Shown: piece by piece, positions 1 to 64,000 of the stretch
Layout of the letters: each line of letters opens with the position of its first letter
Position numbering within the stretch: the first letter of the stretch is position 1
Source: Ranitomeya imitator
Taxonomy: Eukaryota
Reading direction: 5' to 3'
Length of the DNA: 64,000 nt
NCBI RefSeq assembly: GCF_032444005.1
Contig: NC_091283.1
Coordinates: 61,132,001 to 61,196,000, forward strand
Position numbers and translations under genes: made by a program
Notes under the pieces: generated by a model
Databases searched by the model: none
Seen by the model: only the letters and a program-made list of their open reading frames with translations
What the model was told of the DNA's origin: nothing

Positions 1-1364
1 CCAGTTTTGTGGGGGGTCTGAATGTAAGCTCCGATGGGACCACTCGACGGGCCAGAACACACCCTAGTGGTGACAGCCACTGATTACAGGTTTTGTGACG
101 GTACCCACAGTCATGTAATGAAGCCTCACCGTCCTTACCGCAAATGTCTCACTTGACTGTTGATTTCTACTTTTTTTTGTTAATGAGACTGAATGAGAAA
201 AGTTTAATGATTTTATCATGTGACGTTCTCCGACATTTGATTTTGTCAAGAACGTAAAAGGAAACACCGACACTATATACAAAGGAAGTAAAGAAAAAAG
301 AGAATATTCAATACCATGGCTATTATGGCTGCTCTACATAAAGAAGAATGAATCGTGGAGAGGGCGCACGTTTCTTCGTTTTATAATTCTGACATTGTGC
401 ATGACGTTACTGAAAAGTTACCATATTCCAAAACTCTACTCGTGTATGGAAACGCCATTTCTGCCTTCTGGAAAATACTGCTATATCCCCAATTAGTGGA
501 GGATGATGAGAGTCCAGTTTCTTTCACTGGATGGTCATCATAGATGAGTAAGGGGCATCCTGCATTATACAATAAAACAAAAACATAACGATAAATAAAC
601 ATTCAAATAAACAAGACCACGGTCGATAATTGTATTAAAGGGTTATTCCCATCTTCACAGATGGAGAATTGTGGATACGTCTTGTAAATACACTTTTACA
701 ATTTACGGCTTATTAAAATTTGCAGCCACTTGTTTATAACTTGTTGCCTAGGAAACCGACCACAGCTGCTTTACAGCTTATAAGCACTGTGCTAAAACTG
801 GGCGGTATTCGGAGGTAATCGCACCCTCCAGCTATCCTGGACAGCTTCAAAACAGGGCTTACAAGCGCCATATACACAAGCTTTTAAGTACCGCTCATAT
901 TTTGCTGTATAGCAGTGGTGGTCGGTCTCCAGGGCAACATGTTGTAAACAGTGTTAATCTCTCAAGAACAGCTGAAAATTTTAATAAGCAGTAAATTGCT
1001 TGTATTTAGAAGCGCTACCTGACGATACCCATTTATGAAGAAACAGGCAATCCCTGCATGTGTTGCTGCTGTCGAACAGCCGCGGTGACTCGAACATTTT
1101 TTTTTGAGCACGCTGAAGACACTTAGCACCCGAGCATGTTCAATCATCACTACTTGTGATATCTAAAGAGACCCCAGTTTTTTTGCCATGTCAATCCCTG
1201 CACCATCTTCCTAAGGTCCATAAGGAGGAAGAGAACGTTTTCTTTCCTTCTGCCACGCAGCGCACCACGTGTGTACAGCCACCGTAGCACTTCAGGGTAA
1301 GTTAGTCTCAAGGTCTTCACAGCAGTAGATGTGACAGATCTTCGCTCAGCAAGTGGTTCCACAC

Positions 1365-2128
1365 TCAAGGTACGCTCAGTTTCTCGATTCCATGAGTTCG
1401 AAGGTGGAAGTTTAGGTACGACCACTTTGTAAAGCATTTTTTACACTCGGGACACGTGAAGAGCTTATCTGCGGAGTGTGTCCTTTGGTGTGTCACCATG
1501 TGCGAACTCTGGGTGAAGCGTTTACCGCACTTGGGACAAGCGAACGGCTTCTCCCCCGTGTGCGTTCTGTAATGTGTGGCCATATTTGATCTCCGACTAA
1601 ATCTCTTCCCGCAGTCAGGGCAGGCGTACGGCTTTTCTCCCGTATGAGTCTTAAGATGCATTCCCAAGTGAGATCTTTTGGCAAATCGCTTGTCGCAGTG
1701 GCTGCAAGCATACGGCTTATCTACTAAAGACGAGTGGCCGTGTGTCATCTGGTGGATGAGAAGGTTGTTCATAGTCTCAAACAACTGACTTGGCTCCTCA
1801 CAAACACGTCCAGGATTATGGTCGCCGTACGCCGGTTCTTCATCGTACATGTAGTTATATTCGTTGGTTTCTTCTTTAATATGCGGATGTTCTACTGGTG
1901 TGAAATTGGCGTCGCCAGCATATCTACTGTAGGCCGTCCATGCCTGCTCTTCACATTGCTCCGATGTAGACATGTATGCCAGGCTGTCCATAGCATGCCT
2001 CGGGGATGCAATCGGAAAATTCTCTCCGCTGTCCTCTATCTGAGAGCCGTGAAACGAAGTTGCGTGATGTTTTGCTATGTTACTAGATGATGAAGACAAC
2101 GTGAAGGAGTCTTCTTGCAGATCTTCCT
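1365..2128 (-). CDS. terminal coding exon: four C2H2 zinc fingers
   Basis: Four C-x2-C...H-x3-H fingers with TGEKP linkers in ORF 1365..2171. Acceptor gtctttacag at 2129-2130, phase 1 compatible with exon 5. Summed exons give 1671 nt = 556 aa + stop. Confidence 0.9.
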
Positions 2129-3421
2129 CTGTAAAGACCACAAGACAGAATATAAAAATAATGCTTAACATGACTTTATTCTAACCCTTCTAGGACACAG
2201 ATGTTTAGAGTCCTAGAAGGGTCCAAGAGTCATAGTTATTTAATTTTTTAGTTAACCCCTTTACAACAGCAGCTCAAGGTCTCCTAAAAATGCAAAATTG
2301 CACCTGCTTTAGAGGTTTAAATGGGCCCCCTCAACTCTTGGGCCCCTGTGCCGCTGCACAGGTTGCACCAATGATATGTCCTCCCATGCTCACGCGACAA
2401 TATTGATGGAAAAATAAAAAACAGTTATTGCTCTGGGAAGAAGGGGAGCAAAAATTAAAGATGGCCTGGGGATGAAGGGGTTAACGTAGACGTAGTGTTT
2501 TTGTTTTTTTCCCCAAGAATGTTGGATTTTTAGTAGTACAATTTTTGGGTTCGGATTTGGCAGCTATGGGTTCCATTGTTAGGCCCCCAGGTGCCATGAC
2601 AACTTCAGAACCCCTGCAATTTGATAACAGTACGGCCAAAGGGCTGACAGAGGTAACTCCCTTCCTCTGTTTAGCCAACAGAAATTGCTGTATCTAGGGG
2701 ATTAAACTTCTGGGATGTAAGTAATACCCTCCCAATCTGCATGATGGATGTGGCCATAATGGTAATTGGGCCAGATGTGTCCACACTGTGGACTTATACT
2801 GGAGCCGGCTACACATTGCATGCATTGTGCACTGGCTGTAACATGGCTGTGTGTGGTTGGTGATGTACATAGACAGCACATGGTCTGATTATACACTAGC
2901 GTTTCATAAGAACATATACATATATGGATGGTAAATGATGCTGGAGAGCCATTTTCAGGGAATGATCACATTTTTCACAGCGTATCGTGGTAGCAACACT
3001 GCTGAGGACATACTGCATAAAAAGTCTGCAAAAGAAATTGACTTCAAGGGAACCTGTCACCCCAAAAATCGAAGATGAGCTGCGGCCACAGGCATCAGGG
3101 GTTTATCTACAGCATTCTGTAATGCTGTAGATAAGCACCCAATGTATCCTAAAAGATGAGAAAATGGTAATTAGACCTACCGGTAATTGTGTTTCCAGGA
3201 ATCCATCCTGACAGCACCACGGAGGTCGTCCTCCTTATCCATAGTGGGACAGGAAACCACGAGAGTACAAAAGGACCCTCTCCCCCTACCACCCATCAGT
3301 GATTTTCCAAAGTACCACATCTGGAGGGATGCAAAAAGGAATAGTTTATTTAAATAACAAAACAAGATACAAATGTTACATCACAGTTTTTAATGATTTA
3401 GTATAGGGAGGGAAACTAATA

Positions 3422-3514
3422 GTGCTGTCAGGATGGATTCCTGGAAATACAATTACCGGTAGGTCTAATTACCGTTTTCCAGGTCATCCTCCTGACAGGC
3501 CATGGAGAAGTACC
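3422..3514 (-). other. DIRS internal complementary region (ICR)
   Basis: 3422-3473 is the reverse complement of the element terminus 3166-3217 (52 nt, 1 mismatch). 3475-3514 is an ITR-like sequence predicting the other terminus. Confidence 0.85.
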
Positions 3515-3532
3515 AAAGGAGACTGGTTCTAA

Positions 3533-3728
3533 GGCCGGAGTCACACTACAGAGAGATACGGCCGAGTCTCGCTAGTTAAAACCAAGCTCTGGCACCGGCA
3601 CTCCGGAGCGGAGCGTGCGGCCGCACAGCAATACATGGAGCTGCACGCTCCGCTCCGGAGTGCCGGTGCCAGAGCTTGGTTTTAACCAGCGAGACTCGGC
3701 CGTATCTCGCTGTAGTGCGACTCCGGCC
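3533..3728. mobile_element. Harbinger-like MITE inside the DIRS 3' end
   Basis: Near-perfect hairpin with ggccggagtc(a/g)cacta TIRs and taa/tta flanks. Confidence 0.75.
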
Positions 3729-4760
3729 TTACGGTGGGACTACTGCTTGGAGTAACTTGCTGCCAAACCCTAGTTGTGTCGACATTACATCTAGTTTATA
3801 ATGTTTAGAAAAGGTACTGAGATTAGACCAGGACGCGGCTTTGCAAATTTGATCTGCTGAAGCCTCCCCCCCTCTCTGCTCATGAGGCTGACATTGACCT
3901 GGACGAATGTGCTTTGATACTGCCTGGGAGATTCTTTCCCTGAGCTTTATAGGCAGAAATAATTGTGGATCTAATCCACCTCGCGATAGTAGATTTAGAC
4001 GCCTTTCTACCTTTGTTTGGGCCTCTAAATTGAACAAAAAGATTATTATTTTGCCTCCAGGGTGCAGTTACTTCTAGGTATTTAAGGACCGTTTCTCTAA
4101 CGTCCAGGTTATGGTAGAGAGTTTCTTTTTGATTTTTAGGCGATTGGAAAAAAAGAGGGGAGTATGACCTCCTGATTCATATTGGAATTCGAGACCACTT
4201 TCGGGAGAAAGGCTGGATCAAGTTTCAAAACTAACCTGTCATTAAAGACCTGCAAATAAGGATCCTGGATAGAAAGAGCCTGGAGCTCACCCAGTCTTCG
4301 CCGAAGTGATGGCTACAAGGAAAGCAGTTTTTAGGGACAATTTACTAATAACTAGTTCGCTTCCTAAATCATACGGGTGTCTGCATAGTTCGTTAAGGAC
4401 TAAATTTAGGTCCCATGGTGGGACAGTTTTCCTTATCAATAGTTTTAACCTTGCAACTGCTCTGGAAAACCGACTTATCCAGGGGTGGGATGATAAGGTA
4501 GAGTCATAGAAGACACTAAGGGCCGCCACTTGTACCCTTAAGGTACTGGGTCTAAGACCTGCTCTAAAATCTGATTACAAGAAGTCAAGGATTTTGGGAA
4601 TATCAGGGTTGTCAGTATCAACTGTTGCCTCTCCGCAACAGCTGCAGAATTTTTTCAAAATTTTAGTATAGATGGAAGAAGCTACTGGCTTCCTACTTGA
4701 TTGTAGTGTGGAAATAACTTCATCCGACAAGCCCTTTGCTTTCAGGACCTGGCGTTCAGG
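3729..4760 (-). pseudogene. DIRS tyrosine recombinase
   Basis: SAM-like N-terminus (GLSDEVISTL...ILDFL), PPWDLNLVL, LKTAFLVAITSA and ICKAASWSNLSTFSKHY. Frameshifted. Confidence 0.85.
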
Positions 4761-6590
4761 ATCCAGGCTGATAACCAAAGAATTTCTGGATTCTGGGGAA
4801 AAATAGGTCCCTGATAGAGAAGGTCTCTTCTTCGGGGAAGAAAAACGGGTTTCTCCTTTGACATTTTCTTTAGTAAGGGGAACCAACTTCTCCTCGGCCA
4901 GAACAGTACTACAAGTACTTGGTATTAATGAAAGAGGAAGGAATGCGTATAACAGGCCTCTGCTCCATGACTGGGAAAAGGCATCGATCCCGTCCGGGTT
5001 CTCTTGAGGGTTCAGTGAGTAAAAGGTGCTGACCTTTACATTCTGTCTGGCTGCAAAGAGGTCTATGTCTGGATTTCCCCAACGATGGCATAAGTCTCTG
5101 AATACTTTGTTGTTTAGTTCCCATTCCGTCGATAAGACTGTCTTCTTGCTTAGGAAGTCCGCCACCTGGTTTCTGGTACCTTCTAGATGTACCGCCGAGA
5201 TTGAGAGTACTCTTTTCTCTGCCCATCTGAAGATTCGCTCTGCCAGCTGCTGCAAAGCCAAGTGTCTCAGACCCCCTTGATGACGAAGAAAGGCTACTGC
5301 TGTTGTGTTGTCCGATAGTACTTTCACATGTTTGTTTCTTACACAGGACTGGGCGGAGGACAGAACTTTCCAGACTGCGAGCAGCTCTGTAATTCGAGGA
5401 TTCCCTGCTGTCTTTCAGGCTCCACTGACCCTGGTAATACCTTTCCTGGATATGTCCTCCCCAGCCTTGCTGACTTGCGTCCGTGGTGATTATGACTTCG
5501 GGAGAATGAATCCAAGCAACTCCCTTTTGCAGGTTCTTGGGATTTGTCCACCAGTGTAAGGATGTCTTTACTCGAGGTGACAGATGTATTACCTTGTCCA
5601 ATGACCCCCGTCTTCGGTCCCAGGATGCGAGGATCGCTTGCTGAAGTTGTTGAGAGTGAAACGGACTCCAAGTTACGCAGGCAGTCATCCGCCCCAGGAC
5701 CTTCATGGCTTCCCTGATGGATACTCTGTTTTTTTGTGAACTGACGAACTATGTTTACTATGCCGCACAATTTCCCTCCTGGTAAAAAGGACATTTTTAC
5801 ACTTGAGTCTAGTATGACTCCGAGAAATTTTATTCTCTGTTTGGGTACTAGATCGGATTTTGAGCAATTTACGATCCACCCCAAATTCTGCAGTGTGGAG
5901 ATCTAAGACTGACAGTTGGTCCTGAGCTCATTTACCGTATCCGCTATTACTAGAAAGTCGTCCAGGTAAGGGACAACAATGATGTCCTGATTTCTTAGGT
6001 AGGCCACTACCTCTATCATAATTTTTGTAAAAATCCTTAGGGCTGAGGCTAGGCCAAACGGTAGGCAGCAAAACTGATAGTGGAAGATCCTGCCTTCCTT
6101 CTCTTCTGCAAACCTGAGGTATTTTTGGTGGCCTGGGTACATTGGGACATGATAGTACACACTCTTTAAATCTAGAGTACACATTACCACTCCTTTCCCT
6201 AAGAGGGGAATCGTGGATCTTATAGATTCCATTTTGAACCGCTTGTATTTTACCCATGTGTTTAGATGTTTGAGGTTTATGATTGTTCTTGATTCTACGG
6301 AGGGCTTTATTATGGAAAAAAGACTTGAATAAAAACCCTGTCCTATTTCCTAGGGAGGCACCGGAACGATTGCAGCTGTCTTTAGGAGGTCCTGAATGTC
6401 TACCCACCTGGGAGAGGTTGAGACGAGGTGGGAGCTGGATATTAGACATTTTTGTGGGGTGACGAGGAGAACTCTATTTTGTATCCCTGGGAGATCAGTG
6501 GCAGGACCCACGGGCTTGTGGTAATCTCCTGCCAACCCCCCAGGAACCTGGTTAGGTGCCCCCCTACTCTGGTGGCATCATTTCCTGTGG
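4760..6590 (-). pseudogene. DIRS reverse transcriptase / RNase H / methyltransferase-like
   Basis: VGGHLTRFLGGW, LDLKSVYYHVP, LPFGLASA, YLDDFLV, ITTDASQQGWGG, SDNTTAVA, DIDLFA and LYAFLP spread over ORFs 6442..6648, 5903..6232, 5339..5884, 4909..5706 and 4575..5327. Confidence 0.88.
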
Positions 6591-7830
6591 TATCCCGAAG
6601 TTGAACCTGAAAAGGTGGACTCTTTACCTTTGGTTCTAGTATCCCCACCTTTTGGATAGCTCCACCTCCCTTGTTTCCCTTTCCCCCTATAGTCAGTTCT
6701 CTGGGTAAAACGGGGCCTACGAAAGGGCTGACATTTTTTTGCGTTTCTCTTCCGGAAACCCCTTTTTATCATCTGAGGCCTTCTCTAAAATGTCGTCAAG
6801 AACTGGCCCAAATACTCTTCCACCTGAAAATGGGATATCACAAAGCTTATTTTTGGAATGCATATCCCTTGACCAGTTTTTGAGCCAGATGGCTCTTCTA
6901 GCTGCATTTGACAAGGATTGACTCCTGGCCGTGAACCTCACCGATTCTGCAGAGGCGTCTGCAAGAAAATCGGTTGCCATTTTTAGAAGGGGTAGGGATT
7001 TCAATATAGTCTCTCTAGGGGTTTTGGATGATAGTTGATCTACCAAATCATCTACCCATAAGTGCACAGATCGCGCCATTGATGTTGCCGCTATATTTGC
7101 ACATATCACAGCCGCCGAACTCTCCCAGGCTCTTTTTAAGAGACTGTCTGCCTTCCTATCCATAGGCTCCTTTAGGTTAGAGAAGTCTTCAAAGGGAATG
7201 GTGGCTCTCTTGGAGACTCTGGCTAAAGGAATGTCTATTTTGAGAATGTCCTCCCAGTCTTTGACCTCCTCTGAATCAAAAGGAAGACGAAGTTTCAAGT
7301 CTTTGGGAATAGTCAGACGTTTCTCTGCCTCCTCCCATTCTTCCAGAATCATAGATCGAATATGAGGGTTCACAGGGAAAACTTTTGAGGTTTGAGTACG
7401 TAACCCGCCAAACATTTCATCCTGTTGAGCAAGATGTTGGAGGTTCCTCAATCTGCATGGTGCATCTCACTGCACCTAGTAGCTCGTCCGAGTCCACAGA
7501 ACAGGATAAATACCTCTTCCCTCTTTCTGGAGGATCTCTATACTCATCCTCCTCCAGATCAGACTCGGACAAAGCCCCCTCAAAAGAGGAGACCGAATCG
7601 CTCATCCTTTTCCTGGATAGGCTTTCAGGCTGCGTGGTTTGAGGAACAACAAGGCCAGAAACCGACGCCTGCACCTCCTCTCTGATAATAGCCCTCATAT
7701 TTGACATATAGAGGCTTGTTCTTTCCCCACAATGCGATTAGTGCATGTCTCACAAAGGAGTTTTTGCCATGAATCCTTCAGCCTTATGGTGCAAATAGGA
7801 CACTTCCTATATTCCCCGATTTTTTAAATT
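6578..7830 (-). pseudogene. DIRS ORF1 (gag-like, LAP2alpha-type C-terminal domain)
   Basis: ORFs 7417..7707 and 6717..7451 (EEW...PFD...DIPLARV...KEPMDRKAD...AARRAIWLKNW...PFSGGRVFG). N-terminal CPIC..LCETC relic at ~7745-7810. Frameshifted. Confidence 0.8.
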
Positions 7831-10702
7831 TTTGTCCGAAGAAGTAGAGGTGCCCTATAAAACAGAAGTAACCCTGTTTTGGGAAGCTGCACACTGGTGG
7901 GTGGTGGGGATTAAGTGATAACCCATTTCCATGGTACTCACATGCACCTGGCTCTCCGTCTCCAACCTAGCGATATCCTCCATATTGTACGGAATGCTCC
8001 CTGCTCAGCGGAGACGTCGCACCCTAAACCCCTTTATCTTATATCCACAGCGTCATCCGTTGGAGCGCCTCAGCCACGCTCACAGACTTGCCCCGGAAAC
8101 AGCTCCAGTGAGGACGAGATGCCGCCCTGCCCACCGCAACCCGGAAGTGACTACGCCCGGTTGTAGTGTGCGGTGTCTCAGCAATGGCCACTGGTACACT
8201 TCACTCCGGGGCCACATGATGACACCTTCAACCCTCAGAGGTGGCCCCAGACCAGGGAATACTCCGGGCGGCGTGCATGGTCGAGAGCCCTTTTCAGGAG
8301 GATGCGACCGGATATCCCAGGAGCAGCGCTGCACTGGGTAAGCTGAGGGACCCTGTGTCGGGTTTCAGCATACGGCGGTCTTGGTCGAGGTAGGAAGGGT
8401 AACAAGGGCCAAGACCTCCCAATCCACACCCTCCGAACGGAGCATGTCGGCGTTACTCTCGTTGTTCCTATCCACAGTGGGACAGGAAAATCACTTATGG
8501 GTGGTAGGGGGAGGGTCCTTTTGTACGCTCGTGGTTTCCTGTGCTGAAGATCCACAGTCCTGTGCCCCCCGGAGACTGGCTGCCTGGTCCTACAGACCGG
8601 GAGATGCAGGGTTAATCTACAGCAGAAAATGGCTGCTGAGAAGGAGAGGAAGGAGAAGGGGGCGGAGAGCTGGAAAAAGGCGGCAAGGCTGTGTAAAAAC
8701 GCGCCCTTTCTGTCTCGATCCACCCCCTTTATGACACTATAGAGTGTCATATTTGTCATCCGGGGGGCGGAGAGGAGGCGGCGGCTTCAGCTAGGCCGAA
8801 GCCGGGGCCTAAATTAGATGCCTGAGGCCCAGAAGGGCTCCAGGCCAGAGCGAAAGTCCGGGAGGGGGTCGGATCTGAACCGGACCCCCCCAGATTTAAA
8901 GGCAGGATGGCGGTGGGGCTAGAAGCGGAAGGGGGGCCCTGTGAGGGGTCCCCCTAAGGCAGTATAGAGCTGGTGCTGCCGCAGATACAGGGCTCAGGGA
9001 GCCCTGTGTCTGTATGTGCCATGCCTGCCTGCACTCCCCCCGGCCCCAACAGGAGCCCGCAGCTGGGCTGGGGTCCCTGCATGCAGGCGCAGTGTGCTGG
9101 CCCATTGCTGGGAGCTGCAGAATGCTGCCTGTACAGGCCCTACCTGAGGCGTCTCAACCTAATGCCCCCAGAGGGGGAATAGGGAGGGTGCTGCTGTCAC
9201 CATCAGGGGGTTTTGTCCTCACCTCGACCTCAACCCAGAAACCAAAAGGAATTGGGGAAGGAGGGGGGTCTCGACTTCGAACCAGCACCCGAGGGACTGG
9301 AGAAGGAGTGACATGGGGAATAGCTATCTCTACTTCAACTGGGCACCCCGTAATAGGGGGCCGAGGAAGGAGCCATGCCGGGAGTCTCACAGGAGACCCT
9401 CTTTTCTTCATCTGTAATCCCGTCGGAAAAAACGGAGTAAAAAAAATCTTTAAGTGTGCCTCCTATGCGACACTAAGCAAAAACTGGAGAAGGCTGACGC
9501 CGTCCAGGGGTGTATACTGCAGAGGAGGAGCCACGGTTAATCTTTTTCAGATTATGCATAGTGTCGCCTCCTAGTGGACAGCAGCATAACACCCATGGTC
9601 CTGTGTCCCCCAATGAGGCGACAGAGTAAGAGGTTAGATTATACTCACCCAGGGGCGGTCCCGTCCGATGGGCGTCGCGGTCCAGCCCGGGGCCTCCCAT
9701 CTTCTTACGATGACGTCCTCTTCTTGTATTCACGCTGCGGCTCCGGCGTACTTTGTCTGCCCTGTAAGCACTGCAGTGCGCAGGTGCTGGGCCTCTCTGA
9801 CCTTTACCGGCGCCTGCGAAGTGCAGTACTTTTCTCTGCCCTCAACAGGACACACAAAGTACGCCTGTGCCGGAGCGTGAATGCAAGAAGAGGACGTCAT
9901 CGTAAGAAGATAGGAGGCCCCGAACCGGACCACGACACCCATCGGACTGGACCGCAGCAGGACCGCCCCTGGGTGAGTATAATCTAACCTCTTTTTCTCA
10001 TCTTTTAGGATACATCGGCTGCTTATCTACAGCATTACAGAATGCTGTGGATAGACCCCTGATGCCGGTGGCCGCAGCTCATCTTCGATTTTTGGGGTGA
10101 CAGGTTCCCTTTAAGGTGCGTATTATCAGTCCTCAGAATGTGAATTTATGCAGTGCCCGGGCAAAGTACAATGAGTATCTACGGAGTTTACACAATACTC
10201 TTAATGGTTTACCTGTGCAGGAGGCTTCATGGACAACGGAGGTTTCCCAGGCATTTAACACATATGTCTCCTCTGTTGCTTGATCAACCGGTAACGAGTC
10301 TGTGCTGAACTCACCTATATAAACCAACAAACCAGAGAATGAGCCAACAGGACCTAGAAATGCTCGCTTACAAGACACAGGCTGAGCCCTGTCCACACAC
10401 CGCTGCTGTTTGGCCACTACTGTAAATCTCTGACAGTGGATTTAAAGTGGGTCAATTTAATCATGTTAACATTTTGGTACCCTTCCCCCCCCCACCACCT
10501 TTCTGTTTTCAGACCAAAAAGAAGAAATAAAAATATATATATTTTTTTTTTATTAACCATTATGGCAAATGCTTTAAAGATAACAAAAAAAAGCCAGAAT
10601 TGCCATTTTTGGTCACTTCAACTCTCTCCCCAAAAATAATAAAACATAAGGCAATGAAAACATGGTATGTACACCAAAATGTCAAAGATTACAGCTCACT
10701 AC

Positions 10703-10958
10703 TAGTGATGAGCGAATGTGCTCGGATAAGGTGTTATCTGAGCATGCTACGGTGCTAAGAGTGTCTTCTGCGTCCTCGAAAAATATATTCGAGTCCCCAC
10801 GGCTGCATGTCTTGCGGCTGTAAGGCAATCCCTGCATGTGTTGTGGAACAGCCGCGAGACATGCATTCAAACACAGTATTCGAGCACGCTGATGACACAC
10901 TGTTAGCACCCGAGCATGCTCAGATAACACCTTATCCAAGCACATTCGCTCATCACTA
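10703..10958. mobile_element. hAT-type MITE (tagtgatgagcg family)
   Basis: TIRs tagtgatgagcg/cgctcatcacta and exact 8-bp TSD ctcactac. Other copies at ~960-1152, 22962-23233, 29605-29887, 54379-54669, 57825-58066 and 62595-62884. Confidence 0.85.
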
Positions 10959-11624
10959 CTCACTACGCAAAAAACAAGCTGCACCAAGATCAATCAACAG
11001 AAGAAGGAAAAAAGTTGCAGATCTCCGAAAACTGCAATGATTATTCACCATGGCACTTATGTTGCATCTCAAGGTGTTCCATCTTTCTTTGGTTTCTTGT
11101 TATATTCCCATATTTTCATGACTTTTGATTTCTTATTAACTTGAGATGCAACGATGCATGTGCTCTGGTTAATTGTGATTGTTATTACTCGGAAGGATTC
11201 TTTACCTAAGAGCACTGAAACACCCCGCCCAGGGTACCGACCGAAAATCTTGGAAGGTTATTGGCTCACAAAATGGCATCACAAATTAATCACATTTTTT
11301 CTTTTTTTTATAAAGTTCTGGGTTTTTAATTAGCCACTAACATAGAATAAAAAAATATATATACAAGTTTGGCATCAACATTTCCCCACAATTGGAATTT
11401 TTTGTCCTGTTTTTCAGAATACTATATGGTGCGTGAATGAATGGTGTCATTCAAAACTGCAACAAGAAATGCAGAAAAAAAAGAAACCCCAATATGGCTA
11501 TGTTGCCGAAAAAAAAAAAAAAAAAAAAAGAGAGAGCAAAAATGAAAAATTGCATGGCCAGGTAGGGATAGGCCAGTGTAAGATTATAGGTAACTGGCAA
11601 GTACATACAGCAATAATCACTCAC

Positions 11625-11738
11625 CTGCGTAGACATCTGTTGAGACATCCACCTGTTCGATTTCAGCTCTGCTTTCACTGTCGTCTTCTTCTTCTTCCTC
11701 AGTGACCACCACAGCCTTTACATCTTCAGTGCAAATCT
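11625..11738 (-). CDS. coding exon 5: acidic linker (EICTEDVKAVVVTEEEEDDSESRAEIEQVDVSTDVYA)
   Basis: Acceptor ttttatcaacag, donor CAG|GTGAGT, 114 nt, phase 1->1, open. Confidence 0.82.
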
Positions 11739-11779
11739 CTGTTGATAAAAAAAATATATATCTGATCAATTATACCAAA

Positions 11780-11852
11780 CTAGATGGTGGCCCGATTCTA
11801 ACGCATCGGGTATTCTAGAATATGCATGTCCACGTAGTTTATTGCCCAGCCA
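11780..11852 (-). mobile_element. Helitron-like 3' terminus
   Basis: On the minus strand, the hairpin cccgatgcgttagaatcggg is followed 7 nt later by terminal CTAG and then T. Confidence 0.55.
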
Positions 11853-11972
11853 AATGGAATATATATCTTCCCTGTTTTGCATAATTGATCAGCTATCCCT
11901 TTTATACTTCTCCATTATTGCAGATTAGATGAATAAATGCCGGAACTTTTAAAAAGTTTGGCCAAGCCTTAC

Positions 11973-12111
11973 CTGGTTCTTCTGGCGGAGGAGTACTGGA
12001 TCTCTGATGGTTCTCCATCACCACCTTCTGGTACAGGTCTCTGTGCTCTTCTATATAGTCCCACTCCTCCATAGTAAAATAGACGGAGACATCACCACAT
12101 TTTATAGGAAC
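11973..12111 (-). CDS. coding exon 4: KRAB-A-like domain ([34 protein letters not shown])
   Basis: DVSVYF.MEEW..L...DLY..V.MEN KRAB-A pattern. Acceptor ccatttcag, donor CAG|GTAAGG, 139 nt, phase 0->1. Confidence 0.9.
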
Positions 12112-12567
12112 CTGAAATGGGAAAAAAAAAACAATGGATGTTGTGCTTGCTAAAAGGTACCTTCCCACTGAACAACTTAACAACGATAACGATAGCGATC
12201 CGTGACGTTGCAGCGTCCTGGATAGCGATCTCGTTGTGTTTGACACGCAGCAGCGATCTGGATCCTGCTGTGACATCGCTGGTCGGAGCTAGAAGGCCAG
12301 AACTTTATTTCGTCGCTGGATCACTCGCTGACATCGCTGAATCGGCGTGTGTGACGACGATCCAGCGATGTCTTCACTGGTAACCAGGGTAAATATTGGG
12401 TTACTAAGCGCAGGGCCGCGCTTAGTAACCCAATATTTACCCTTGCTACCATTGTAAAAAAAAAACAAACACTACATACTTACATTCCGGTGTCTGTCAC
12501 GTCCCTCGCCGTCAGCTTCCCGCACTGACTGTGAGCGCCGGCCGTAAAGCACAGCGGTGACGTCACC

Positions 12568-13381
12568 GGTTGTGAATTCTGTGGCCAAGCTCCCTCCTGT
12601 GGTCATGAGTGGTACTTCGGCTGGTTCTGTCTATGAGCTTCCTCTGGTGGATGTGAGTGGGCTGCGGCTTCTGAGTTTCCTTCCTCAGGTGACGAGGTTA
12701 AGTCGTTAGGTGCTGCTCTATTTAACTCCACCTAGTTCTTTGTTCCTGGCCTCCAGTCAATGTTCCAGTATTGGTCTTGCTTTCTCCTGGATCGTTCTTG
12801 TCGCCTGTCTGCCCTGCATAAGCTAAGTTTTGCTTGTGTTACTTTTGTTTGCTATATTTTCTGTCCAGCTTGCTATATTGGTTTTTCTTGCTTGCTGGAA
12901 GCTCTGAGACGCAGAGGGAGCACCTCCGTACCATTAGTCGGTGCGGAGGGTCTTTTTGCCCCCTCTGCATGGTTGTTTGTAGGTTTTTGTGCTGACCGCA
13001 AAGCTATCTTTCCTATCCTCGGTCTATTCAGTAAGTCGGGCCTCACTTTGCTAAAATCTATTTCATCTCTGTGTTTGTATTTTCATCTTTACTCACAGTC
13101 ATATGTGGGGGGCTGCCTTTTCCTTTGGGGAATTTCTCTGAGGCAAAGTAGGCTTATTTTTCTATTTTCAGGGCTAGCTAGTTTCTCAGGCTGTGCCCGA
13201 GGCGCCTAGGTCTGGTCAGGAGCGCTCCACGGCTACCTCTAGTGTGGTATGATAGGTTTAGGGATTGCGGTCAGCAGAGTTCCCACGTCTCAGAGCTCGT
13301 CCTATGTTAGTAACTATCAGGTCACTTTGTGTGCTCTTAACCACTAGGTCCATTGTGGTTCTGAATCACCTGTTCATAACA
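12568..13381 (+). repeat. 5' LTR (814 bp)
   Basis: Starts (g)gttgtgaattc and ends ataaca. TATA-like tatttaa at 12719-12725. Confidence 0.95.
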
Positions 13382-13383
13382 GT

Positions 13384-13394
13384 ACTGGAGGCCA
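13384..13394 (+). other. self-priming primer-binding site
   Basis: actggaggcca is the exact reverse complement of tggcctccagt (12747-12757), which lies 28 nt downstream of the LTR TATA-like box. Confidence 0.8.
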
Positions 13395-13516
13395 AAAGTA
13401 CTAATGCTTCTCAATAGAGGGAAAAGAGAAGTTCTGAGACCATTTTTTTTTCTCTGTACTGTGTTTTGTCTTTCTTTTCCCCTAGACATTTGGGTGGTTC
13501 AGGACACAGGTGTAGT

Positions 13517-15414
13517 GATGGACATTAAAGATCTGTCTTCTTGTGTGGATCATCTCACTGCAAGAGTACAAAATATTCAAGACTTTGTGGTTCAGAATTC
13601 TATGTTAGAACCAAGAATTCCTATTCCTGATTTGTTTTCTGGAGATAGAGCTAAGTTTCTGAGCTTTAAGAATAATTGTAAACTGTTTCTGGCTTTGAAA
13701 CCCCGCTCCTCTGGTGACCCAGTTCAACAAGTTAAGATCATTATTTCTTTATTACGTGGCGACCCTCAAGACTGGGCATTTTCCCTTGCGCCAGAGAGAT
13801 CCTGCATTATGTAATATTGATGCGTTTTTTCTGGCGCTCGGATTGCTGTATGATGAACCTAATTCAGTGGATCAGGCAGAGAAAAATTTGCTGGCTCTGT
13901 GTCAGGGTCAGGAGGAGGTAGAGATATATTGTCAGAAGTTTAGGAAGTGGTCTGTGCTCACTCAATGGAATGAATGTGCGCTGGCAGCAATTTTCAGAAA
14001 AGGTCTCTCTGAAGCCCTTAAGGATGTCATGGTGGGATTTCCTATGCCTGCTGGTCTGAATGAGTCTATGTCTTTGGCCATTCAGATCGGTCGACGCTTG
14101 TTTGAGCGTAAAACTGTGCACCATTTGGCGGTATTATCTGAGCATGGACCTGAGCCTATGCAGTGCGATAGGACTTTGACCAGAGCTGAACGGCAAGAAC
14201 ACAGACGTCAGAATGGGCTGTGTTTTTACTGTGGTGATTCCACTCATGCTATCTCCGATTGTCCTAAGCGCACTAAGCGGTTCGCTAGGTCTGCCACCAT
14301 TGGTACGGTACAGTCGAAATTTCTTTTGTCCGTTACTTTGATCTGCTCTTTGTCATCCTATACTGTCATGGCATTTGTGGATTCAGGCGCTGCCCTGAAT
14401 TTGATGGACTTGGAGTTTGCTAGGCGCTGTGGGTTTTTCTTGGAGCCCTTGCAGTATCCTATTCCATTGAGAGGAATTGATGCTACGCCTTTGGCCAAGA
14501 ATAAGCCTCAGTACTGGACCCAGCTGACCATGTGCATGGCTCCTGCGCATCAGGAGGATATTCGCTTTTTGGTGTTGCATAATCTGCATGATGTGGTCGT
14601 GTTGGGGTTGCCATGGCTACAAGTCCATAACCCAATATTGGATTGGAAATCAATGTCTGTGTCCAGCTGGGGTTGTCAGGGGGTACATGGTGATGTTCCA
14701 TTTCTGTCTATTTCATCATCCACCCCTTCTGAGGTCCCAGAGTTCTTGTCGGATTACCGGGATGTATTTGATGAGCCCAAGTCCAGTGCCCTACCTCCGC
14801 ATAGGGATTGTGATTGTGCTATCGATTTGATTCCTGGTAGTAAGTTTCCTAAAGGTCGACTGTTTAATTTGTCTGTGCCTGAGCACGCCGCTATGCGGAG
14901 TTACGTAAAGGAATCCTTGGAGAAGGGTCATATTCGCCCGTCATCGTCGCCATTGGGAGCAGGGTTCTTTTTTGTGGCCAAGAAGGATGGTTCGCTGAGA
15001 CCTTGTATTGATTACCGCCTTCTAAATAAAATCACGGTCAAATTTCAGTACCCCTTGCCGCTGCTGTCTGATTTGTTTGCTCGGATTAAGGGGGCTAGTT
15101 GGTTCACCAAGATAGATCTTCGTGGTGCGTATAATCTTGTGCGTATTAAACGGGGCGATGAATGGAAAACAGCATTTAATACGCCCGAGGGCCATTTTGA
15201 GTACCTGGTTATGCCATTCGGGCTTTCCAATGCTCCATCAGTATTTCAGTCCTTTATGCATGACATCTTTCGAGAGTACCTGGATAAATTCCTGATTGTA
15301 TACTTGGATGATATTTTGGTCTTCTCGGATGATTGGGAGTCTCACGTGAAGCAGGTCAGAATGGTGTTCCAGGTCCTGCGTGCTAATTCTTTGTTTGTGA
15401 AGGGGTCAAAGTGA
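13517..15414 (+). pseudogene. Gypsy gag-protease-RT
   Basis: MDIKDLS...EPRIPIPDLFSGDR (capsid), CFYCGDSTHAISDC, AFVDSGA, LRPCIDYRLLN and YLDDILV. One frameshift, premature TGA. Confidence 0.92.
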
Positions 15415-15418
15415 CTCT

Positions 15419-17752
15419 TTGGTGTTCAGAAGGTTTCATTTTTGGGTTTCATTTTTTTTTTCCCCTTCTACTATCGAGATGGACCCTGTTAAAGTTCAGG
15501 CCATTTATGATTGGACTCAGCCGACATCTCTGAAGAGTCTGCAAAAGTTCCTGGGCTTTGCTAATTTTTATCGTCGCTTCATCAATAATTTTTCTAGTAT
15601 TGCTAAACCGTTGACTGATTTAACCAAGAAGGGTGCTGATGTGGTCAATTGGTCTTCTGCTGCTGTGGAAGCTTTTCAAGAGTTGAAGCGTCGTTTTTCT
15701 TCTGCCCCTGTGTTGTGCCAACCAGATGTTTCGCTCCCGTTCCAGGTCGAGGTTGATGCTTCTGAGATTGGAGCAAGGGCTGTTTTGTCGCAAAGAAGTT
15801 CTGATGGCTTGGTGATGAAACCATGCGCCTTCTTTTCCAGGAAGTTTTCGCCTGCTGAGCGTAATTATGATGTTGGCAATCGAGAGTTGCTGGCCATGAA
15901 GTGGGCATTCGAGGAGTGGCGTCATTGGCTTGAAGGAGCTAAGCATCGCGTGGTGGTCTTGACTGATCACAAGAACTTGACTTATCTCGAGTCTGCCAAA
16001 CGGTTGAATCCTAGACAGGCTCGTTGGTCGCTGTTTTTCTCCCGTTTTGACTTTGTGGTTTCGTACCTTCCGGGCTCTAAAAATGTGAAGGCGGATGCCC
16101 TGTCTAGGAGTTTTGTGCCCGACTCTCCGGGTTTGTCTGAGCCGGCGGGTATGCTCAAAGAGGGAGTAATTGTGTCTGCCATCTCCCCTGATTTGCGGCG
16201 GGTGCTCCAAAAATTTCAGGCTAATAGACCTGACCGTTGCCCAGCGGAGAAACTGTTTGTCCCTGATAAATGGACGAGTAGAGTTATCTCTGAGGTTCAT
16301 TGTTCGGTGTTGGCTGGTCATCCTGGAATCTTTGGTACCAGAGATTTGATGGCTAGATCCTTTTGGTGGCCGTCTCTGTCGCAGGATGTGCGTTCGTTTG
16401 TGCAGTCCTGTGGGATTTGTGCTCGGGCTAAGCCCTGCTGTTCTCGTGCCAGTGGGTTGCTTTTGCCCTTGCCAGCCCCGAAGAGGCCATGGACACATAT
16501 CTCTATGGATTTTATTTCGGATCTCCCCGTCTCTCAAAAAATGTTGGTCATTTGGGTTGTTTGTGATCGCTTCTCTAAGATGGTCCATTTGGTACCCTTG
16601 TCTAAATTGCCTTCCTCCTCTGATTTGGTGCCATTGTTCTTCCAGCATGTGGTTCGTTTACATGGCATTCCAGAGAATATCGTTTCTGACAGAGGTTCCC
16701 AGTTTGTTTCGAGGTTTTGGCGAGCTTTTTGTGCTAGGATGGGCATTGATTTGTCTTTTTCCTCGGCTTTCCATCCTGAGACAAATGGCCAGACTGAACG
16801 AACCAATCAGACCTTGGAAACATATCTGAGATGTTTTGTTTCTGCCGATCAGGATGATTGGGTGTCCTTTTTACCTTTGGCTGAGTTCGACCTTAATAAT
16901 CGGGCCAGCTCGGCTACTTTGGTTTTGCCGTTTTTCTGCAATTCTGGTTTCCATCCTCGTTTCTCTTCAGGGCAGGTTGAGTCTTCAGACTGTCCTGGTG
17001 TGGATACTGTGGTGGATAGGTTGCAGCAGATTTGGACTCATGTGGTGGACAATTTGACATTGTCCCAGGAGAAGGCTCAACGTTTCGCTAACCGCAGGCG
17101 CTGTGTGGGTCCCCGACTTCGTGTTGGGGATTTGGTTTGGTTGTCATCTCGTTATATTCCTATGAAAGTTTCCTCTCCTAAGTTTAAGCCTTGTTTCATT
17201 GGTCCGTATAGGATTTCTGAGGTTCTTAATCCTGTGTCTTTTCGTTTGACCCTTCCAGATTCTTTTTCCATACATAACGTATTCCATAGGTCATTGTTGC
17301 GGAGATACGTGGCACCTATGGTTCCATCCGTTGATCCTCCTGCCCCGGTTTTGGTTGAGGGGGAGTTGGAGTATATAGTGGAGAAGATTTTGGATTCTCG
17401 TATTTCGAGACGGAAACTCCAGTACCTGGTTAAGTGGAAGGGTTATGGTCAGGAAGATAATTCCTGGGTCTTTGCCTCTGATGTTCATGCTGCCGATCTG
17501 GTTCGTGCCTTTCATTTGGCTCATCCTGGTCGGCCTGGGGGCTCTGGTGAGGGTTTGGTGACCCCTCCTCAAGGGGGGGGTACTGTTGTGAATTCTGTGG
17601 TCAAGCTCCCTCCTGTGGTCATGAGTGGTACTTCGGCTGGTTCTGTCTATGAGCTTCCTCTGGTGGATGTGAGTGGGGCTGCGGCTTCTGAGTTTCCTTC
17701 CTCAGGTGACGAGGTTAAGTCGTTAGAGCAGCACCTATTTAACTCCACCTAG
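15419..17752 (+). pseudogene. Gypsy RT C-terminus, RNase H, integrase and chromodomain
   Basis: VEVDASEIG, NYDVGNRELLA, HCSVLAGHPG..CGIC, ISMDFI, IVSDRG and EYIVEKILDSR...YLVKWKGYGQEDNSW. Confidence 0.93.
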
Positions 17753-18401
17753 TTCTTTGATCCTGGCCTCCAGTCAATGTTCCAGTATTGGTCTTGCTTT
17801 CTCCTGGATCGTTCTTGTGGCCTGTCTGCCCTGCATAAGCTAAGTTTTGCTTGTGTTATTTTTGTTTGCTATATTTTCTGTCCAGCTTGCTATATTGGTT
17901 TTTCTTGCTTGCTGGAAGCTCTGAGACGCAGAGGGAGCACCTCCGTACCATTAGTCGGTGCGGAGGGTCTTTTTGCCCCCTCTGCGTGGTTGTTTGTAGG
18001 TTTTTGTGCTGACCGCAAAGCTATCTTTCCTATCCTCGGTCTATTCAGTAAGTCGGGCCTCACTTTGCTAAAATCTATTTCATCTCTGTGTTTGTATTTT
18101 CATCTTAACTCACAGTCATTATATGTGGGGGGCTGCCTTTTCCTTTGGGGAATTTCTCTGAGGCAAGGTAGGTTTATTTTTCTATCTTCAGGGCTAGCTA
18201 GTTTCTCAGGCTGTGCCCGAGGCGCCTAGGTCTGGTCAGGAGCGCTCCACGGCTACCTCTAGTGTGGTATGATAGGTTTAGGGATTGCGGTCAGCAGAGT
18301 TCCCACGTCTCAGAGCTCGTCCTATGTTAGTAACTATCAGGTCACTTTGTGTGCTCTTAACCACTAGGTCCATTGTGGTTCTGAATCACCTGTTCATAAC
18401 A
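17584..18401 (+). repeat. 3' LTR (818 bp)
   Basis: tgttgtg...ataaca, preceded by the PPT aagggggggg at 17571-17580. Confidence 0.95.
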
Positions 18402-18994
18402 GTCACCGCTCTGCTTTACGGCCGACGCTTACACAGTGCAGGGAAGCTGACGGCGAGGGACGCGACAGACACCGGAATGTAAGTATGTAGTGTTTGTCTG
18501 TTTTTTACATTTACAATGGTAACCAGGGTAAACATCGGGTTACTAAGCGCGGCCCTGCGCTTAGTAACCCGATGTTTCCCCTGGTTACCCGGGGACCTCG
18601 GCATCGTTGGTCGCTGGAGAGCTGTCTGTGTGACAGCTCTCCAGCGACCACACAACGACGCTGCAGCGATCGGCATCGTTGTCTATATCGCTGCAGCATC
18701 GCTTAATGTGACGGTACCTAAAGACTGCAGTGCCAACAGAATCGGCTCATCTGGGTGCTAGTATTGAAGGGATCATTCTTGACATTCCCTACACATGTAG
18801 CTTCAAATTCCAATCTCACAGATCACATATTCCGCACACAAGTCACATTGGGCATCATGTAGCATTAACAACCATGGACTCAAATCGTCAAAATCCCCCA
18901 TTCTGCCAACTTTTCTCTGGATAACAAACACTTTCCCACTTGTGTGTTTAAGAGAAATAAATATTAATAAATAAAGATTGTTGGTAGCACTCAC

Positions 18995-19051
18995 CTCATC
19001 ATTTTTGGGGCTGCTGGGTGGAGAACAATTCTTTTTTACCATCATGTACTC
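18995..19051 (-). CDS. coding exon 3 (EYMMVKKNCSPPSSPKNDE)
   Basis: Acceptor ctcctgtag, donor GAG|GTGAGT, phase 0->0. Homologous to EYVVMKKNSP in gene 2. Confidence 0.82.
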
Positions 19052-19519
19052 CTACAGGAGAAGAAGTGGAGATGGTTTAATAGAATAGAATAGATTTGCA
19101 TCACATTCGTAAAATACGGTACTGTGGAAGCACACAGCAACATTCTTCGGAAGCGCAAAGCAGCAGCAACGTTCTTCGGAAGCGCGCAGCAGCAGAGTTA
19201 TTCGGAAGCGCACAGCAGCAGCATTATTCATTAACACGCAGCAGTGGTTTCTTTCTCATTTTATGGTATGCCACATGGAGTGTCTGCAGCAAGAAGAGAC
19301 ACCACGTTCCGCCAAACAGTGCATGAGTGCAATGGCGTGTTCATGGACCCTTATTTAGTCAAAACTAATTAATGATGTTCTGTATTTTTACGTAGTTTGT
19401 GTGTGTGCCAGACGATTTGAAATGCAGCACACACCTCTGGATTTTATGGTATTTTATTATAGTAGTGCATTTATAGCAGGGGTCTATAGGAGTAGATTAC
19501 ACCAGTCTCCAGCACTCAC

Positions 19520-19605
19520 CTCTCCAGTCAGCAAGGAGATTATTTCCATTGCTAGCTTCAAAAGTCTTTTGTTCATTATCTTCTCTTTCTTGTTTTCAAC
19601 AAAAT
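19520..19605 (-). CDS. coding exon 2: FAX-like box (DFVENKKEKIMNKRLLKLAMEIISLLTGE)
   Basis: Acceptor ctctctag, donor GAG|GTGAGT, phase 1->0. The xxIIxLLTGE motif matches the first coding exon of gene 2 and amphibian finger-associated boxes. Confidence 0.85.
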
Positions 19606-19683
19606 CTAGAGAGATAATAAAACATAATCGTAACCAGTTCTTGGTCAACTATTAGGACCAGCGTGCACGCGCCTCCTCCTTAC

Positions 19684-20194
19684 CACAGTGCGGATCTGTG
19701 CCAATTGACTTGTCCACCATCGGTTTGACAGTCAGTGTCAAATCATGTTTCACATTCCCAGATTCGGCCATTTCTGGGTTCCCCTGGGAGGTCGGTCCCA
19801 TCTGAGGGACAAAGGCTTGTGGAAGGGAAGAGCTCGAATGTGGAAGGTTTTCTATTTGTGCTTTTGTGCAGGACGGAGCCTTGGAGACCTCCTGCACATC
19901 CGAGAGGTTTGGCACATCTTGAAAAACCGTCGGGACGGCGTCTGGTTTCAGAACCATTTTTGAGCCGTTGAAGAAGTAACTTTTCGGTGAGAAATGTTTG
20001 GAACAGATTTGATAAAGCCCAGTCCTGTTAGACTGCAGAACATTCTTCGCGAACGCTTCTAGGTCAACGAACGCGATACCCGTCTGCTGGAGCCAAAGTC
20101 TAATCATCTGGATGGAGCTTGGGAAGCCATGAAATGTGATACCGGCGTCACAGGCAGAATAGCTGTGGCAGGTCGTCACGATACACTTTGTCAT
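19684..20194 (-). CDS. THAP-FAX-KRAB-like-C2H2 gene, coding exon 1: THAP DNA-binding domain plus linker
   Basis: Open frame MTKCIVTTCH...RLWLQQ...ICSKHF...LKPDAVPTVF carries the C2CH THAP signature and AVPT motif. AG acceptor at 20206-20207 lies 11 nt before the ATG (context AACCATG). Donor TGTG|GTAAGG at 19683, phase 1. Confidence 0.88.
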
Positions 20195-22237
20195 GGTTGT
20201 TTTCCCTGGACAGAAGAGAGGTCATAATTATAAAGGAAAGCTTTACGGCATCATATACATATGGCCGGTCTCACACGCTCAGGGTTCCGGCCTGCGCTCG
20301 GACCACTATGTCTCCTACTGCCTCATATGTACCTGTAAAAGTCAATAATCTCAGGTCATGGGACGCGGCGGCCATGTGGTTTTTCCGATTTGCGCAAAGA
20401 CACGTGAAACTGGCCTAAGGAAGATCAAAGAACTGAAGGGTTTGTCCAATTTCATTTTAAAAAAAAAGTGTGGCAAGGCAGCCATAAAATAAACCAAAGA
20501 CCACTTACTTTTGAAAACCCATGTCAGAAAGGCTGTATAATCCTTTTTAGAAGTTTTTCGGCTTGATATTGCAATAGGCTTGTCTCTCAAAATGCTCACC
20601 TTAATATAAGAATTATACAACTAGTCTGACATGGATTTTCAAAGTAAGTATACCAGTCTCATTAGGTCTAAGATTTATTTACTACTGTGTACATTTTGGA
20701 TTTTCAAATCTGGTGACAGATCCACTTTAAAGAAACCGAACGACCTCTTAAAAGACGCAATAGTCACATTTTGCCTAGCAGCTGCTATACTTTCATGGGA
20801 TTTAAGAGGTGAGATTATTAAAACTGGTCAGAGAAATCAGTATTTTACAAAAGGTCAAAACTGCCTATTAAAGTAACAGCAGCAGGAGCGTAATACAATT
20901 GTTTTTCAAGGTGGAGCAGTCTTACATCACCAAGCACGATGCAAAGTGTTGGCAGTAGTGGTGTAAAGCAGTCACCACTGGACTCTAGAGGGGTCATGTT
21001 CCCACATGGCAGAGCTCTATGTTGGGTGTGCACCCAAGGCCAGATTCAGGCATGGGTGTGTTTTTGTGTCTGTATTATAGCAGAGATGGGTCACCATTAC
21101 AGAGGACCAGCCAAGGATTCGAGAAGCGCCAGAATGAGATCAGCAGAGGAATAATGAGGTGAAAATCTCAGGTATTTTAGGATTTATGACATGTTTTGTA
21201 CCACTTGTGTCCAGCCTCTGTGGGGCACGGACTATTCTGTCCTTCTGACATAACCTTATGTGTCTTTTTCTCAACTCCTCTTCGCTGATTTATGACCAGC
21301 AACCATATCAAAAGGTGAGCAGAACTTTGGTGCAGTCACAAATCAGCATAGAGAGGACAGACGGTGGTATAAATCGGGCAGCAATGCGCGGAGTGATCGG
21401 CAGCTGTCCCCTCCATGAAGCGGACATGCTCGGGTTCAGGAGAGCCGCCAGCCTGTCCACGTGCTGCAGTCCGATTTATATCTGACTGCGCCTTTTAAAG
21501 GAGTTTTCCAGTTTTGGAAAACTCTGTCCCTCGGCTGCAGCTTGTTTAAAATAAAAAGTCTTGGTGTCTTATTGCTCGCAGACCTGACGGACAACGCTGC
21601 AGCCGATTATCGAGCTCCGTGGGCCTGCCCCAGCTGAGGCACGAGCCACTGATTAGCAGCAGCGTTGTCGATGTGACGTCAGGGCTGCAGGCAATTACAG
21701 ACGCAGGGAGCATCAGCAGAGACTCTGGACTGGACCTGGGTAGGGTGAGAAAAGCACAGTTTTCTAGTCTAAACCAAGCTGCAGCCAGGAGACAAGAGAT
21801 TTGCCAAAACCAGATAACACCTTCACCTCATTTTGCAGCCAGCAACGTATAGTGGGGGAAAAAGTATAATTCATACGTCGCCAAAATGTCTGTGACTGGG
21901 TGTCACCATATAAACAGCCATATTTTTTGGGTCAGGGGCTTCATAGTATACTTCCTGTGTAGCCTGACCCTCAAAGGGAGCTATAGAACGCACACTATGG
22001 TGCTGGGCACCAGCAAGAGCCCAATGCACTAGTCCTGGGGCGTCCATGCAGCACACACAGCCCCCTGCTTACAGGCACAGTGCAGACAAGTTCTCTGTAT
22101 ATCGCCCGTAACTCCTGGTGCTCTCACTCCACAGAGTGCGGCACACACACAGCTGCTGTGCTGTTCTCGTCGCACTTTACTGCCATTTGCAGCATTTTCA
22201 CAAAGTGACAACATTTCCCCAAGAGTTAATCCCTTAC

Positions 22238-22450
22238 CTTTTTGTAATCAAGGAAGGACTCAGCCTCTGCTTATGGGCGGAGGGATCCGTGCTGGAAGGC
22301 GGAGGGATATGATAATCTCTCTGCGCTCATTGGCTGACCTTCTAACGACAATCCGGGGAAGAGAATAGAGACTTCTGGGATATGTAGTTTATGTTGCTAT
22401 TTTTTTACTCACTCACAGACGGAAGGAGAACTACAGTGACCATAATGCCG
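22238..22450 (-). promoter_or_regulatory. probable promoter and non-coding first exon of the THAP-KRAB-ZNF gene
   Basis: CCAAT box (cattggctg ~22328), ACTACA/SBS element ttctgggatatgtagttt at 22373-22390, second actacagtgaccataatgc at ~22430, and strong donor AAG|GTAAGG at 22237. Confidence 0.55.
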
Positions 22451-22679
22451 CTGTGTTGGTGACGAAACATAGCGCTTCTACCAATAAGCCTTCCCTGGTT
22501 CGTCTGGTATATATATGACTGTTATCTATGACACTTCCTGTGATGATGATGCAGCTGGTGGTGGTTCCTCACACGGAAAGTCATGGGGCGGCTGCTGAGC
22601 CTTGTAGTCCTCCTGGCAGCAGCTGCAATGCCAAGTGTGCCATGAACCATGTACAGTGGGATTAATGTCTCTTCTTGGT

Positions 22680-22720
22680 GCTGCGGGATATGTTGGCGCT
22701 ATATAAATAAAATTATTAGT
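22680..22720 (+). mobile_element. L2-type LINE 3' tail fragment
   Basis: gctgcgggatatgttggcgctatataaataaaattatta resembles the tail of the L2 at 33949. Confidence 0.4.
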
Positions 22721-24212
22721 GTTGTTTGTAATTATATAATATTGTATTGTGAAACATTAACCGTTTAATGCCAAGGTTAGATTTGAGCTTTTTCCTTCCC
22801 AACTCCATAACTTTTATTGTTTTTCCATAGCCGTATAGTGCTTGTGTTTGTGTTTTTTGAATGACACCGTTCATTCTACCATAAAAGAATTTTTAAAAAA
22901 AGGTGTTTTGTGTGAGACCCGTACATATTTATTTTTTCTTAATTTTTTTTTGCGTAGTTAACAGTGATGAGCGAAGTGCTCGGACAAGGTGCAATCATAC
23001 TCGGGTGCTAGTCGAGTGTCTATGGCGGCTGCATGTCTCGCACATGTCCAACAACCGCAACACATGCAGGGATTGTGTAACAAACAGGCCGTCTGTGCAT
23101 GTGTTGCACCTGTTGAACAGCCGCGAGACATGCAGCAGCGGGGACTAGAACATATTCGAGTATGCCGAAGACATTCGGTTAGCACCAGAGCATGCTTAGA
23201 TAACGCCTTATCCGAGCTCTTCGCTCATCACTAATAGTGACCCCCTTCTGGGCTTCATTGGAGAATCATCATGGCAGTTCTGGTGGTCTTAAACAGGCCA
23301 GCATTTCCCCATCATCGTATTGTTGCTGGAGCTGCAAGAAATCATTTTATACTCTTCTGTTAGGGAATTCATACATATGACATATCCGCAGGTTATGTTA
23401 TCACTATATGATCACTGGTCCGAGTGCTGGACCCCCATATAACCCAATAATGGGGGGTCCCCAAGTCTGCTGTATCAATGGCGCAGTAATGTGCAGGAGT
23501 GACCACCGCTCCATTCACTTTTGCGGCACTTGTCGAACGACTATTTTTTGATAGTTCCATAGAAGTGAATAGAGCTGTGGTCTCGCACGTTCACCACTGC
23601 TTGATTAACACAGAGGATTTTGGGAACCCCATTATTGTGATTGGCGGGAGTCCCAGCGGTCGGACACCTAGTGATCATTCATCCACTACCTATCAATAGG
23701 AGGTAAATGTGTTTAGTGGAACAATCCGTATAAATGGGGCGCACAGAACCTGGATAAGGGCACAAGGCTGTAGATATAGGCTCTCCATATGGTGCCTCTG
23801 AACAGGCCCGTATGTTACATTGTTTCTAGGGGATAATATGGGGGCATGCGCACAATCTCGTTTTTAGGTGGATTTGCTCCGTAACCTGCCGGAAAAGCGC
23901 TTAATAAATGCTAAAAAAAAATTACAGAAAAGAACCAAAAGCGACAATTCAGGACAAAAGAGGCTGATGTATCCAGAAGCGTCATCCACCTGAAACACTC
24001 GCCGGGCGCGCACATGTCTAAAATAAAGGAGGCACAATCTGCTTTCAACACGTGCAGATTTTGTGGCAAATTTTCAACAACCAAATTTATGGTGGGAAAC
24101 ATGTGTCACGTGTGAATGCGCACTAACAGGGTCTGGTCTGCCATAGGAAGATGAATCCTCAGGTTACGAGGTCGGCACAGAAGGACGTCTTGCTGACGGA
24201 TCACTCCTGCAG

Positions 24213-25365
24213 GGACCGGGGGGCTGCCAGCTGAGACTGGGGGGCTGCCAGCCGAGACCGGGGGACTGTCAGCTGGGACCGAAGGGCTGCCAGCTGAGAC
24301 CGGGGGGGCTGCCAGCTGAGACCGAGGGGCTACCAGCTGAGACCGGGGGACTGTCAGCTGGGACCGAAGGGCTGCCAGCTGAGACCAGGGGGCTGCCAGC
24401 TGAGACCGAGGGGCTGCCAGCCGAGACCGGGGGACTGTCAGCTGGGACCGAAGGGCTGCCAGCTGAGACCGGGGGGGCTGCCAGCTGAGACCGATGGGCT
24501 ACCAGCTGAGACCGGGGGACTGTCAGCTGGGACCGAAGGGCTGCCAGCTGAGACCGGGGGGGCTGCCAGCCGAGACCGGGGGCTGCCAGCTGAGACCGAA
24601 GGGCTGCCAGCTGAGACCGGGGGGGCTGCCAGCTGAGACCGGGGGCTGCCAGCTGAGACCGGGGGGGGGCTGCCAGCTGAGACCGGGGGCTGTCAGCTGA
24701 GACCGGGGGGCTGCCAGCTGAGACCGAAGGGCTGCCAGCTGAGACCGGGGGCTGTCAGCTGAGACCGGGGGGGCTGCCAGCTGAGACCGGGGGCTGCCAG
24801 CTGAGACTGGGGACTGCCAGCCGAGACCGGGGGGCTGCCAGCTGAGACCGGGGGCTGCCAGCTGAGACCGGGGGGCTGCCAGCTGAGACCGGGGGCTGCC
24901 AGCTGAGACCGGGGGCTGCCAGCTGAGACCGGGGGCTACCAGCTGAGACCGGGGGGCTGCCAGCTGAGACCGAAGGGCTGCCAGCTGAGACCGAGGGGCT
25001 GCCAGCTGAGACTGGGGGCTGCCAGCCGAGACCGGGGGGGGGGCTGCCAGCTGAGACCGGGGGGCTGCCAGCTGAGACCGATAGGCTGCCAGCTGAGACT
25101 GGGGACTGCCAGCCGAGACCGGGGGGGGGGGGGCTGCCAGCTGAGACCGGGGGCCGGGGGGCTGCCAGCTGAGACCGGGGGGCTGCCAGCTGAGACCGAG
25201 GGGCTGCCAGCTGAGACCGGGGGGCTGCCAGCTGAGACCGAGGGGCTGCCAGCTGAGACCGGGGGGCTGCCAGCTGAGACCGGGGGTCTACCAGCTGAGA
25301 CCGGTGGGCTGCCAGCTGAGCCCGAGGGGCTGCCAGCTGAGACCGGGGGCCTGCCAGCTGGGACC
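24213..25365. repeat. ~20-21 bp GC-rich minisatellite (gggggctgccagctgagacc)n, ~55 units
   Basis: Directly visible tandem array with a variable G-run. Confidence 0.97.
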
Positions 25366-25904
25366 GCTGCTCCACCGACTCATTATTGTATCCTCTATGG
25401 GACCAAAGTTTGTTTTTCTTCACAGAAAATTGTTTTGTTGCAAAGAGGCCAATTAACAATAAATAATAATAAAATATCAACGTTGTGTGATATGCAATAT
25501 AATTACTGTTCTGTCATTAGGGAAAAGAGCAGATATATAAATATCTATTGTTTAGCATGATATTTCTATCCAGGGATATTTCTAATTAGAATAGCAAACT
25601 GATCCAAAATAATGCATGTGTGTCCATACTCTCCCCCAAAAGGAGATTTGGGGTGTTCTCATACTATTAACCCCTTTACCCCGGGCCCTTTTTCATTTTT
25701 GCGTTTCTATTTTTCGCTCCCCTTCTTCCAACTTTTTTATTTTTCCATCAATATGGCCATGTGAGGGCTTGTTTTCTTGCGGGACAAGTTGTACTTTTGA
25801 ATGACACCATTGGTTTTACCATATCACGTACTCAAAAATGAGAAAAAAAATTCCAAGTGTGATGAAATTGCAAAAAAAAGTGCAGTTCCAAAATTGTTTT
25901 ATGG

Positions 25905-26325
25905 ACCCAACAATGCAGACGAGCTGAAGGCTGCTAACAAAGCAACCTGGGCTTCCATAACCCCTCAGCAGTGCCACAGGCTGATCGCCTACATGCCACG
26001 CCACATTGATGCAGTAATTGATGCAAAAGGAGCCCAACCAAGTATTGAGAGCATTTACTGATCATACATTTCAGTAGGGCAACATTTTGGAATTTAGAAT
26101 CATTTTTCAAACTGGTGTTATAAAGTATTCTAATTTACTGAGATAATGACTTTTGGGTTTTCATTGGCTGTAAGCCATAATCATCCACATTAATAGAAAT
26201 AAACACTTGAAATAGATCACTCTGTCTGTAATGAGTCTATAGAATATATGAGTTTCACTTTTTGTATTGAAGAACTGAAATACATTTACTTTTTTATGAT
26301 ATTCTAATTTTGTGAGAAGCACCCA
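25905..26325 (+). mobile_element. Tc1/mariner 3' fragment
   Basis: Encodes ...PNNADELKAANKATWASITPQQCHRLIAYMP... followed by terminal sequence. Same family as 62.5-64 kb and 49550-49693. Confidence 0.85.
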
Positions 26326-26594
26326 TACAGTACACAGTTACTTATTTTCAGGTGAAATATTGATTTGAGATATAAAAAAAATAAAATTACAGTTACTTTT
26401 TAAGTTCTATACTGGGACTAAAAAAAATATATAAAAAAATTCAATAAACATATAGGGAAAAAATTTCAAGCAATAAAACTTATACTTCTTTTTGCACAAG
26501 AACAAAAAAAAAATACAAATGCTTGATTTTGCCCCATCTGTAAGAACCTGAATTCCAAAATAACGTTATGTATATTTCATAGTGGATGCAAATA

Positions 26595-28036
26595 CAGTGT
26601 CTTGAAAAAGTATTCATGCCCCGTGAAATTTTCCCATGTTACACCCACAAACAAACTTATTTTGTTGGGATTTTATGATTACCAGCACAAAGTAACAAGT
26701 ATATGTGAAGTGTAAAGGAAATGATACATGGTTTTCTAAATATTTTAAAAATATAGAGCTTAAAATTGTGACATGCATTTGTATTCAGCCCCCACCTCCC
26801 GAGCTCACACTTGTCAAGTCTTTTGGGGTTTGTCTCTACCAGCTTTTCACATCTAGAAGCTGACATTTTTGCCCCTTCTTCTTTGCACACTCGCTCGGTG
26901 AGATTGGATGGAGACGTCTGTGAGCAGCAATTTTCAAGTCTTGCCACAGATTCTCAATGGGATTTAGGTCTGAACTGTGAATGGGCCACTCACACACATC
27001 AATATGCTTTGCTCTAAACCATCCATTGTAGCTCTGGCAGGATGTTTAGGGTAGTTGTCCTGCTAGAAGATGGAACTACTCCCAGTCTCCAGTCTCTTGC
27101 AGCCTCTGACAGGTTGTCCTGAAGGATTGCCCCGTATTTAGCCCTATCCATCTTCACATCAACTCTGACCACCTACCCTGTCCCTGCTGAAGAAAAGCCT
27201 CCCCACAGCATGATGCTGCCACCACGTTTGACAGTGGGGATGGTGTTTTTTTCGTTACACATAGAGTTTTGCATTTAGTCACAAAAGTTCTACTTTGGTC
27301 TCATCTGACCAGAGCACCTTCTTCCACATGTTAGCTGTGCCCCCTACATGACATCCGTTCAATTTCACTGAACTAGATCTAGTTTGCATGGAAGGTTGGG
27401 AAAAAAAATGTCAGCTTTTAGATGTGCGAATTTGGAAGAGACATACTAAAAACATGCATTAGTAATTGCAGTGAACGGTAGTACTACAAAATATTGACTG
27501 AATACAAACGCACGTCATCATTTTCAGATTTATATTTTTCAATTATGTAGAAAACCGTGTATCATTTCCTTTACACTTTAGGCTACGTTCAGACTAGCGT
27601 TGCGCGCCGCTGCGTCGGCGATGCAACGCACGACGCACAAAAAAACACGGCAAAACGCACGCAAAAACGCTGCGTTTTGCGACGCGTGCGTCGTTTTTTG
27701 CCGAAAATCGGACGCAAGAAAAATGCAACTTGCTGCGTTTTCTTGGTCCGACGCTAGCGGCAAAAAAGACGCAAGTGTTGCAAAACGCAGCACACAAAAA
27801 CGCATGCGTCCCCCATGTTAAACATAGGGGCGCATGACACGTGCGTCGCTGCTGCGTCGCCCGACGCTAAGTCGACGCACACTAGCAGAACGCTAGTGTG
27901 AACGTAGCCTTACAAATACTTGCTGTTTAGTGTTAGTAGAAAATAAAATCCCAATAAAATACATTTAAGTTTGTGGGTGTAACGTAAAAAAATGTGGAAA
28001 AGTTTGCAGGGTGTAAATAACTTTTTTAAGGCTCTG
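26595..28036. mobile_element. non-autonomous Tc1-like element containing a MITE
   Basis: ta|cagtgtcttgaaaaagtattca start, ...ttttttaaggctctg|ta end and degraded transposase relics. Confidence 0.7.
27581..27909. mobile_element. Harbinger-like MITE (ggctacgttcac family)
   Basis: TIRs with tta TSD. Relatives at 31902-32210 (taa), 32524-32871 (tga), 41247-41616, 50564-50880 (taa) and 56474-56920 (taa). Confidence 0.85.
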
Positions 28037-28307
28037 TAAGAAGTCCTCATAAAACTTTGTTTTTATGGTGCAAAAATAGATAAATAAAACAAAAGTTATA
28101 CATTCTATTCTATGTAGAAAATGATGCCTTACAATATAGAACTTTGTGAATAAAACAAGTTTTCATCTGGCTACTGATCCAGAGCCTGATTAATGTGTTT
28201 TTACTCTGTACATTGTTAGTCTTTTCCATGTCAGCAGAACATACAGAGATGTAGACATACATTGTCTACATTTCCTGCTCTTCATCGTCGTCATCATCAT
28301 CATCCAG

Positions 28308-29243
28308 TCATATGGTCGTTCGTACCCATCTGCGATTCAGTGCGGATTTGACATCTTTGTTTTTCAGGCTGTAGATCAGTGGGTTCAGCATGGGGACGGC
28401 AGCCGTGTTGAACAAGGAGAAAAGCTTGTTGGATTCCAAAGTGTCCGTTGAAACCGGTCTAAGATACTGGCAGACAAGTGTCAAATACAGAAGTATGACC
28501 ACGGTGAGGTGTGAAGAACACGTGTAGAAAGCTTTGTGCTTCCCTACAGTGGAACTGATGCTCACTATGGTACGGATAATGAAGATGTAAGGGATAAATG
28601 TGAGGACAAAGGGGAAGGTGGAAAGGAAGAGTCCGCAGATGAACATCAAAAAGTCAGAGAGAGACGTATCGTTACAGGAAAGTTTCACTAGAGGGACAAT
28701 GTCACAGAAGAAGTGGTTTATTTCATTAGATTTATAACAAGTGAATCTGGATATTAGAACAACGTGAGGTAGAGATTCCACAAAGCCTAAAACCCAACAA
28801 ACAAAGGCCAGCGTAGAGCAGACGCCTCGGTTCATGACTGTGGAATAGCGCAACGGGTTACAGATGGCGACATAGCGATCGTAACTCATGGCCGTGAGTA
28901 TCAACAATTCATTGCACACCAGAGATGTGAAGATGAACATCTGAGCCAAACATGACAGGACAGAAACGGTCTTGTCACCAGATAAAAAGCTAACGAGGGT
29001 CTTATGAAGAGTGACCGTGCTGGAAGAGATGTCCAAGATGGAAAGGTTACACAAGAAGAAGTACATGGGAGTATGGAGCTGAGGGTCCGCGCACACCAGC
29101 AGGAGGATGGTCATATTACCACCAATGGTAATAAGATAAATAAAAAGGACCAAGAGGAATATTGGCACCTGAAGAGTCGGGACATCAGAAATGCCCTTAA
29201 TAATGAAGAAAGTGGTCAACACTGTATGATTTGCTGCATTCAT
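28308..29243 (-). CDS. olfactory receptor (class II/gamma-like), intact, 311 aa
   Basis: Motifs LHTPMYFFLCNLS, MSYDRYVAICNPLRY, HFFCDIVP, KAFYTCSSHL and PMLNPLIYSLKN. First ATG at 29243 (the ORF-track start is TTG). Upstream acceptor ttttcag at ~29266. Confidence 0.95.
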   Translation of the reverse strand: MNAANHTVLTTFFIIKGISDVPTLQVPIFLLVLFIYLITIGGNMTILLLVCADPQLHTPMYFFLCNLSILDISSSTVTLHKTLVSFLSGDKTVSVLSCLAQMFIFTSLVCNELLILTAMSYDRYVAICNPLRYSTVMNRGVCSTLAFVCWVLGFVESLPHVVLISRFTCYKSNEINHFFCDIVPLVKLSCNDTSLSDFLMFICGLFLSTFPFVLTFIPYIFIIRTIVSISSTVGKHKAFYTCSSHLTVVILLYLTLVCQYLRPVSTDTLESNKLFSLFNTAAVPMLNPLIYSLKNKDVKSALNRRWVRTTI

Positions 29244-29475
29244 TGGTCCCAATGATCGATAAAATCTGAAAATAGAAAATACTTGCCAATAAATTTGTAA
29301 TGCAAATTTTAGACAGTCGGCTATGGATATTCGTAAATCTGCGACAGCAATATCACAGAGGGAGAAGAGATCTAGGATTATAAAAGTTTACATTGTTATT
29401 TTGATTACATTAAAAAAATACAATAAAATCATGTAAAAAACAAGGACATCTCAAGAAAGTACAGACCACTTGATT

Positions 29476-30406
29476 GGGACTGACAGGTCTCTCCCTTTTG
29501 GCTTCGAGCTTCCCCCGTCCGATCTCAGTGGGACTGATAGTTCTCTTCCTTTTGGCATCGAGCTCCTTTTCCGACCGAGCTTGGCAGGACTGACAGGTCT
29601 CTTCTAGTGATGAGCAAATATACTCGTTACTCGAGATTTCTCGAGCATGCTCGGGGGTCCTCCGAGTATTTTTTAGTGCTCGGAGATTTAGTTTTTCTTG
29701 CCGCAGCTGAATGATTTACATCTGTTAGCCAGCATAAGTACATGTGGGGATTCCCAAGCAACCAGGCAACCCCCACATGTACTTATGCTGGCTAACAGAT
29801 GTAAATCATTCAGCAGCGGCAAGAAAAACTAAATCTCCGAGCACTAAAAAATACTCGGAGGAACCCCTGAGCATGCTCGAGAAATCGCAGTCCCACTGAG
29901 CTCGGACAGGAGAAGCTTGATGCCAAAAGGGAGAGAACTGTCAGTCCCTCCGAGCTCGGACGGGAGAAGCTCGATGCCAAAAGGGAGAGACCTGTCAGTC
30001 CCACCGAGCTCGGACGGGTCTCTCCCTTTTGGCATCGAGCTTCTCCTGTCCGAGCTTGGAGGGACTGAGAGGTCTCTCCCTTTTGGCATCGAGCTTCTCC
30101 CATCCGAGCTTGGTGGGACTGACAGGTCTCTCCCTTTTGACATCGAGCTTCTCTTGTCTGAGCTCGGTGGGACTGACAGTTCTCCTACTTTTGGCTTCAA
30201 GCTTCTCCCGTCCGAGCTTGGTGGGACTGACAGTTCTCTCTTTTGGCTTCGAGCTTCTCCTGTCAGTCCCACCAAGCTCAGACAGGAGAAGCTCAATGCC
30301 AAAGGGGAGATAACTGTCAGTCCCACCGAGCTCGGATGGGTGAAGCTCGATGCCAAAAGGGAGTGAAAGCTCAGTCCCACTGAGCTCGGACGGGAGAAGC
30401 TCGATG
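29476..30406. repeat. 54-bp tandem repeat in alternating orientations, interrupted by a truncated hAT MITE
   Basis: Unit gggactgacaggtctctcccttttggcatcgagcttctcccgtccgagctcggt. The 18-aa periodic ORFs on both strands follow from the unit length. Confidence 0.9.
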
Positions 30407-33378
30407 ACTCTGGAGGTCCCTTCCAACTCTAACATTCTAGGATTCTATGTGTGGGGCAATATAGCAGGCATTTATTGGGTAAATGTGCTAAATACTGTTT
30501 GTTAGCATGATGGCTAGTGTTAATTTGGGTAATATGAAGTGGAACTCATGGGAGACATGCCAAAGCACTGTGCACTTTCACACAATTATCTTGCCCCTGC
30601 ATATGTAAAGAAAAGATCTCCAGCATTAGCCATCCCACTGCCTTTTGCCTATGGAGAATGCATGACTGTCCAGGAAACTGCAGCAGGGCTCTATGCAAGT
30701 GAATGGAGCCGTGCCGCAGCTCTGTGCACAACTGATGGCCAGGAGCACAGTTATATGAAGGCAGCACTATGGCGCCTTCTACCATAGGATACATGGGGGT
30801 CTTGGTACAAACCTTATTATATGAACAACTTAAAGAGAACCTGATAGCAGCTTTTTAGGAGGGCAACCAGTAGCGATGTATAGGTCAGTGTTCAAGAGTT
30901 AGGCCAAGGTTACACGACAATAGATTCTATTTTCTGAAAGAATCGGGTCAATCCGAGTTTGCTCAGAGTGTCAGCATAGTGTGATCTGAATGATAGAATC
31001 GGAGCCCACTGAGGAACAGGTGGAGAACAACATTCCTCCATCTTCTAAATTCTGTGAGTCAGCGGAAACTGGACTGCACTCAGATGTCATCCGAGTGCAG
31101 CCAGATGTTTTCCATGCACCCAGAGACTTTAAAGGGAACCTGTCACTAGTTTTGTCATATCTCAACTAAAACTACCACCTTAACCAGCGCCTGTGCTGCA
31201 TTCCATAACTAGTTATACAAACCATTGACTTCCCCTGTAGACCACCCCAAAAATCTTTTGAAGCTCTCCTGCGCTGTATGGTAATCCTGCCAGTCCGATA
31301 GGTGTCCTTTCTTGCCTCTCCGTCCCTTCTCTTGGCTGCTGCTCGTCTTCCTCCTTTTTTGATTCATGTGTATGATGCCTCCTGTGTCATTAAAATTGCT
31401 GGGCGGAATCTTGCATCTGCACTTTGCCCTACTGTGGGCAGAGATGAAACATAAGTGCGCATATCTTGAACAGCCACATAGACAAAAATGGGCAAATATT
31501 ATATTCGTGAATCACACAGACATATGATTGATGCCTTATTGTGTTCATGGCCAAGGAAGTTCTCCAATAAGGAATATGGACACCAGGACATCTTTAAAGG
31601 CATTTTTTTTAGTTACTGTATCCATTATGGGCCAAAAAAATTATTGCAATTTTCATAAATTTTTTTTTGCACCATTTGGGTTTTACAGGCTCCTTGTTTC
31701 TCTGCACACTGCGGAATGAGATTTGCTGAGGATCCATCAGTGAGCTCGGTCTGCCAGGGAGGTGGTAAGGGGATATGCACACAGTGGCTTTTTCAGGTGG
31801 ATTCTGCCTGCAAGTTGCCTAAAAGAGCATTGCAAAACTGCCATCGAAAATAAGCAAAATGTACAGCAATGTGCACATATTCGGTCTTTCTTACCTATTA
31901 AGGCTACCTTCACATTTGCGTTGTGCTGTGCTGCGTCGGCGACGCAACGCACAACGCAAACCAAAACGCATGCAAAACGCATTGTTTTGTGACGCATGCG
32001 TCCTTTTTTGGCGTGATTTTGGACGCAAAAAAAATGCAACTTGCTGCGTCCTCTGCGCTCTGACGCGTGCACCAAAAAAGACGCATGCGTCACAAAACGC
32101 AATGCAACGCATGTCCATGCACCCCCATGTTAAATATAGGGGCGCATGACGCATGCGTCGCCGCGGCTGCGCCCAACGCAGTCCGGCAGAACGCAAATGT
32201 GAACGTAGCCTAACTGCATCAGAGTTGGGAAACTATGAAGGGGTGTAAATAAGCGTCATGGTCAATCCTTGGGTAGCTCCACTAGGAAGCCACTCGTGAG
32301 TTTAGGCAAAAGCAGAGGAAAGAAAAAAAGAAGACGCCGGTGAGGCAGCCGATGCAAGAATTGACAGCGAAGCCTCTTTAGGTTTCGCCTAGGAAAACCT
32401 CAGAGGCTCCACCAGCGTCGTAAAGAGTGGAGTGCACATGGCCAAACTCTTATCTGTCTTTTTGTGAACTGCTCTCAGCTCATTTATGACTACAGACCTC
32501 ATAAAATATTAGCTGAACTTTGAGGGTATGTGCACACGTAGAAAACTCCTCAGCGGATTTTTCCGCAGCGGATTTGTTAAATCCGCAGTGCAAAACCGCT
32601 GCGGTTTTCACTGCGGATTTATCGCGGTTTCTATTGCGGATTCCGCTGCAGTTTTACATCTGCAGTTTTCTATTGGAGCAGGTGTAAAAACGCTGCGGAT
32701 TCCGCACAAAGAATTGACATGCTGCGGAAAATAAAACGCTGCGTTTCCGGCGCGTTTTTTTCCGCAGCATGTGCACTGCGGATTTCATTTCCCATAGGTT
32801 TACATTGTACTGTAAACTCATGGGAAACTGCTGCGGATCCGCAGCAAAATCCGCAACGTGTGCACATACCCTGACATGGTCATAAATCAGCAGGCGGGAG
32901 TTCAGAAAAAAAAAAAAAAAACGACTTACAAACTCGCTGTCAGGATGAGCTCACTGGCGGAATTAGACATTTACTTACATATATAGGAGGATTCTGTTTC
33001 CTGGATCAGATTATTCAGTGTATGAGAGCAGCTTGTTGGGTCATTATGGCGTAAAGAGTTCCATTACTGTGCTCACTACACAGCCTGGGAACACAGACTG
33101 TGATAAGAAAATATAGACCTGAGAAATGGACAGCTTGTATCTCAGTATGAATGGTCTGATGGCGGAAGTTACTGACAGTTATAATGCATCATTGGCGCCA
33201 TATGAAAAATCCATGCTGCAAGGCCCTATAAATATATCTATGAGGAGCATTTATAATACCGGGGAAGGATCCAAGACTCTTGGGAGAAAGTCTCAGGACG
33301 CACAAATCCATTTTTTTCCCCTCAAGTTTAATTAGAAACAAATAGTAATCATTATATATATTTATATTATAATATATA

Positions 33379-36300
33379 CACTGAGGAGTAAAAGGGTAAC
33401 AATGTTTTGAACTTTTGACTTTCAGGCTCCATATCTCACCATCCACTACTGTTTAGAATGTGAGACCACCATCATTTTATAGACAACATGGATATCTCGT
33501 TTCATAAATTTAATTTGCAGCTATTTAGCATATGATTAATTATGAAGATTCTTCTCGTGTCACTCCATTGTTACTTGTTTGCTCCTAAAAATCTAAATTT
33601 AATTTATTATTTTATAAATCCACCTTTGGCTTTCAGCACTGCTTGAAACCTTGTGGGCAAGTTCCCCATCAGATTCAAGCATGTCTTGACTGAAATCTGA
33701 TCCCAGGTCTCTTCTACATATTCCTAGAGTTGGTGCATACTGGTCGCCTCACTGGGGTATGTATACAGCTTTTCTTCAACTCTACCCATAAGTGTTGGAT
33801 TGGGTTGAGATTTGGGGACAGTGGGGCCAATCCAGCACCTCTACTTCATTATCATTGAACCATATCTTCACCAATCTCCACGTATACTTCAGGCCGCTGT
33901 CCTGTTGGAGCACTATGTCGTCCTTTTCATACCCATAGTACTTGAGTGTATTATTATTTATTTATATAGCACCATTGATTCCATGGTGCTGTACATGAGA
34001 AGAGGTTACATACAAGTTACAGATATCACATACAGTAAACAAACTAACAATGATGGACTGATACAGAGGGGCGAGGACCCTGCCCTTGCGGGCTTACATT
34101 CTACAGGATTATGGGGAAGGAGACTGTAGGTTGAGGGTTGTAGGCGCTCCGGTGTTGGTGAGGCAGCAGCGGTGTCAGTGTAGGCTGTAGGCTTTCCTGA
34201 AGAGATGAGTTTTCAGGTTCCGTCTGAAGGCTCCGAATGTGGTTGATAGTCGGACGTGTTGGGGCAGAGAGTTCCAGAGGATGGGGGATATTTGGGAGAC
34301 GTCCTAGAGGCGGTTGGATGAGGATCGAATAAGTGTGGAGGAGAGAAGGAGGTCTTGGGAGGACCGGAGATCACGTGAGGGAAGATATCGGGAGATTAGT
34401 TCAGAGATATATGGAGGAGACAGGTTGTGGATGGCTTTGTAGGTCAGTATTAGTAATTTGAACTGGATACGCTGAGGGAATAGGAGCCAGTGAAGAGATT
34501 TGCAGAGGGGGGAAGCAGAGGAGTAGTGAGGAGAGAGATGAATTAGTCGGGCAGCAGAGTTAAGGATAGACTGGAGAGGTGCAAGGGTGTTAGCAGGAAT
34601 GTTGCAGTAGTCAAGGCGGGAGATGATGAGGGGCATTTTAGTAGATTGGGGGTTGAGGAAAGGACGGATTCTGGAGATATTTTTGAGCTGGAGGCGACAG
34701 GTGGAAAGAGCTTGGATGTGCGGTTTGAAGGAAGGGCAGAGTCAAAGGTTACTCCGAGACAGCGGACTTCCGGTACGGGGGAAAGCATGATGTCATTGAT
34801 TGTGATAGATAGGTCAGGTAAGGAACATCTATGGGATGAGTTCAGATTTGTCCACATTGAGTTTGAGGAAGCGAGAGGAGAAGAAGGAGGATATGGCTGA
34901 TAGGCACTCTGGGATTCTGGACAGCAGAGCGGTGACGTCTGGGCCAGAGAGGTAGATCTGAGTGTCATCAGCATTGAGGTGGTACTGGAATCCATGGGAC
35001 TTTATGAGTTGTCCCAAGCCAAGTGTATAGATTGAGAAGAATAGGGGTCCTAGAACAGAGCCTTGGGGGACTCCAACAGAGAGAGGGTGGGATGAGGAGG
35101 TAGTGTGGGAGTGGGAGATGCTGAATGTGCAATTGGAAAGGTACGAGGAGATCTAGGATAGGGCGAGGTCTTTGATGCCAATGGAGTAGAGGATCTGTAG
35201 TAAGAGGCAGTGGTCAACCGTGTCGAAAGCAGAGGACAGGTCTAGAAGGAGTACAGAGTATTGTCCATTAACTTTCGCGGTAAGTAGGTCGTTAGTGATT
35301 TTGGTCAGGGCTGTCTCAGTTGAGTGATGGGGGCGGAAACCAGATTGTAGATTGTCAAAGAGCAAGTTAGATGAGAGGTGGGAGGAAAGTTCAGAGTGGA
35401 CGTGCTGCTCCAGGAGTTTGGAAGTGAATGGGAGCAGCGATATTGGGCGATAGCTGGACATAGCAGTTGGATCGAGGGTTGGCTTTTTAAGGATAGGCGT
35501 GATTGTGGCATGTTTGAAAGCAGAAAGGGAAGGTGCCAGAAGATAGTAATAGGTTGAAGAGGTGGGTTAGGGATGGGATAAGTGTGGTGGTGAGGTTGGG
35601 AGGAGGTGGGATGGGGTCGAGTGCCCAGGTGGCGAGGTGCGATTTGGAGAGGAGACAATTAAGCCCCCCTTCAGTGATGTTGGATAGAGAGGTTATGGGG
35701 TTTGGGCATTGGTCTGGTATACAAAGGGGTTGTGGTGGTTGAACAATGAAGACTTGCCTTGTCTGGTTGATCTTATTTTTAAAGTGTGTATGAAGTAACA
35801 TCTTGTATTATACTCACATATAGCTTAGCATTGTGACAACCATCTATCCTGGTCAAGTATCCAACGCCTTTGGCTGTGAAACAACCTCATATCATCAAGC
35901 TTCATCCACTGAACATGATTGTTCCTTCAATTTCTCGATCCGTTATCCCCTTTTTTCCTTGTTTCTTCGAAATAAATTTATACCCATCAGAGCCTAGTCT
36001 ATTCACTTTGATCTCATCGCTCCAAATCACCCATTTCCAATCTTCTACTGTCAACTTTTCACACTTCTTTGCAAACTTGAGCGGATGCTTCTTATGACAT
36101 TATTGAAGTTGAGGATTTTTCACCTTTTTTTGGGCCACCATTCCAGACTTGTGTAATGTGAGTCGCACGGTGCTTGCATGGACGTCTGTGATCTCACTGT
36201 TATGACGCATACGGGCCTCCTCCACTGCAGCGTTTGTTGCGCCAGAACTGATCGACCTTGTGATGAACCGACTTGTTGACTCTGATATTTTGCCTGGACG

Positions 36301-36793
36301 TCCACCTTTTGGCTTCTGAATGGATGGATGGACTTCATTTCATATTCTTCCAACTGTCATGGAGCTCACATGATGCAATCTGGCAATGTTCTTGGCCAAG
36401 AGACCACTATTGATGAGCTGGATGATGCTGTTTCTCTTTTAATGGGAAATCTTCTTAATGGCTGCTCCTCGATTCGAACCACTGACCTTTTCATTAGGAA
36501 TCTACCTAATAACACTCTGAGCTTTTAGGGAAGGTCAGAACAGATTGAAATTTGTAGTATACAGGAAGAAACTTTTTTTTACCACCTGGAGCAAAACAAT
36601 AACAATTCAGTGACAATGGAAGAATCTGCATGACTAAGCAAATGCTAAATAGTTGCAAGTCAAATTTATGTATGAGATAGCCAAGATGATTGTCTATAAA
36701 ATGATGGTAGCCACACGTTTGAAGCAGTAGTGAATGGTGAGATATGGGGCCTGAAAGTCAAAAATTCAAAACACACCCTTTTGCTCATCACTG
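33379..36793 (-). mobile_element. Tc1/mariner element with long TIRs, split by an L2
   Basis: Inverted ends 33379-~33490 and ~36690-36793 with TA flanks. SPNLNPIQHLW relic at ~33790-33830 on the minus strand. Confidence 0.75.
33949..35720 (-). mobile_element. L2/CR1-clade LINE, 5'-truncated and degenerate
   Basis: [27 protein letters not shown] and ADDTQIYLS. 3' hairpin agcaccatggaatcaatggtgct plus (TAA/TAAA)n tail. Confidence 0.9.
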
Positions 36794-38077
36794 TATATAC
36801 AGTACACACTGTAAAATGGTGACCGGTAATGAGCTGGAGGGGTGATGTGTTTCACTGAGGTTAGTAGCTTCAGTGATATAAACTTGGAACATTTTCTCTA
36901 GCGTGTTATGTGCTGAGAGGGGTTAATCAGCCATGACAGGGCCAGGTCTATTATGAACAGTGGAGAGCTGGGCGGGACAGCTGTTCATCATATCCAAGAG
37001 GTAAAAGCAAAATCGTTGGACTTATTGATGGTTCTGTGTACTCTGGAGGGGAGCTGACCTCCTGAACTGGGCTCTTGGTAAACAGAGCTGAATCCTGGTT
37101 CCTGTGTGGGCGAACCAGCAGTTATAAGGAATATTGTGAGTGTTGTTTTGTTTATGTCAAGAAGACTATGTCTATGTCTTTTGTTTGGACTGGTTTATGA
37201 AGCCTGTTTTAATAAACAAGTTGAAAATTTAAATGAGAATTATTCCTGTGACTACCTCGTTAAGCAGCCAAGTGAGCTGATCTACCACAAAACATAAATA
37301 TATCAGGCAAGGCATCGGCTGCATGATTTTAGCCTTGCATGTTTGATTCCTGTCTCTTTCAGAGAAAAACATACTTTAAAAGGGGACTGAGCGCCCGGGC
37401 TGCCAACAGGGCATTACTGTCCTTACTGTTGTATGGGGCCCGGTGAACAGACGTACAGAGCCCAGACCGGCCCCCCCTTTTGTGATTTTGCTCACCGGGC
37501 CCCAGGGTATGATAACAAATGAGAGTTAATATTAATAGAACCAAAAACACATGGGCTACTTGCACAGTGAACAAGTCTGTAGGAACCTGTTCACACACCA
37601 CCAAGAAACCTGAAGACACACAAAGAGCACAGCGAGGTCAAAAATACTCTGTTGTAAAAAAAATCACAGTAAATAAGCAAGTGCTAGTCAAAAAATGAAA
37701 AAAAACAGGGTATTTAGTTAATACTTTTTTTAAAAAAAAATGTATATTAAGCTGCTCTATTATGGGTATACCTTGACGATTGGTGGAGCAGCTTAATATC
37801 CATTTTTCCTGTTTCATCTAGTATGTCCTCATGGAAATTTTCTCTCTGAACCCTGCTTATATAGGTACTATACAGATGATCAGGTTTTTAAATACATCAG
37901 ATAGGGATTATATACATTAGATAGGACTGCTCTATTATGGGTATACCTTGACGATTGGTGGAGCAGCCTAATATACATTTTTTTGCCAAAAAAGTATTAA
38001 CTAAATACCCTGTCTTTTTCATTTTTTGACTAGCACTTGCTTATTTACTGTCATTTTTTTTACAACAGAGTATTTTT

Positions 38078-40930
38078 CGTTCCAAACAGTTTTATTAGAA
38101 TTTTAACTCTTAACCGGGAAGGAAAGATTAGGAATGGACGGTGGGGGGGTAGGGGTGGGGTAATGGGTTGGGATAAGAAGATGGGGAAAATAAACCCCTA
38201 TAGCAATAGGGGAAACAGGTATCGTATAGTAGATTAGAATAAACATAATGATTTGAACTCAAATTACACAGTAGGTTATCAAAATGACATTAGGGCTTTT
38301 TGTGCAGATTCGCTGAGTAGTCATCTAAGGCTATAGTCAGTAGATGGTAGAATACGAGTCCCTGTTGTGAGCTTTAAGCTTAATGAATATTATATGGTAG
38401 CTTTTTGAGTCCGGGAACACCCTCGGGAGACCCTGCGACTATGTGGGCGGCAAAAATATCTGGCTCATTATCCAAGCTAATCATTAGGAAGGAATAAAAC
38501 AATAACCCAAAAGAAGCGTAGTAAAAATAGATGACAATATGCATAGGGCAGAACTACAGTTCAGGTAGGACCTTTGAAGGTTCTAGAAGGTTTCAGACCA
38601 TGTTGCTGCAGGAAGGACAAACCCTCTGTAGGTGTTGTGATATGTACAGTTCCGGATAAGAGTTTTACCAACAGAGTAGAGGAAGGTGACCATGAATAAG
38701 CAAAGTGGGACCTCCGTAGCTCCCGTGTAATTGATGAAAAGTCTCGTCGCTTTTTCAAAGTGTCTTTAGACAGGTCTCTGAGAAATGTTAGGTGGCCATA
38801 TGAGGAGAGCAGGAAGTCTTTTTCGGAGGAAAGCTCAAATAGTTTACCCCTGACCCAGGCGGGGAAAAAGGAGACAATAATGTCTCTTGGCACATCCAGT
38901 GGGAGGGACGAGGGTCTCTTAATTCGGTAGACTTTATCTATTATATTAGGTTCATTGATGTCAGGAATAAATTTAGAGATCATTTTGTGGATGAAGTTTT
39001 TCAAGTGAGGGGTTTGACAGACTCAGGGACCCCCGATTTTCACGTTGTTTCTGCGTCTATGATCCTCAAGAGTTGCCAAGTTGCATTTGAGTGAGTCTAT
39101 ATCCCTTTGTAGACTTTCTAGCACATCCGAGGGCATAGGAGGGGTTGGTAAAGGATCCGAATGGGGAAGATCATAATTCCCAGGGGAAAAGTCCTCCATA
39201 CTGCTGTCTGAGGAGTTCATAGAGGATGCGTATGAGTCTTGTGTTGGTGAAGAGTTGTCGCAGAGGGAAGACCGTGAGGAAGATATGGATGAGGAGGAAT
39301 CAAGGCTTTCTGCAATGGATGATAGCGCGTCTTTTATGTATGCCTCAGATGCTATGTCCGTACAGGATGAACCAGTGTTTGACGGATTAAAAAAGAGCGC
39401 AAATTTGTCTATTATTAGGGATTGTTCGTCCATCTTTTTGTTAAAGTGGTCGCAAAAATCCATCAACAAATTGTCTATATCTGTTTCAGTGGGGGGTCTT
39501 TTGGAAGTTCTCGCCTCTTCTGTACGGGGAAAAAGGCATATTGCCTCTAAGTTGGGGTTCTCCTCCCCCTGATTAATGTTGCTGCTAGATCTCTGTAGTG
39601 GTGCATCCGGCAAGCAACAGTCCATTTGTGTCACTCCATCTAGTTCAGACTGTGTTATTTTGGGGTCTGCGACCTGATGTTTCTCTAGTCCCTGTTGCCT
39701 GGGTTGGGGTATAAATGTAGGTGCATCGTATCTTAGAATACGGCTGACAGTTTGCTTATTAGCACTAGTAACAGCGGTGTTGCCGCGATTTGTGGGCGGG
39801 GTCTTGTCCACCCCTCTGCTCCCCGGCCCCCCCTGTATATGGAGAGCTGCAGTGTCTTTGTCAGACCCGGTGTATGTGCCGGTCATATGTAGCAGAGCCG
39901 AGCATCCCGGGGACCCTAGAGCGGGAGCCGCCTGCCACGAGCGCTCCCCTGCAGAGTTCTTTGCGGCCAGCTCTGTGTTGATCTGTATGGGAGCGGGGCC
40001 GCCGCTCACCGTGGGCGGAGCTACGGGCGGAGTTCCGTCCTCTTTAATGTACCCCAGCCTCGCCCGCACCCGGAGGGCTGCAGCTCCCGGACTCATCCTG
40101 GAGGCTGCGCCGACTCCAGATAGCGATCTTCTATGTCCCGGGGACTCCAGAGCGTAAGTCGCTCTTTAAGCAGGCTTACCTGCTGCTGCTCTCCCCGCGG
40201 TCAAGCTGTTATTCCGTCTGCCGTGGGCAGAGCTGTGGGCGGGATTGTGCGCGGAGTCTCCTCCCTCCTGCTTCCCTGCTTCGCCGGCTCAGGTGAGGCC
40301 ACGGCTTTGTGCCGATACATGGCAGCGGCGCCGATTTGCTTTGGGGCGGTAGAGGGCTCCGGAGACTTAATGGTGGTGTCCGCTTGTGGTGAGCGCCCAC
40401 CCGGATCTTTTCTTGACTCAGGGTCTGGGGTCCTTTTCTTGAAAGCGGAGCCGCCGCGGTCCGTAGGCGGGGTTATGGGCGGGGTTTCAGCTGCTCTCCT
40501 GCTTCTCGGCCCTACTAAGTTAAGCGAGGCCGCAGCTTTAGGCCTACATGCGGAGTGGGTTCCGGTTTGTGCAAGGAGGATGGATGGTCCCTCAGCTTTC
40601 TGTGCGGGAGTCGCTGTGGACGTGTGTTTGTACATAGGTCCTCCTGCAGCCGAATCTTGGCTGGAACCTGGTAATGCTGCAGAGCGTAGCCCTTTGTTCT
40701 TCTGTGTATTAAGGCCTGGGGTAAGGTCGCAGCTGGAGCTTCTTTGCCTTGTAATTGCTTTTTTCGCAATAAAAGCCGGTTTTTCCATCTTGTGCTTTGC
40801 TCCTAGTCGCTTTAGATTAAACCTGGGGTAATTTCTTCCTATAAAGCATATAAAATGCCACTTATATTGAGGGATTGTTCAGGAGCTCCTGTAGCACAGG
40901 TATACTCCTGATCCCCAGCAAGCCACGCCC
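38078..40930 (-). mobile_element. ORF1-only non-autonomous L1 derivative (HAL1-like)
   Basis: 17-bp TSD tacaacagagtattttt (38061-38077, 40931-40947), 5' end gggcgtggc, AATAAA at 38091-38096 (minus) and L1 ORF1 motifs (LEDHRRRNNVKIGG; IDKVYRI...PRDIIV...LSKDTLKKRR). No ORF2 sequence seen. Confidence 0.85.
38561..40788 (-). pseudogene. L1-type ORF1 (RNA-binding/CTD) with a long low-complexity N-terminal extension
   Basis: ORFs 40201..40788, 39023..40096 and 38561..39004. One frameshift plus one stop. Confidence 0.8.
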
Positions 40931-42262
40931 TACAACAGAGTATTTTTGACCTCGTTGTGCTCTTTGTGTGTCTTCGAGTTAATATAATAGTATAGATTAC
41001 TCAGAGGCAATGATTGTGTTGTGGGCAGGCAGATGGCGTGGCTGGACACTGAGGCTGGACGGTGCCAGCTCTGGCTGTGAGGTTAGAGAACAGAGCACAG
41101 GGAGCCGTCAAGTTTGGTAGAGCTGCAGGTAAACAAAGTGGGTGCAAGGAATTAAGTGAAATTCAGGAGGAACAAAGACAGAAACAAAAAACTTACCGTA
41201 ATTTATAGGGGAGTTGTATATTACAATATAACGCAGATAAGCTTTAGGCTATGTGCACACGTTCAGGATTTCTTGCAGAAATTTCCTGAGCAAAACCGGA
41301 CATTTTCTACAAGAAATTCGCATACGTTTTTCTCGCGTTTTTTTTTTTTTTTTTTTTTTTTTTGTGCGTTTTTGACGCATTTTTTTTCCGAAGCTTCCCA
41401 ATGCATTAAATAGCGGGAAAAAACGCAAAAAATCTGCAAAATTAATGAACATGCTGCGTTTTTTACCGCGATGCTTTTTGCGGAAAAAAAAAAACACATC
41501 ATGTGCTCAAAAATTGCGGAATGCATTCTAAATGATGGGATGCATAATGTATGCGTTTTTATAGTAAAAAAATTAAATAAAAAAACGCAAATAATCCGCA
41601 ACGTGGGCACACAGCCTAAAAGAAATATCCGAATTTCAGGGTTAGACATCTTTAAGGTTTTCACGACAAGAAATAAAAGTTTGGGTTAACAAGAATATAT
41701 TTTTTATTTTATTACTATCCTTTTTTTTAATTTGTATTTTACATATCTATATCCATACATATATATATTTTTAAGTTTGCAAACATCATGAGCAACCATG
41801 ATTTTGCGCTACAGCAGAAGAATTTATGTACTACCGAGACTGGTCTCAATGCTCCTCCTAAATGTCATTTTTAGCTAGTTATCAAGCCCTGATAGCTGCG
41901 TGAGCTTGAAAGGGGTGTTCTCCAGTCTAAAATTAATCCCCTACCAATGTCACGGGGAACAATTTTTCAATTGCTGGGGTCCAACCGCCATGGCCCGATC
42001 CTGAGAACCGGGGCAGAATGGAGCAGTGGTCGATCATGCGCACTACCACTCCATTCATTCCGTATGGGAGCGCCAGAGATTGCCAAGTGTATCTTTAGTA
42101 CTCCTATTAGAATTAATAGAGATGCAGCGCGCATGATCGACCACAGCTTGATTCTTGGAATCGGCGGGGGCCACTGCGGTCAGATGCCCCGTGATCGGAA
42201 AGTTAGTCCCCTATCCTTTGGATAGAAAATAACATTCAAATTTGAGAATACGTCTTTAGGTC

Positions 42263-42375
42263 ATAGCCTGATGAAGAGACGTATGTAGTCTCGAAAGCTT
42301 GCAATTTGTTACCATCTTTTCAGTTGGCCATTAAAAGGTATCAACCACTGAGGACTCTCAATTCTAAATATTTTT
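42263..42375 (+). mobile_element. Penelope-like terminal repeat relic with a type I hammerhead ribozyme motif
   Basis: atagc-CTGATGA-a-gagac(gtatgta)gtctc-GAAA-gctt-gcaat. The same terminal sequence (ggtatcaaccactgaggactctcaattctaaatatttt) recurs at 47372-47455 and 61658-61750. Confidence 0.65.
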
Positions 42376-42448
42376 ACGTCATAGCCGTCATTAATTTAAC
42401 CCTGTAGTATTTTTTGCCTATTCTCTTGCACGTTATTACGCATTGCAC

Positions 42449-43399
42449 TCACAAACCATTATTTAATTTTGCTCCCATCTGATGACGCAGACGTATCAGT
42501 GCAGATTTCACATCTTGGTTTTTCAGGCTGTAGATCAGCGGGTTAAGCATGGGGACGGCAGCCGTGTTAAACAGAGAGAGAAGCTTGCTAGATTCCAATC
42601 CATCCATTGAAACCGGCCTCATGTACTGACAGATAAGAGTCACATAGAGGAGGATGACCACCGTAAGGTGTGAAGAGCAGGTGTAGAAAGCCTTACGTTT
42701 TCCGGAACTAGATCGAATTTTTCGAACAGCTGTGATAATAAAGATATATGGAATGAAAGTGAACAGAAAGGGAAAAACGGAAAGGAAGAGTCCACAGATA
42801 AAAATTAAAAGATTGGTCAATGAAGTGTCGCTGCACGTAAGGTTCATGATGGGAACTATGTCGCAGAAAAAATGGTTAATTATGTTCGATTTATAACAAT
42901 CAAATTTATGTATTAAAACAAAAAGAGGAGTCGATTCTAGAAAGCCAAATAGCCAACAGATGGTAGCCAAAGCGGCACACAGGCCTGGGCCCATGACGGA
43001 AGAGTAATGCAGCGGGTTACAGACAGCGACACAGCGATCATAACTCATGGCTGTCAACATCATCAGCTCATTGCCCACTAGAGATACAAAGATGAACATT
43101 TGGGATACACAAGCATGAGCGGAAACCGTCTTATCCCCTGATATAAAGCTACTAAGGATCTTATGAAGAGTGACCGTGCTGGAGGATACGTCCAAGATGG
43201 ACAAGTTACATAAAAAGAAGTACATGGGAGTATGGAGCGGGGGCTCCAGGCAGACCACTAGAAAGATGGTCATATTACCACCTAGGATGACTACATAAAT
43301 CATTAGAACTAGAAGAAAGGTCAGGACGTGGAGCGCTGGAATGTCAGAGATCCCTATAATAATGAAGTAGGTCACGACTGTCATATTTGCGACATTCAT
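42449..43399 (-). CDS. olfactory receptor (class II/gamma-like), intact, 316 aa
   Basis: Motifs LHTPMYFFLCNLS, MSYDRCVAVCNPLHY, HFFCDIVP, KAFYTCSSHL and PMLNPLIYSLKN. Upstream acceptor ttttgcag ~13 nt before the ATG. Close paralogue of the 28.3 kb OR. Confidence 0.95.
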   Translation of the reverse strand: MNVANMTVVTYFIIIGISDIPALHVLTFLLVLMIYVVILGGNMTIFLVVCLEPPLHTPMYFFLCNLSILDVSSSTVTLHKILSSFISGDKTVSAHACVSQMFIFVSLVGNELMMLTAMSYDRCVAVCNPLHYSSVMGPGLCAALATICWLFGFLESTPLFVLIHKFDCYKSNIINHFFCDIVPIMNLTCSDTSLTNLLIFICGLFLSVFPFLFTFIPYIFIITAVRKIRSSSGKRKAFYTCSSHLTVVILLYVTLICQYMRPVSMDGLESSKLLSLFNTAAVPMLNPLIYSLKNQDVKSALIRLRHQMGAKLNNGL

Positions 43400-43619
43400 T
43401 AATGCAAGCCTCCTGCAAAATTGGAAAGAAAAATGGTTTGTAAGAGAATTATGCTGCGCGGAATATCAATAATTCATTTCTGGGAAAGAATAACAGGCCA
43501 CATGTAGATGGTCACTTCACACTAATCTGTATTGTATGGCTCAGTCTGCCAGCACCCATAGTAATAGACCTGTGTGGCACCCCCATTTTTTTTTCAAGGT
43601 TTCACCTGATTTGGCACCG

Positions 43620-44003
43620 CATCAGATAACATGGCCCCCACAATCACCCGACCTCAACCCAACGGAGATGGTTTGGGAGGAGTTGGATGTAAAGTGAAGG
43701 CAAGGCAGCCAACAAGTTCTCAGTACCTCGGGCGACTCCTTCAAGACTGCTGGAAAGTCACTGTGACACCTTATGAAACTGCTTGAAAGAATGGCAAGGT
43801 CATCAGAGTGAAAAAGGGGGACTTTGAGGAATCTAAGGTTTAACACACATTCTGGTTTGTTTCACTTGTGTTTCTTTCCTCCTTGTTTCCATGTATTAAT
43901 TTGTGGTTTTGCTGCCTTCAGTCTGAATCTACAATGTGCACATTATCATAAGAACAAGGACAACCATTGCATGAACAGGTGTCCAACCTTCGACTGCTGC
44001 TGT
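43620..44003 (+). mobile_element. Tc1 transposase C-terminal fragment and end
   Basis: WPPQSPDLNPTEMVWEEL motif. Ends ...ctgctg|ta. Confidence 0.75.
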
Positions 44004-46649
44004 ACGTTTATGTTAGGTTTCCATTAATCAATAACTAGGAAGTCCTAGCTGGAGTTGGAAGTTTGGCTTACTGACACCACAGCCCTGCACATGTAAGAAT
44101 TAGGCATTTTTTTAAGTATTATTCTCATGCTGTGATAGAGCTGCGTGCGTATCCAGAAGTACGGTATTAGTATACTAGGATTGGTTGTTGCAGTCATATT
44201 CTCCGAGAAAGGCCCAAGTTCCGATGCCACATAACAGGATTCAAGTGGTAAAAATTGCAAGTTGAGGAGGTCGTGTAAAAAGGTTTTTACATTAGAGCCC
44301 ATGAACTTTAATTTATATCTTCGTGCCCAACATAGCTAGCTTAGGTGTACGGAAAAGTTATCACCTATCCACAGGTAGGTGATCATTTGGAGATGGTCCC
44401 CCGGGCTTCAAACCACTAGGATCCCCTTCAAACCCAAAAGTAGGGAACATGTATCCTCTATAGAAAGGACTGTTATCGCGCATGCTCATAAGCTACTCCA
44501 TTCATTTTGTTGCCGTCAGAAAAAGTTGGTGAGGTCGGGCATGCGCACTGCAGCGCCATTCTAGCTAAAATAAAAGTGTCCCATTCTGGTGCTCAGTGGA
44601 GATCCCAGCAGATCACCTACCTAAAAATGATCAACTATCCTCTATTGGTATGGCGGTAGAGTTTGGTGGACAGACACAAAGCTGAAATTGCTGCCAAAGA
44701 GCTTCTATTTGAAGTGGTCACATTGTGATTCACTTTAGTAGAACTGTGAAAAATGAAAAACCTCCATACGGAGTCAATACTTTTTTTTTTTTTTTATTGA
44801 CAAATTGTTGAAATGTGCTTTATTTTTTTTCATTGTACGTGCAGGTTTTGATAGCAAGGCAATGTTCACACGATGAGTTTTTTTAGCTGCATATTTCCGA
44901 AAAAAATACAAGTAACCTATTTAACTTAATGGGTGCAGAAAATCTGCGACATCAAAAACTCACCTAATGCTCATCGTAGGAACATAGCCTAAAAAGGGGA
45001 ATGTAAAAAACGAGAAGTGTACTGGGTTTGGCTTAAAGAAAAAAAAAACATATGACAATTTACAGAAGGTGCACAGAATACACAAAATCGACACGTGGAT
45101 GTATACAACATTGGAACAAGTCCTATGTACTACAGTATGCAGCATAATTTACAAGAATCTGAAATTTCCCACAAATGTTGCATCTGTGCCATTTTAACTC
45201 TTTTAGAGTCTTTTCTACAAGGAATGCCTCCCTCGCACCTGGTGTAGACACTGCCTAAGTTTTTTGGTGTAGGAATTTACATGCTTTACAAAATTTGTTG
45301 CTTCTCTACTAGAAAAAAAAAAAAAAGGAGTACCGTAATTATCAATTCTAACATCACCCACTATACTGAACATATACAGTATAAGAACTGACATTGGAAA
45401 AGCCCGAAAAGTAAAAAAGATAAAACAGCGGAAATTATTCCATTGATCGTTAATGTGCAAAATAAGTAGGTTTATTACAATTAAATGTATGTCGGAATGA
45501 AAATTTGTAAAATATGATAAAAATATGGTAAAAAGGAGGGGATTTTCCAGTCCCCTCAGTTTTGCTCAAAATTTTTAGCCCTGTATTTCAGGCTGCATTA
45601 GATACTGATACCTGGAGACTCTGGAAAACTCAGCAATTATCATATTAATTTTTTTTTTTTTTTTATCAACCTTTTCCCCCCATAATCTTTTACTTGTATA
45701 ATCTTTTTTAACATACTCACCTTACGTTGCGCTTTTTTCTATTTCTTTTCAGTTTTTCTACCAATTCCTTCTACTTTAAACCTTTTTGTGGATCGGAGTC
45801 AGCAACAGGGATACAAAACGGATGACACATGGAAGAAAAGTTATGTTTTTCACAAATTTAAAGACAAAAACGGATGTGTGAATATAGCCCAATATGAACA
45901 ATGACACAAACATTGGTACAACTGATGTCCCATACCTGGCGGGCACATGGTGTTCAGGAAGAATAAGATTCACAGCGGCACCACATATAAAACCACTTAC
46001 TATACACGGCTTGTCGGGAGAAGATTCCACATTCCACATGAAAAGTCAAAAGTGGTGGCGAAATAAAGAAGTATAGAATGTGATATGTCAACAAGTCACA
46101 AAATACTCTTCACTTTATACGTCTAACATTTATAAATGGTGCCAACGATTGTATTATCCCAGGAGGCACAACCTCCGTCGATAATACCTAGAAATATATC
46201 TTTTTAAGGATTAATTAATCCTTAATGGATAATATATATATATATATATAAAAAAAAATAATCTCGTAAACATTTTAATTTACTCACGTAGGAATAGAAA
46301 AAAAGTTAGCAAAAAGAAAAAGACAATTTTAGTAGTTTTGTGTCAAACCAGTAATTGAAATAATAAAAGAAATAGTAAAAAAAGAAAAAGAAAATATTTC
46401 TGACCCCATATCAAAGTGTAGATGTACAAAGTGCAGGAGCAAAGAAAGTTCATCTGTTTGCCACTTAGTGAATCTGCGACTGAACCATAGCACTAGAAAA
46501 GCCAAAATGAACACTACCACAAAGACAAAGAGTTAGCAAATACTTGTCAAAAATGCAAACGCATCCAGCCCCCCGCCATGAAGTCTGCCATTACTAACGT
46601 GACATAATGGCCGGTGGTGCGGAGCTCACGGATACCAGTGCGGTCCTGT

Positions 46650-46960
46650 AATAGGAGCCACCGGAGGAACAAGTCCGTTCATGGCATTTCTTCCCTCCTA
46701 AATCTTCCATCACCTCTGAGTGATATTATTACAGAGACGAGGAAGGGACTGCAGCAACTCAGCCACAAAGTGGAGACCCTGTGATGTTACAGAGCAAGGG
46801 GGCCGAGCAGCTGCATGCAGCCTTACATCACCAAGCACAATACCGAGCGTCGGATAGAGTAGTATAAAGCCGCCATCACTGGACTCTGGAGGAAACGTGT
46901 TCTGCGCAGTGATGGATCACACTTCTCTATCTGGCGACTGATGGAAGAGTCTGTGGAAGT
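46650..46960 (+). mobile_element. probable Tc1 internal fragment (related piece at ~20900-21010)
   Basis: Shared ccttacatcaccaagcac...cactggactct block. Family assignment is from recall only. Confidence 0.45.
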
Positions 46961-48366
46961 CCTATCCTGTTCCAACATGATTGTGACACTGAGTATACAA
47001 GTACTCCAGCCTCATTAGGTCTAAAAAAACAAAAAAAAACATCTATTCAATAACTTACGTTTGTGTAGTGAAATCCGGTGATTCGTGACATTTGCTTTAA
47101 AGGATTTTTGATCTATATCTTTTTTATTTTTGCACTGATGGAGCTTGTTTTTTTGCGGGACATGATGATGCTTTTAGCAATATAATTTTTATTTACGGTA
47201 CATCTTTTTCATTGTGTTTTATTTCACTTTTTGTTCGGTGGTATGATGATAAAACGTTGTTTTTTGCCCCATTTTTTATGTTATTTTTTTTAAGCAGTTC
47301 ACTGAGGGGGTTAATTGGTAAGACAATTATATATGCCGGGTCGTTCTGGTTACCAAATGTGTACTTTTTTCATATTTAGAATTGAGAGTCCTCAGTGGCC
47401 CTCAATTCTAAATATTTTTCTATCTACTGGCTAACACGGTACCAAGATATATTTCTTTCCTGTACTTTTTTCATAAAATATTTATTTCTGGGTACAATAT
47501 ATTTATTATTTTGTGATTTTTAAAAAATTTTTTTTTACTCAGTTCCACTATGGGACTTTCACTTAGAATAGGATATACATTTATATGTATCCTGTGAGCA
47601 GGGGATCTGTGTATGTATTTAGGGGAGCCCCTATAGGACGGTGCCATCGCTGCTAGTGTCAGCATTGCACTCAGGGGTGGACACGTACTGTTACGGTTTT
47701 ATTCACACTGAAGCAAAAATATATATTTCAGCGCGTTGTACAGACTGAAGCCCTGGAGTGAAGGTATTGCAGAGATCACTGTCGTGGTCAGAGGGTATTT
47801 CTGATGTGTGGACAGTGGCGATGCTCCTTAGCGGAGATCGTTCCATCAATGTGAAATAATCGCTAAATATGCAGATCAAATCTTTGGAGAGAAAGAGAAC
47901 TTTAACTATAGCACCACCCATTGGATGTAGCAGTCCTAAAAGTCATTATCCACCCTTGACACCAGTTAGAATCAAAGTCAAACCTGGAACTCCATTTGCA
48001 GACGGTGTTTCGGGGTGTTTGCCCCTCATCAGTACAAAGCACGAAATCTGACTTGGCTGAGTGAGACCTCTGACTGGGGTCTATGGGGTAACCACTCTTC
48101 TTGTGAAGAGTCTGAATTTGGCATTAAGAGATTTATAGGACATGCAGAGCGCCTCTGGGGAAATTAAATATGCAAATTGTGTCTTCAGAGAAGAAGACCG
48201 AAGTCTATACCCCCACCTATACCTACTAAGGCAAACTGGTCAGATACCTCCTTACTTAGAAAAACAAGAATCCTGCTGTGAAAATAAATCACTTTGCAGT
48301 TTGGAAACCTGACCAGGGGATCATGGCAGTGTCTTCCTTCTATGTCTGGGGACTATGCATGCTGAC

Positions 48367-48999
48367 TAGTGTTGAGCGATACCGTCCGATACTTGAAAGT
48401 ATCGGTATCGGATAGTATCGGCCGATACCCGAAAAGTAACGGATATCGTCGATACCGATATCCGATACCAATACAAGTCAATGGGACACCAAGTATCGGA
48501 AGGTATCCTGATGGTCCCCAGGGTCTCAAGGAGAGGAAACTCTCCTTCAGGCCCTGGGATCCATATTAATGTGTAAAATAAATACTTAAAAAAAAAAATA
48601 TTGATATATTCACCTCTCCGGCGGCCCCTGGACTTCACCGCGGGTAACCGGCAGGCTTCTTTGTTTAAAATGAGCGCGTTTAGGACCTGAGAATGACGTC
48701 GCGGCTTCTGATTGGTCGCGTGCCGCTCATGTGACCACCACGCGACCAATCAGAAGCCGCGACGTCATTCTCAGGTCCTAAACGCGCTCATTTTAAACAA
48801 AGAAGCCTGCCAGTTACCAGCGGTGATGTCCAGGGGCCGCCGGAGAGGTGAATATATCAATATTTTTTATTTTAATTCTTTATTTTACACATCACTATGG
48901 ATCCGATACCGATTCCCGATACCACAAAAGTATCGGAATTCCGATACCGCAAGTATCGGCCGATACCCGATACTTGCGGTATCGGAATGCTCAACACTA
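48367..48999. mobile_element. hAT-type MITE (tagtgttgagcg family)
   Basis: TIRs, exact 8-bp TSD atgctgac and internal gatacc/gtatcgg repeats. Confidence 0.88.
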
Positions 49000-51209
49000 A
49001 TGCTGACACATAGCGTATGAGATTAATGGCCGGGTTCACACAAGCGCAAGCAAAATAGTTTTTTTTTTCTTTCCTACAAAAAAGTTTTTTCTTCTCCTAA
49101 ACGTGTGTGCGTTTTTTTCTTCTTTATGTATAATGCAGCTTTTGCAGACAATAAAAGCTAAATGAAGTTTCTTCTAATCTTCAGAATTGTAATGAATCCA
49201 TGAAAAACGCATGACGGATGGACGGTAACCGGTATGCGATTCATTTTTTGTGCACCCATTAACTTGTGCCAGTCTGCTCTCGACTACAGAATAAAGTAGC
49301 GCATGCTGCAGCATTTTACATGCAGACCATCAGTGTGTAAAGACGTGAACGTGAAGCAGCGCACTGACTTGCATTGGCGTTAATCCGACGTTTCCTCTCT
49401 TCTTGCGATCGCTGTCCTCCATCTTGCTTTGTGTGGAGGACGCATCCTACGTCGTCCACAGTGTCCTCCGTAGCACCCCTGCGCAGGCGCATTTCTCTCT
49501 GCCCTGCCGAGGGCACAGCAAAGTATAATATTGTGCATGCGCTGGGGATCGCAAGCCATAATCATCAACATTAACAGAAATAAACACATGAAATAGATGA
49601 CACTCTATAATATAGGAGTTTCACTTTTTGTATTGAAGAACTGAAATAAATTAACTTTTTGGCGATATTCTAAACTTGTGAGAAGCACCTGTATCATCTA
49701 CAGAAAGCGAAGAAGAAGGACAGTGATCGGAAGAAGAGAGGAGACACCCGACCATGACCAGCGTCGGCCATCGAGCCTTTCCATAGGAGAGTATAATAAA
49801 AGCTATGGTACTTTTTGCGTTATGCAGAGCGGCTTGGGGGAACATATACACAGTATTCTAGAATGCGGTATATGAGGGCGTACAGGTGCTGGCCCTACGT
49901 TATATGGGAAACATCTGGTGACAGATCCCCTTTAAGTGTTAACGCACCACTCCAGTGTTTTTTTTATTCTACCCCTGGAGTGGTGCTTTTAATCTAAGCT
50001 CCCTGCCCCTAGTCTCATACTTACCTGCTGCTGTCTTCACCTTCTCTCGCTGCTGCTTCCATCAGTTTGTGACCTGCCGGCGGTCAAGTACAATGTAAGT
50101 CTAGCAGAGGCTTGTCTGGCTCTTACAGATATATCGAGCGCTTGTGAAGTATCGTAATTTCTGACTTACGGTTAGTCAGAAGTTGCGGTCACAAGATTAG
50201 AAGGACCATTCCAACACTGAAAAAAATAAAACACCCCAAAACGCTGAAGTGGTATTTCAAACAGATAGTGGCAGCTGGGAGAGGAGATCAATGTGATAAC
50301 GCCATCCCGACTAGAAGGCGCAGCAACTTTTTAGCAAGAATTTTTCTTGATAAAGAGTGCATCTTACAGTCATAAAATATACGATAATTATTCCTGTCCG
50401 AGTCAGACATTTGTCTCCATATACTGTACCTACTACGGTGAAATGACTCGGTTGTACTTTTCTATAAACACTTTTCTATAAAGAAGACGACTAAACCTTT
50501 TATTGTGATTGCTTTTGTTCTGCAAACGGTCATGTTGTATATATCTAAGAAGTGCACAAGTAATGCTACGTTCACATTTGCATTGTTGGGCGCAGCGTCA
50601 TCGACGCAACCCAAAACGCATATACACAACGCAGCGTTTTTAGACGCATGCGTTGTCATAAAATAAGAAAGTACAGGAAATTTGGTGCAGGGAAAACGTT
50701 ACATGTAGCGTCGTCCGCGCCCTATCTGGTGTGTCAAAATTACGCATGCGTCGTAAAACGCATTACAACACATACCGGCGCATGTCCATGCCCCCCCCAT
50801 GTTAAAGATAGGGGCGCATGACGCATGCGTCGGTATCCGTCGACGACACTGCGCCCAACAACGCAAATGTGAACGTAGCATAAGAGGGTCACAATTACAA
50901 CGTTTAGTTCAATTCGATTGCAGTCGATCTTTGGTTTTTCAGCACTGGCTTCCAAAACGTTTAGTGTCAATGAGTGCAGTCAATGGCCTCTCAGGAGTCA
51001 GGACTTCTTCCACAGATGAAAAGCTTTTTAGTCCTTTCTTCTCAAATCACAAACTGCATTGGTAGCTGGTATGTTCCACAGCGTACATGAACAACAGCAC
51101 AGCCCGCGTCTCTGCGCATGCGCCATATCCTGTCGGCAGTCTCCACGTCAGCGAGCAAGGAGAGACCCCCTTTAGTAATACTTCTGGAAGGTAAAGGGAG
51201 GCTTCCACT

Positions 51210-51925
51210 TCATGTGTGCGTTCTTTGATGTCTAAAGAGATGAGATTTGTAGTCGAACTGTTTGCCGCACTGATTGCACTTATGAGGTTTCACCCCCGTG
51301 TGTTTCCTCTGGTGCACAACAAGCCGAGACCTGTAGTTAAAGTCCTTTCCGCATACTTCACACTTATGAGGCTTATCCCTGTTGTGCGTTCTCTGGTGGA
51401 CGATCAGTCGAGATCTGTATTCGAACTCTCTCCCGCATTCATTGCATCGATGCGGTTTCTCTAGAGAATGCTTCATCATATGCTCAGCCAAGGACGGCTC
51501 CGAGATGAAGCTTCTTCCGCATTCGCTGCAGATATAAGGAGTTGAAGATTCTTGATGTAAAGCTATGTACGACTTGTAAGAAAAGTCATTCTGATATTCA
51601 CCCAGCTGCTCCTCATTCATGGCTTCGTATTCTAAGTAATCGTTCTTGGAAAGTAAGTCTTGTTTTCGGCTTTTTCTCTTAATGACATGGACATTTTCCC
51701 AGGCTGCGTTCTCGGGGAGGAAGTTATCCCCCAGATAAAATGCTTTCTGTCTATCAGGGACAGAGTTAGAAAGAAAGTTTACCATGTCGTAGGCGTCGCT
51801 GGAGAAATGATTAGTGAAATCTTCTCTTGGGAACTCTGGAGACACATAGGGAGTTTGCAAAGTTTCTTCTTCCAGACACAATGCTTGTTGGGATTTTTCT
51901 AAACTTCCCCTGATCACAGAATGAT
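51210..51925 (-). CDS. gene 2 terminal exon: four C2H2 zinc fingers
   Basis: Four fingers (YICSEC, HRCNEC, HKCEVC, HKCNQC). Acceptor catattccag at 51926-51927, phase 1. Exons sum to 1203 nt = 400 aa + stop. Confidence 0.9.
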
Positions 51926-52286
51926 CTGGAATATGAAAAAAAAAAAATGTTATTTGTGCCATAAAGTGAACTTCACTTTGGATAATGTGTTAGAAAGCTT
52001 CCTTGATAATAATCTGATTAGAAAGTGTAGAGTGCCCAGCGTTCAGCAATGATGTGTGAGTAAACCTGGCAGCAGGTCCGGCCATACAAGTAAAATAAGT
52101 AGTGGCCTTAGTGCAATCATACATGTGATAGATGGCAGAAGTATTCACACCATCACTATGCCAGATCAGGGAATGAAAGGGTTATTCCAAGTTATCACCA
52201 ATCCACAAGAAAGAAAATAACTGCCAGGCTGGTTAGGGGTCCAACCGCTGGGACCCGCACTGGTCGTCAGTACAATACATGGCTAT

Positions 52287-53300
52287 TTGAGTCAGTCCCA
52301 ACCACATGGACCACCGCTAGTCGCCAGTTTAATATATGGCTATGTGACACAGTCCCAACTACTGAGACCACCACTATTCGCAAGTGCAGTGCATGGCTAT
52401 GTGAGTCAGTCCCAAACGCTCAGACCACCGCTAGTCTCCAGTTTAATATATAGCTATGTGAGACAGCTCCAACTACTCAGATGACCACTAGTCGCCCGTG
52501 CAGTGCAAGTGAGTCAGTCCCAATCGCTCGGGTCACCACTAGTTTTCAGTGCAATACAACCGCTCAGACCACCAGTAGTGGCCAGTGAGGTGCATGGCTA
52601 TGCAAGTCAGTCTCAACTGCACGGACTACCACTATTCGCCAGTGCAATACACGACTTTGTAAGTCAGTCCCAATTAATAGGACCACCAATATTCACCAGT
52701 GCAAAACATGGCTATGCGAGTCAGTCCCAACCATTCAGACCCCCACTAGTCACCAGTGCAATACATGGCTATGTGAGTCAGTCCCAACCATTTGGACCCC
52801 CACTAGTCATCAGTGCAATACATGGCTATGTGAGTCAGTCCCAACCATTTGGACCCCCACTAGTCATCAGTGCAATACATGGCTATGTGAGTCAGTCCCA
52901 ACCATTCAGACCATCACTAGTCACCAGTGCAGTGCATGGCTATGTGAGTCAGTCCCAACCATTCGGACCCCCGCTAGTCGCCATTGCAATACATGGTTTT
53001 GGCAGTCAGTCCCAACCATTCGGACCCCACTAGTCACCAGTGCAGTGCATGGCTTTTTGAGGTAGTCCCAACCATTCAGACCCCCACTAGTCACCAGTGC
53101 AGTGCATGGCTATATGAGTCAGTCCCAACCTTTCAGACCCCCACTAGTCACCAGTGCAGTGCATGGCTATATGAGTCAATCCCAAACATTCGGACCCCCA
53201 CTAGTCACCAGTGCAATACATGGCTATATGAGTCAGTCCCAAACATTCGGACCCCCACTAGTCACCAGTGCAGTGCATGGCTACGTGAGTCAGTCCAACA
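52287..53300. repeat. 57-bp intronic minisatellite, ~17 units
   Basis: Unit atgtgagtcagtcccaaccatttggacccccactagtcatcagtgcaatacatggct. Explains the 19-aa periodic ORF 52503..53033. Confidence 0.95.
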
Positions 53301-53475
53301 GACCCTGAAGAGTTCGCCAGTCAATCATGCGCTCTGCTGCTCCATTCAAATGGGGTGCACAGGATATCCATTCTGGAGAAGGATCCCCAGTGATCTGGCA
53401 GTTATCAGCTTTCTTGTGCCTGGGTGATACCTTGTTGGCATGTATGTATGTGGCCATATACAGTGTCTGCATCAC

Positions 53476-53574
53476 CTGTAACATCAATGATTTCCTCTTC
53501 TTCTTCTTCCTCCTCCCTTTCCTTCAAGGGCTCCTCCATTTCTTCAATACTTGGAGTGTTACTGTTAGCGTCTC
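53476..53574 (-). CDS. gene 2 exon 5: acidic linker (GDANSNTPSIEEMEEPLKEREEEEEEEIIDVT)
   Basis: Acceptor tatattcacag, donor CAG|GTGATG, 99 nt, phase 1->1. Confidence 0.78.
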
Positions 53575-54160
53575 CTGTGAATATACAGTTTAGTGCTGAA
53601 CATGCCAGTTACACACAATGTATTTTTAAATCTGATTTTTTTTTTCTGATTTTAACATAGAGGATTCCAAGCAGCAGTTAAAAATAGGATTGACGTGTTG
53701 TCCGCTCACAAGATACTGGTAACTTACTCTCAAGATCGGTCATCAATATCTGATTGGTGGGGCTTCAAGACCCCGCATCGCCACCGATCAGCTGCGAAAT
53801 GTACACACTGAGCAGAGCCGCACCGAGCCGCACCATTCATGGTGTAGTGGCCGCTGCTTAGTACTGCAGATCAGCGGTATAAGAATAGACTGTACAAGCT
53901 GTTCTGCAGCAGCTGCTACACAGTGAATGGAGCAGCACGGTTTAATGTTTACATCTCGCTGCTGTTGTAGTTAATAAAAGTTGATCTGTGGGGGTGCGGG
54001 AGTCAGGACCCTACTATACTGGTACTGATGACTGATCCTACATATCGTCAATATCTTGAGACCGGACAATGAAACAAGCCTTGTCAGAATCATGTTCTCA
54101 CTCATGTCATGTGTTAGGAATTTTATTCTGTAAGACATGTTGTACTATCCCGCTACTCAC

Positions 54161-54268
54161 CAGTAACAATCTCAGCAGAAAGCTCTGGAGGCTCAGCGTC
54201 CTCTGTACTTCCTTCATCCTCTGCTGCATGCTCAATTGATGCAGAGTCCAAATCCTCTTCCTGCAAAT
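54161..54268 (-). CDS. gene 2 exon 4: acidic linker (DLQEEDLDSASIEHAAEDEGSTEDAEPPELSAEIVT)
   Basis: Acceptor tctatttgcag, donor TG|GTGAGT, 108 nt, phase 1->1. Confidence 0.82.
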
Positions 54269-54976
54269 CTGCAAATAGAAGCAGAGAAGCCAAAGGCCAC
54301 AGAATTCGTCAATTTGGGATTTTTTTTTTTAGAATATGTAAAGTGAAAGCTTGAGAAGGATGTCTGATTTGTCGTTGCTAGTGATGAGTGAATGTGTTCG
54401 GATAAGGCGTTATCTGAGCATGCTCATGTGCTAACCGAGTGTTTTCAGCGTGCTCGAATAATATGTTTGAGTCCCCGCAACTGTTTGACAGCTGCAACAC
54501 ATGCAAGGATTCCCTGTTAGACAGTCCCTTCATGTGTTGCAACTGTTGAACAGCCGCGAGATATGCAGCCGTGGGGACTCAAACACATCATTTGAGCACG
54601 CCAAAGACACTCGGTTAGCACCAGAGCATGCTGAGATAACACCTTACCCTAGAACGTGCGCTCACCACTGTCGTTACATATGGAATCTATTTAACCTTCC
54701 TTGTCTTTATAAAAAAAACGAGCACAATTTTACAAACCCTCCTACAAGTTTCTCTGTCAAGGGCACACAGATCTAACATGGGCAAAGGCAGAGTTTGTAC
54801 GGACATTGTGACCGAAATTCAGCTACCTGGTTGTGGTGCCATAAAGGAAACCTATTCTGCATAACAATCTCATGCGGCCATCACCATACAGTGCCTCTCC
54901 AGCTGCTGTGGAACTACAATTACTAGGATGCCCTCACGGCCATGTGCTGTTATAATGAACTTGTAAGGATGATTAC

Positions 54977-55124
54977 CTGCGCTCACATTCGATGGCGCTC
55001 TTGTGGCACTGACGGACTGCTGGTTTTTGTTCATCACGTCCTCATACAGGTCCTGGTGTTCTTCAATATAGTCCCATTCTTCCATCGAGAAATAGATTGA
55101 GACGTCTCCACATTTTATCGGTAC
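54977..55124 (-). CDS. gene 2 exon 3: KRAB-A-like domain ([31 protein letters not shown])
   Basis: Acceptor ctattgtag, donor CAG|GTAATC, 148 nt, phase 0->1. Closely similar peptide to gene 1 exon 4. Confidence 0.9.
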
Positions 55125-55983
55125 CTACAATAGCAGGAAGAAAAATACAAATAAAAAGGGTATTCCAAGTATTGGAAAGGATTAAAGGGCTTCGTTCTCC
55201 CTTTCTTTTGAGGAGCACTCAGCTCCCCAACCTCATGATTAACAGTCAGGACCACTGACATTTTGAGCCCTCTGATGCTCTTATTTTAGGCAGCTTAGAA
55301 TGGAATGCAAGGACACTGAAGCCGGTGGGTATAAAGAGTTAACAGCGCGCTCTGGTGATCCCAGACAGCTTCAGTGCAGCGCTTACAAGCTTAATAGAAA
55401 AGAGCTTGTAAGCACTGAGCATGCTCGGCCACTGCTGCTGTGCTAAAGCTGTGGCCGGTAACCTAAAAGTATATTTATCAGGGGATCGGTGCATAATTCT
55501 AATAAGTAAATTGGAAAGGTGAATATTTTTTACAAGTACATGTTTAATAGCTTTTATCAGGATATGAAATAATTGCTTAAAAAAAAAATGTGGGTCCTGG
55601 TTCTGGGAACCCCCCATCTTTTGTGAGAAACACTGCTGATGCAGACCAGCCACTCACCCCACAAAGAGGTGAGGGTCCTAGAAAAATGGCATTTTATAGG
55701 TCACATAAGCAGATTATTTTACAGTCTGAATACTATTATTACTATTTTACCCAGGGATGATGAGATTTTCCAAAATCTTATCCAGAAGAAAAAAAAAATT
55801 CAGCAGAAATTGTGCAGCGATGCAGATTGAAATGTAAAAAAAAAAAAGAAAAGAAAGAAATGTGCTGCAAATTTGCATAATTTCCACTAAAGACGTTCTG
55901 CAGTGGCTATGTCCCATGGAAGCAGACAATTAGCAAGTATGGAACGCTGACCGGTTACATGGACGGTCAGCAGCACAACTCAC

Positions 55984-56043
55984 CTGTCCGCTCAGCTGCT
56001 CTGCGGTGCCGTGCGGGGAATTCTTCTTCATCACCACATATTC
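55984..56043 (-). CDS. gene 2 exon 2 (EYVVMKKNSPHGTAEQLSGQ)
   Basis: Acceptor acacatag, donor CAG|GTGAGT, 60 nt, phase 0->0. Confidence 0.82.
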
Positions 56044-57453
56044 CTATGTGTATGAGGAGAGGTTACATGTTAGATGGAGAGAAGTTAGTGAGATCGTCTG
56101 ATTTGTACAAAGTGATAGGACGAGAAGCTACAACTTCTTAAAGGGGGAGTCTGGGGCGTAACATGAATACCGGAAATGTTTATTGTAAAGGGCTTCATGG
56201 CCAGTGACCGCAGGGGTGAAGGGATGTGTTGGGGCCACATGTAGGCGACTAGTGGTCAGGGTGTCTACGAGGAGTCCATATATGATGGAAGAATGGGCGT
56301 CATTAAAGGGGGTAGAGATCTGTGGGGGGAGGTAAATGGAAAATTTAGTTAGTGGGGATAGAAAGTTGAAACTGGAAATTATACATCGTGTGCACATAGA
56401 AAAAAAATATTGTGTTTATAGGGAAGTTTATAAGAACATTACATCCATTTTGGGTCTTGGCCAAGCCCTTTAAGGCTGAGTTCACACTAGGTGTTCTTGC
56501 AGCGTTTTTTATGCTCATTTTCAGCTACAGTACCAGCAAAGCCTATGAGATTTCAGAAATCTCATGCACACACATTGGTTTTTTTTTGTCATCAGGAGTT
56601 TGTGCTTTGCATGTTTTTTTGCACAATGGAGAATGTCACTTCTTTCAGTGTTTTTCACCCATTGAAATGAAAGGGTGGTGAAAAAAACGCTGAAAAAGAC
56701 GCAGGTATCAGGTTTTGCTTCGTTTTTTTTGTGCCAAGCACTGATTCTATAGAATAGGACTTTTTTCTTTCCAACACTAAACTTTGAGCATGCACAAAAG
56801 ACAAATCTAAGAATGACAAAATGAAAACATGATTTTTTTTCCGCAGCTTCTTTCCTGCCAAGAGAACAGGTTTTGCTGCAGAAAAAAAAACATTGAAAAA
56901 ACGCTAGTGTGAACTTACCCTAAGAGAAATCCCTTTTCCTTTTTGTCCAAGCGACCCAGAACAGAACAGGAGGTTTCGTTTGTCAAAATTGTTAGATGGA
57001 ATTTACAAAGCAGTTTGTGCAGAATACACGATATACTTTTCCCCCCGTGTGTGAGAAGTTCTAGGTCTCACTCTCTAAATCTTACTGGATACCCTACGGA
57101 ATACAGAGAGTCAGGTAGAGAGGTCCCATCACACCTTACGGGTGCCACCACCTTCTGTGGTAGCCCTGCTACACCTCCCACATCCATCGATTCCAGGCAG
57201 AATCCACCAGAAAGACGAAAACTCTTCCAATTCTCCTCCAAATTTCAAAACTTTTTTTTAGAAAAAACATTGAGTTCCTGCTCCGAAAACTCAAACACTC
57301 CGTGTGCACACAGCCTTACATTGGAAAAGTTTTTTTCTCCGCTGGATACCAATTATCTGCACTTGGAAATGTGTGATAAATCCCACTACCCATCAGGTTA
57401 TGGGATGTTCCATGTCCACTGCTGCCTATATGGATAGGAGCACCGCCACTCAC

Positions 57454-57525
57454 CTCCCCGGTCAGCAGGTAGATGATCCCCAGGGCGTGATTCAGGATCT
57501 TCTCCGTCAGCTGCTTCTTATCCAT
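57454..57525 (-). CDS. FAX-KRAB-like-C2H2 gene 2, coding exon 1: FAX-like box (MDKKQLTEKILNHALGIIYLLTGE)
   Basis: ATG at 57525 with an in-frame TGA just upstream. Acceptor ttcccag at 57549-57550, donor GAG|GTGAGT. Confidence 0.87.
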
Positions 57526-59309
57526 TTTCAATCAAAAGATAGAAGAGACTGGGAATAATAAGACAAGTGATGAGACCTTACAAGCGTTCAATGTACTAGA
57601 GAACAGGAAAAAAATAAATTCAAAATAAAATAGTTAAAAAATAAAACTTTTTTGTTTTTTTGGTTTTGTTTTTACGGAGTTTATTGTATGGTAATTACCT
57701 GCTAGCAAGGTCAGCGTGATTACAGCCATGCCAAAAGTTAAAATAAAAATAGTTCAGAATTGTATTAAAATAATACATAAAATAAAAAATGGCGACCATC
57801 AAATTTTAAGGTTGTAATTGTAACTAGTGATGAGCGAGAGTGCTCGGGTGTTATCCCAATCTTCAATGTGCTTGAGTAAGGTTTTCGAGTCCCTACGGCT
57901 CCGTGTCTCGCGGCTGTTAGACACAACGCATGCAGGGATTAGCTGTTTGTTAGACAGTCCCCGCATGCATTGCAGCTGTCTAACAGCCGCGGGGACTCGA
58001 GCATAATATTCCAGCGCGCCCGAGATACTCCGATAACATGATATACGAGCGCTCGCTCATCACTAGTTGTAACTAATGTTTATGGTTGGGGCTTATTTTT
58101 TGATTTTTTGGCTGCTGAACCGACTTTTTTATCTATACCATTTTGCAGTAGATAAAATATTTTCATTGCTTTTTAGAGTGTTTTTTTTTTTTTGGCGTAT
58201 AACAGATGGCTAAAATAATAGTATATTTTGATAAATTGGACTTTTACAGAAGTGTCAATACCAAATATATTATATACGGTATATATTACATACGGTATAT
58301 ATATATATATATATATATATATTTTATTTCTTTTTAATGGGTGAAGTGAAGTGATTTACACTTTTATATTATAACTTTTTTTTAACTTTATTTATTTATT
58401 AGTCCCCATATACTGCCATATATACGATAGCTAAATGGCAGTGTTTCTATGAAGCTCATAGAAGGATCAACATAGCAGATCTCCAGCTGCAACGACAACA
58501 CATCGGATTCTCAGGACGGGCGATAGGTGCATGCGCACATTGGCAGCTTAGCCGTGTAAGTGCAGCGGACATGCTACTGCGGTGGGTCCAGAGACCCTCA
58601 ATCGATGGAGACATCATGTAATGGGTCGGAGAAACGTGGAAATCTGGAACAGTGGCCAAACCGACGGGAAGAACAGACAGAAGGACCGAAAACATGGATG
58701 AAATACTGTACCATTCAGCACATAGATGAAAAAAAATGGATAATAAATCTGCTCCTGGCCCCTTTATCTCACTTTGCCCCATTTATTTATTGAGAAAATT
58801 GCTAAGACTTGGACAAAAATAGAAATAAAAACTGAAGGGTAGATACCGAAATCCACCCCAAGAAGTCCATAAAGCAGAAACCTGACGCTTCCATTCATTA
58901 TTATAGCCCCTTAAGTACTCTGTGCTGCTGTGGGAACGGCTTCATAACACGGTGCACAGCGGGGGACGTCTACAAGGTGGGACACATTATGGACCCCATT
59001 AAGAATACGTATCTTGTGCACAGGCCGCCATAAAGACCCCCAAACCTGCAAACAATATAAAACACTTATGCTATACGTCTATTTCCTAATATCACACCCC
59101 ACTGGGACAATGACTATAAGTTTTTGTACAGGTGCAGTACTGCTACTCCCCTCCCCCCAACCTCAAGTGACAGGGCATGCTGGCACCCATAGTTCCACAG
59201 CAGTTCCTGGGACTACCTTCCCTGACACAGTGTAACAGCACAGCACCCATACACAGACGTGACAGACTCGTACAGGACTGCTCATACATACCGTACAGGA
59301 CTCACTCAC

Positions 59310-59515
59310 GTTGTGTTTGGAGGAAGTGAAGTTTCGGCGGAGAGTTGTGCAAGGTAGGGGACAAGTGTGGCTGCCGCTGCTGGCGATCTTTATCAAGTGC
59401 ATTCTGGGATATGTAGTTTGCGAGAACTTAACTTTTTAGTTATTTGAATAAAGTTTCACTACAATTCCCAGAGTGCAATTCGATGAGGCCGCATGAGTGG
59501 AGGCAGCCAATCAGA
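59310..59515 (-). promoter_or_regulatory. probable promoter and first exon of gene 2
   Basis: Donor AAC|GTGAGT at ~59309, ETS-like ggaagtga at ~59322, two oppositely oriented ACTACA/SBS elements (gcattctgggatatgtagtttg 59399-59420; actacaattcccagagtgc ~59459-59477), CCAAT cagccaatcag at ~59504. Confidence 0.6.
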
Positions 59516-59565
59516 GAAGAGCGGTGCACAGTTCGGTATGAGAGGCTGGAGGAGCTATTGTATGT

Positions 59566-61636
59566 ACTCAGCGGTTACCAATAGCAACCAACCAGGGACT
59601 CAGCAGTTACCTATAGCAACCAACCAGGGACTCAGCAGTTATCTATAGCAGGGGTCCCCAACTCCAGTCCTCAAGGCCCACCAACATGTCATGTTTTCAG
59701 GATTTCCTTAGTCTTGCCCAGGTAATAATTGCATCACCTGTGCAATGCAAAGGAAATCCTGAAAACATGACCTGTTGGTGGGCCTTGAGGACTGGAGTTG
59801 GGGACCCCTGATCTATAGCAACCAACCAGGGACTCAGCGGTTACCTATAGCAACCAACCAGGGACTCAGCGGTTACCTATAGCAAGCAACCAGGGACTCA
59901 GCAGTTATCTATAGCAACCAACCAGGGACTCAACGGTTACCAATAGCAACCAACCAGGGACTCAGCAGTTATCTATAGCAACCAACCAGGGACTCAGCGG
60001 TTATCTATAGCAACCAACCAGGGACTCAGCGGTTACCAATAGCAACCAACCAGGGACTCAGCAGTTATCTATAGCAACCAACCAGGGACTCAGCGGTTAT
60101 CTATAGCAACCAACCAGGGACTCAGCGGTTACCTATAGCAACCAACCAGGGACTCAGCAGTTATCTATAGCAACCAACCAGGGACTCAGCGGTTATCTAT
60201 AGCAACCAACCAGGGACTCAGCAGCTACCTATATAAACCATGGACTCAGCAGTTACCTATAGCAACCAACCAGGGACTCAGCAGTTATCTATAGCAACCA
60301 ACCAGGGACTCAGCAGCTACCTATATAAACCATGGACTCAGCATTTACCTATAGCAACCAACCAGGGACTCAGCGGTTATCTATAGCAACCAACCAGGGA
60401 CTCAGCAGTTATCTATAGCAACCAACCAGGGACTCAGCGGTTACCTATAGCAAGCAACCAGGGACTCAGCGGTTACCTATAGCAAGCAACCAGGGACTCA
60501 GCGGTTACCTATAGCAAGCAACCAGGGACTCAGCGGTTACCTATAGCAAGCAACCAGGGACTCAGCGGTTATCTATAGCAACCAACCAGGGACTCAGCGG
60601 TTACCAATAGCAACCAACCAGGGACTCAGCAGTTATCTATAGCAATTAACCAGGGACTCAGCAGTTATCTATAGCAACCAACCAGGGACTCAGCGGTTAC
60701 CTATAGCAACCAACCAGGGACTCAGCAGTTATCTATAGCAACCAACCAGGGACTCAGCAGTTATCTATAGCAACCAACCAGGGACTCAGCGGTTATCTAT
60801 AGCAACCAACCAGGGACTCAGCGGTTACCTATAGCAACCAACCAGGGACTCAGCAGTTACCTATAGCAACCAACCAGGGACTCAGCGGTTATCTATAGCA
60901 ACCAACCAGGGACTCAGCAGTTATCTATAGCAACCAACCAGGGACTCAGCGGTTATCTATAGCAACCAACCAGGGACTCAGCGGTTATCTATAGCAACCA
61001 ACCAGGGACTCAGCAGTTATCTATAGCAACCAACCAGGGACTCAGCGGTTACCTATAGCAACCAACCAGGGACTCAGCGGTTATCTATAGCAACCAACCA
61101 GGGACTCAGCGGTTATCTATAGCAACCAACCAGGGACTCAGCGGTTATCTATAGCAACCAACCAGGGACTCAGCGGTTATCTATAGCAACCAACCAGGGA
61201 CTCAGCGGTTACCTATAGCAACCAACCAGGGACTCAGCGGTTATCTATAGCAACCAACCAGGGACTCAGCGGTTATCTATAGCAACCAACCAGGGACTCA
61301 GCGGTTACCTATAGCAACCAACCAGGGACTCAGCGGTTACCTATAGCAACCAACCAGGGACTCAGCGGTTACCTATAGCAACCAACCAGGGACTCAGCGG
61401 TTACCTATAGCAACCAACCAGGGACTCAGCAGTTATCTATAGCAACCAACCAGGGACTCAGCAGTTATCTATAGCAACCAACCAGGGACTCAGCAGTTAT
61501 CTATAGCAAGTAACCAGGGACTCAGCAGCTACCTATATAAACCATGGACTCAGCAGTTACCTATAGCAACCAACCAGGGACTCAGCGGTTACCTATAGCA
61601 ACCAACCAGGGACTCAGCGGTTACCTATAGCAAGCA
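59566..61636. repeat. 32-bp tandem array (gggactcagcggttacctatagcaaccaacca)n, ~59 units
   Basis: Directly visible, with occasional 27-bp variant units. Confidence 0.97.
59649..59810. mobile_element. 162-bp hAT MITE inside the 32-bp array
   Basis: Near-perfect hairpin caggggtccccaactccag.../...ctggagttggggacccctg with exact 8-bp TSD atctatag. Confidence 0.92.
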
Positions 61637-61895
61637 AAGCAAAAAGAGAAAAATACTTAGAATTGAGAGTCCTCAGTGGTTGATACCTTTTAATGGCTAA
61701 CTGAAAAGATGGTATCAACCACTGAGGACTCTCAATTCTAAATATTTTTCTCTTTTATTATAAAGCGTCAAGTCCTAATTTAGGTTATACTTGGACTTAC
61801 AGTTCTACAAACACAGTTATGCCTTCACATGTTTAGATTCTATCTAATCAATATTTACAAACATTTCTGAAATACACAAATTTGCTTCAACATCC

Positions 61896-61930
61896 AAGAA
61901 GAAGAAGAAGAAGAAGAAGAAGAAGAAGAA
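61896..61930. repeat. (AAG)n microsatellite
   Basis: About 11 perfect units. Confidence 0.95.
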
Positions 61931-62454
61931 AGCTGCGTGTCCGTGTAGATTAGAATGAAACGTGAACTTTCCCTGAATCCTAGTGAGATTGTGATTGGCT
62001 GTCAGAGGCCCCTCATACAGGGGACACTGGGTAATGCAGTCCTAATGCAGCCCCTCTTCTCCTTTCTCCAAGCCAAACTACTACAAATCCCACAATCCCC
62101 AAACTGATCTCATTCAACATCACTTCCTCTCAGAATCCTATTTGGCTGCAAGGTATGGGCTGAAATGCTTTGTTAGATGAGTGCTTCTGTGTGTGCTCTA
62201 TGTATTTGTTCGCGCCCACATACGCCCTAGTATGTTGTATGACGGATCGACGTCCGTGTGTGTGAATGGAGATCACGATTGCCAGGTTGCACATCTCCAC
62301 TGCAGCTCTGCCCGCTCTGGGTCCTGCATGCCCATGCTAAGAAGCATAGGGACATGATAGGATTGGTTAGACTTACGTAGGTCTTTTTTCTTTTAGAATT
62401 TTTCATACAATTTTCATTCTGGTTACAGTTTTAGAAATAATTTTTCATTTTTGC

Positions 62455-64000
62455 AATTAGAACTTTAATTGTTCTTCTACATTAAAACAAAAATTATATC
62501 TGGTATTGATATATATAGAGAGAGAGACATTACAAACAGAGTGATCTATTTCATGTGTTTATTTCTGCTAATGTTGATGATTATGGGTTACAGCTAGTGA
62601 TGAGCGAGTATACTCGTTGCTCGGGTGATCTCCGAGTATTTGTGACTGCTCGGAGATTTAGTTTTTTTCACCGCAGCTGCATGATTTACGGCTGTTAGAC
62701 AGTTTGTTTACATGTGGGGATTCCCTAGCAACCAGGCAACCCCCACATGTACTCAGCCTGGCTAGCAGCCGTAAATCATGCAGCTGAGGGACGAAAACTA
62801 AATCTCCAGCACTAACAAATACTCGGAGACCACCCGAGCATGCTCGGGAAAACCCCGAGCAACGAATATACTCGCTCATCACTATTTACAGCCAATGAAA
62901 ATCCAAAAGTCATTATCTCAGTAAACTAGAATACTTTATAACACCAGCTTGAAAAATGATTTTAAAATCCGAAATGTTGTCCTACTGGAATGTATGATCA
63001 GTAAATGCTCTCAATACTTGGTCGGGGCTCTTTTTGTATCAGTTACTGCATCAATGCGGTGTGGCATGGAGGCGATCAGCCTGTGGCACTGCTGAGGGGT
63101 TATGGAAGCCCAGGTTGCTTTGATAGAAGCCTTCAGCTCATCTGCATTGTTGGGTCTGGTGTCTCTCATCTTCCTCTTGACAATACACAATAGATTCTCT
63201 ATGAGGTTAAGGTCAGGCGAGTTTGCTGCCAATCAAGCAAAGTGATACTGTTGTTATTAAACGATGTATTGGTACTTTTGGCAGTGTGGACAGGAGCCAA
63301 GTTCTGCTGGAGAATGACATTTCCATCTCCAAAAAGCTTGTTGGCAGAGGGAAGCATGAAGTGCTCTAAAATTTCCTGGTAGACGGCTGTGCTGACTTTG
63401 GTCTTGATAGAACACAGTGGACCCACACCAGCAGATGACACGGCTCCCCAAACCATCACTGATTGTGGAAACTTCACACTAGACCTCCAGCAGCTTGGAT
63501 TGTGGCCTCTCCACTCTTCCTCCAGACTCTGGGACCTCGATTTCCAAATTAAATGAAAAATTTACTTTCATCTGAAAAACACCTTGGGCCACTGACAACA
63601 GTCCAGTTCTTTTTCTCCTTGGCCCAGGTAAGACGCTTCTGGCGTTGTCTATTGGTCATGAGTGGCTTGACACCAGGAATGCGACACATGTAGCCCATGT
63701 CCTGGATATGTCTGTGTGTGGTGGCTCTTGAAGCAATGACCCCAGCAGCAGTCCCCTACTTGTGAATCTCCCCCACATTATTGAATGGCCTTTTCTTAAC
63801 AAACCTTTCAAGGCTGCGGTTATCCCGGTTGCTTGTGCACCTTTTGCTATCACACTTTTTTCTTCCACTCAACTTTCCATTAATACGCTTGGATACGGCA
63901 CTCTGTGAACAGCCAGCTTCTTTAGCAATGACCTTTTGTGGCTTCCCCTCCTTGTGGAGTGTGTCAGTGACACCTTCTGGACATCTGTCAAGTCAGCAGT
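62455..64000 (-). mobile_element. Tc1/mariner transposon, degenerate, running off the window end
   Basis: VMVWGAVS, ILQQNLAPVH and ANSPDLNLIENL in ORFs 63199..63477 and 63011..63232. hAT MITE inserted at 62595-62884. Confidence 0.9.

What the first reader, a model, noticed from the sequence alone, without database searches (positions are those of the whole stretch)
1365..20205. THAP domain spliced in frame onto a FAX/KRAB-like/C2H2 gene: a two-DNA-binding-module candidate repressor
Seen: six exons with canonical GT-AG sites and matching phases (1,0,0,1,1) join into one stop-free 556-aa frame: THAP, FAX-like box, KRAB-A-like, acidic linker, 4 C2H2. The THAP exon is linked by a 78-nt intron. 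The paralogue at 51-57 kb has the same downstream architecture but an in-frame stop before its FAX exon, so it has no THAP. Known: THAP is the P-element transposase DNA-binding fold, and KRAB-ZFPs recruit TRIM28 to silence TEs. I know of no characterised protein combining THAP, KRAB and C2H2. Inference: a transposase-derived DNA-binding domain was captured by a KRAB-ZNF, possibly to target DNA-transposon TIRs or MITEs (abundant here) in addition to finger-specified sites.
Basis: partly seen in the sequence, partly recalled or inferred. Interest (0 to 1): 0.82.

Follow-up and report, generated by a model that had tools for sequence, protein, structure and literature searches.

The report
Frog THAP–KRAB–zinc-finger fusion gene
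This is a real, expressed frog gene in which a transposase-derived THAP DNA-binding domain is spliced onto a KRAB-like zinc-finger protein, but this type of fusion was catalogued in frogs and reptiles in 2021 and the gene is already annotated in many frog genomes, so it is a sound but not a new discovery.

Summary
The exon structure is real. All GT-AG sites and phases check out. RNA contigs from four runs of the window's own species carry the 78-nt THAP-to-FAX splice, the next junction and a 5'UTR exon.

Pfam confirms THAP, a KRAB-A box and four C2H2 fingers. Full-length orthologues exist in 13 other neobatrachian frogs, mostly named 'zinc finger protein 436-like'. The window is about 99.8% identical to a Ranitomeya imitator protein.

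The gene is constrained:
- THAP dN/dS is 0.27 (bootstrap 0.13-0.57).
- Finger-array dN/dS is 0.013.
- The DNA-contact residues of all four fingers are identical in 14 species.

The novelty claim fails. Cosby et al. (2020 preprint) list five THAP + KRAB + ZF_C2H2(x4) host-transposase fusions, including the Anura-wide KKOLOD1. This gene is probably that one or a close relative.

The most likely function is a sequence-specific regulator with a fixed target, probably a repressor. Deep conservation argues against the proposed transposon-chasing role. Repression and TRIM28 binding are untested.

The parts
22237..22280 (-). 5'UTR exon (its 5' end is not defined; contigs reach 22280), spliced to the acceptor at 20204
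   Evidence: Joint 20204/22237 (2032 nt skipped, GT..AG) in runs X1, X3 and X19. Donor GTAAGG follows 22237, and a CCAAT-like box lies about 50-90 nt upstream.
20332..20416 (-). Alternative 5'UTR exon
   Evidence: Joint 20204/20332 (127 nt skipped) in run X2 only.
19684..20204 (-). THAP exon: 10 nt of leader, ATG at 20194, then 170 codons plus 1 nt. THAP domain is residues 4-91; a linker ends in the motif MVDKSIGTDP.
   Evidence: Pfam THAP 49.7 bits. C4, C9, C64, H67, F24-P25 and W34 are invariant in 14 species. dN/dS is 0.27. Sequence matches to solved THAP1, THAP2 and THAP11 structures.
19606..19683 (-). 78-nt intron. Read through in frame it gives GKEEARARWS then a stop, resembling the continuation of the pipid relatives' exon (GKEDKGTLW).
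   Evidence: Spliced out in contigs of all four runs. tblastn of the pipid proteins P0010 and P0176 runs through the donor to 19658.
19520..19605 (-). FAX-like N-terminal box exon. It contains the former start codon (MNKRLL...LLTGE).
   Evidence: The homologous box starts the paralogue's ORF at 57526 and is shared with XlCOF/XlCGF-like frog zinc-finger proteins.
18995..19051 (-). Small coding exon (EYMMVKKN...)
   Evidence: Joint 19050/19519 in four runs; colinear with mRNA L001.
11973..12111 (-). KRAB-A-like exon
   Evidence: Pfam KRAB 33 bits. Aligns to the ZNF93 KRAB of the entry 7Z36, with DV and EEW kept and VME in place of MLE. dN/dS is 0.075. The loose end at 18993 reads into it.
11625..11738 (-). 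Acidic linker exon
10213..10314 (-).
   Evidence: tblastn and blastn with the orthologue. Splice sites read. RNA word share 0.35, matching exon-only content.
1365..2128 (-). Last coding exon: spacer plus four C2H2 fingers, stop codon at 1367-1365. The 3'UTR continues to at least about 1269.
   Evidence: Pfam zf-C2H2. Finger-array dN/dS is 0.013. Contact residues KSHM/RSNT/QSHT/KSYF are identical in 14 species. mRNA homology runs to 1269.
51213..57526 (-). THAP-less paralogue (FAX box, KRAB-A-like, acidic exons, four fingers), showing the presumed ancestral layout

Best explanation
This is a conserved host-transposase fusion gene of neobatrachian frogs. One mRNA (a 5'UTR exon plus seven coding exons, 590 aa) encodes four modules in order: an N-terminal THAP zinc-coordinating DNA-binding domain of the Kolobok/P-element type, the frog 'FAX-like' N-terminal box, a KRAB-A-like box, and four C2H2 fingers.

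Shown: the exon structure; the splicing in this species; the domain content; the orthologues in 13 other species; purifying selection on every module; complete fixation of the finger contact residues.

Inferred origin: a THAP exon sits upstream of a FAX/KRAB-like zinc-finger gene whose start codon lay in the FAX exon. A 5' splice site formed by the ancestral codons GGT-AAG joins it in frame, leaving a 78-nt intron that still resembles the old coding continuation.

Inferred function (about 50%): a sequence-specific transcriptional regulator, most likely a repressor. THAP and the finger array would read a fixed, possibly composite, DNA target, and the KRAB-A-like box would recruit a co-repressor, as demonstrated for other KRAB-transposase fusions.

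It belongs to the published class of THAP-KRAB-C2H2 fusions and is probably (about 60%) the neobatrachian form of Cosby et al.'s Anura-wide KKOLOD1.
For: Splice sites and frame. Pfam THAP, KRAB and C2H2 all above the curated cut-offs.

RNA contigs from four runs in four studies carry the 78-nt splice, the next splice and the 5'UTR splice, at 95-100% identity to the window. The cassette exon is present in RNA. mRNA contig L001 (2313 nt, 594-aa ORF) from another frog is colinear with all seven coding exons.

Full-length orthologues occur in Hyla, Dendropsophus, Bufo, Leptodactylus, Rhinoderma, Phyllobates, Anomaloglossus, Mixophyes, Pseudophryne, Hyperolius, Rana and Mantella. They form one clade (SH-aLRT 99) whose branching is compatible with the species tree, with a supported hyloid subclade.

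dN/dS against L001: THAP 0.27 (bootstrap 0.13-0.57, 0 of 500 replicates at or above 1), KRAB exon 0.075, fingers 0.013. The THAP C2CH, FP and W residues are invariant; 84% of finger-array positions are invariant; contact residues are identical in 14 species.

In Mantella the former start methionine in the FAX exon is replaced by Leu, and the residues upstream of it are conserved as coding. The fusion is therefore the main product.

The class is documented in Cosby et al. Table S3. KRAB-transposase fusions repress reporters through their cognate sites.

The motif M[VIA]DK..[GN]T[DE] at the end of the THAP exon occurs in 24 of 173 THAP proteins examined. All 24 are neobatrachian orthologues or pipid THAP-KRAB-like-ZNF proteins.
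Against: No functional data exist for any THAP-KRAB-C2H2 protein; the four fusions tested by Cosby et al. were mariner/Tigger types.

The KRAB box is only KRAB-A-like. It has a one-residue deletion and VME instead of MLE. KRAB-A alone of ZNF10 failed to co-precipitate TRIM28, and Xenopus XFIN KRAB-AB bound it weakly (PMC3912051).

Identity with KKOLOD1 could not be checked because NCBI gene numbers cannot be resolved with these tools. No Nanorana orthologue turned up. The pipid relatives have five different fingers and no FAX box, and the tree does not resolve the pipid-neobatrachian relationship (support 84).

Contigs drop rare variants, so a minor THAP-less or intron-retaining isoform is not excluded.
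Confidence: 0.85

Rival explanations
1. Transposon-silencing reading. The captured THAP domain still recognises the terminal repeats of Kolobok/P-type DNA transposons or their MITE derivatives, so the protein silences those elements in addition to sites specified by the fingers.
For: Young KRAB-transposase fusions bind and repress through the TIRs of their cognate transposons (Cosby et al.). The nearest non-zinc-finger relatives of this THAP domain are 740-820-aa THAP-only frog proteins, the size reported for Xenopus Kolobok transposases (PMC6004289).
Against: The fusion is at least as old as crown Neobatrachia, far older than any active transposon family is likely to persist. The THAP domain is under purifying selection, and the finger contact residues are frozen in 14 species. 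Both point to a fixed target. No binding data exist.
Confidence: 0.15
2. Two separate products. The THAP ORF (180 aa if the 78-nt intron is retained, ending at the TAA at 19654-19652) is translated on its own, and the zinc-finger protein starts at the methionine inside the FAX exon, as in the paralogue.
For: The read-through ORF exists. The former start codon is still present in the window.
Against: All contigs in four runs have the intron removed. The orthologue mRNA is spliced the same way. The methionine is replaced by Leu in Mantella, and the residues before it are conserved as protein. Thirteen independent annotations model the fusion.
Confidence: 0.04
3. A conserved DNA-binding factor that is not a TRIM28-dependent repressor. 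The KRAB-A-like and FAX boxes would mediate other interactions, for example activation, an architectural role or oligomerisation.
For: The KRAB box departs from the canonical one and no KRAB-B box is evident. Some KRAB-transposase fusions act partly independently of KAP1. KRAB-A alone binds TRIM28 poorly. The FAX box is as conserved as the KRAB box (42% versus 33% invariant positions), and its partner is unknown.
Against: DV, EEW and the glutamate of the MLE motif are retained. The KRAB exon is strongly constrained (dN/dS 0.075).
Confidence: 0.3

Closest known systems
[quoted passage not shown]
   Same: A THAP domain of P/Kolobok type is joined by splicing to KRAB and four C2H2 fingers. Only the fusion transcript is seen. 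The THAP domain is under purifying selection (their 0.108, here 0.27). The taxon is Anura, including a ranoid. A linker motif at the end of the THAP exon is shared with the pipid THAP-KRAB-like-ZNF proteins.
   Different: Identity with a listed gene number could not be verified. This gene carries the FAX-like box between THAP and KRAB. The pipid relatives seen here lack that box and have five unrelated fingers.
KRABINER and the other tested KRAB-transposase fusions (KMARD1, KTIGD1, KTIGD3)
   Same: A KRAB module is combined by splicing with a transposase DNA-binding domain. These fusions are shown to act as sequence-specific repressors.
   Different: In those genes a mariner/Tigger transposase replaces the finger array at the C-terminus, and the genes are young. 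Here THAP is N-terminal, the finger array is kept (giving two DNA-binding modules), and the gene is ancient.
Frog FAX/KRAB-like zinc-finger genes (XlCOF/XlCGF-like), including the paralogue at 51.2-57.5 kb
   Same: Same exon layout from the FAX box onward, a similar KRAB-A-like exon (69% identity) and a short finger array.
   Different: They start at the methionine of the FAX exon and have no THAP exon.
Human THAP proteins (THAP1, THAP2, THAP11) and Kolobok transposases of Xenopus
   Same: C2CH THAP fold signature with the P, W, F and AVPT[IV]F motifs.
   Different: The human THAP proteins have no KRAB box or C2H2 array. The transposases carry DDE and H2CH domains that are absent here.

Membership tests
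THAP domain (PF05485) | C2CH zinc signature (C-X2-4-C-X35-53-C-X2-H) plus conserved P, W, F and the C-terminal AVPTIF box | tested here: met
   Pfam 49.7 bits over profile positions 1-87/87. C4, C9, C64, H67, F24-P25, W34 and F68 are invariant in 14 species; AVPTVF lies at residues 86-91.
Host-transposase fusion gene (Cosby et al.) | The transposase-derived domain is encoded by its own exon and joined to host-domain exons by splicing, with transcript support | tested here: met
   The THAP exon is separate. The joint 19684/19605 is present in four RNA runs and in the orthologue mRNA.
Host-transposase fusion gene (Cosby et al.) | Purifying selection on the transposase-derived domain | tested here: met
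   dN/dS 0.27, bootstrap 0.13-0.57. This rests on one species pair only, because orthologue DNA was not retrievable.
Host-transposase fusion gene (Cosby et al.) | Demonstrable similarity of the captured domain to a transposase family (Repbase) | tested here: inconclusive
   The nearest non-zinc-finger relatives are 740-820-aa THAP-only frog proteins of Kolobok-transposase size. No Repbase comparison was possible.
KKOLOD1 orthologous group | THAP + KRAB + four C2H2 fingers, present in Xenopus and in a neobatrachian (Nanorana) | tested here: inconclusive
   The architecture is met. A linker motif is shared exclusively with the pipid THAP-ZNF proteins, but the tree is unresolved, no Nanorana orthologue was found and the gene numbers are not resolvable.
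Canonical (modern) KRAB zinc-finger repressor | KRAB-A box with DV, EEW and the MLE motif | tested here: inconclusive
   Pfam KRAB 33 bits against a cut-off of 20.4. DV and EEW are present. MLE is VME, and there is a one-residue deletion relative to the ZNF93 KRAB.
Canonical (modern) KRAB zinc-finger repressor | KRAB-B box supporting stable TRIM28 binding | not tested
   The Pfam model covers KRAB-A only. The residues after it (HQRSSTPPPEEP) run into the exon end and an acidic exon, and no KRAB-B profile was available.
Canonical (modern) KRAB zinc-finger repressor | Binds TRIM28 and represses when tethered | not testable with these tools
   Needs a reporter assay and co-immunoprecipitation.
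Xenopus FAX (finger-associated box) zinc-finger proteins | N-terminal conserved box preceding the fingers, as defined in the 1989-1993 Xenopus literature (recalled from memory) | tested here: inconclusive
   The box is shared at 57-64% identity with proteins named XlCOF7.1-like, XlCOF8.4-like and XlCGF53.1-like and with the paralogue. There is no Pfam model, and no paper on the FAX domain is in the searchable library.

The most novel reading that the evidence does not exclude
The neobatrachian gene is not simply KKOLOD1 but a remodelled descendant. An Anura-wide THAP exon was re-spliced onto a FAX-type zinc-finger gene through a cryptic donor inside its own former coding sequence. That produced a dual-DNA-binding factor whose finger specificity has been frozen since the neobatrachian ancestor, which would imply an essential, still unknown regulatory target rather than transposon defence.
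Probability: 0.3. Interest if true: 0.45.

Novelty: already known. Interest (0 to 1): 0.3.

Why it matters
It gives a clean, transcript-supported example of transposase-domain capture in which the host finger array is kept, so one protein carries two unrelated DNA-binding modules. Because both modules and the KRAB-like box are strongly conserved across Neobatrachia, the gene is a reasonable candidate for functional work on how such fusions are wired into host regulation. It does not open a new category: the class was published in 2021 and the gene is in current annotations.

Tried and rejected
- A third homologue search using the C-terminal finger region of the Rana orthologue was swamped by generic poly-zinc-finger proteins and did not reveal a Nanorana orthologue.
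- Genomic DNA of orthologues for a multi-species dN/dS could not be fetched: the sample file was too large or the protein was not on record. Selection therefore rests on one pair plus protein conservation.
- Synteny with ADPRM, which is fused to a pipid relative in one UniProt model (P0012), was sought in the window and not found.
- The full-length AlphaFold model (13-sequence alignment) had mean pLDDT 43 and pTM 0.18. It was too poor for a fold search, so none was run.
- Literature searches for the FAX domain returned nothing in the held library.
- The 'separate ORFs' and 'chance ORF' readings were rejected on the RNA and orthologue evidence.


Full report
**What is in the sequence**

The gene lies on the minus strand. 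Every acceptor is AG and every donor is GT. The phases are 1,0,0,1,1, and the joined frame has 556 codons with no stop.

Pfam scans of the separate exons give three domains above the curated cut-offs:
- THAP (PF05485): 49.7 bits against a cut-off of 23.9, covering the whole profile.
- KRAB (PF01352): 33 bits against 20.4, profile positions 3-36 of 42.
- zf-C2H2: four stretches.

The short FAX-like exon has no Pfam family.

**Transcript evidence in the window's own species**

RNA runs hold about 0.39 of the words of window 18900-20300, which is roughly the exon fraction. I laid the contigs of four runs from four studies on window 18800-24700, with these results:
- The joint 19684/19605 (78 nt skipped, GT..AG on the minus strand) is present in all four runs.
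- The joint 19520/19051 is present in all four runs.
- A loose end at 18993 reads into the first bases of exon 4 at 12111.
- An upstream 5'UTR exon (at least 22280-22237) is spliced to an acceptor at 20204 in three runs. An alternative 5' exon (20416-20332) is used in one run.
- One contig is 2099 nt long and carries the 5'UTR exon, the THAP exon, the FAX exon and exon 3, then continues beyond the stretch.

In the spliced leader an in-frame TGA lies 24 nt before the ATG at 20194. The THAP methionine is therefore the first start codon. No contig retains the 78-nt intron or skips the THAP exon. Contigs cannot exclude rare forms.

**A missed exon**

The best hit in the 1.84-billion-protein library is P0001, 594 aa, 70% identical over the THAP exon. 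It is encoded on a 2313-nt assembled transcript (L001).

That mRNA maps colinearly to the window in seven coding blocks. The extra block, 10314-10213, is 102 nt with AG and GT sites and goes from phase 1 to phase 1. All orthologous proteins contain this segment. RNA runs of this species hold 0.35 of the words of window 10150-10380, against 72/201 = 0.36 expected if only the 102-nt exon is transcribed.

The main product is therefore 590 aa.

**Conservation**

A word-indexed search with P0001 residues 1-260 found full-length proteins covering THAP through KRAB in these genera:
- Hyla, Dendropsophus, Bufo, Leptodactylus, Rhinoderma, Phyllobates and Anomaloglossus
- Mixophyes and Pseudophryne
- Hyperolius, Rana and Mantella

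Most are named 'zinc finger protein 436-like' or 'uncharacterized protein'.

A tree of THAP domains puts the window and 13 orthologues in one clade (SH-aLRT 99). Within it a hyloid subclade has SH-aLRT 97. The Rana+Mantella and Mixophyes+Pseudophryne pairs are only weakly supported, and Hyperolius is unresolved. The window is next to Phyllobates. A Ranitomeya imitator protein, whose THAP exon is mis-modelled in that annotation, is 99.8% identical over 452 residues. The window is therefore from that species or a very close relative.

Locus tags suggest that a THAP-less FAX-type zinc-finger gene sits a few genes away in several species, as it does here at 51-57 kb. I did not check this by coordinates.

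**Selection**

Against L001 the dN/dS values are:

| Region | dN/dS |
|---|---|
| THAP domain | 0.27 (bootstrap 0.13-0.57; 0 of 500 replicates at or above 1) |
| Whole THAP exon | 0.31 |
| FAX exon plus exon 3 | 0.13 |
| KRAB exon | 0.075 |
| Finger array | 0.013 |

In the 14-species alignment the THAP zinc ligands and the FP and W residues are invariant, and 84% of finger-array positions are invariant. The contact residues (-1, 2, 3, 6) of the four fingers are KSHM, RSNT, QSHT and KSYF in every species.

The former start methionine in the FAX exon is shifted by one position in Rana and replaced by Leu in Mantella. The residues upstream of it are conserved as protein. These facts reject neutral evolution of the THAP exon, a repetitive-element artefact, and separate translation of the two parts.

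**Origin**

The paralogue at 57526-51213 begins at the methionine of its FAX exon, with an in-frame TGA 9 nt upstream. It has the same KRAB-A-like exon and four fingers. It shows the layout expected before capture.

Pipid proteins with THAP, a KRAB-like box and five fingers share two things with this gene:
- the THAP domain, which is 65-68% identical to the THAP domain of the Rana orthologue;
- a linker motif, M[VIA]DK..[GN]T[DE], at the same distance from THAP.

These pipid proteins come from Xenopus tropicalis, X. laevis and Hymenochirus. Among 173 THAP proteins examined, only the neobatrachian orthologues and this pipid group have the motif.

After the motif the pipid proteins continue G-K-E/A-D-K-G-x-L-W. 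The window's intron, read in frame, gives G-K-E-E-A-R-A-R-W, and tblastn extends through the donor. The donor G|GTAAGG is made of the codons for that Gly-Lys.

My inference is that an older, Anura-wide THAP exon became joined to a FAX-type gene through a splice site inside its own former coding sequence. This rests on a short similarity and is not proven.

**Comparison with what is known**

Cosby et al. describe at least 94 host-transposase fusions in tetrapods (bioRxiv 10.1101/2020.05.07.082677, later in Science). KRAB is the commonest host partner, with 32 events, and P/Kolobok supplies 21% of the transposase parts.

Their Table S3 lists these THAP + KRAB + ZF_C2H2(x4) fusions:
- KKOLOD1: Anura, 200-350 My, with a Xenopus tropicalis, an X. 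laevis and a Nanorana parkeri gene; fusion transcript only; dN/dS 0.108.
- KKOLOD2 and KKOLOD3: Xenopus.
- KTHAPD2: turtles.
- KTHAPD3: reptiles and birds.

I could not resolve the gene numbers, so identity with KKOLOD1 remains probable rather than shown.

None of the THAP entries was tested functionally. The four fusions shown to repress through their cognate TIRs were mariner/Tigger types.

Further THAP+C2H2 models, with or without FAX or KRAB-like boxes, are frequent among the nearest database relatives: 75 of 173 by motif. They are named from Anomaloglossus, Pyxicephalus, Mixophyes, Hyperolius, Pseudophryne, Discoglossus, Eleutherodactylus and others.

**Mechanism**

The most likely function is a sequence-specific transcriptional regulator that uses both DNA-binding modules on a fixed target.

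Repression through the KRAB-A-like box is plausible. DV, EEW and the glutamate of the MLE motif are kept in the alignment to the ZNF93 KRAB of the entry 7Z36, and the exon is strongly constrained.

It is also uncertain, for three reasons:
- The box has a one-residue deletion and VME in place of MLE.
- No KRAB-B box is evident.
- Published work shows weak TRIM28 binding for a Xenopus KRAB-AB domain and none for KRAB-A alone of ZNF10 (PMC3912051).

It fits poorly with the age of the gene and with frozen specificity residues.

**Verdict**

The structural interpretation is right. The novelty claim is not, and the transposon-targeting idea remains untested. Interest is modest.

Noticed in passing
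window 12718-18403 (+), inside intron 3 of the gene: Apparently young Ty3/gypsy-type LTR retrotransposon, antisense to the gene. The two LTR segments (12718-13383 and 17735-18403) are 99% identical. The ORFs carry protease, RT, RNase H, integrase and chromodomain matches. It accounts for most of the 6.9-kb intron.
   Followed up: partly
window about 3700-7700 (-), inside the last intron: Degraded retroelement with an RT fragment (RVT_1, 46 bits) and an ORF matching the LAP2alpha family (57 bits). This combination has been seen in DIRS-like elements (from memory). It was not classified further.
   Followed up: no
window 20161: Codon 12 of the THAP domain differs between samples. The assembly and run X19 have TAT (Tyr). 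Runs X1-X3 have GAT (Asp) at full depth, as do most orthologues. This is probably a polymorphism at a non-conserved position.
   Followed up: partly
window 28308-29252 (-) and 42449-43399 (-): Two intact single-exon olfactory receptor genes (7tm_4, 162 and 152 bits) lie between the THAP gene and its paralogue.
   Followed up: partly
window 24185-25396; about 52250-53330; about 59550-61620: Three long tandem arrays: a GC-rich 21-nt repeat upstream of the gene, a repeat of roughly 60 nt inside an intron of the paralogue, and a 32-nt-period array seen as regularly spaced short blastn hits.
   Followed up: no
Ranitomeya imitator protein P0174 (CAJ0965525.1): The public model of this gene in R. imitator splits the THAP exon with a spurious intron, losing residues about 51-138. 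It therefore carries no Pfam THAP hit. The Eleutherodactylus model P0170 also lacks the THAP part.
   Followed up: partly
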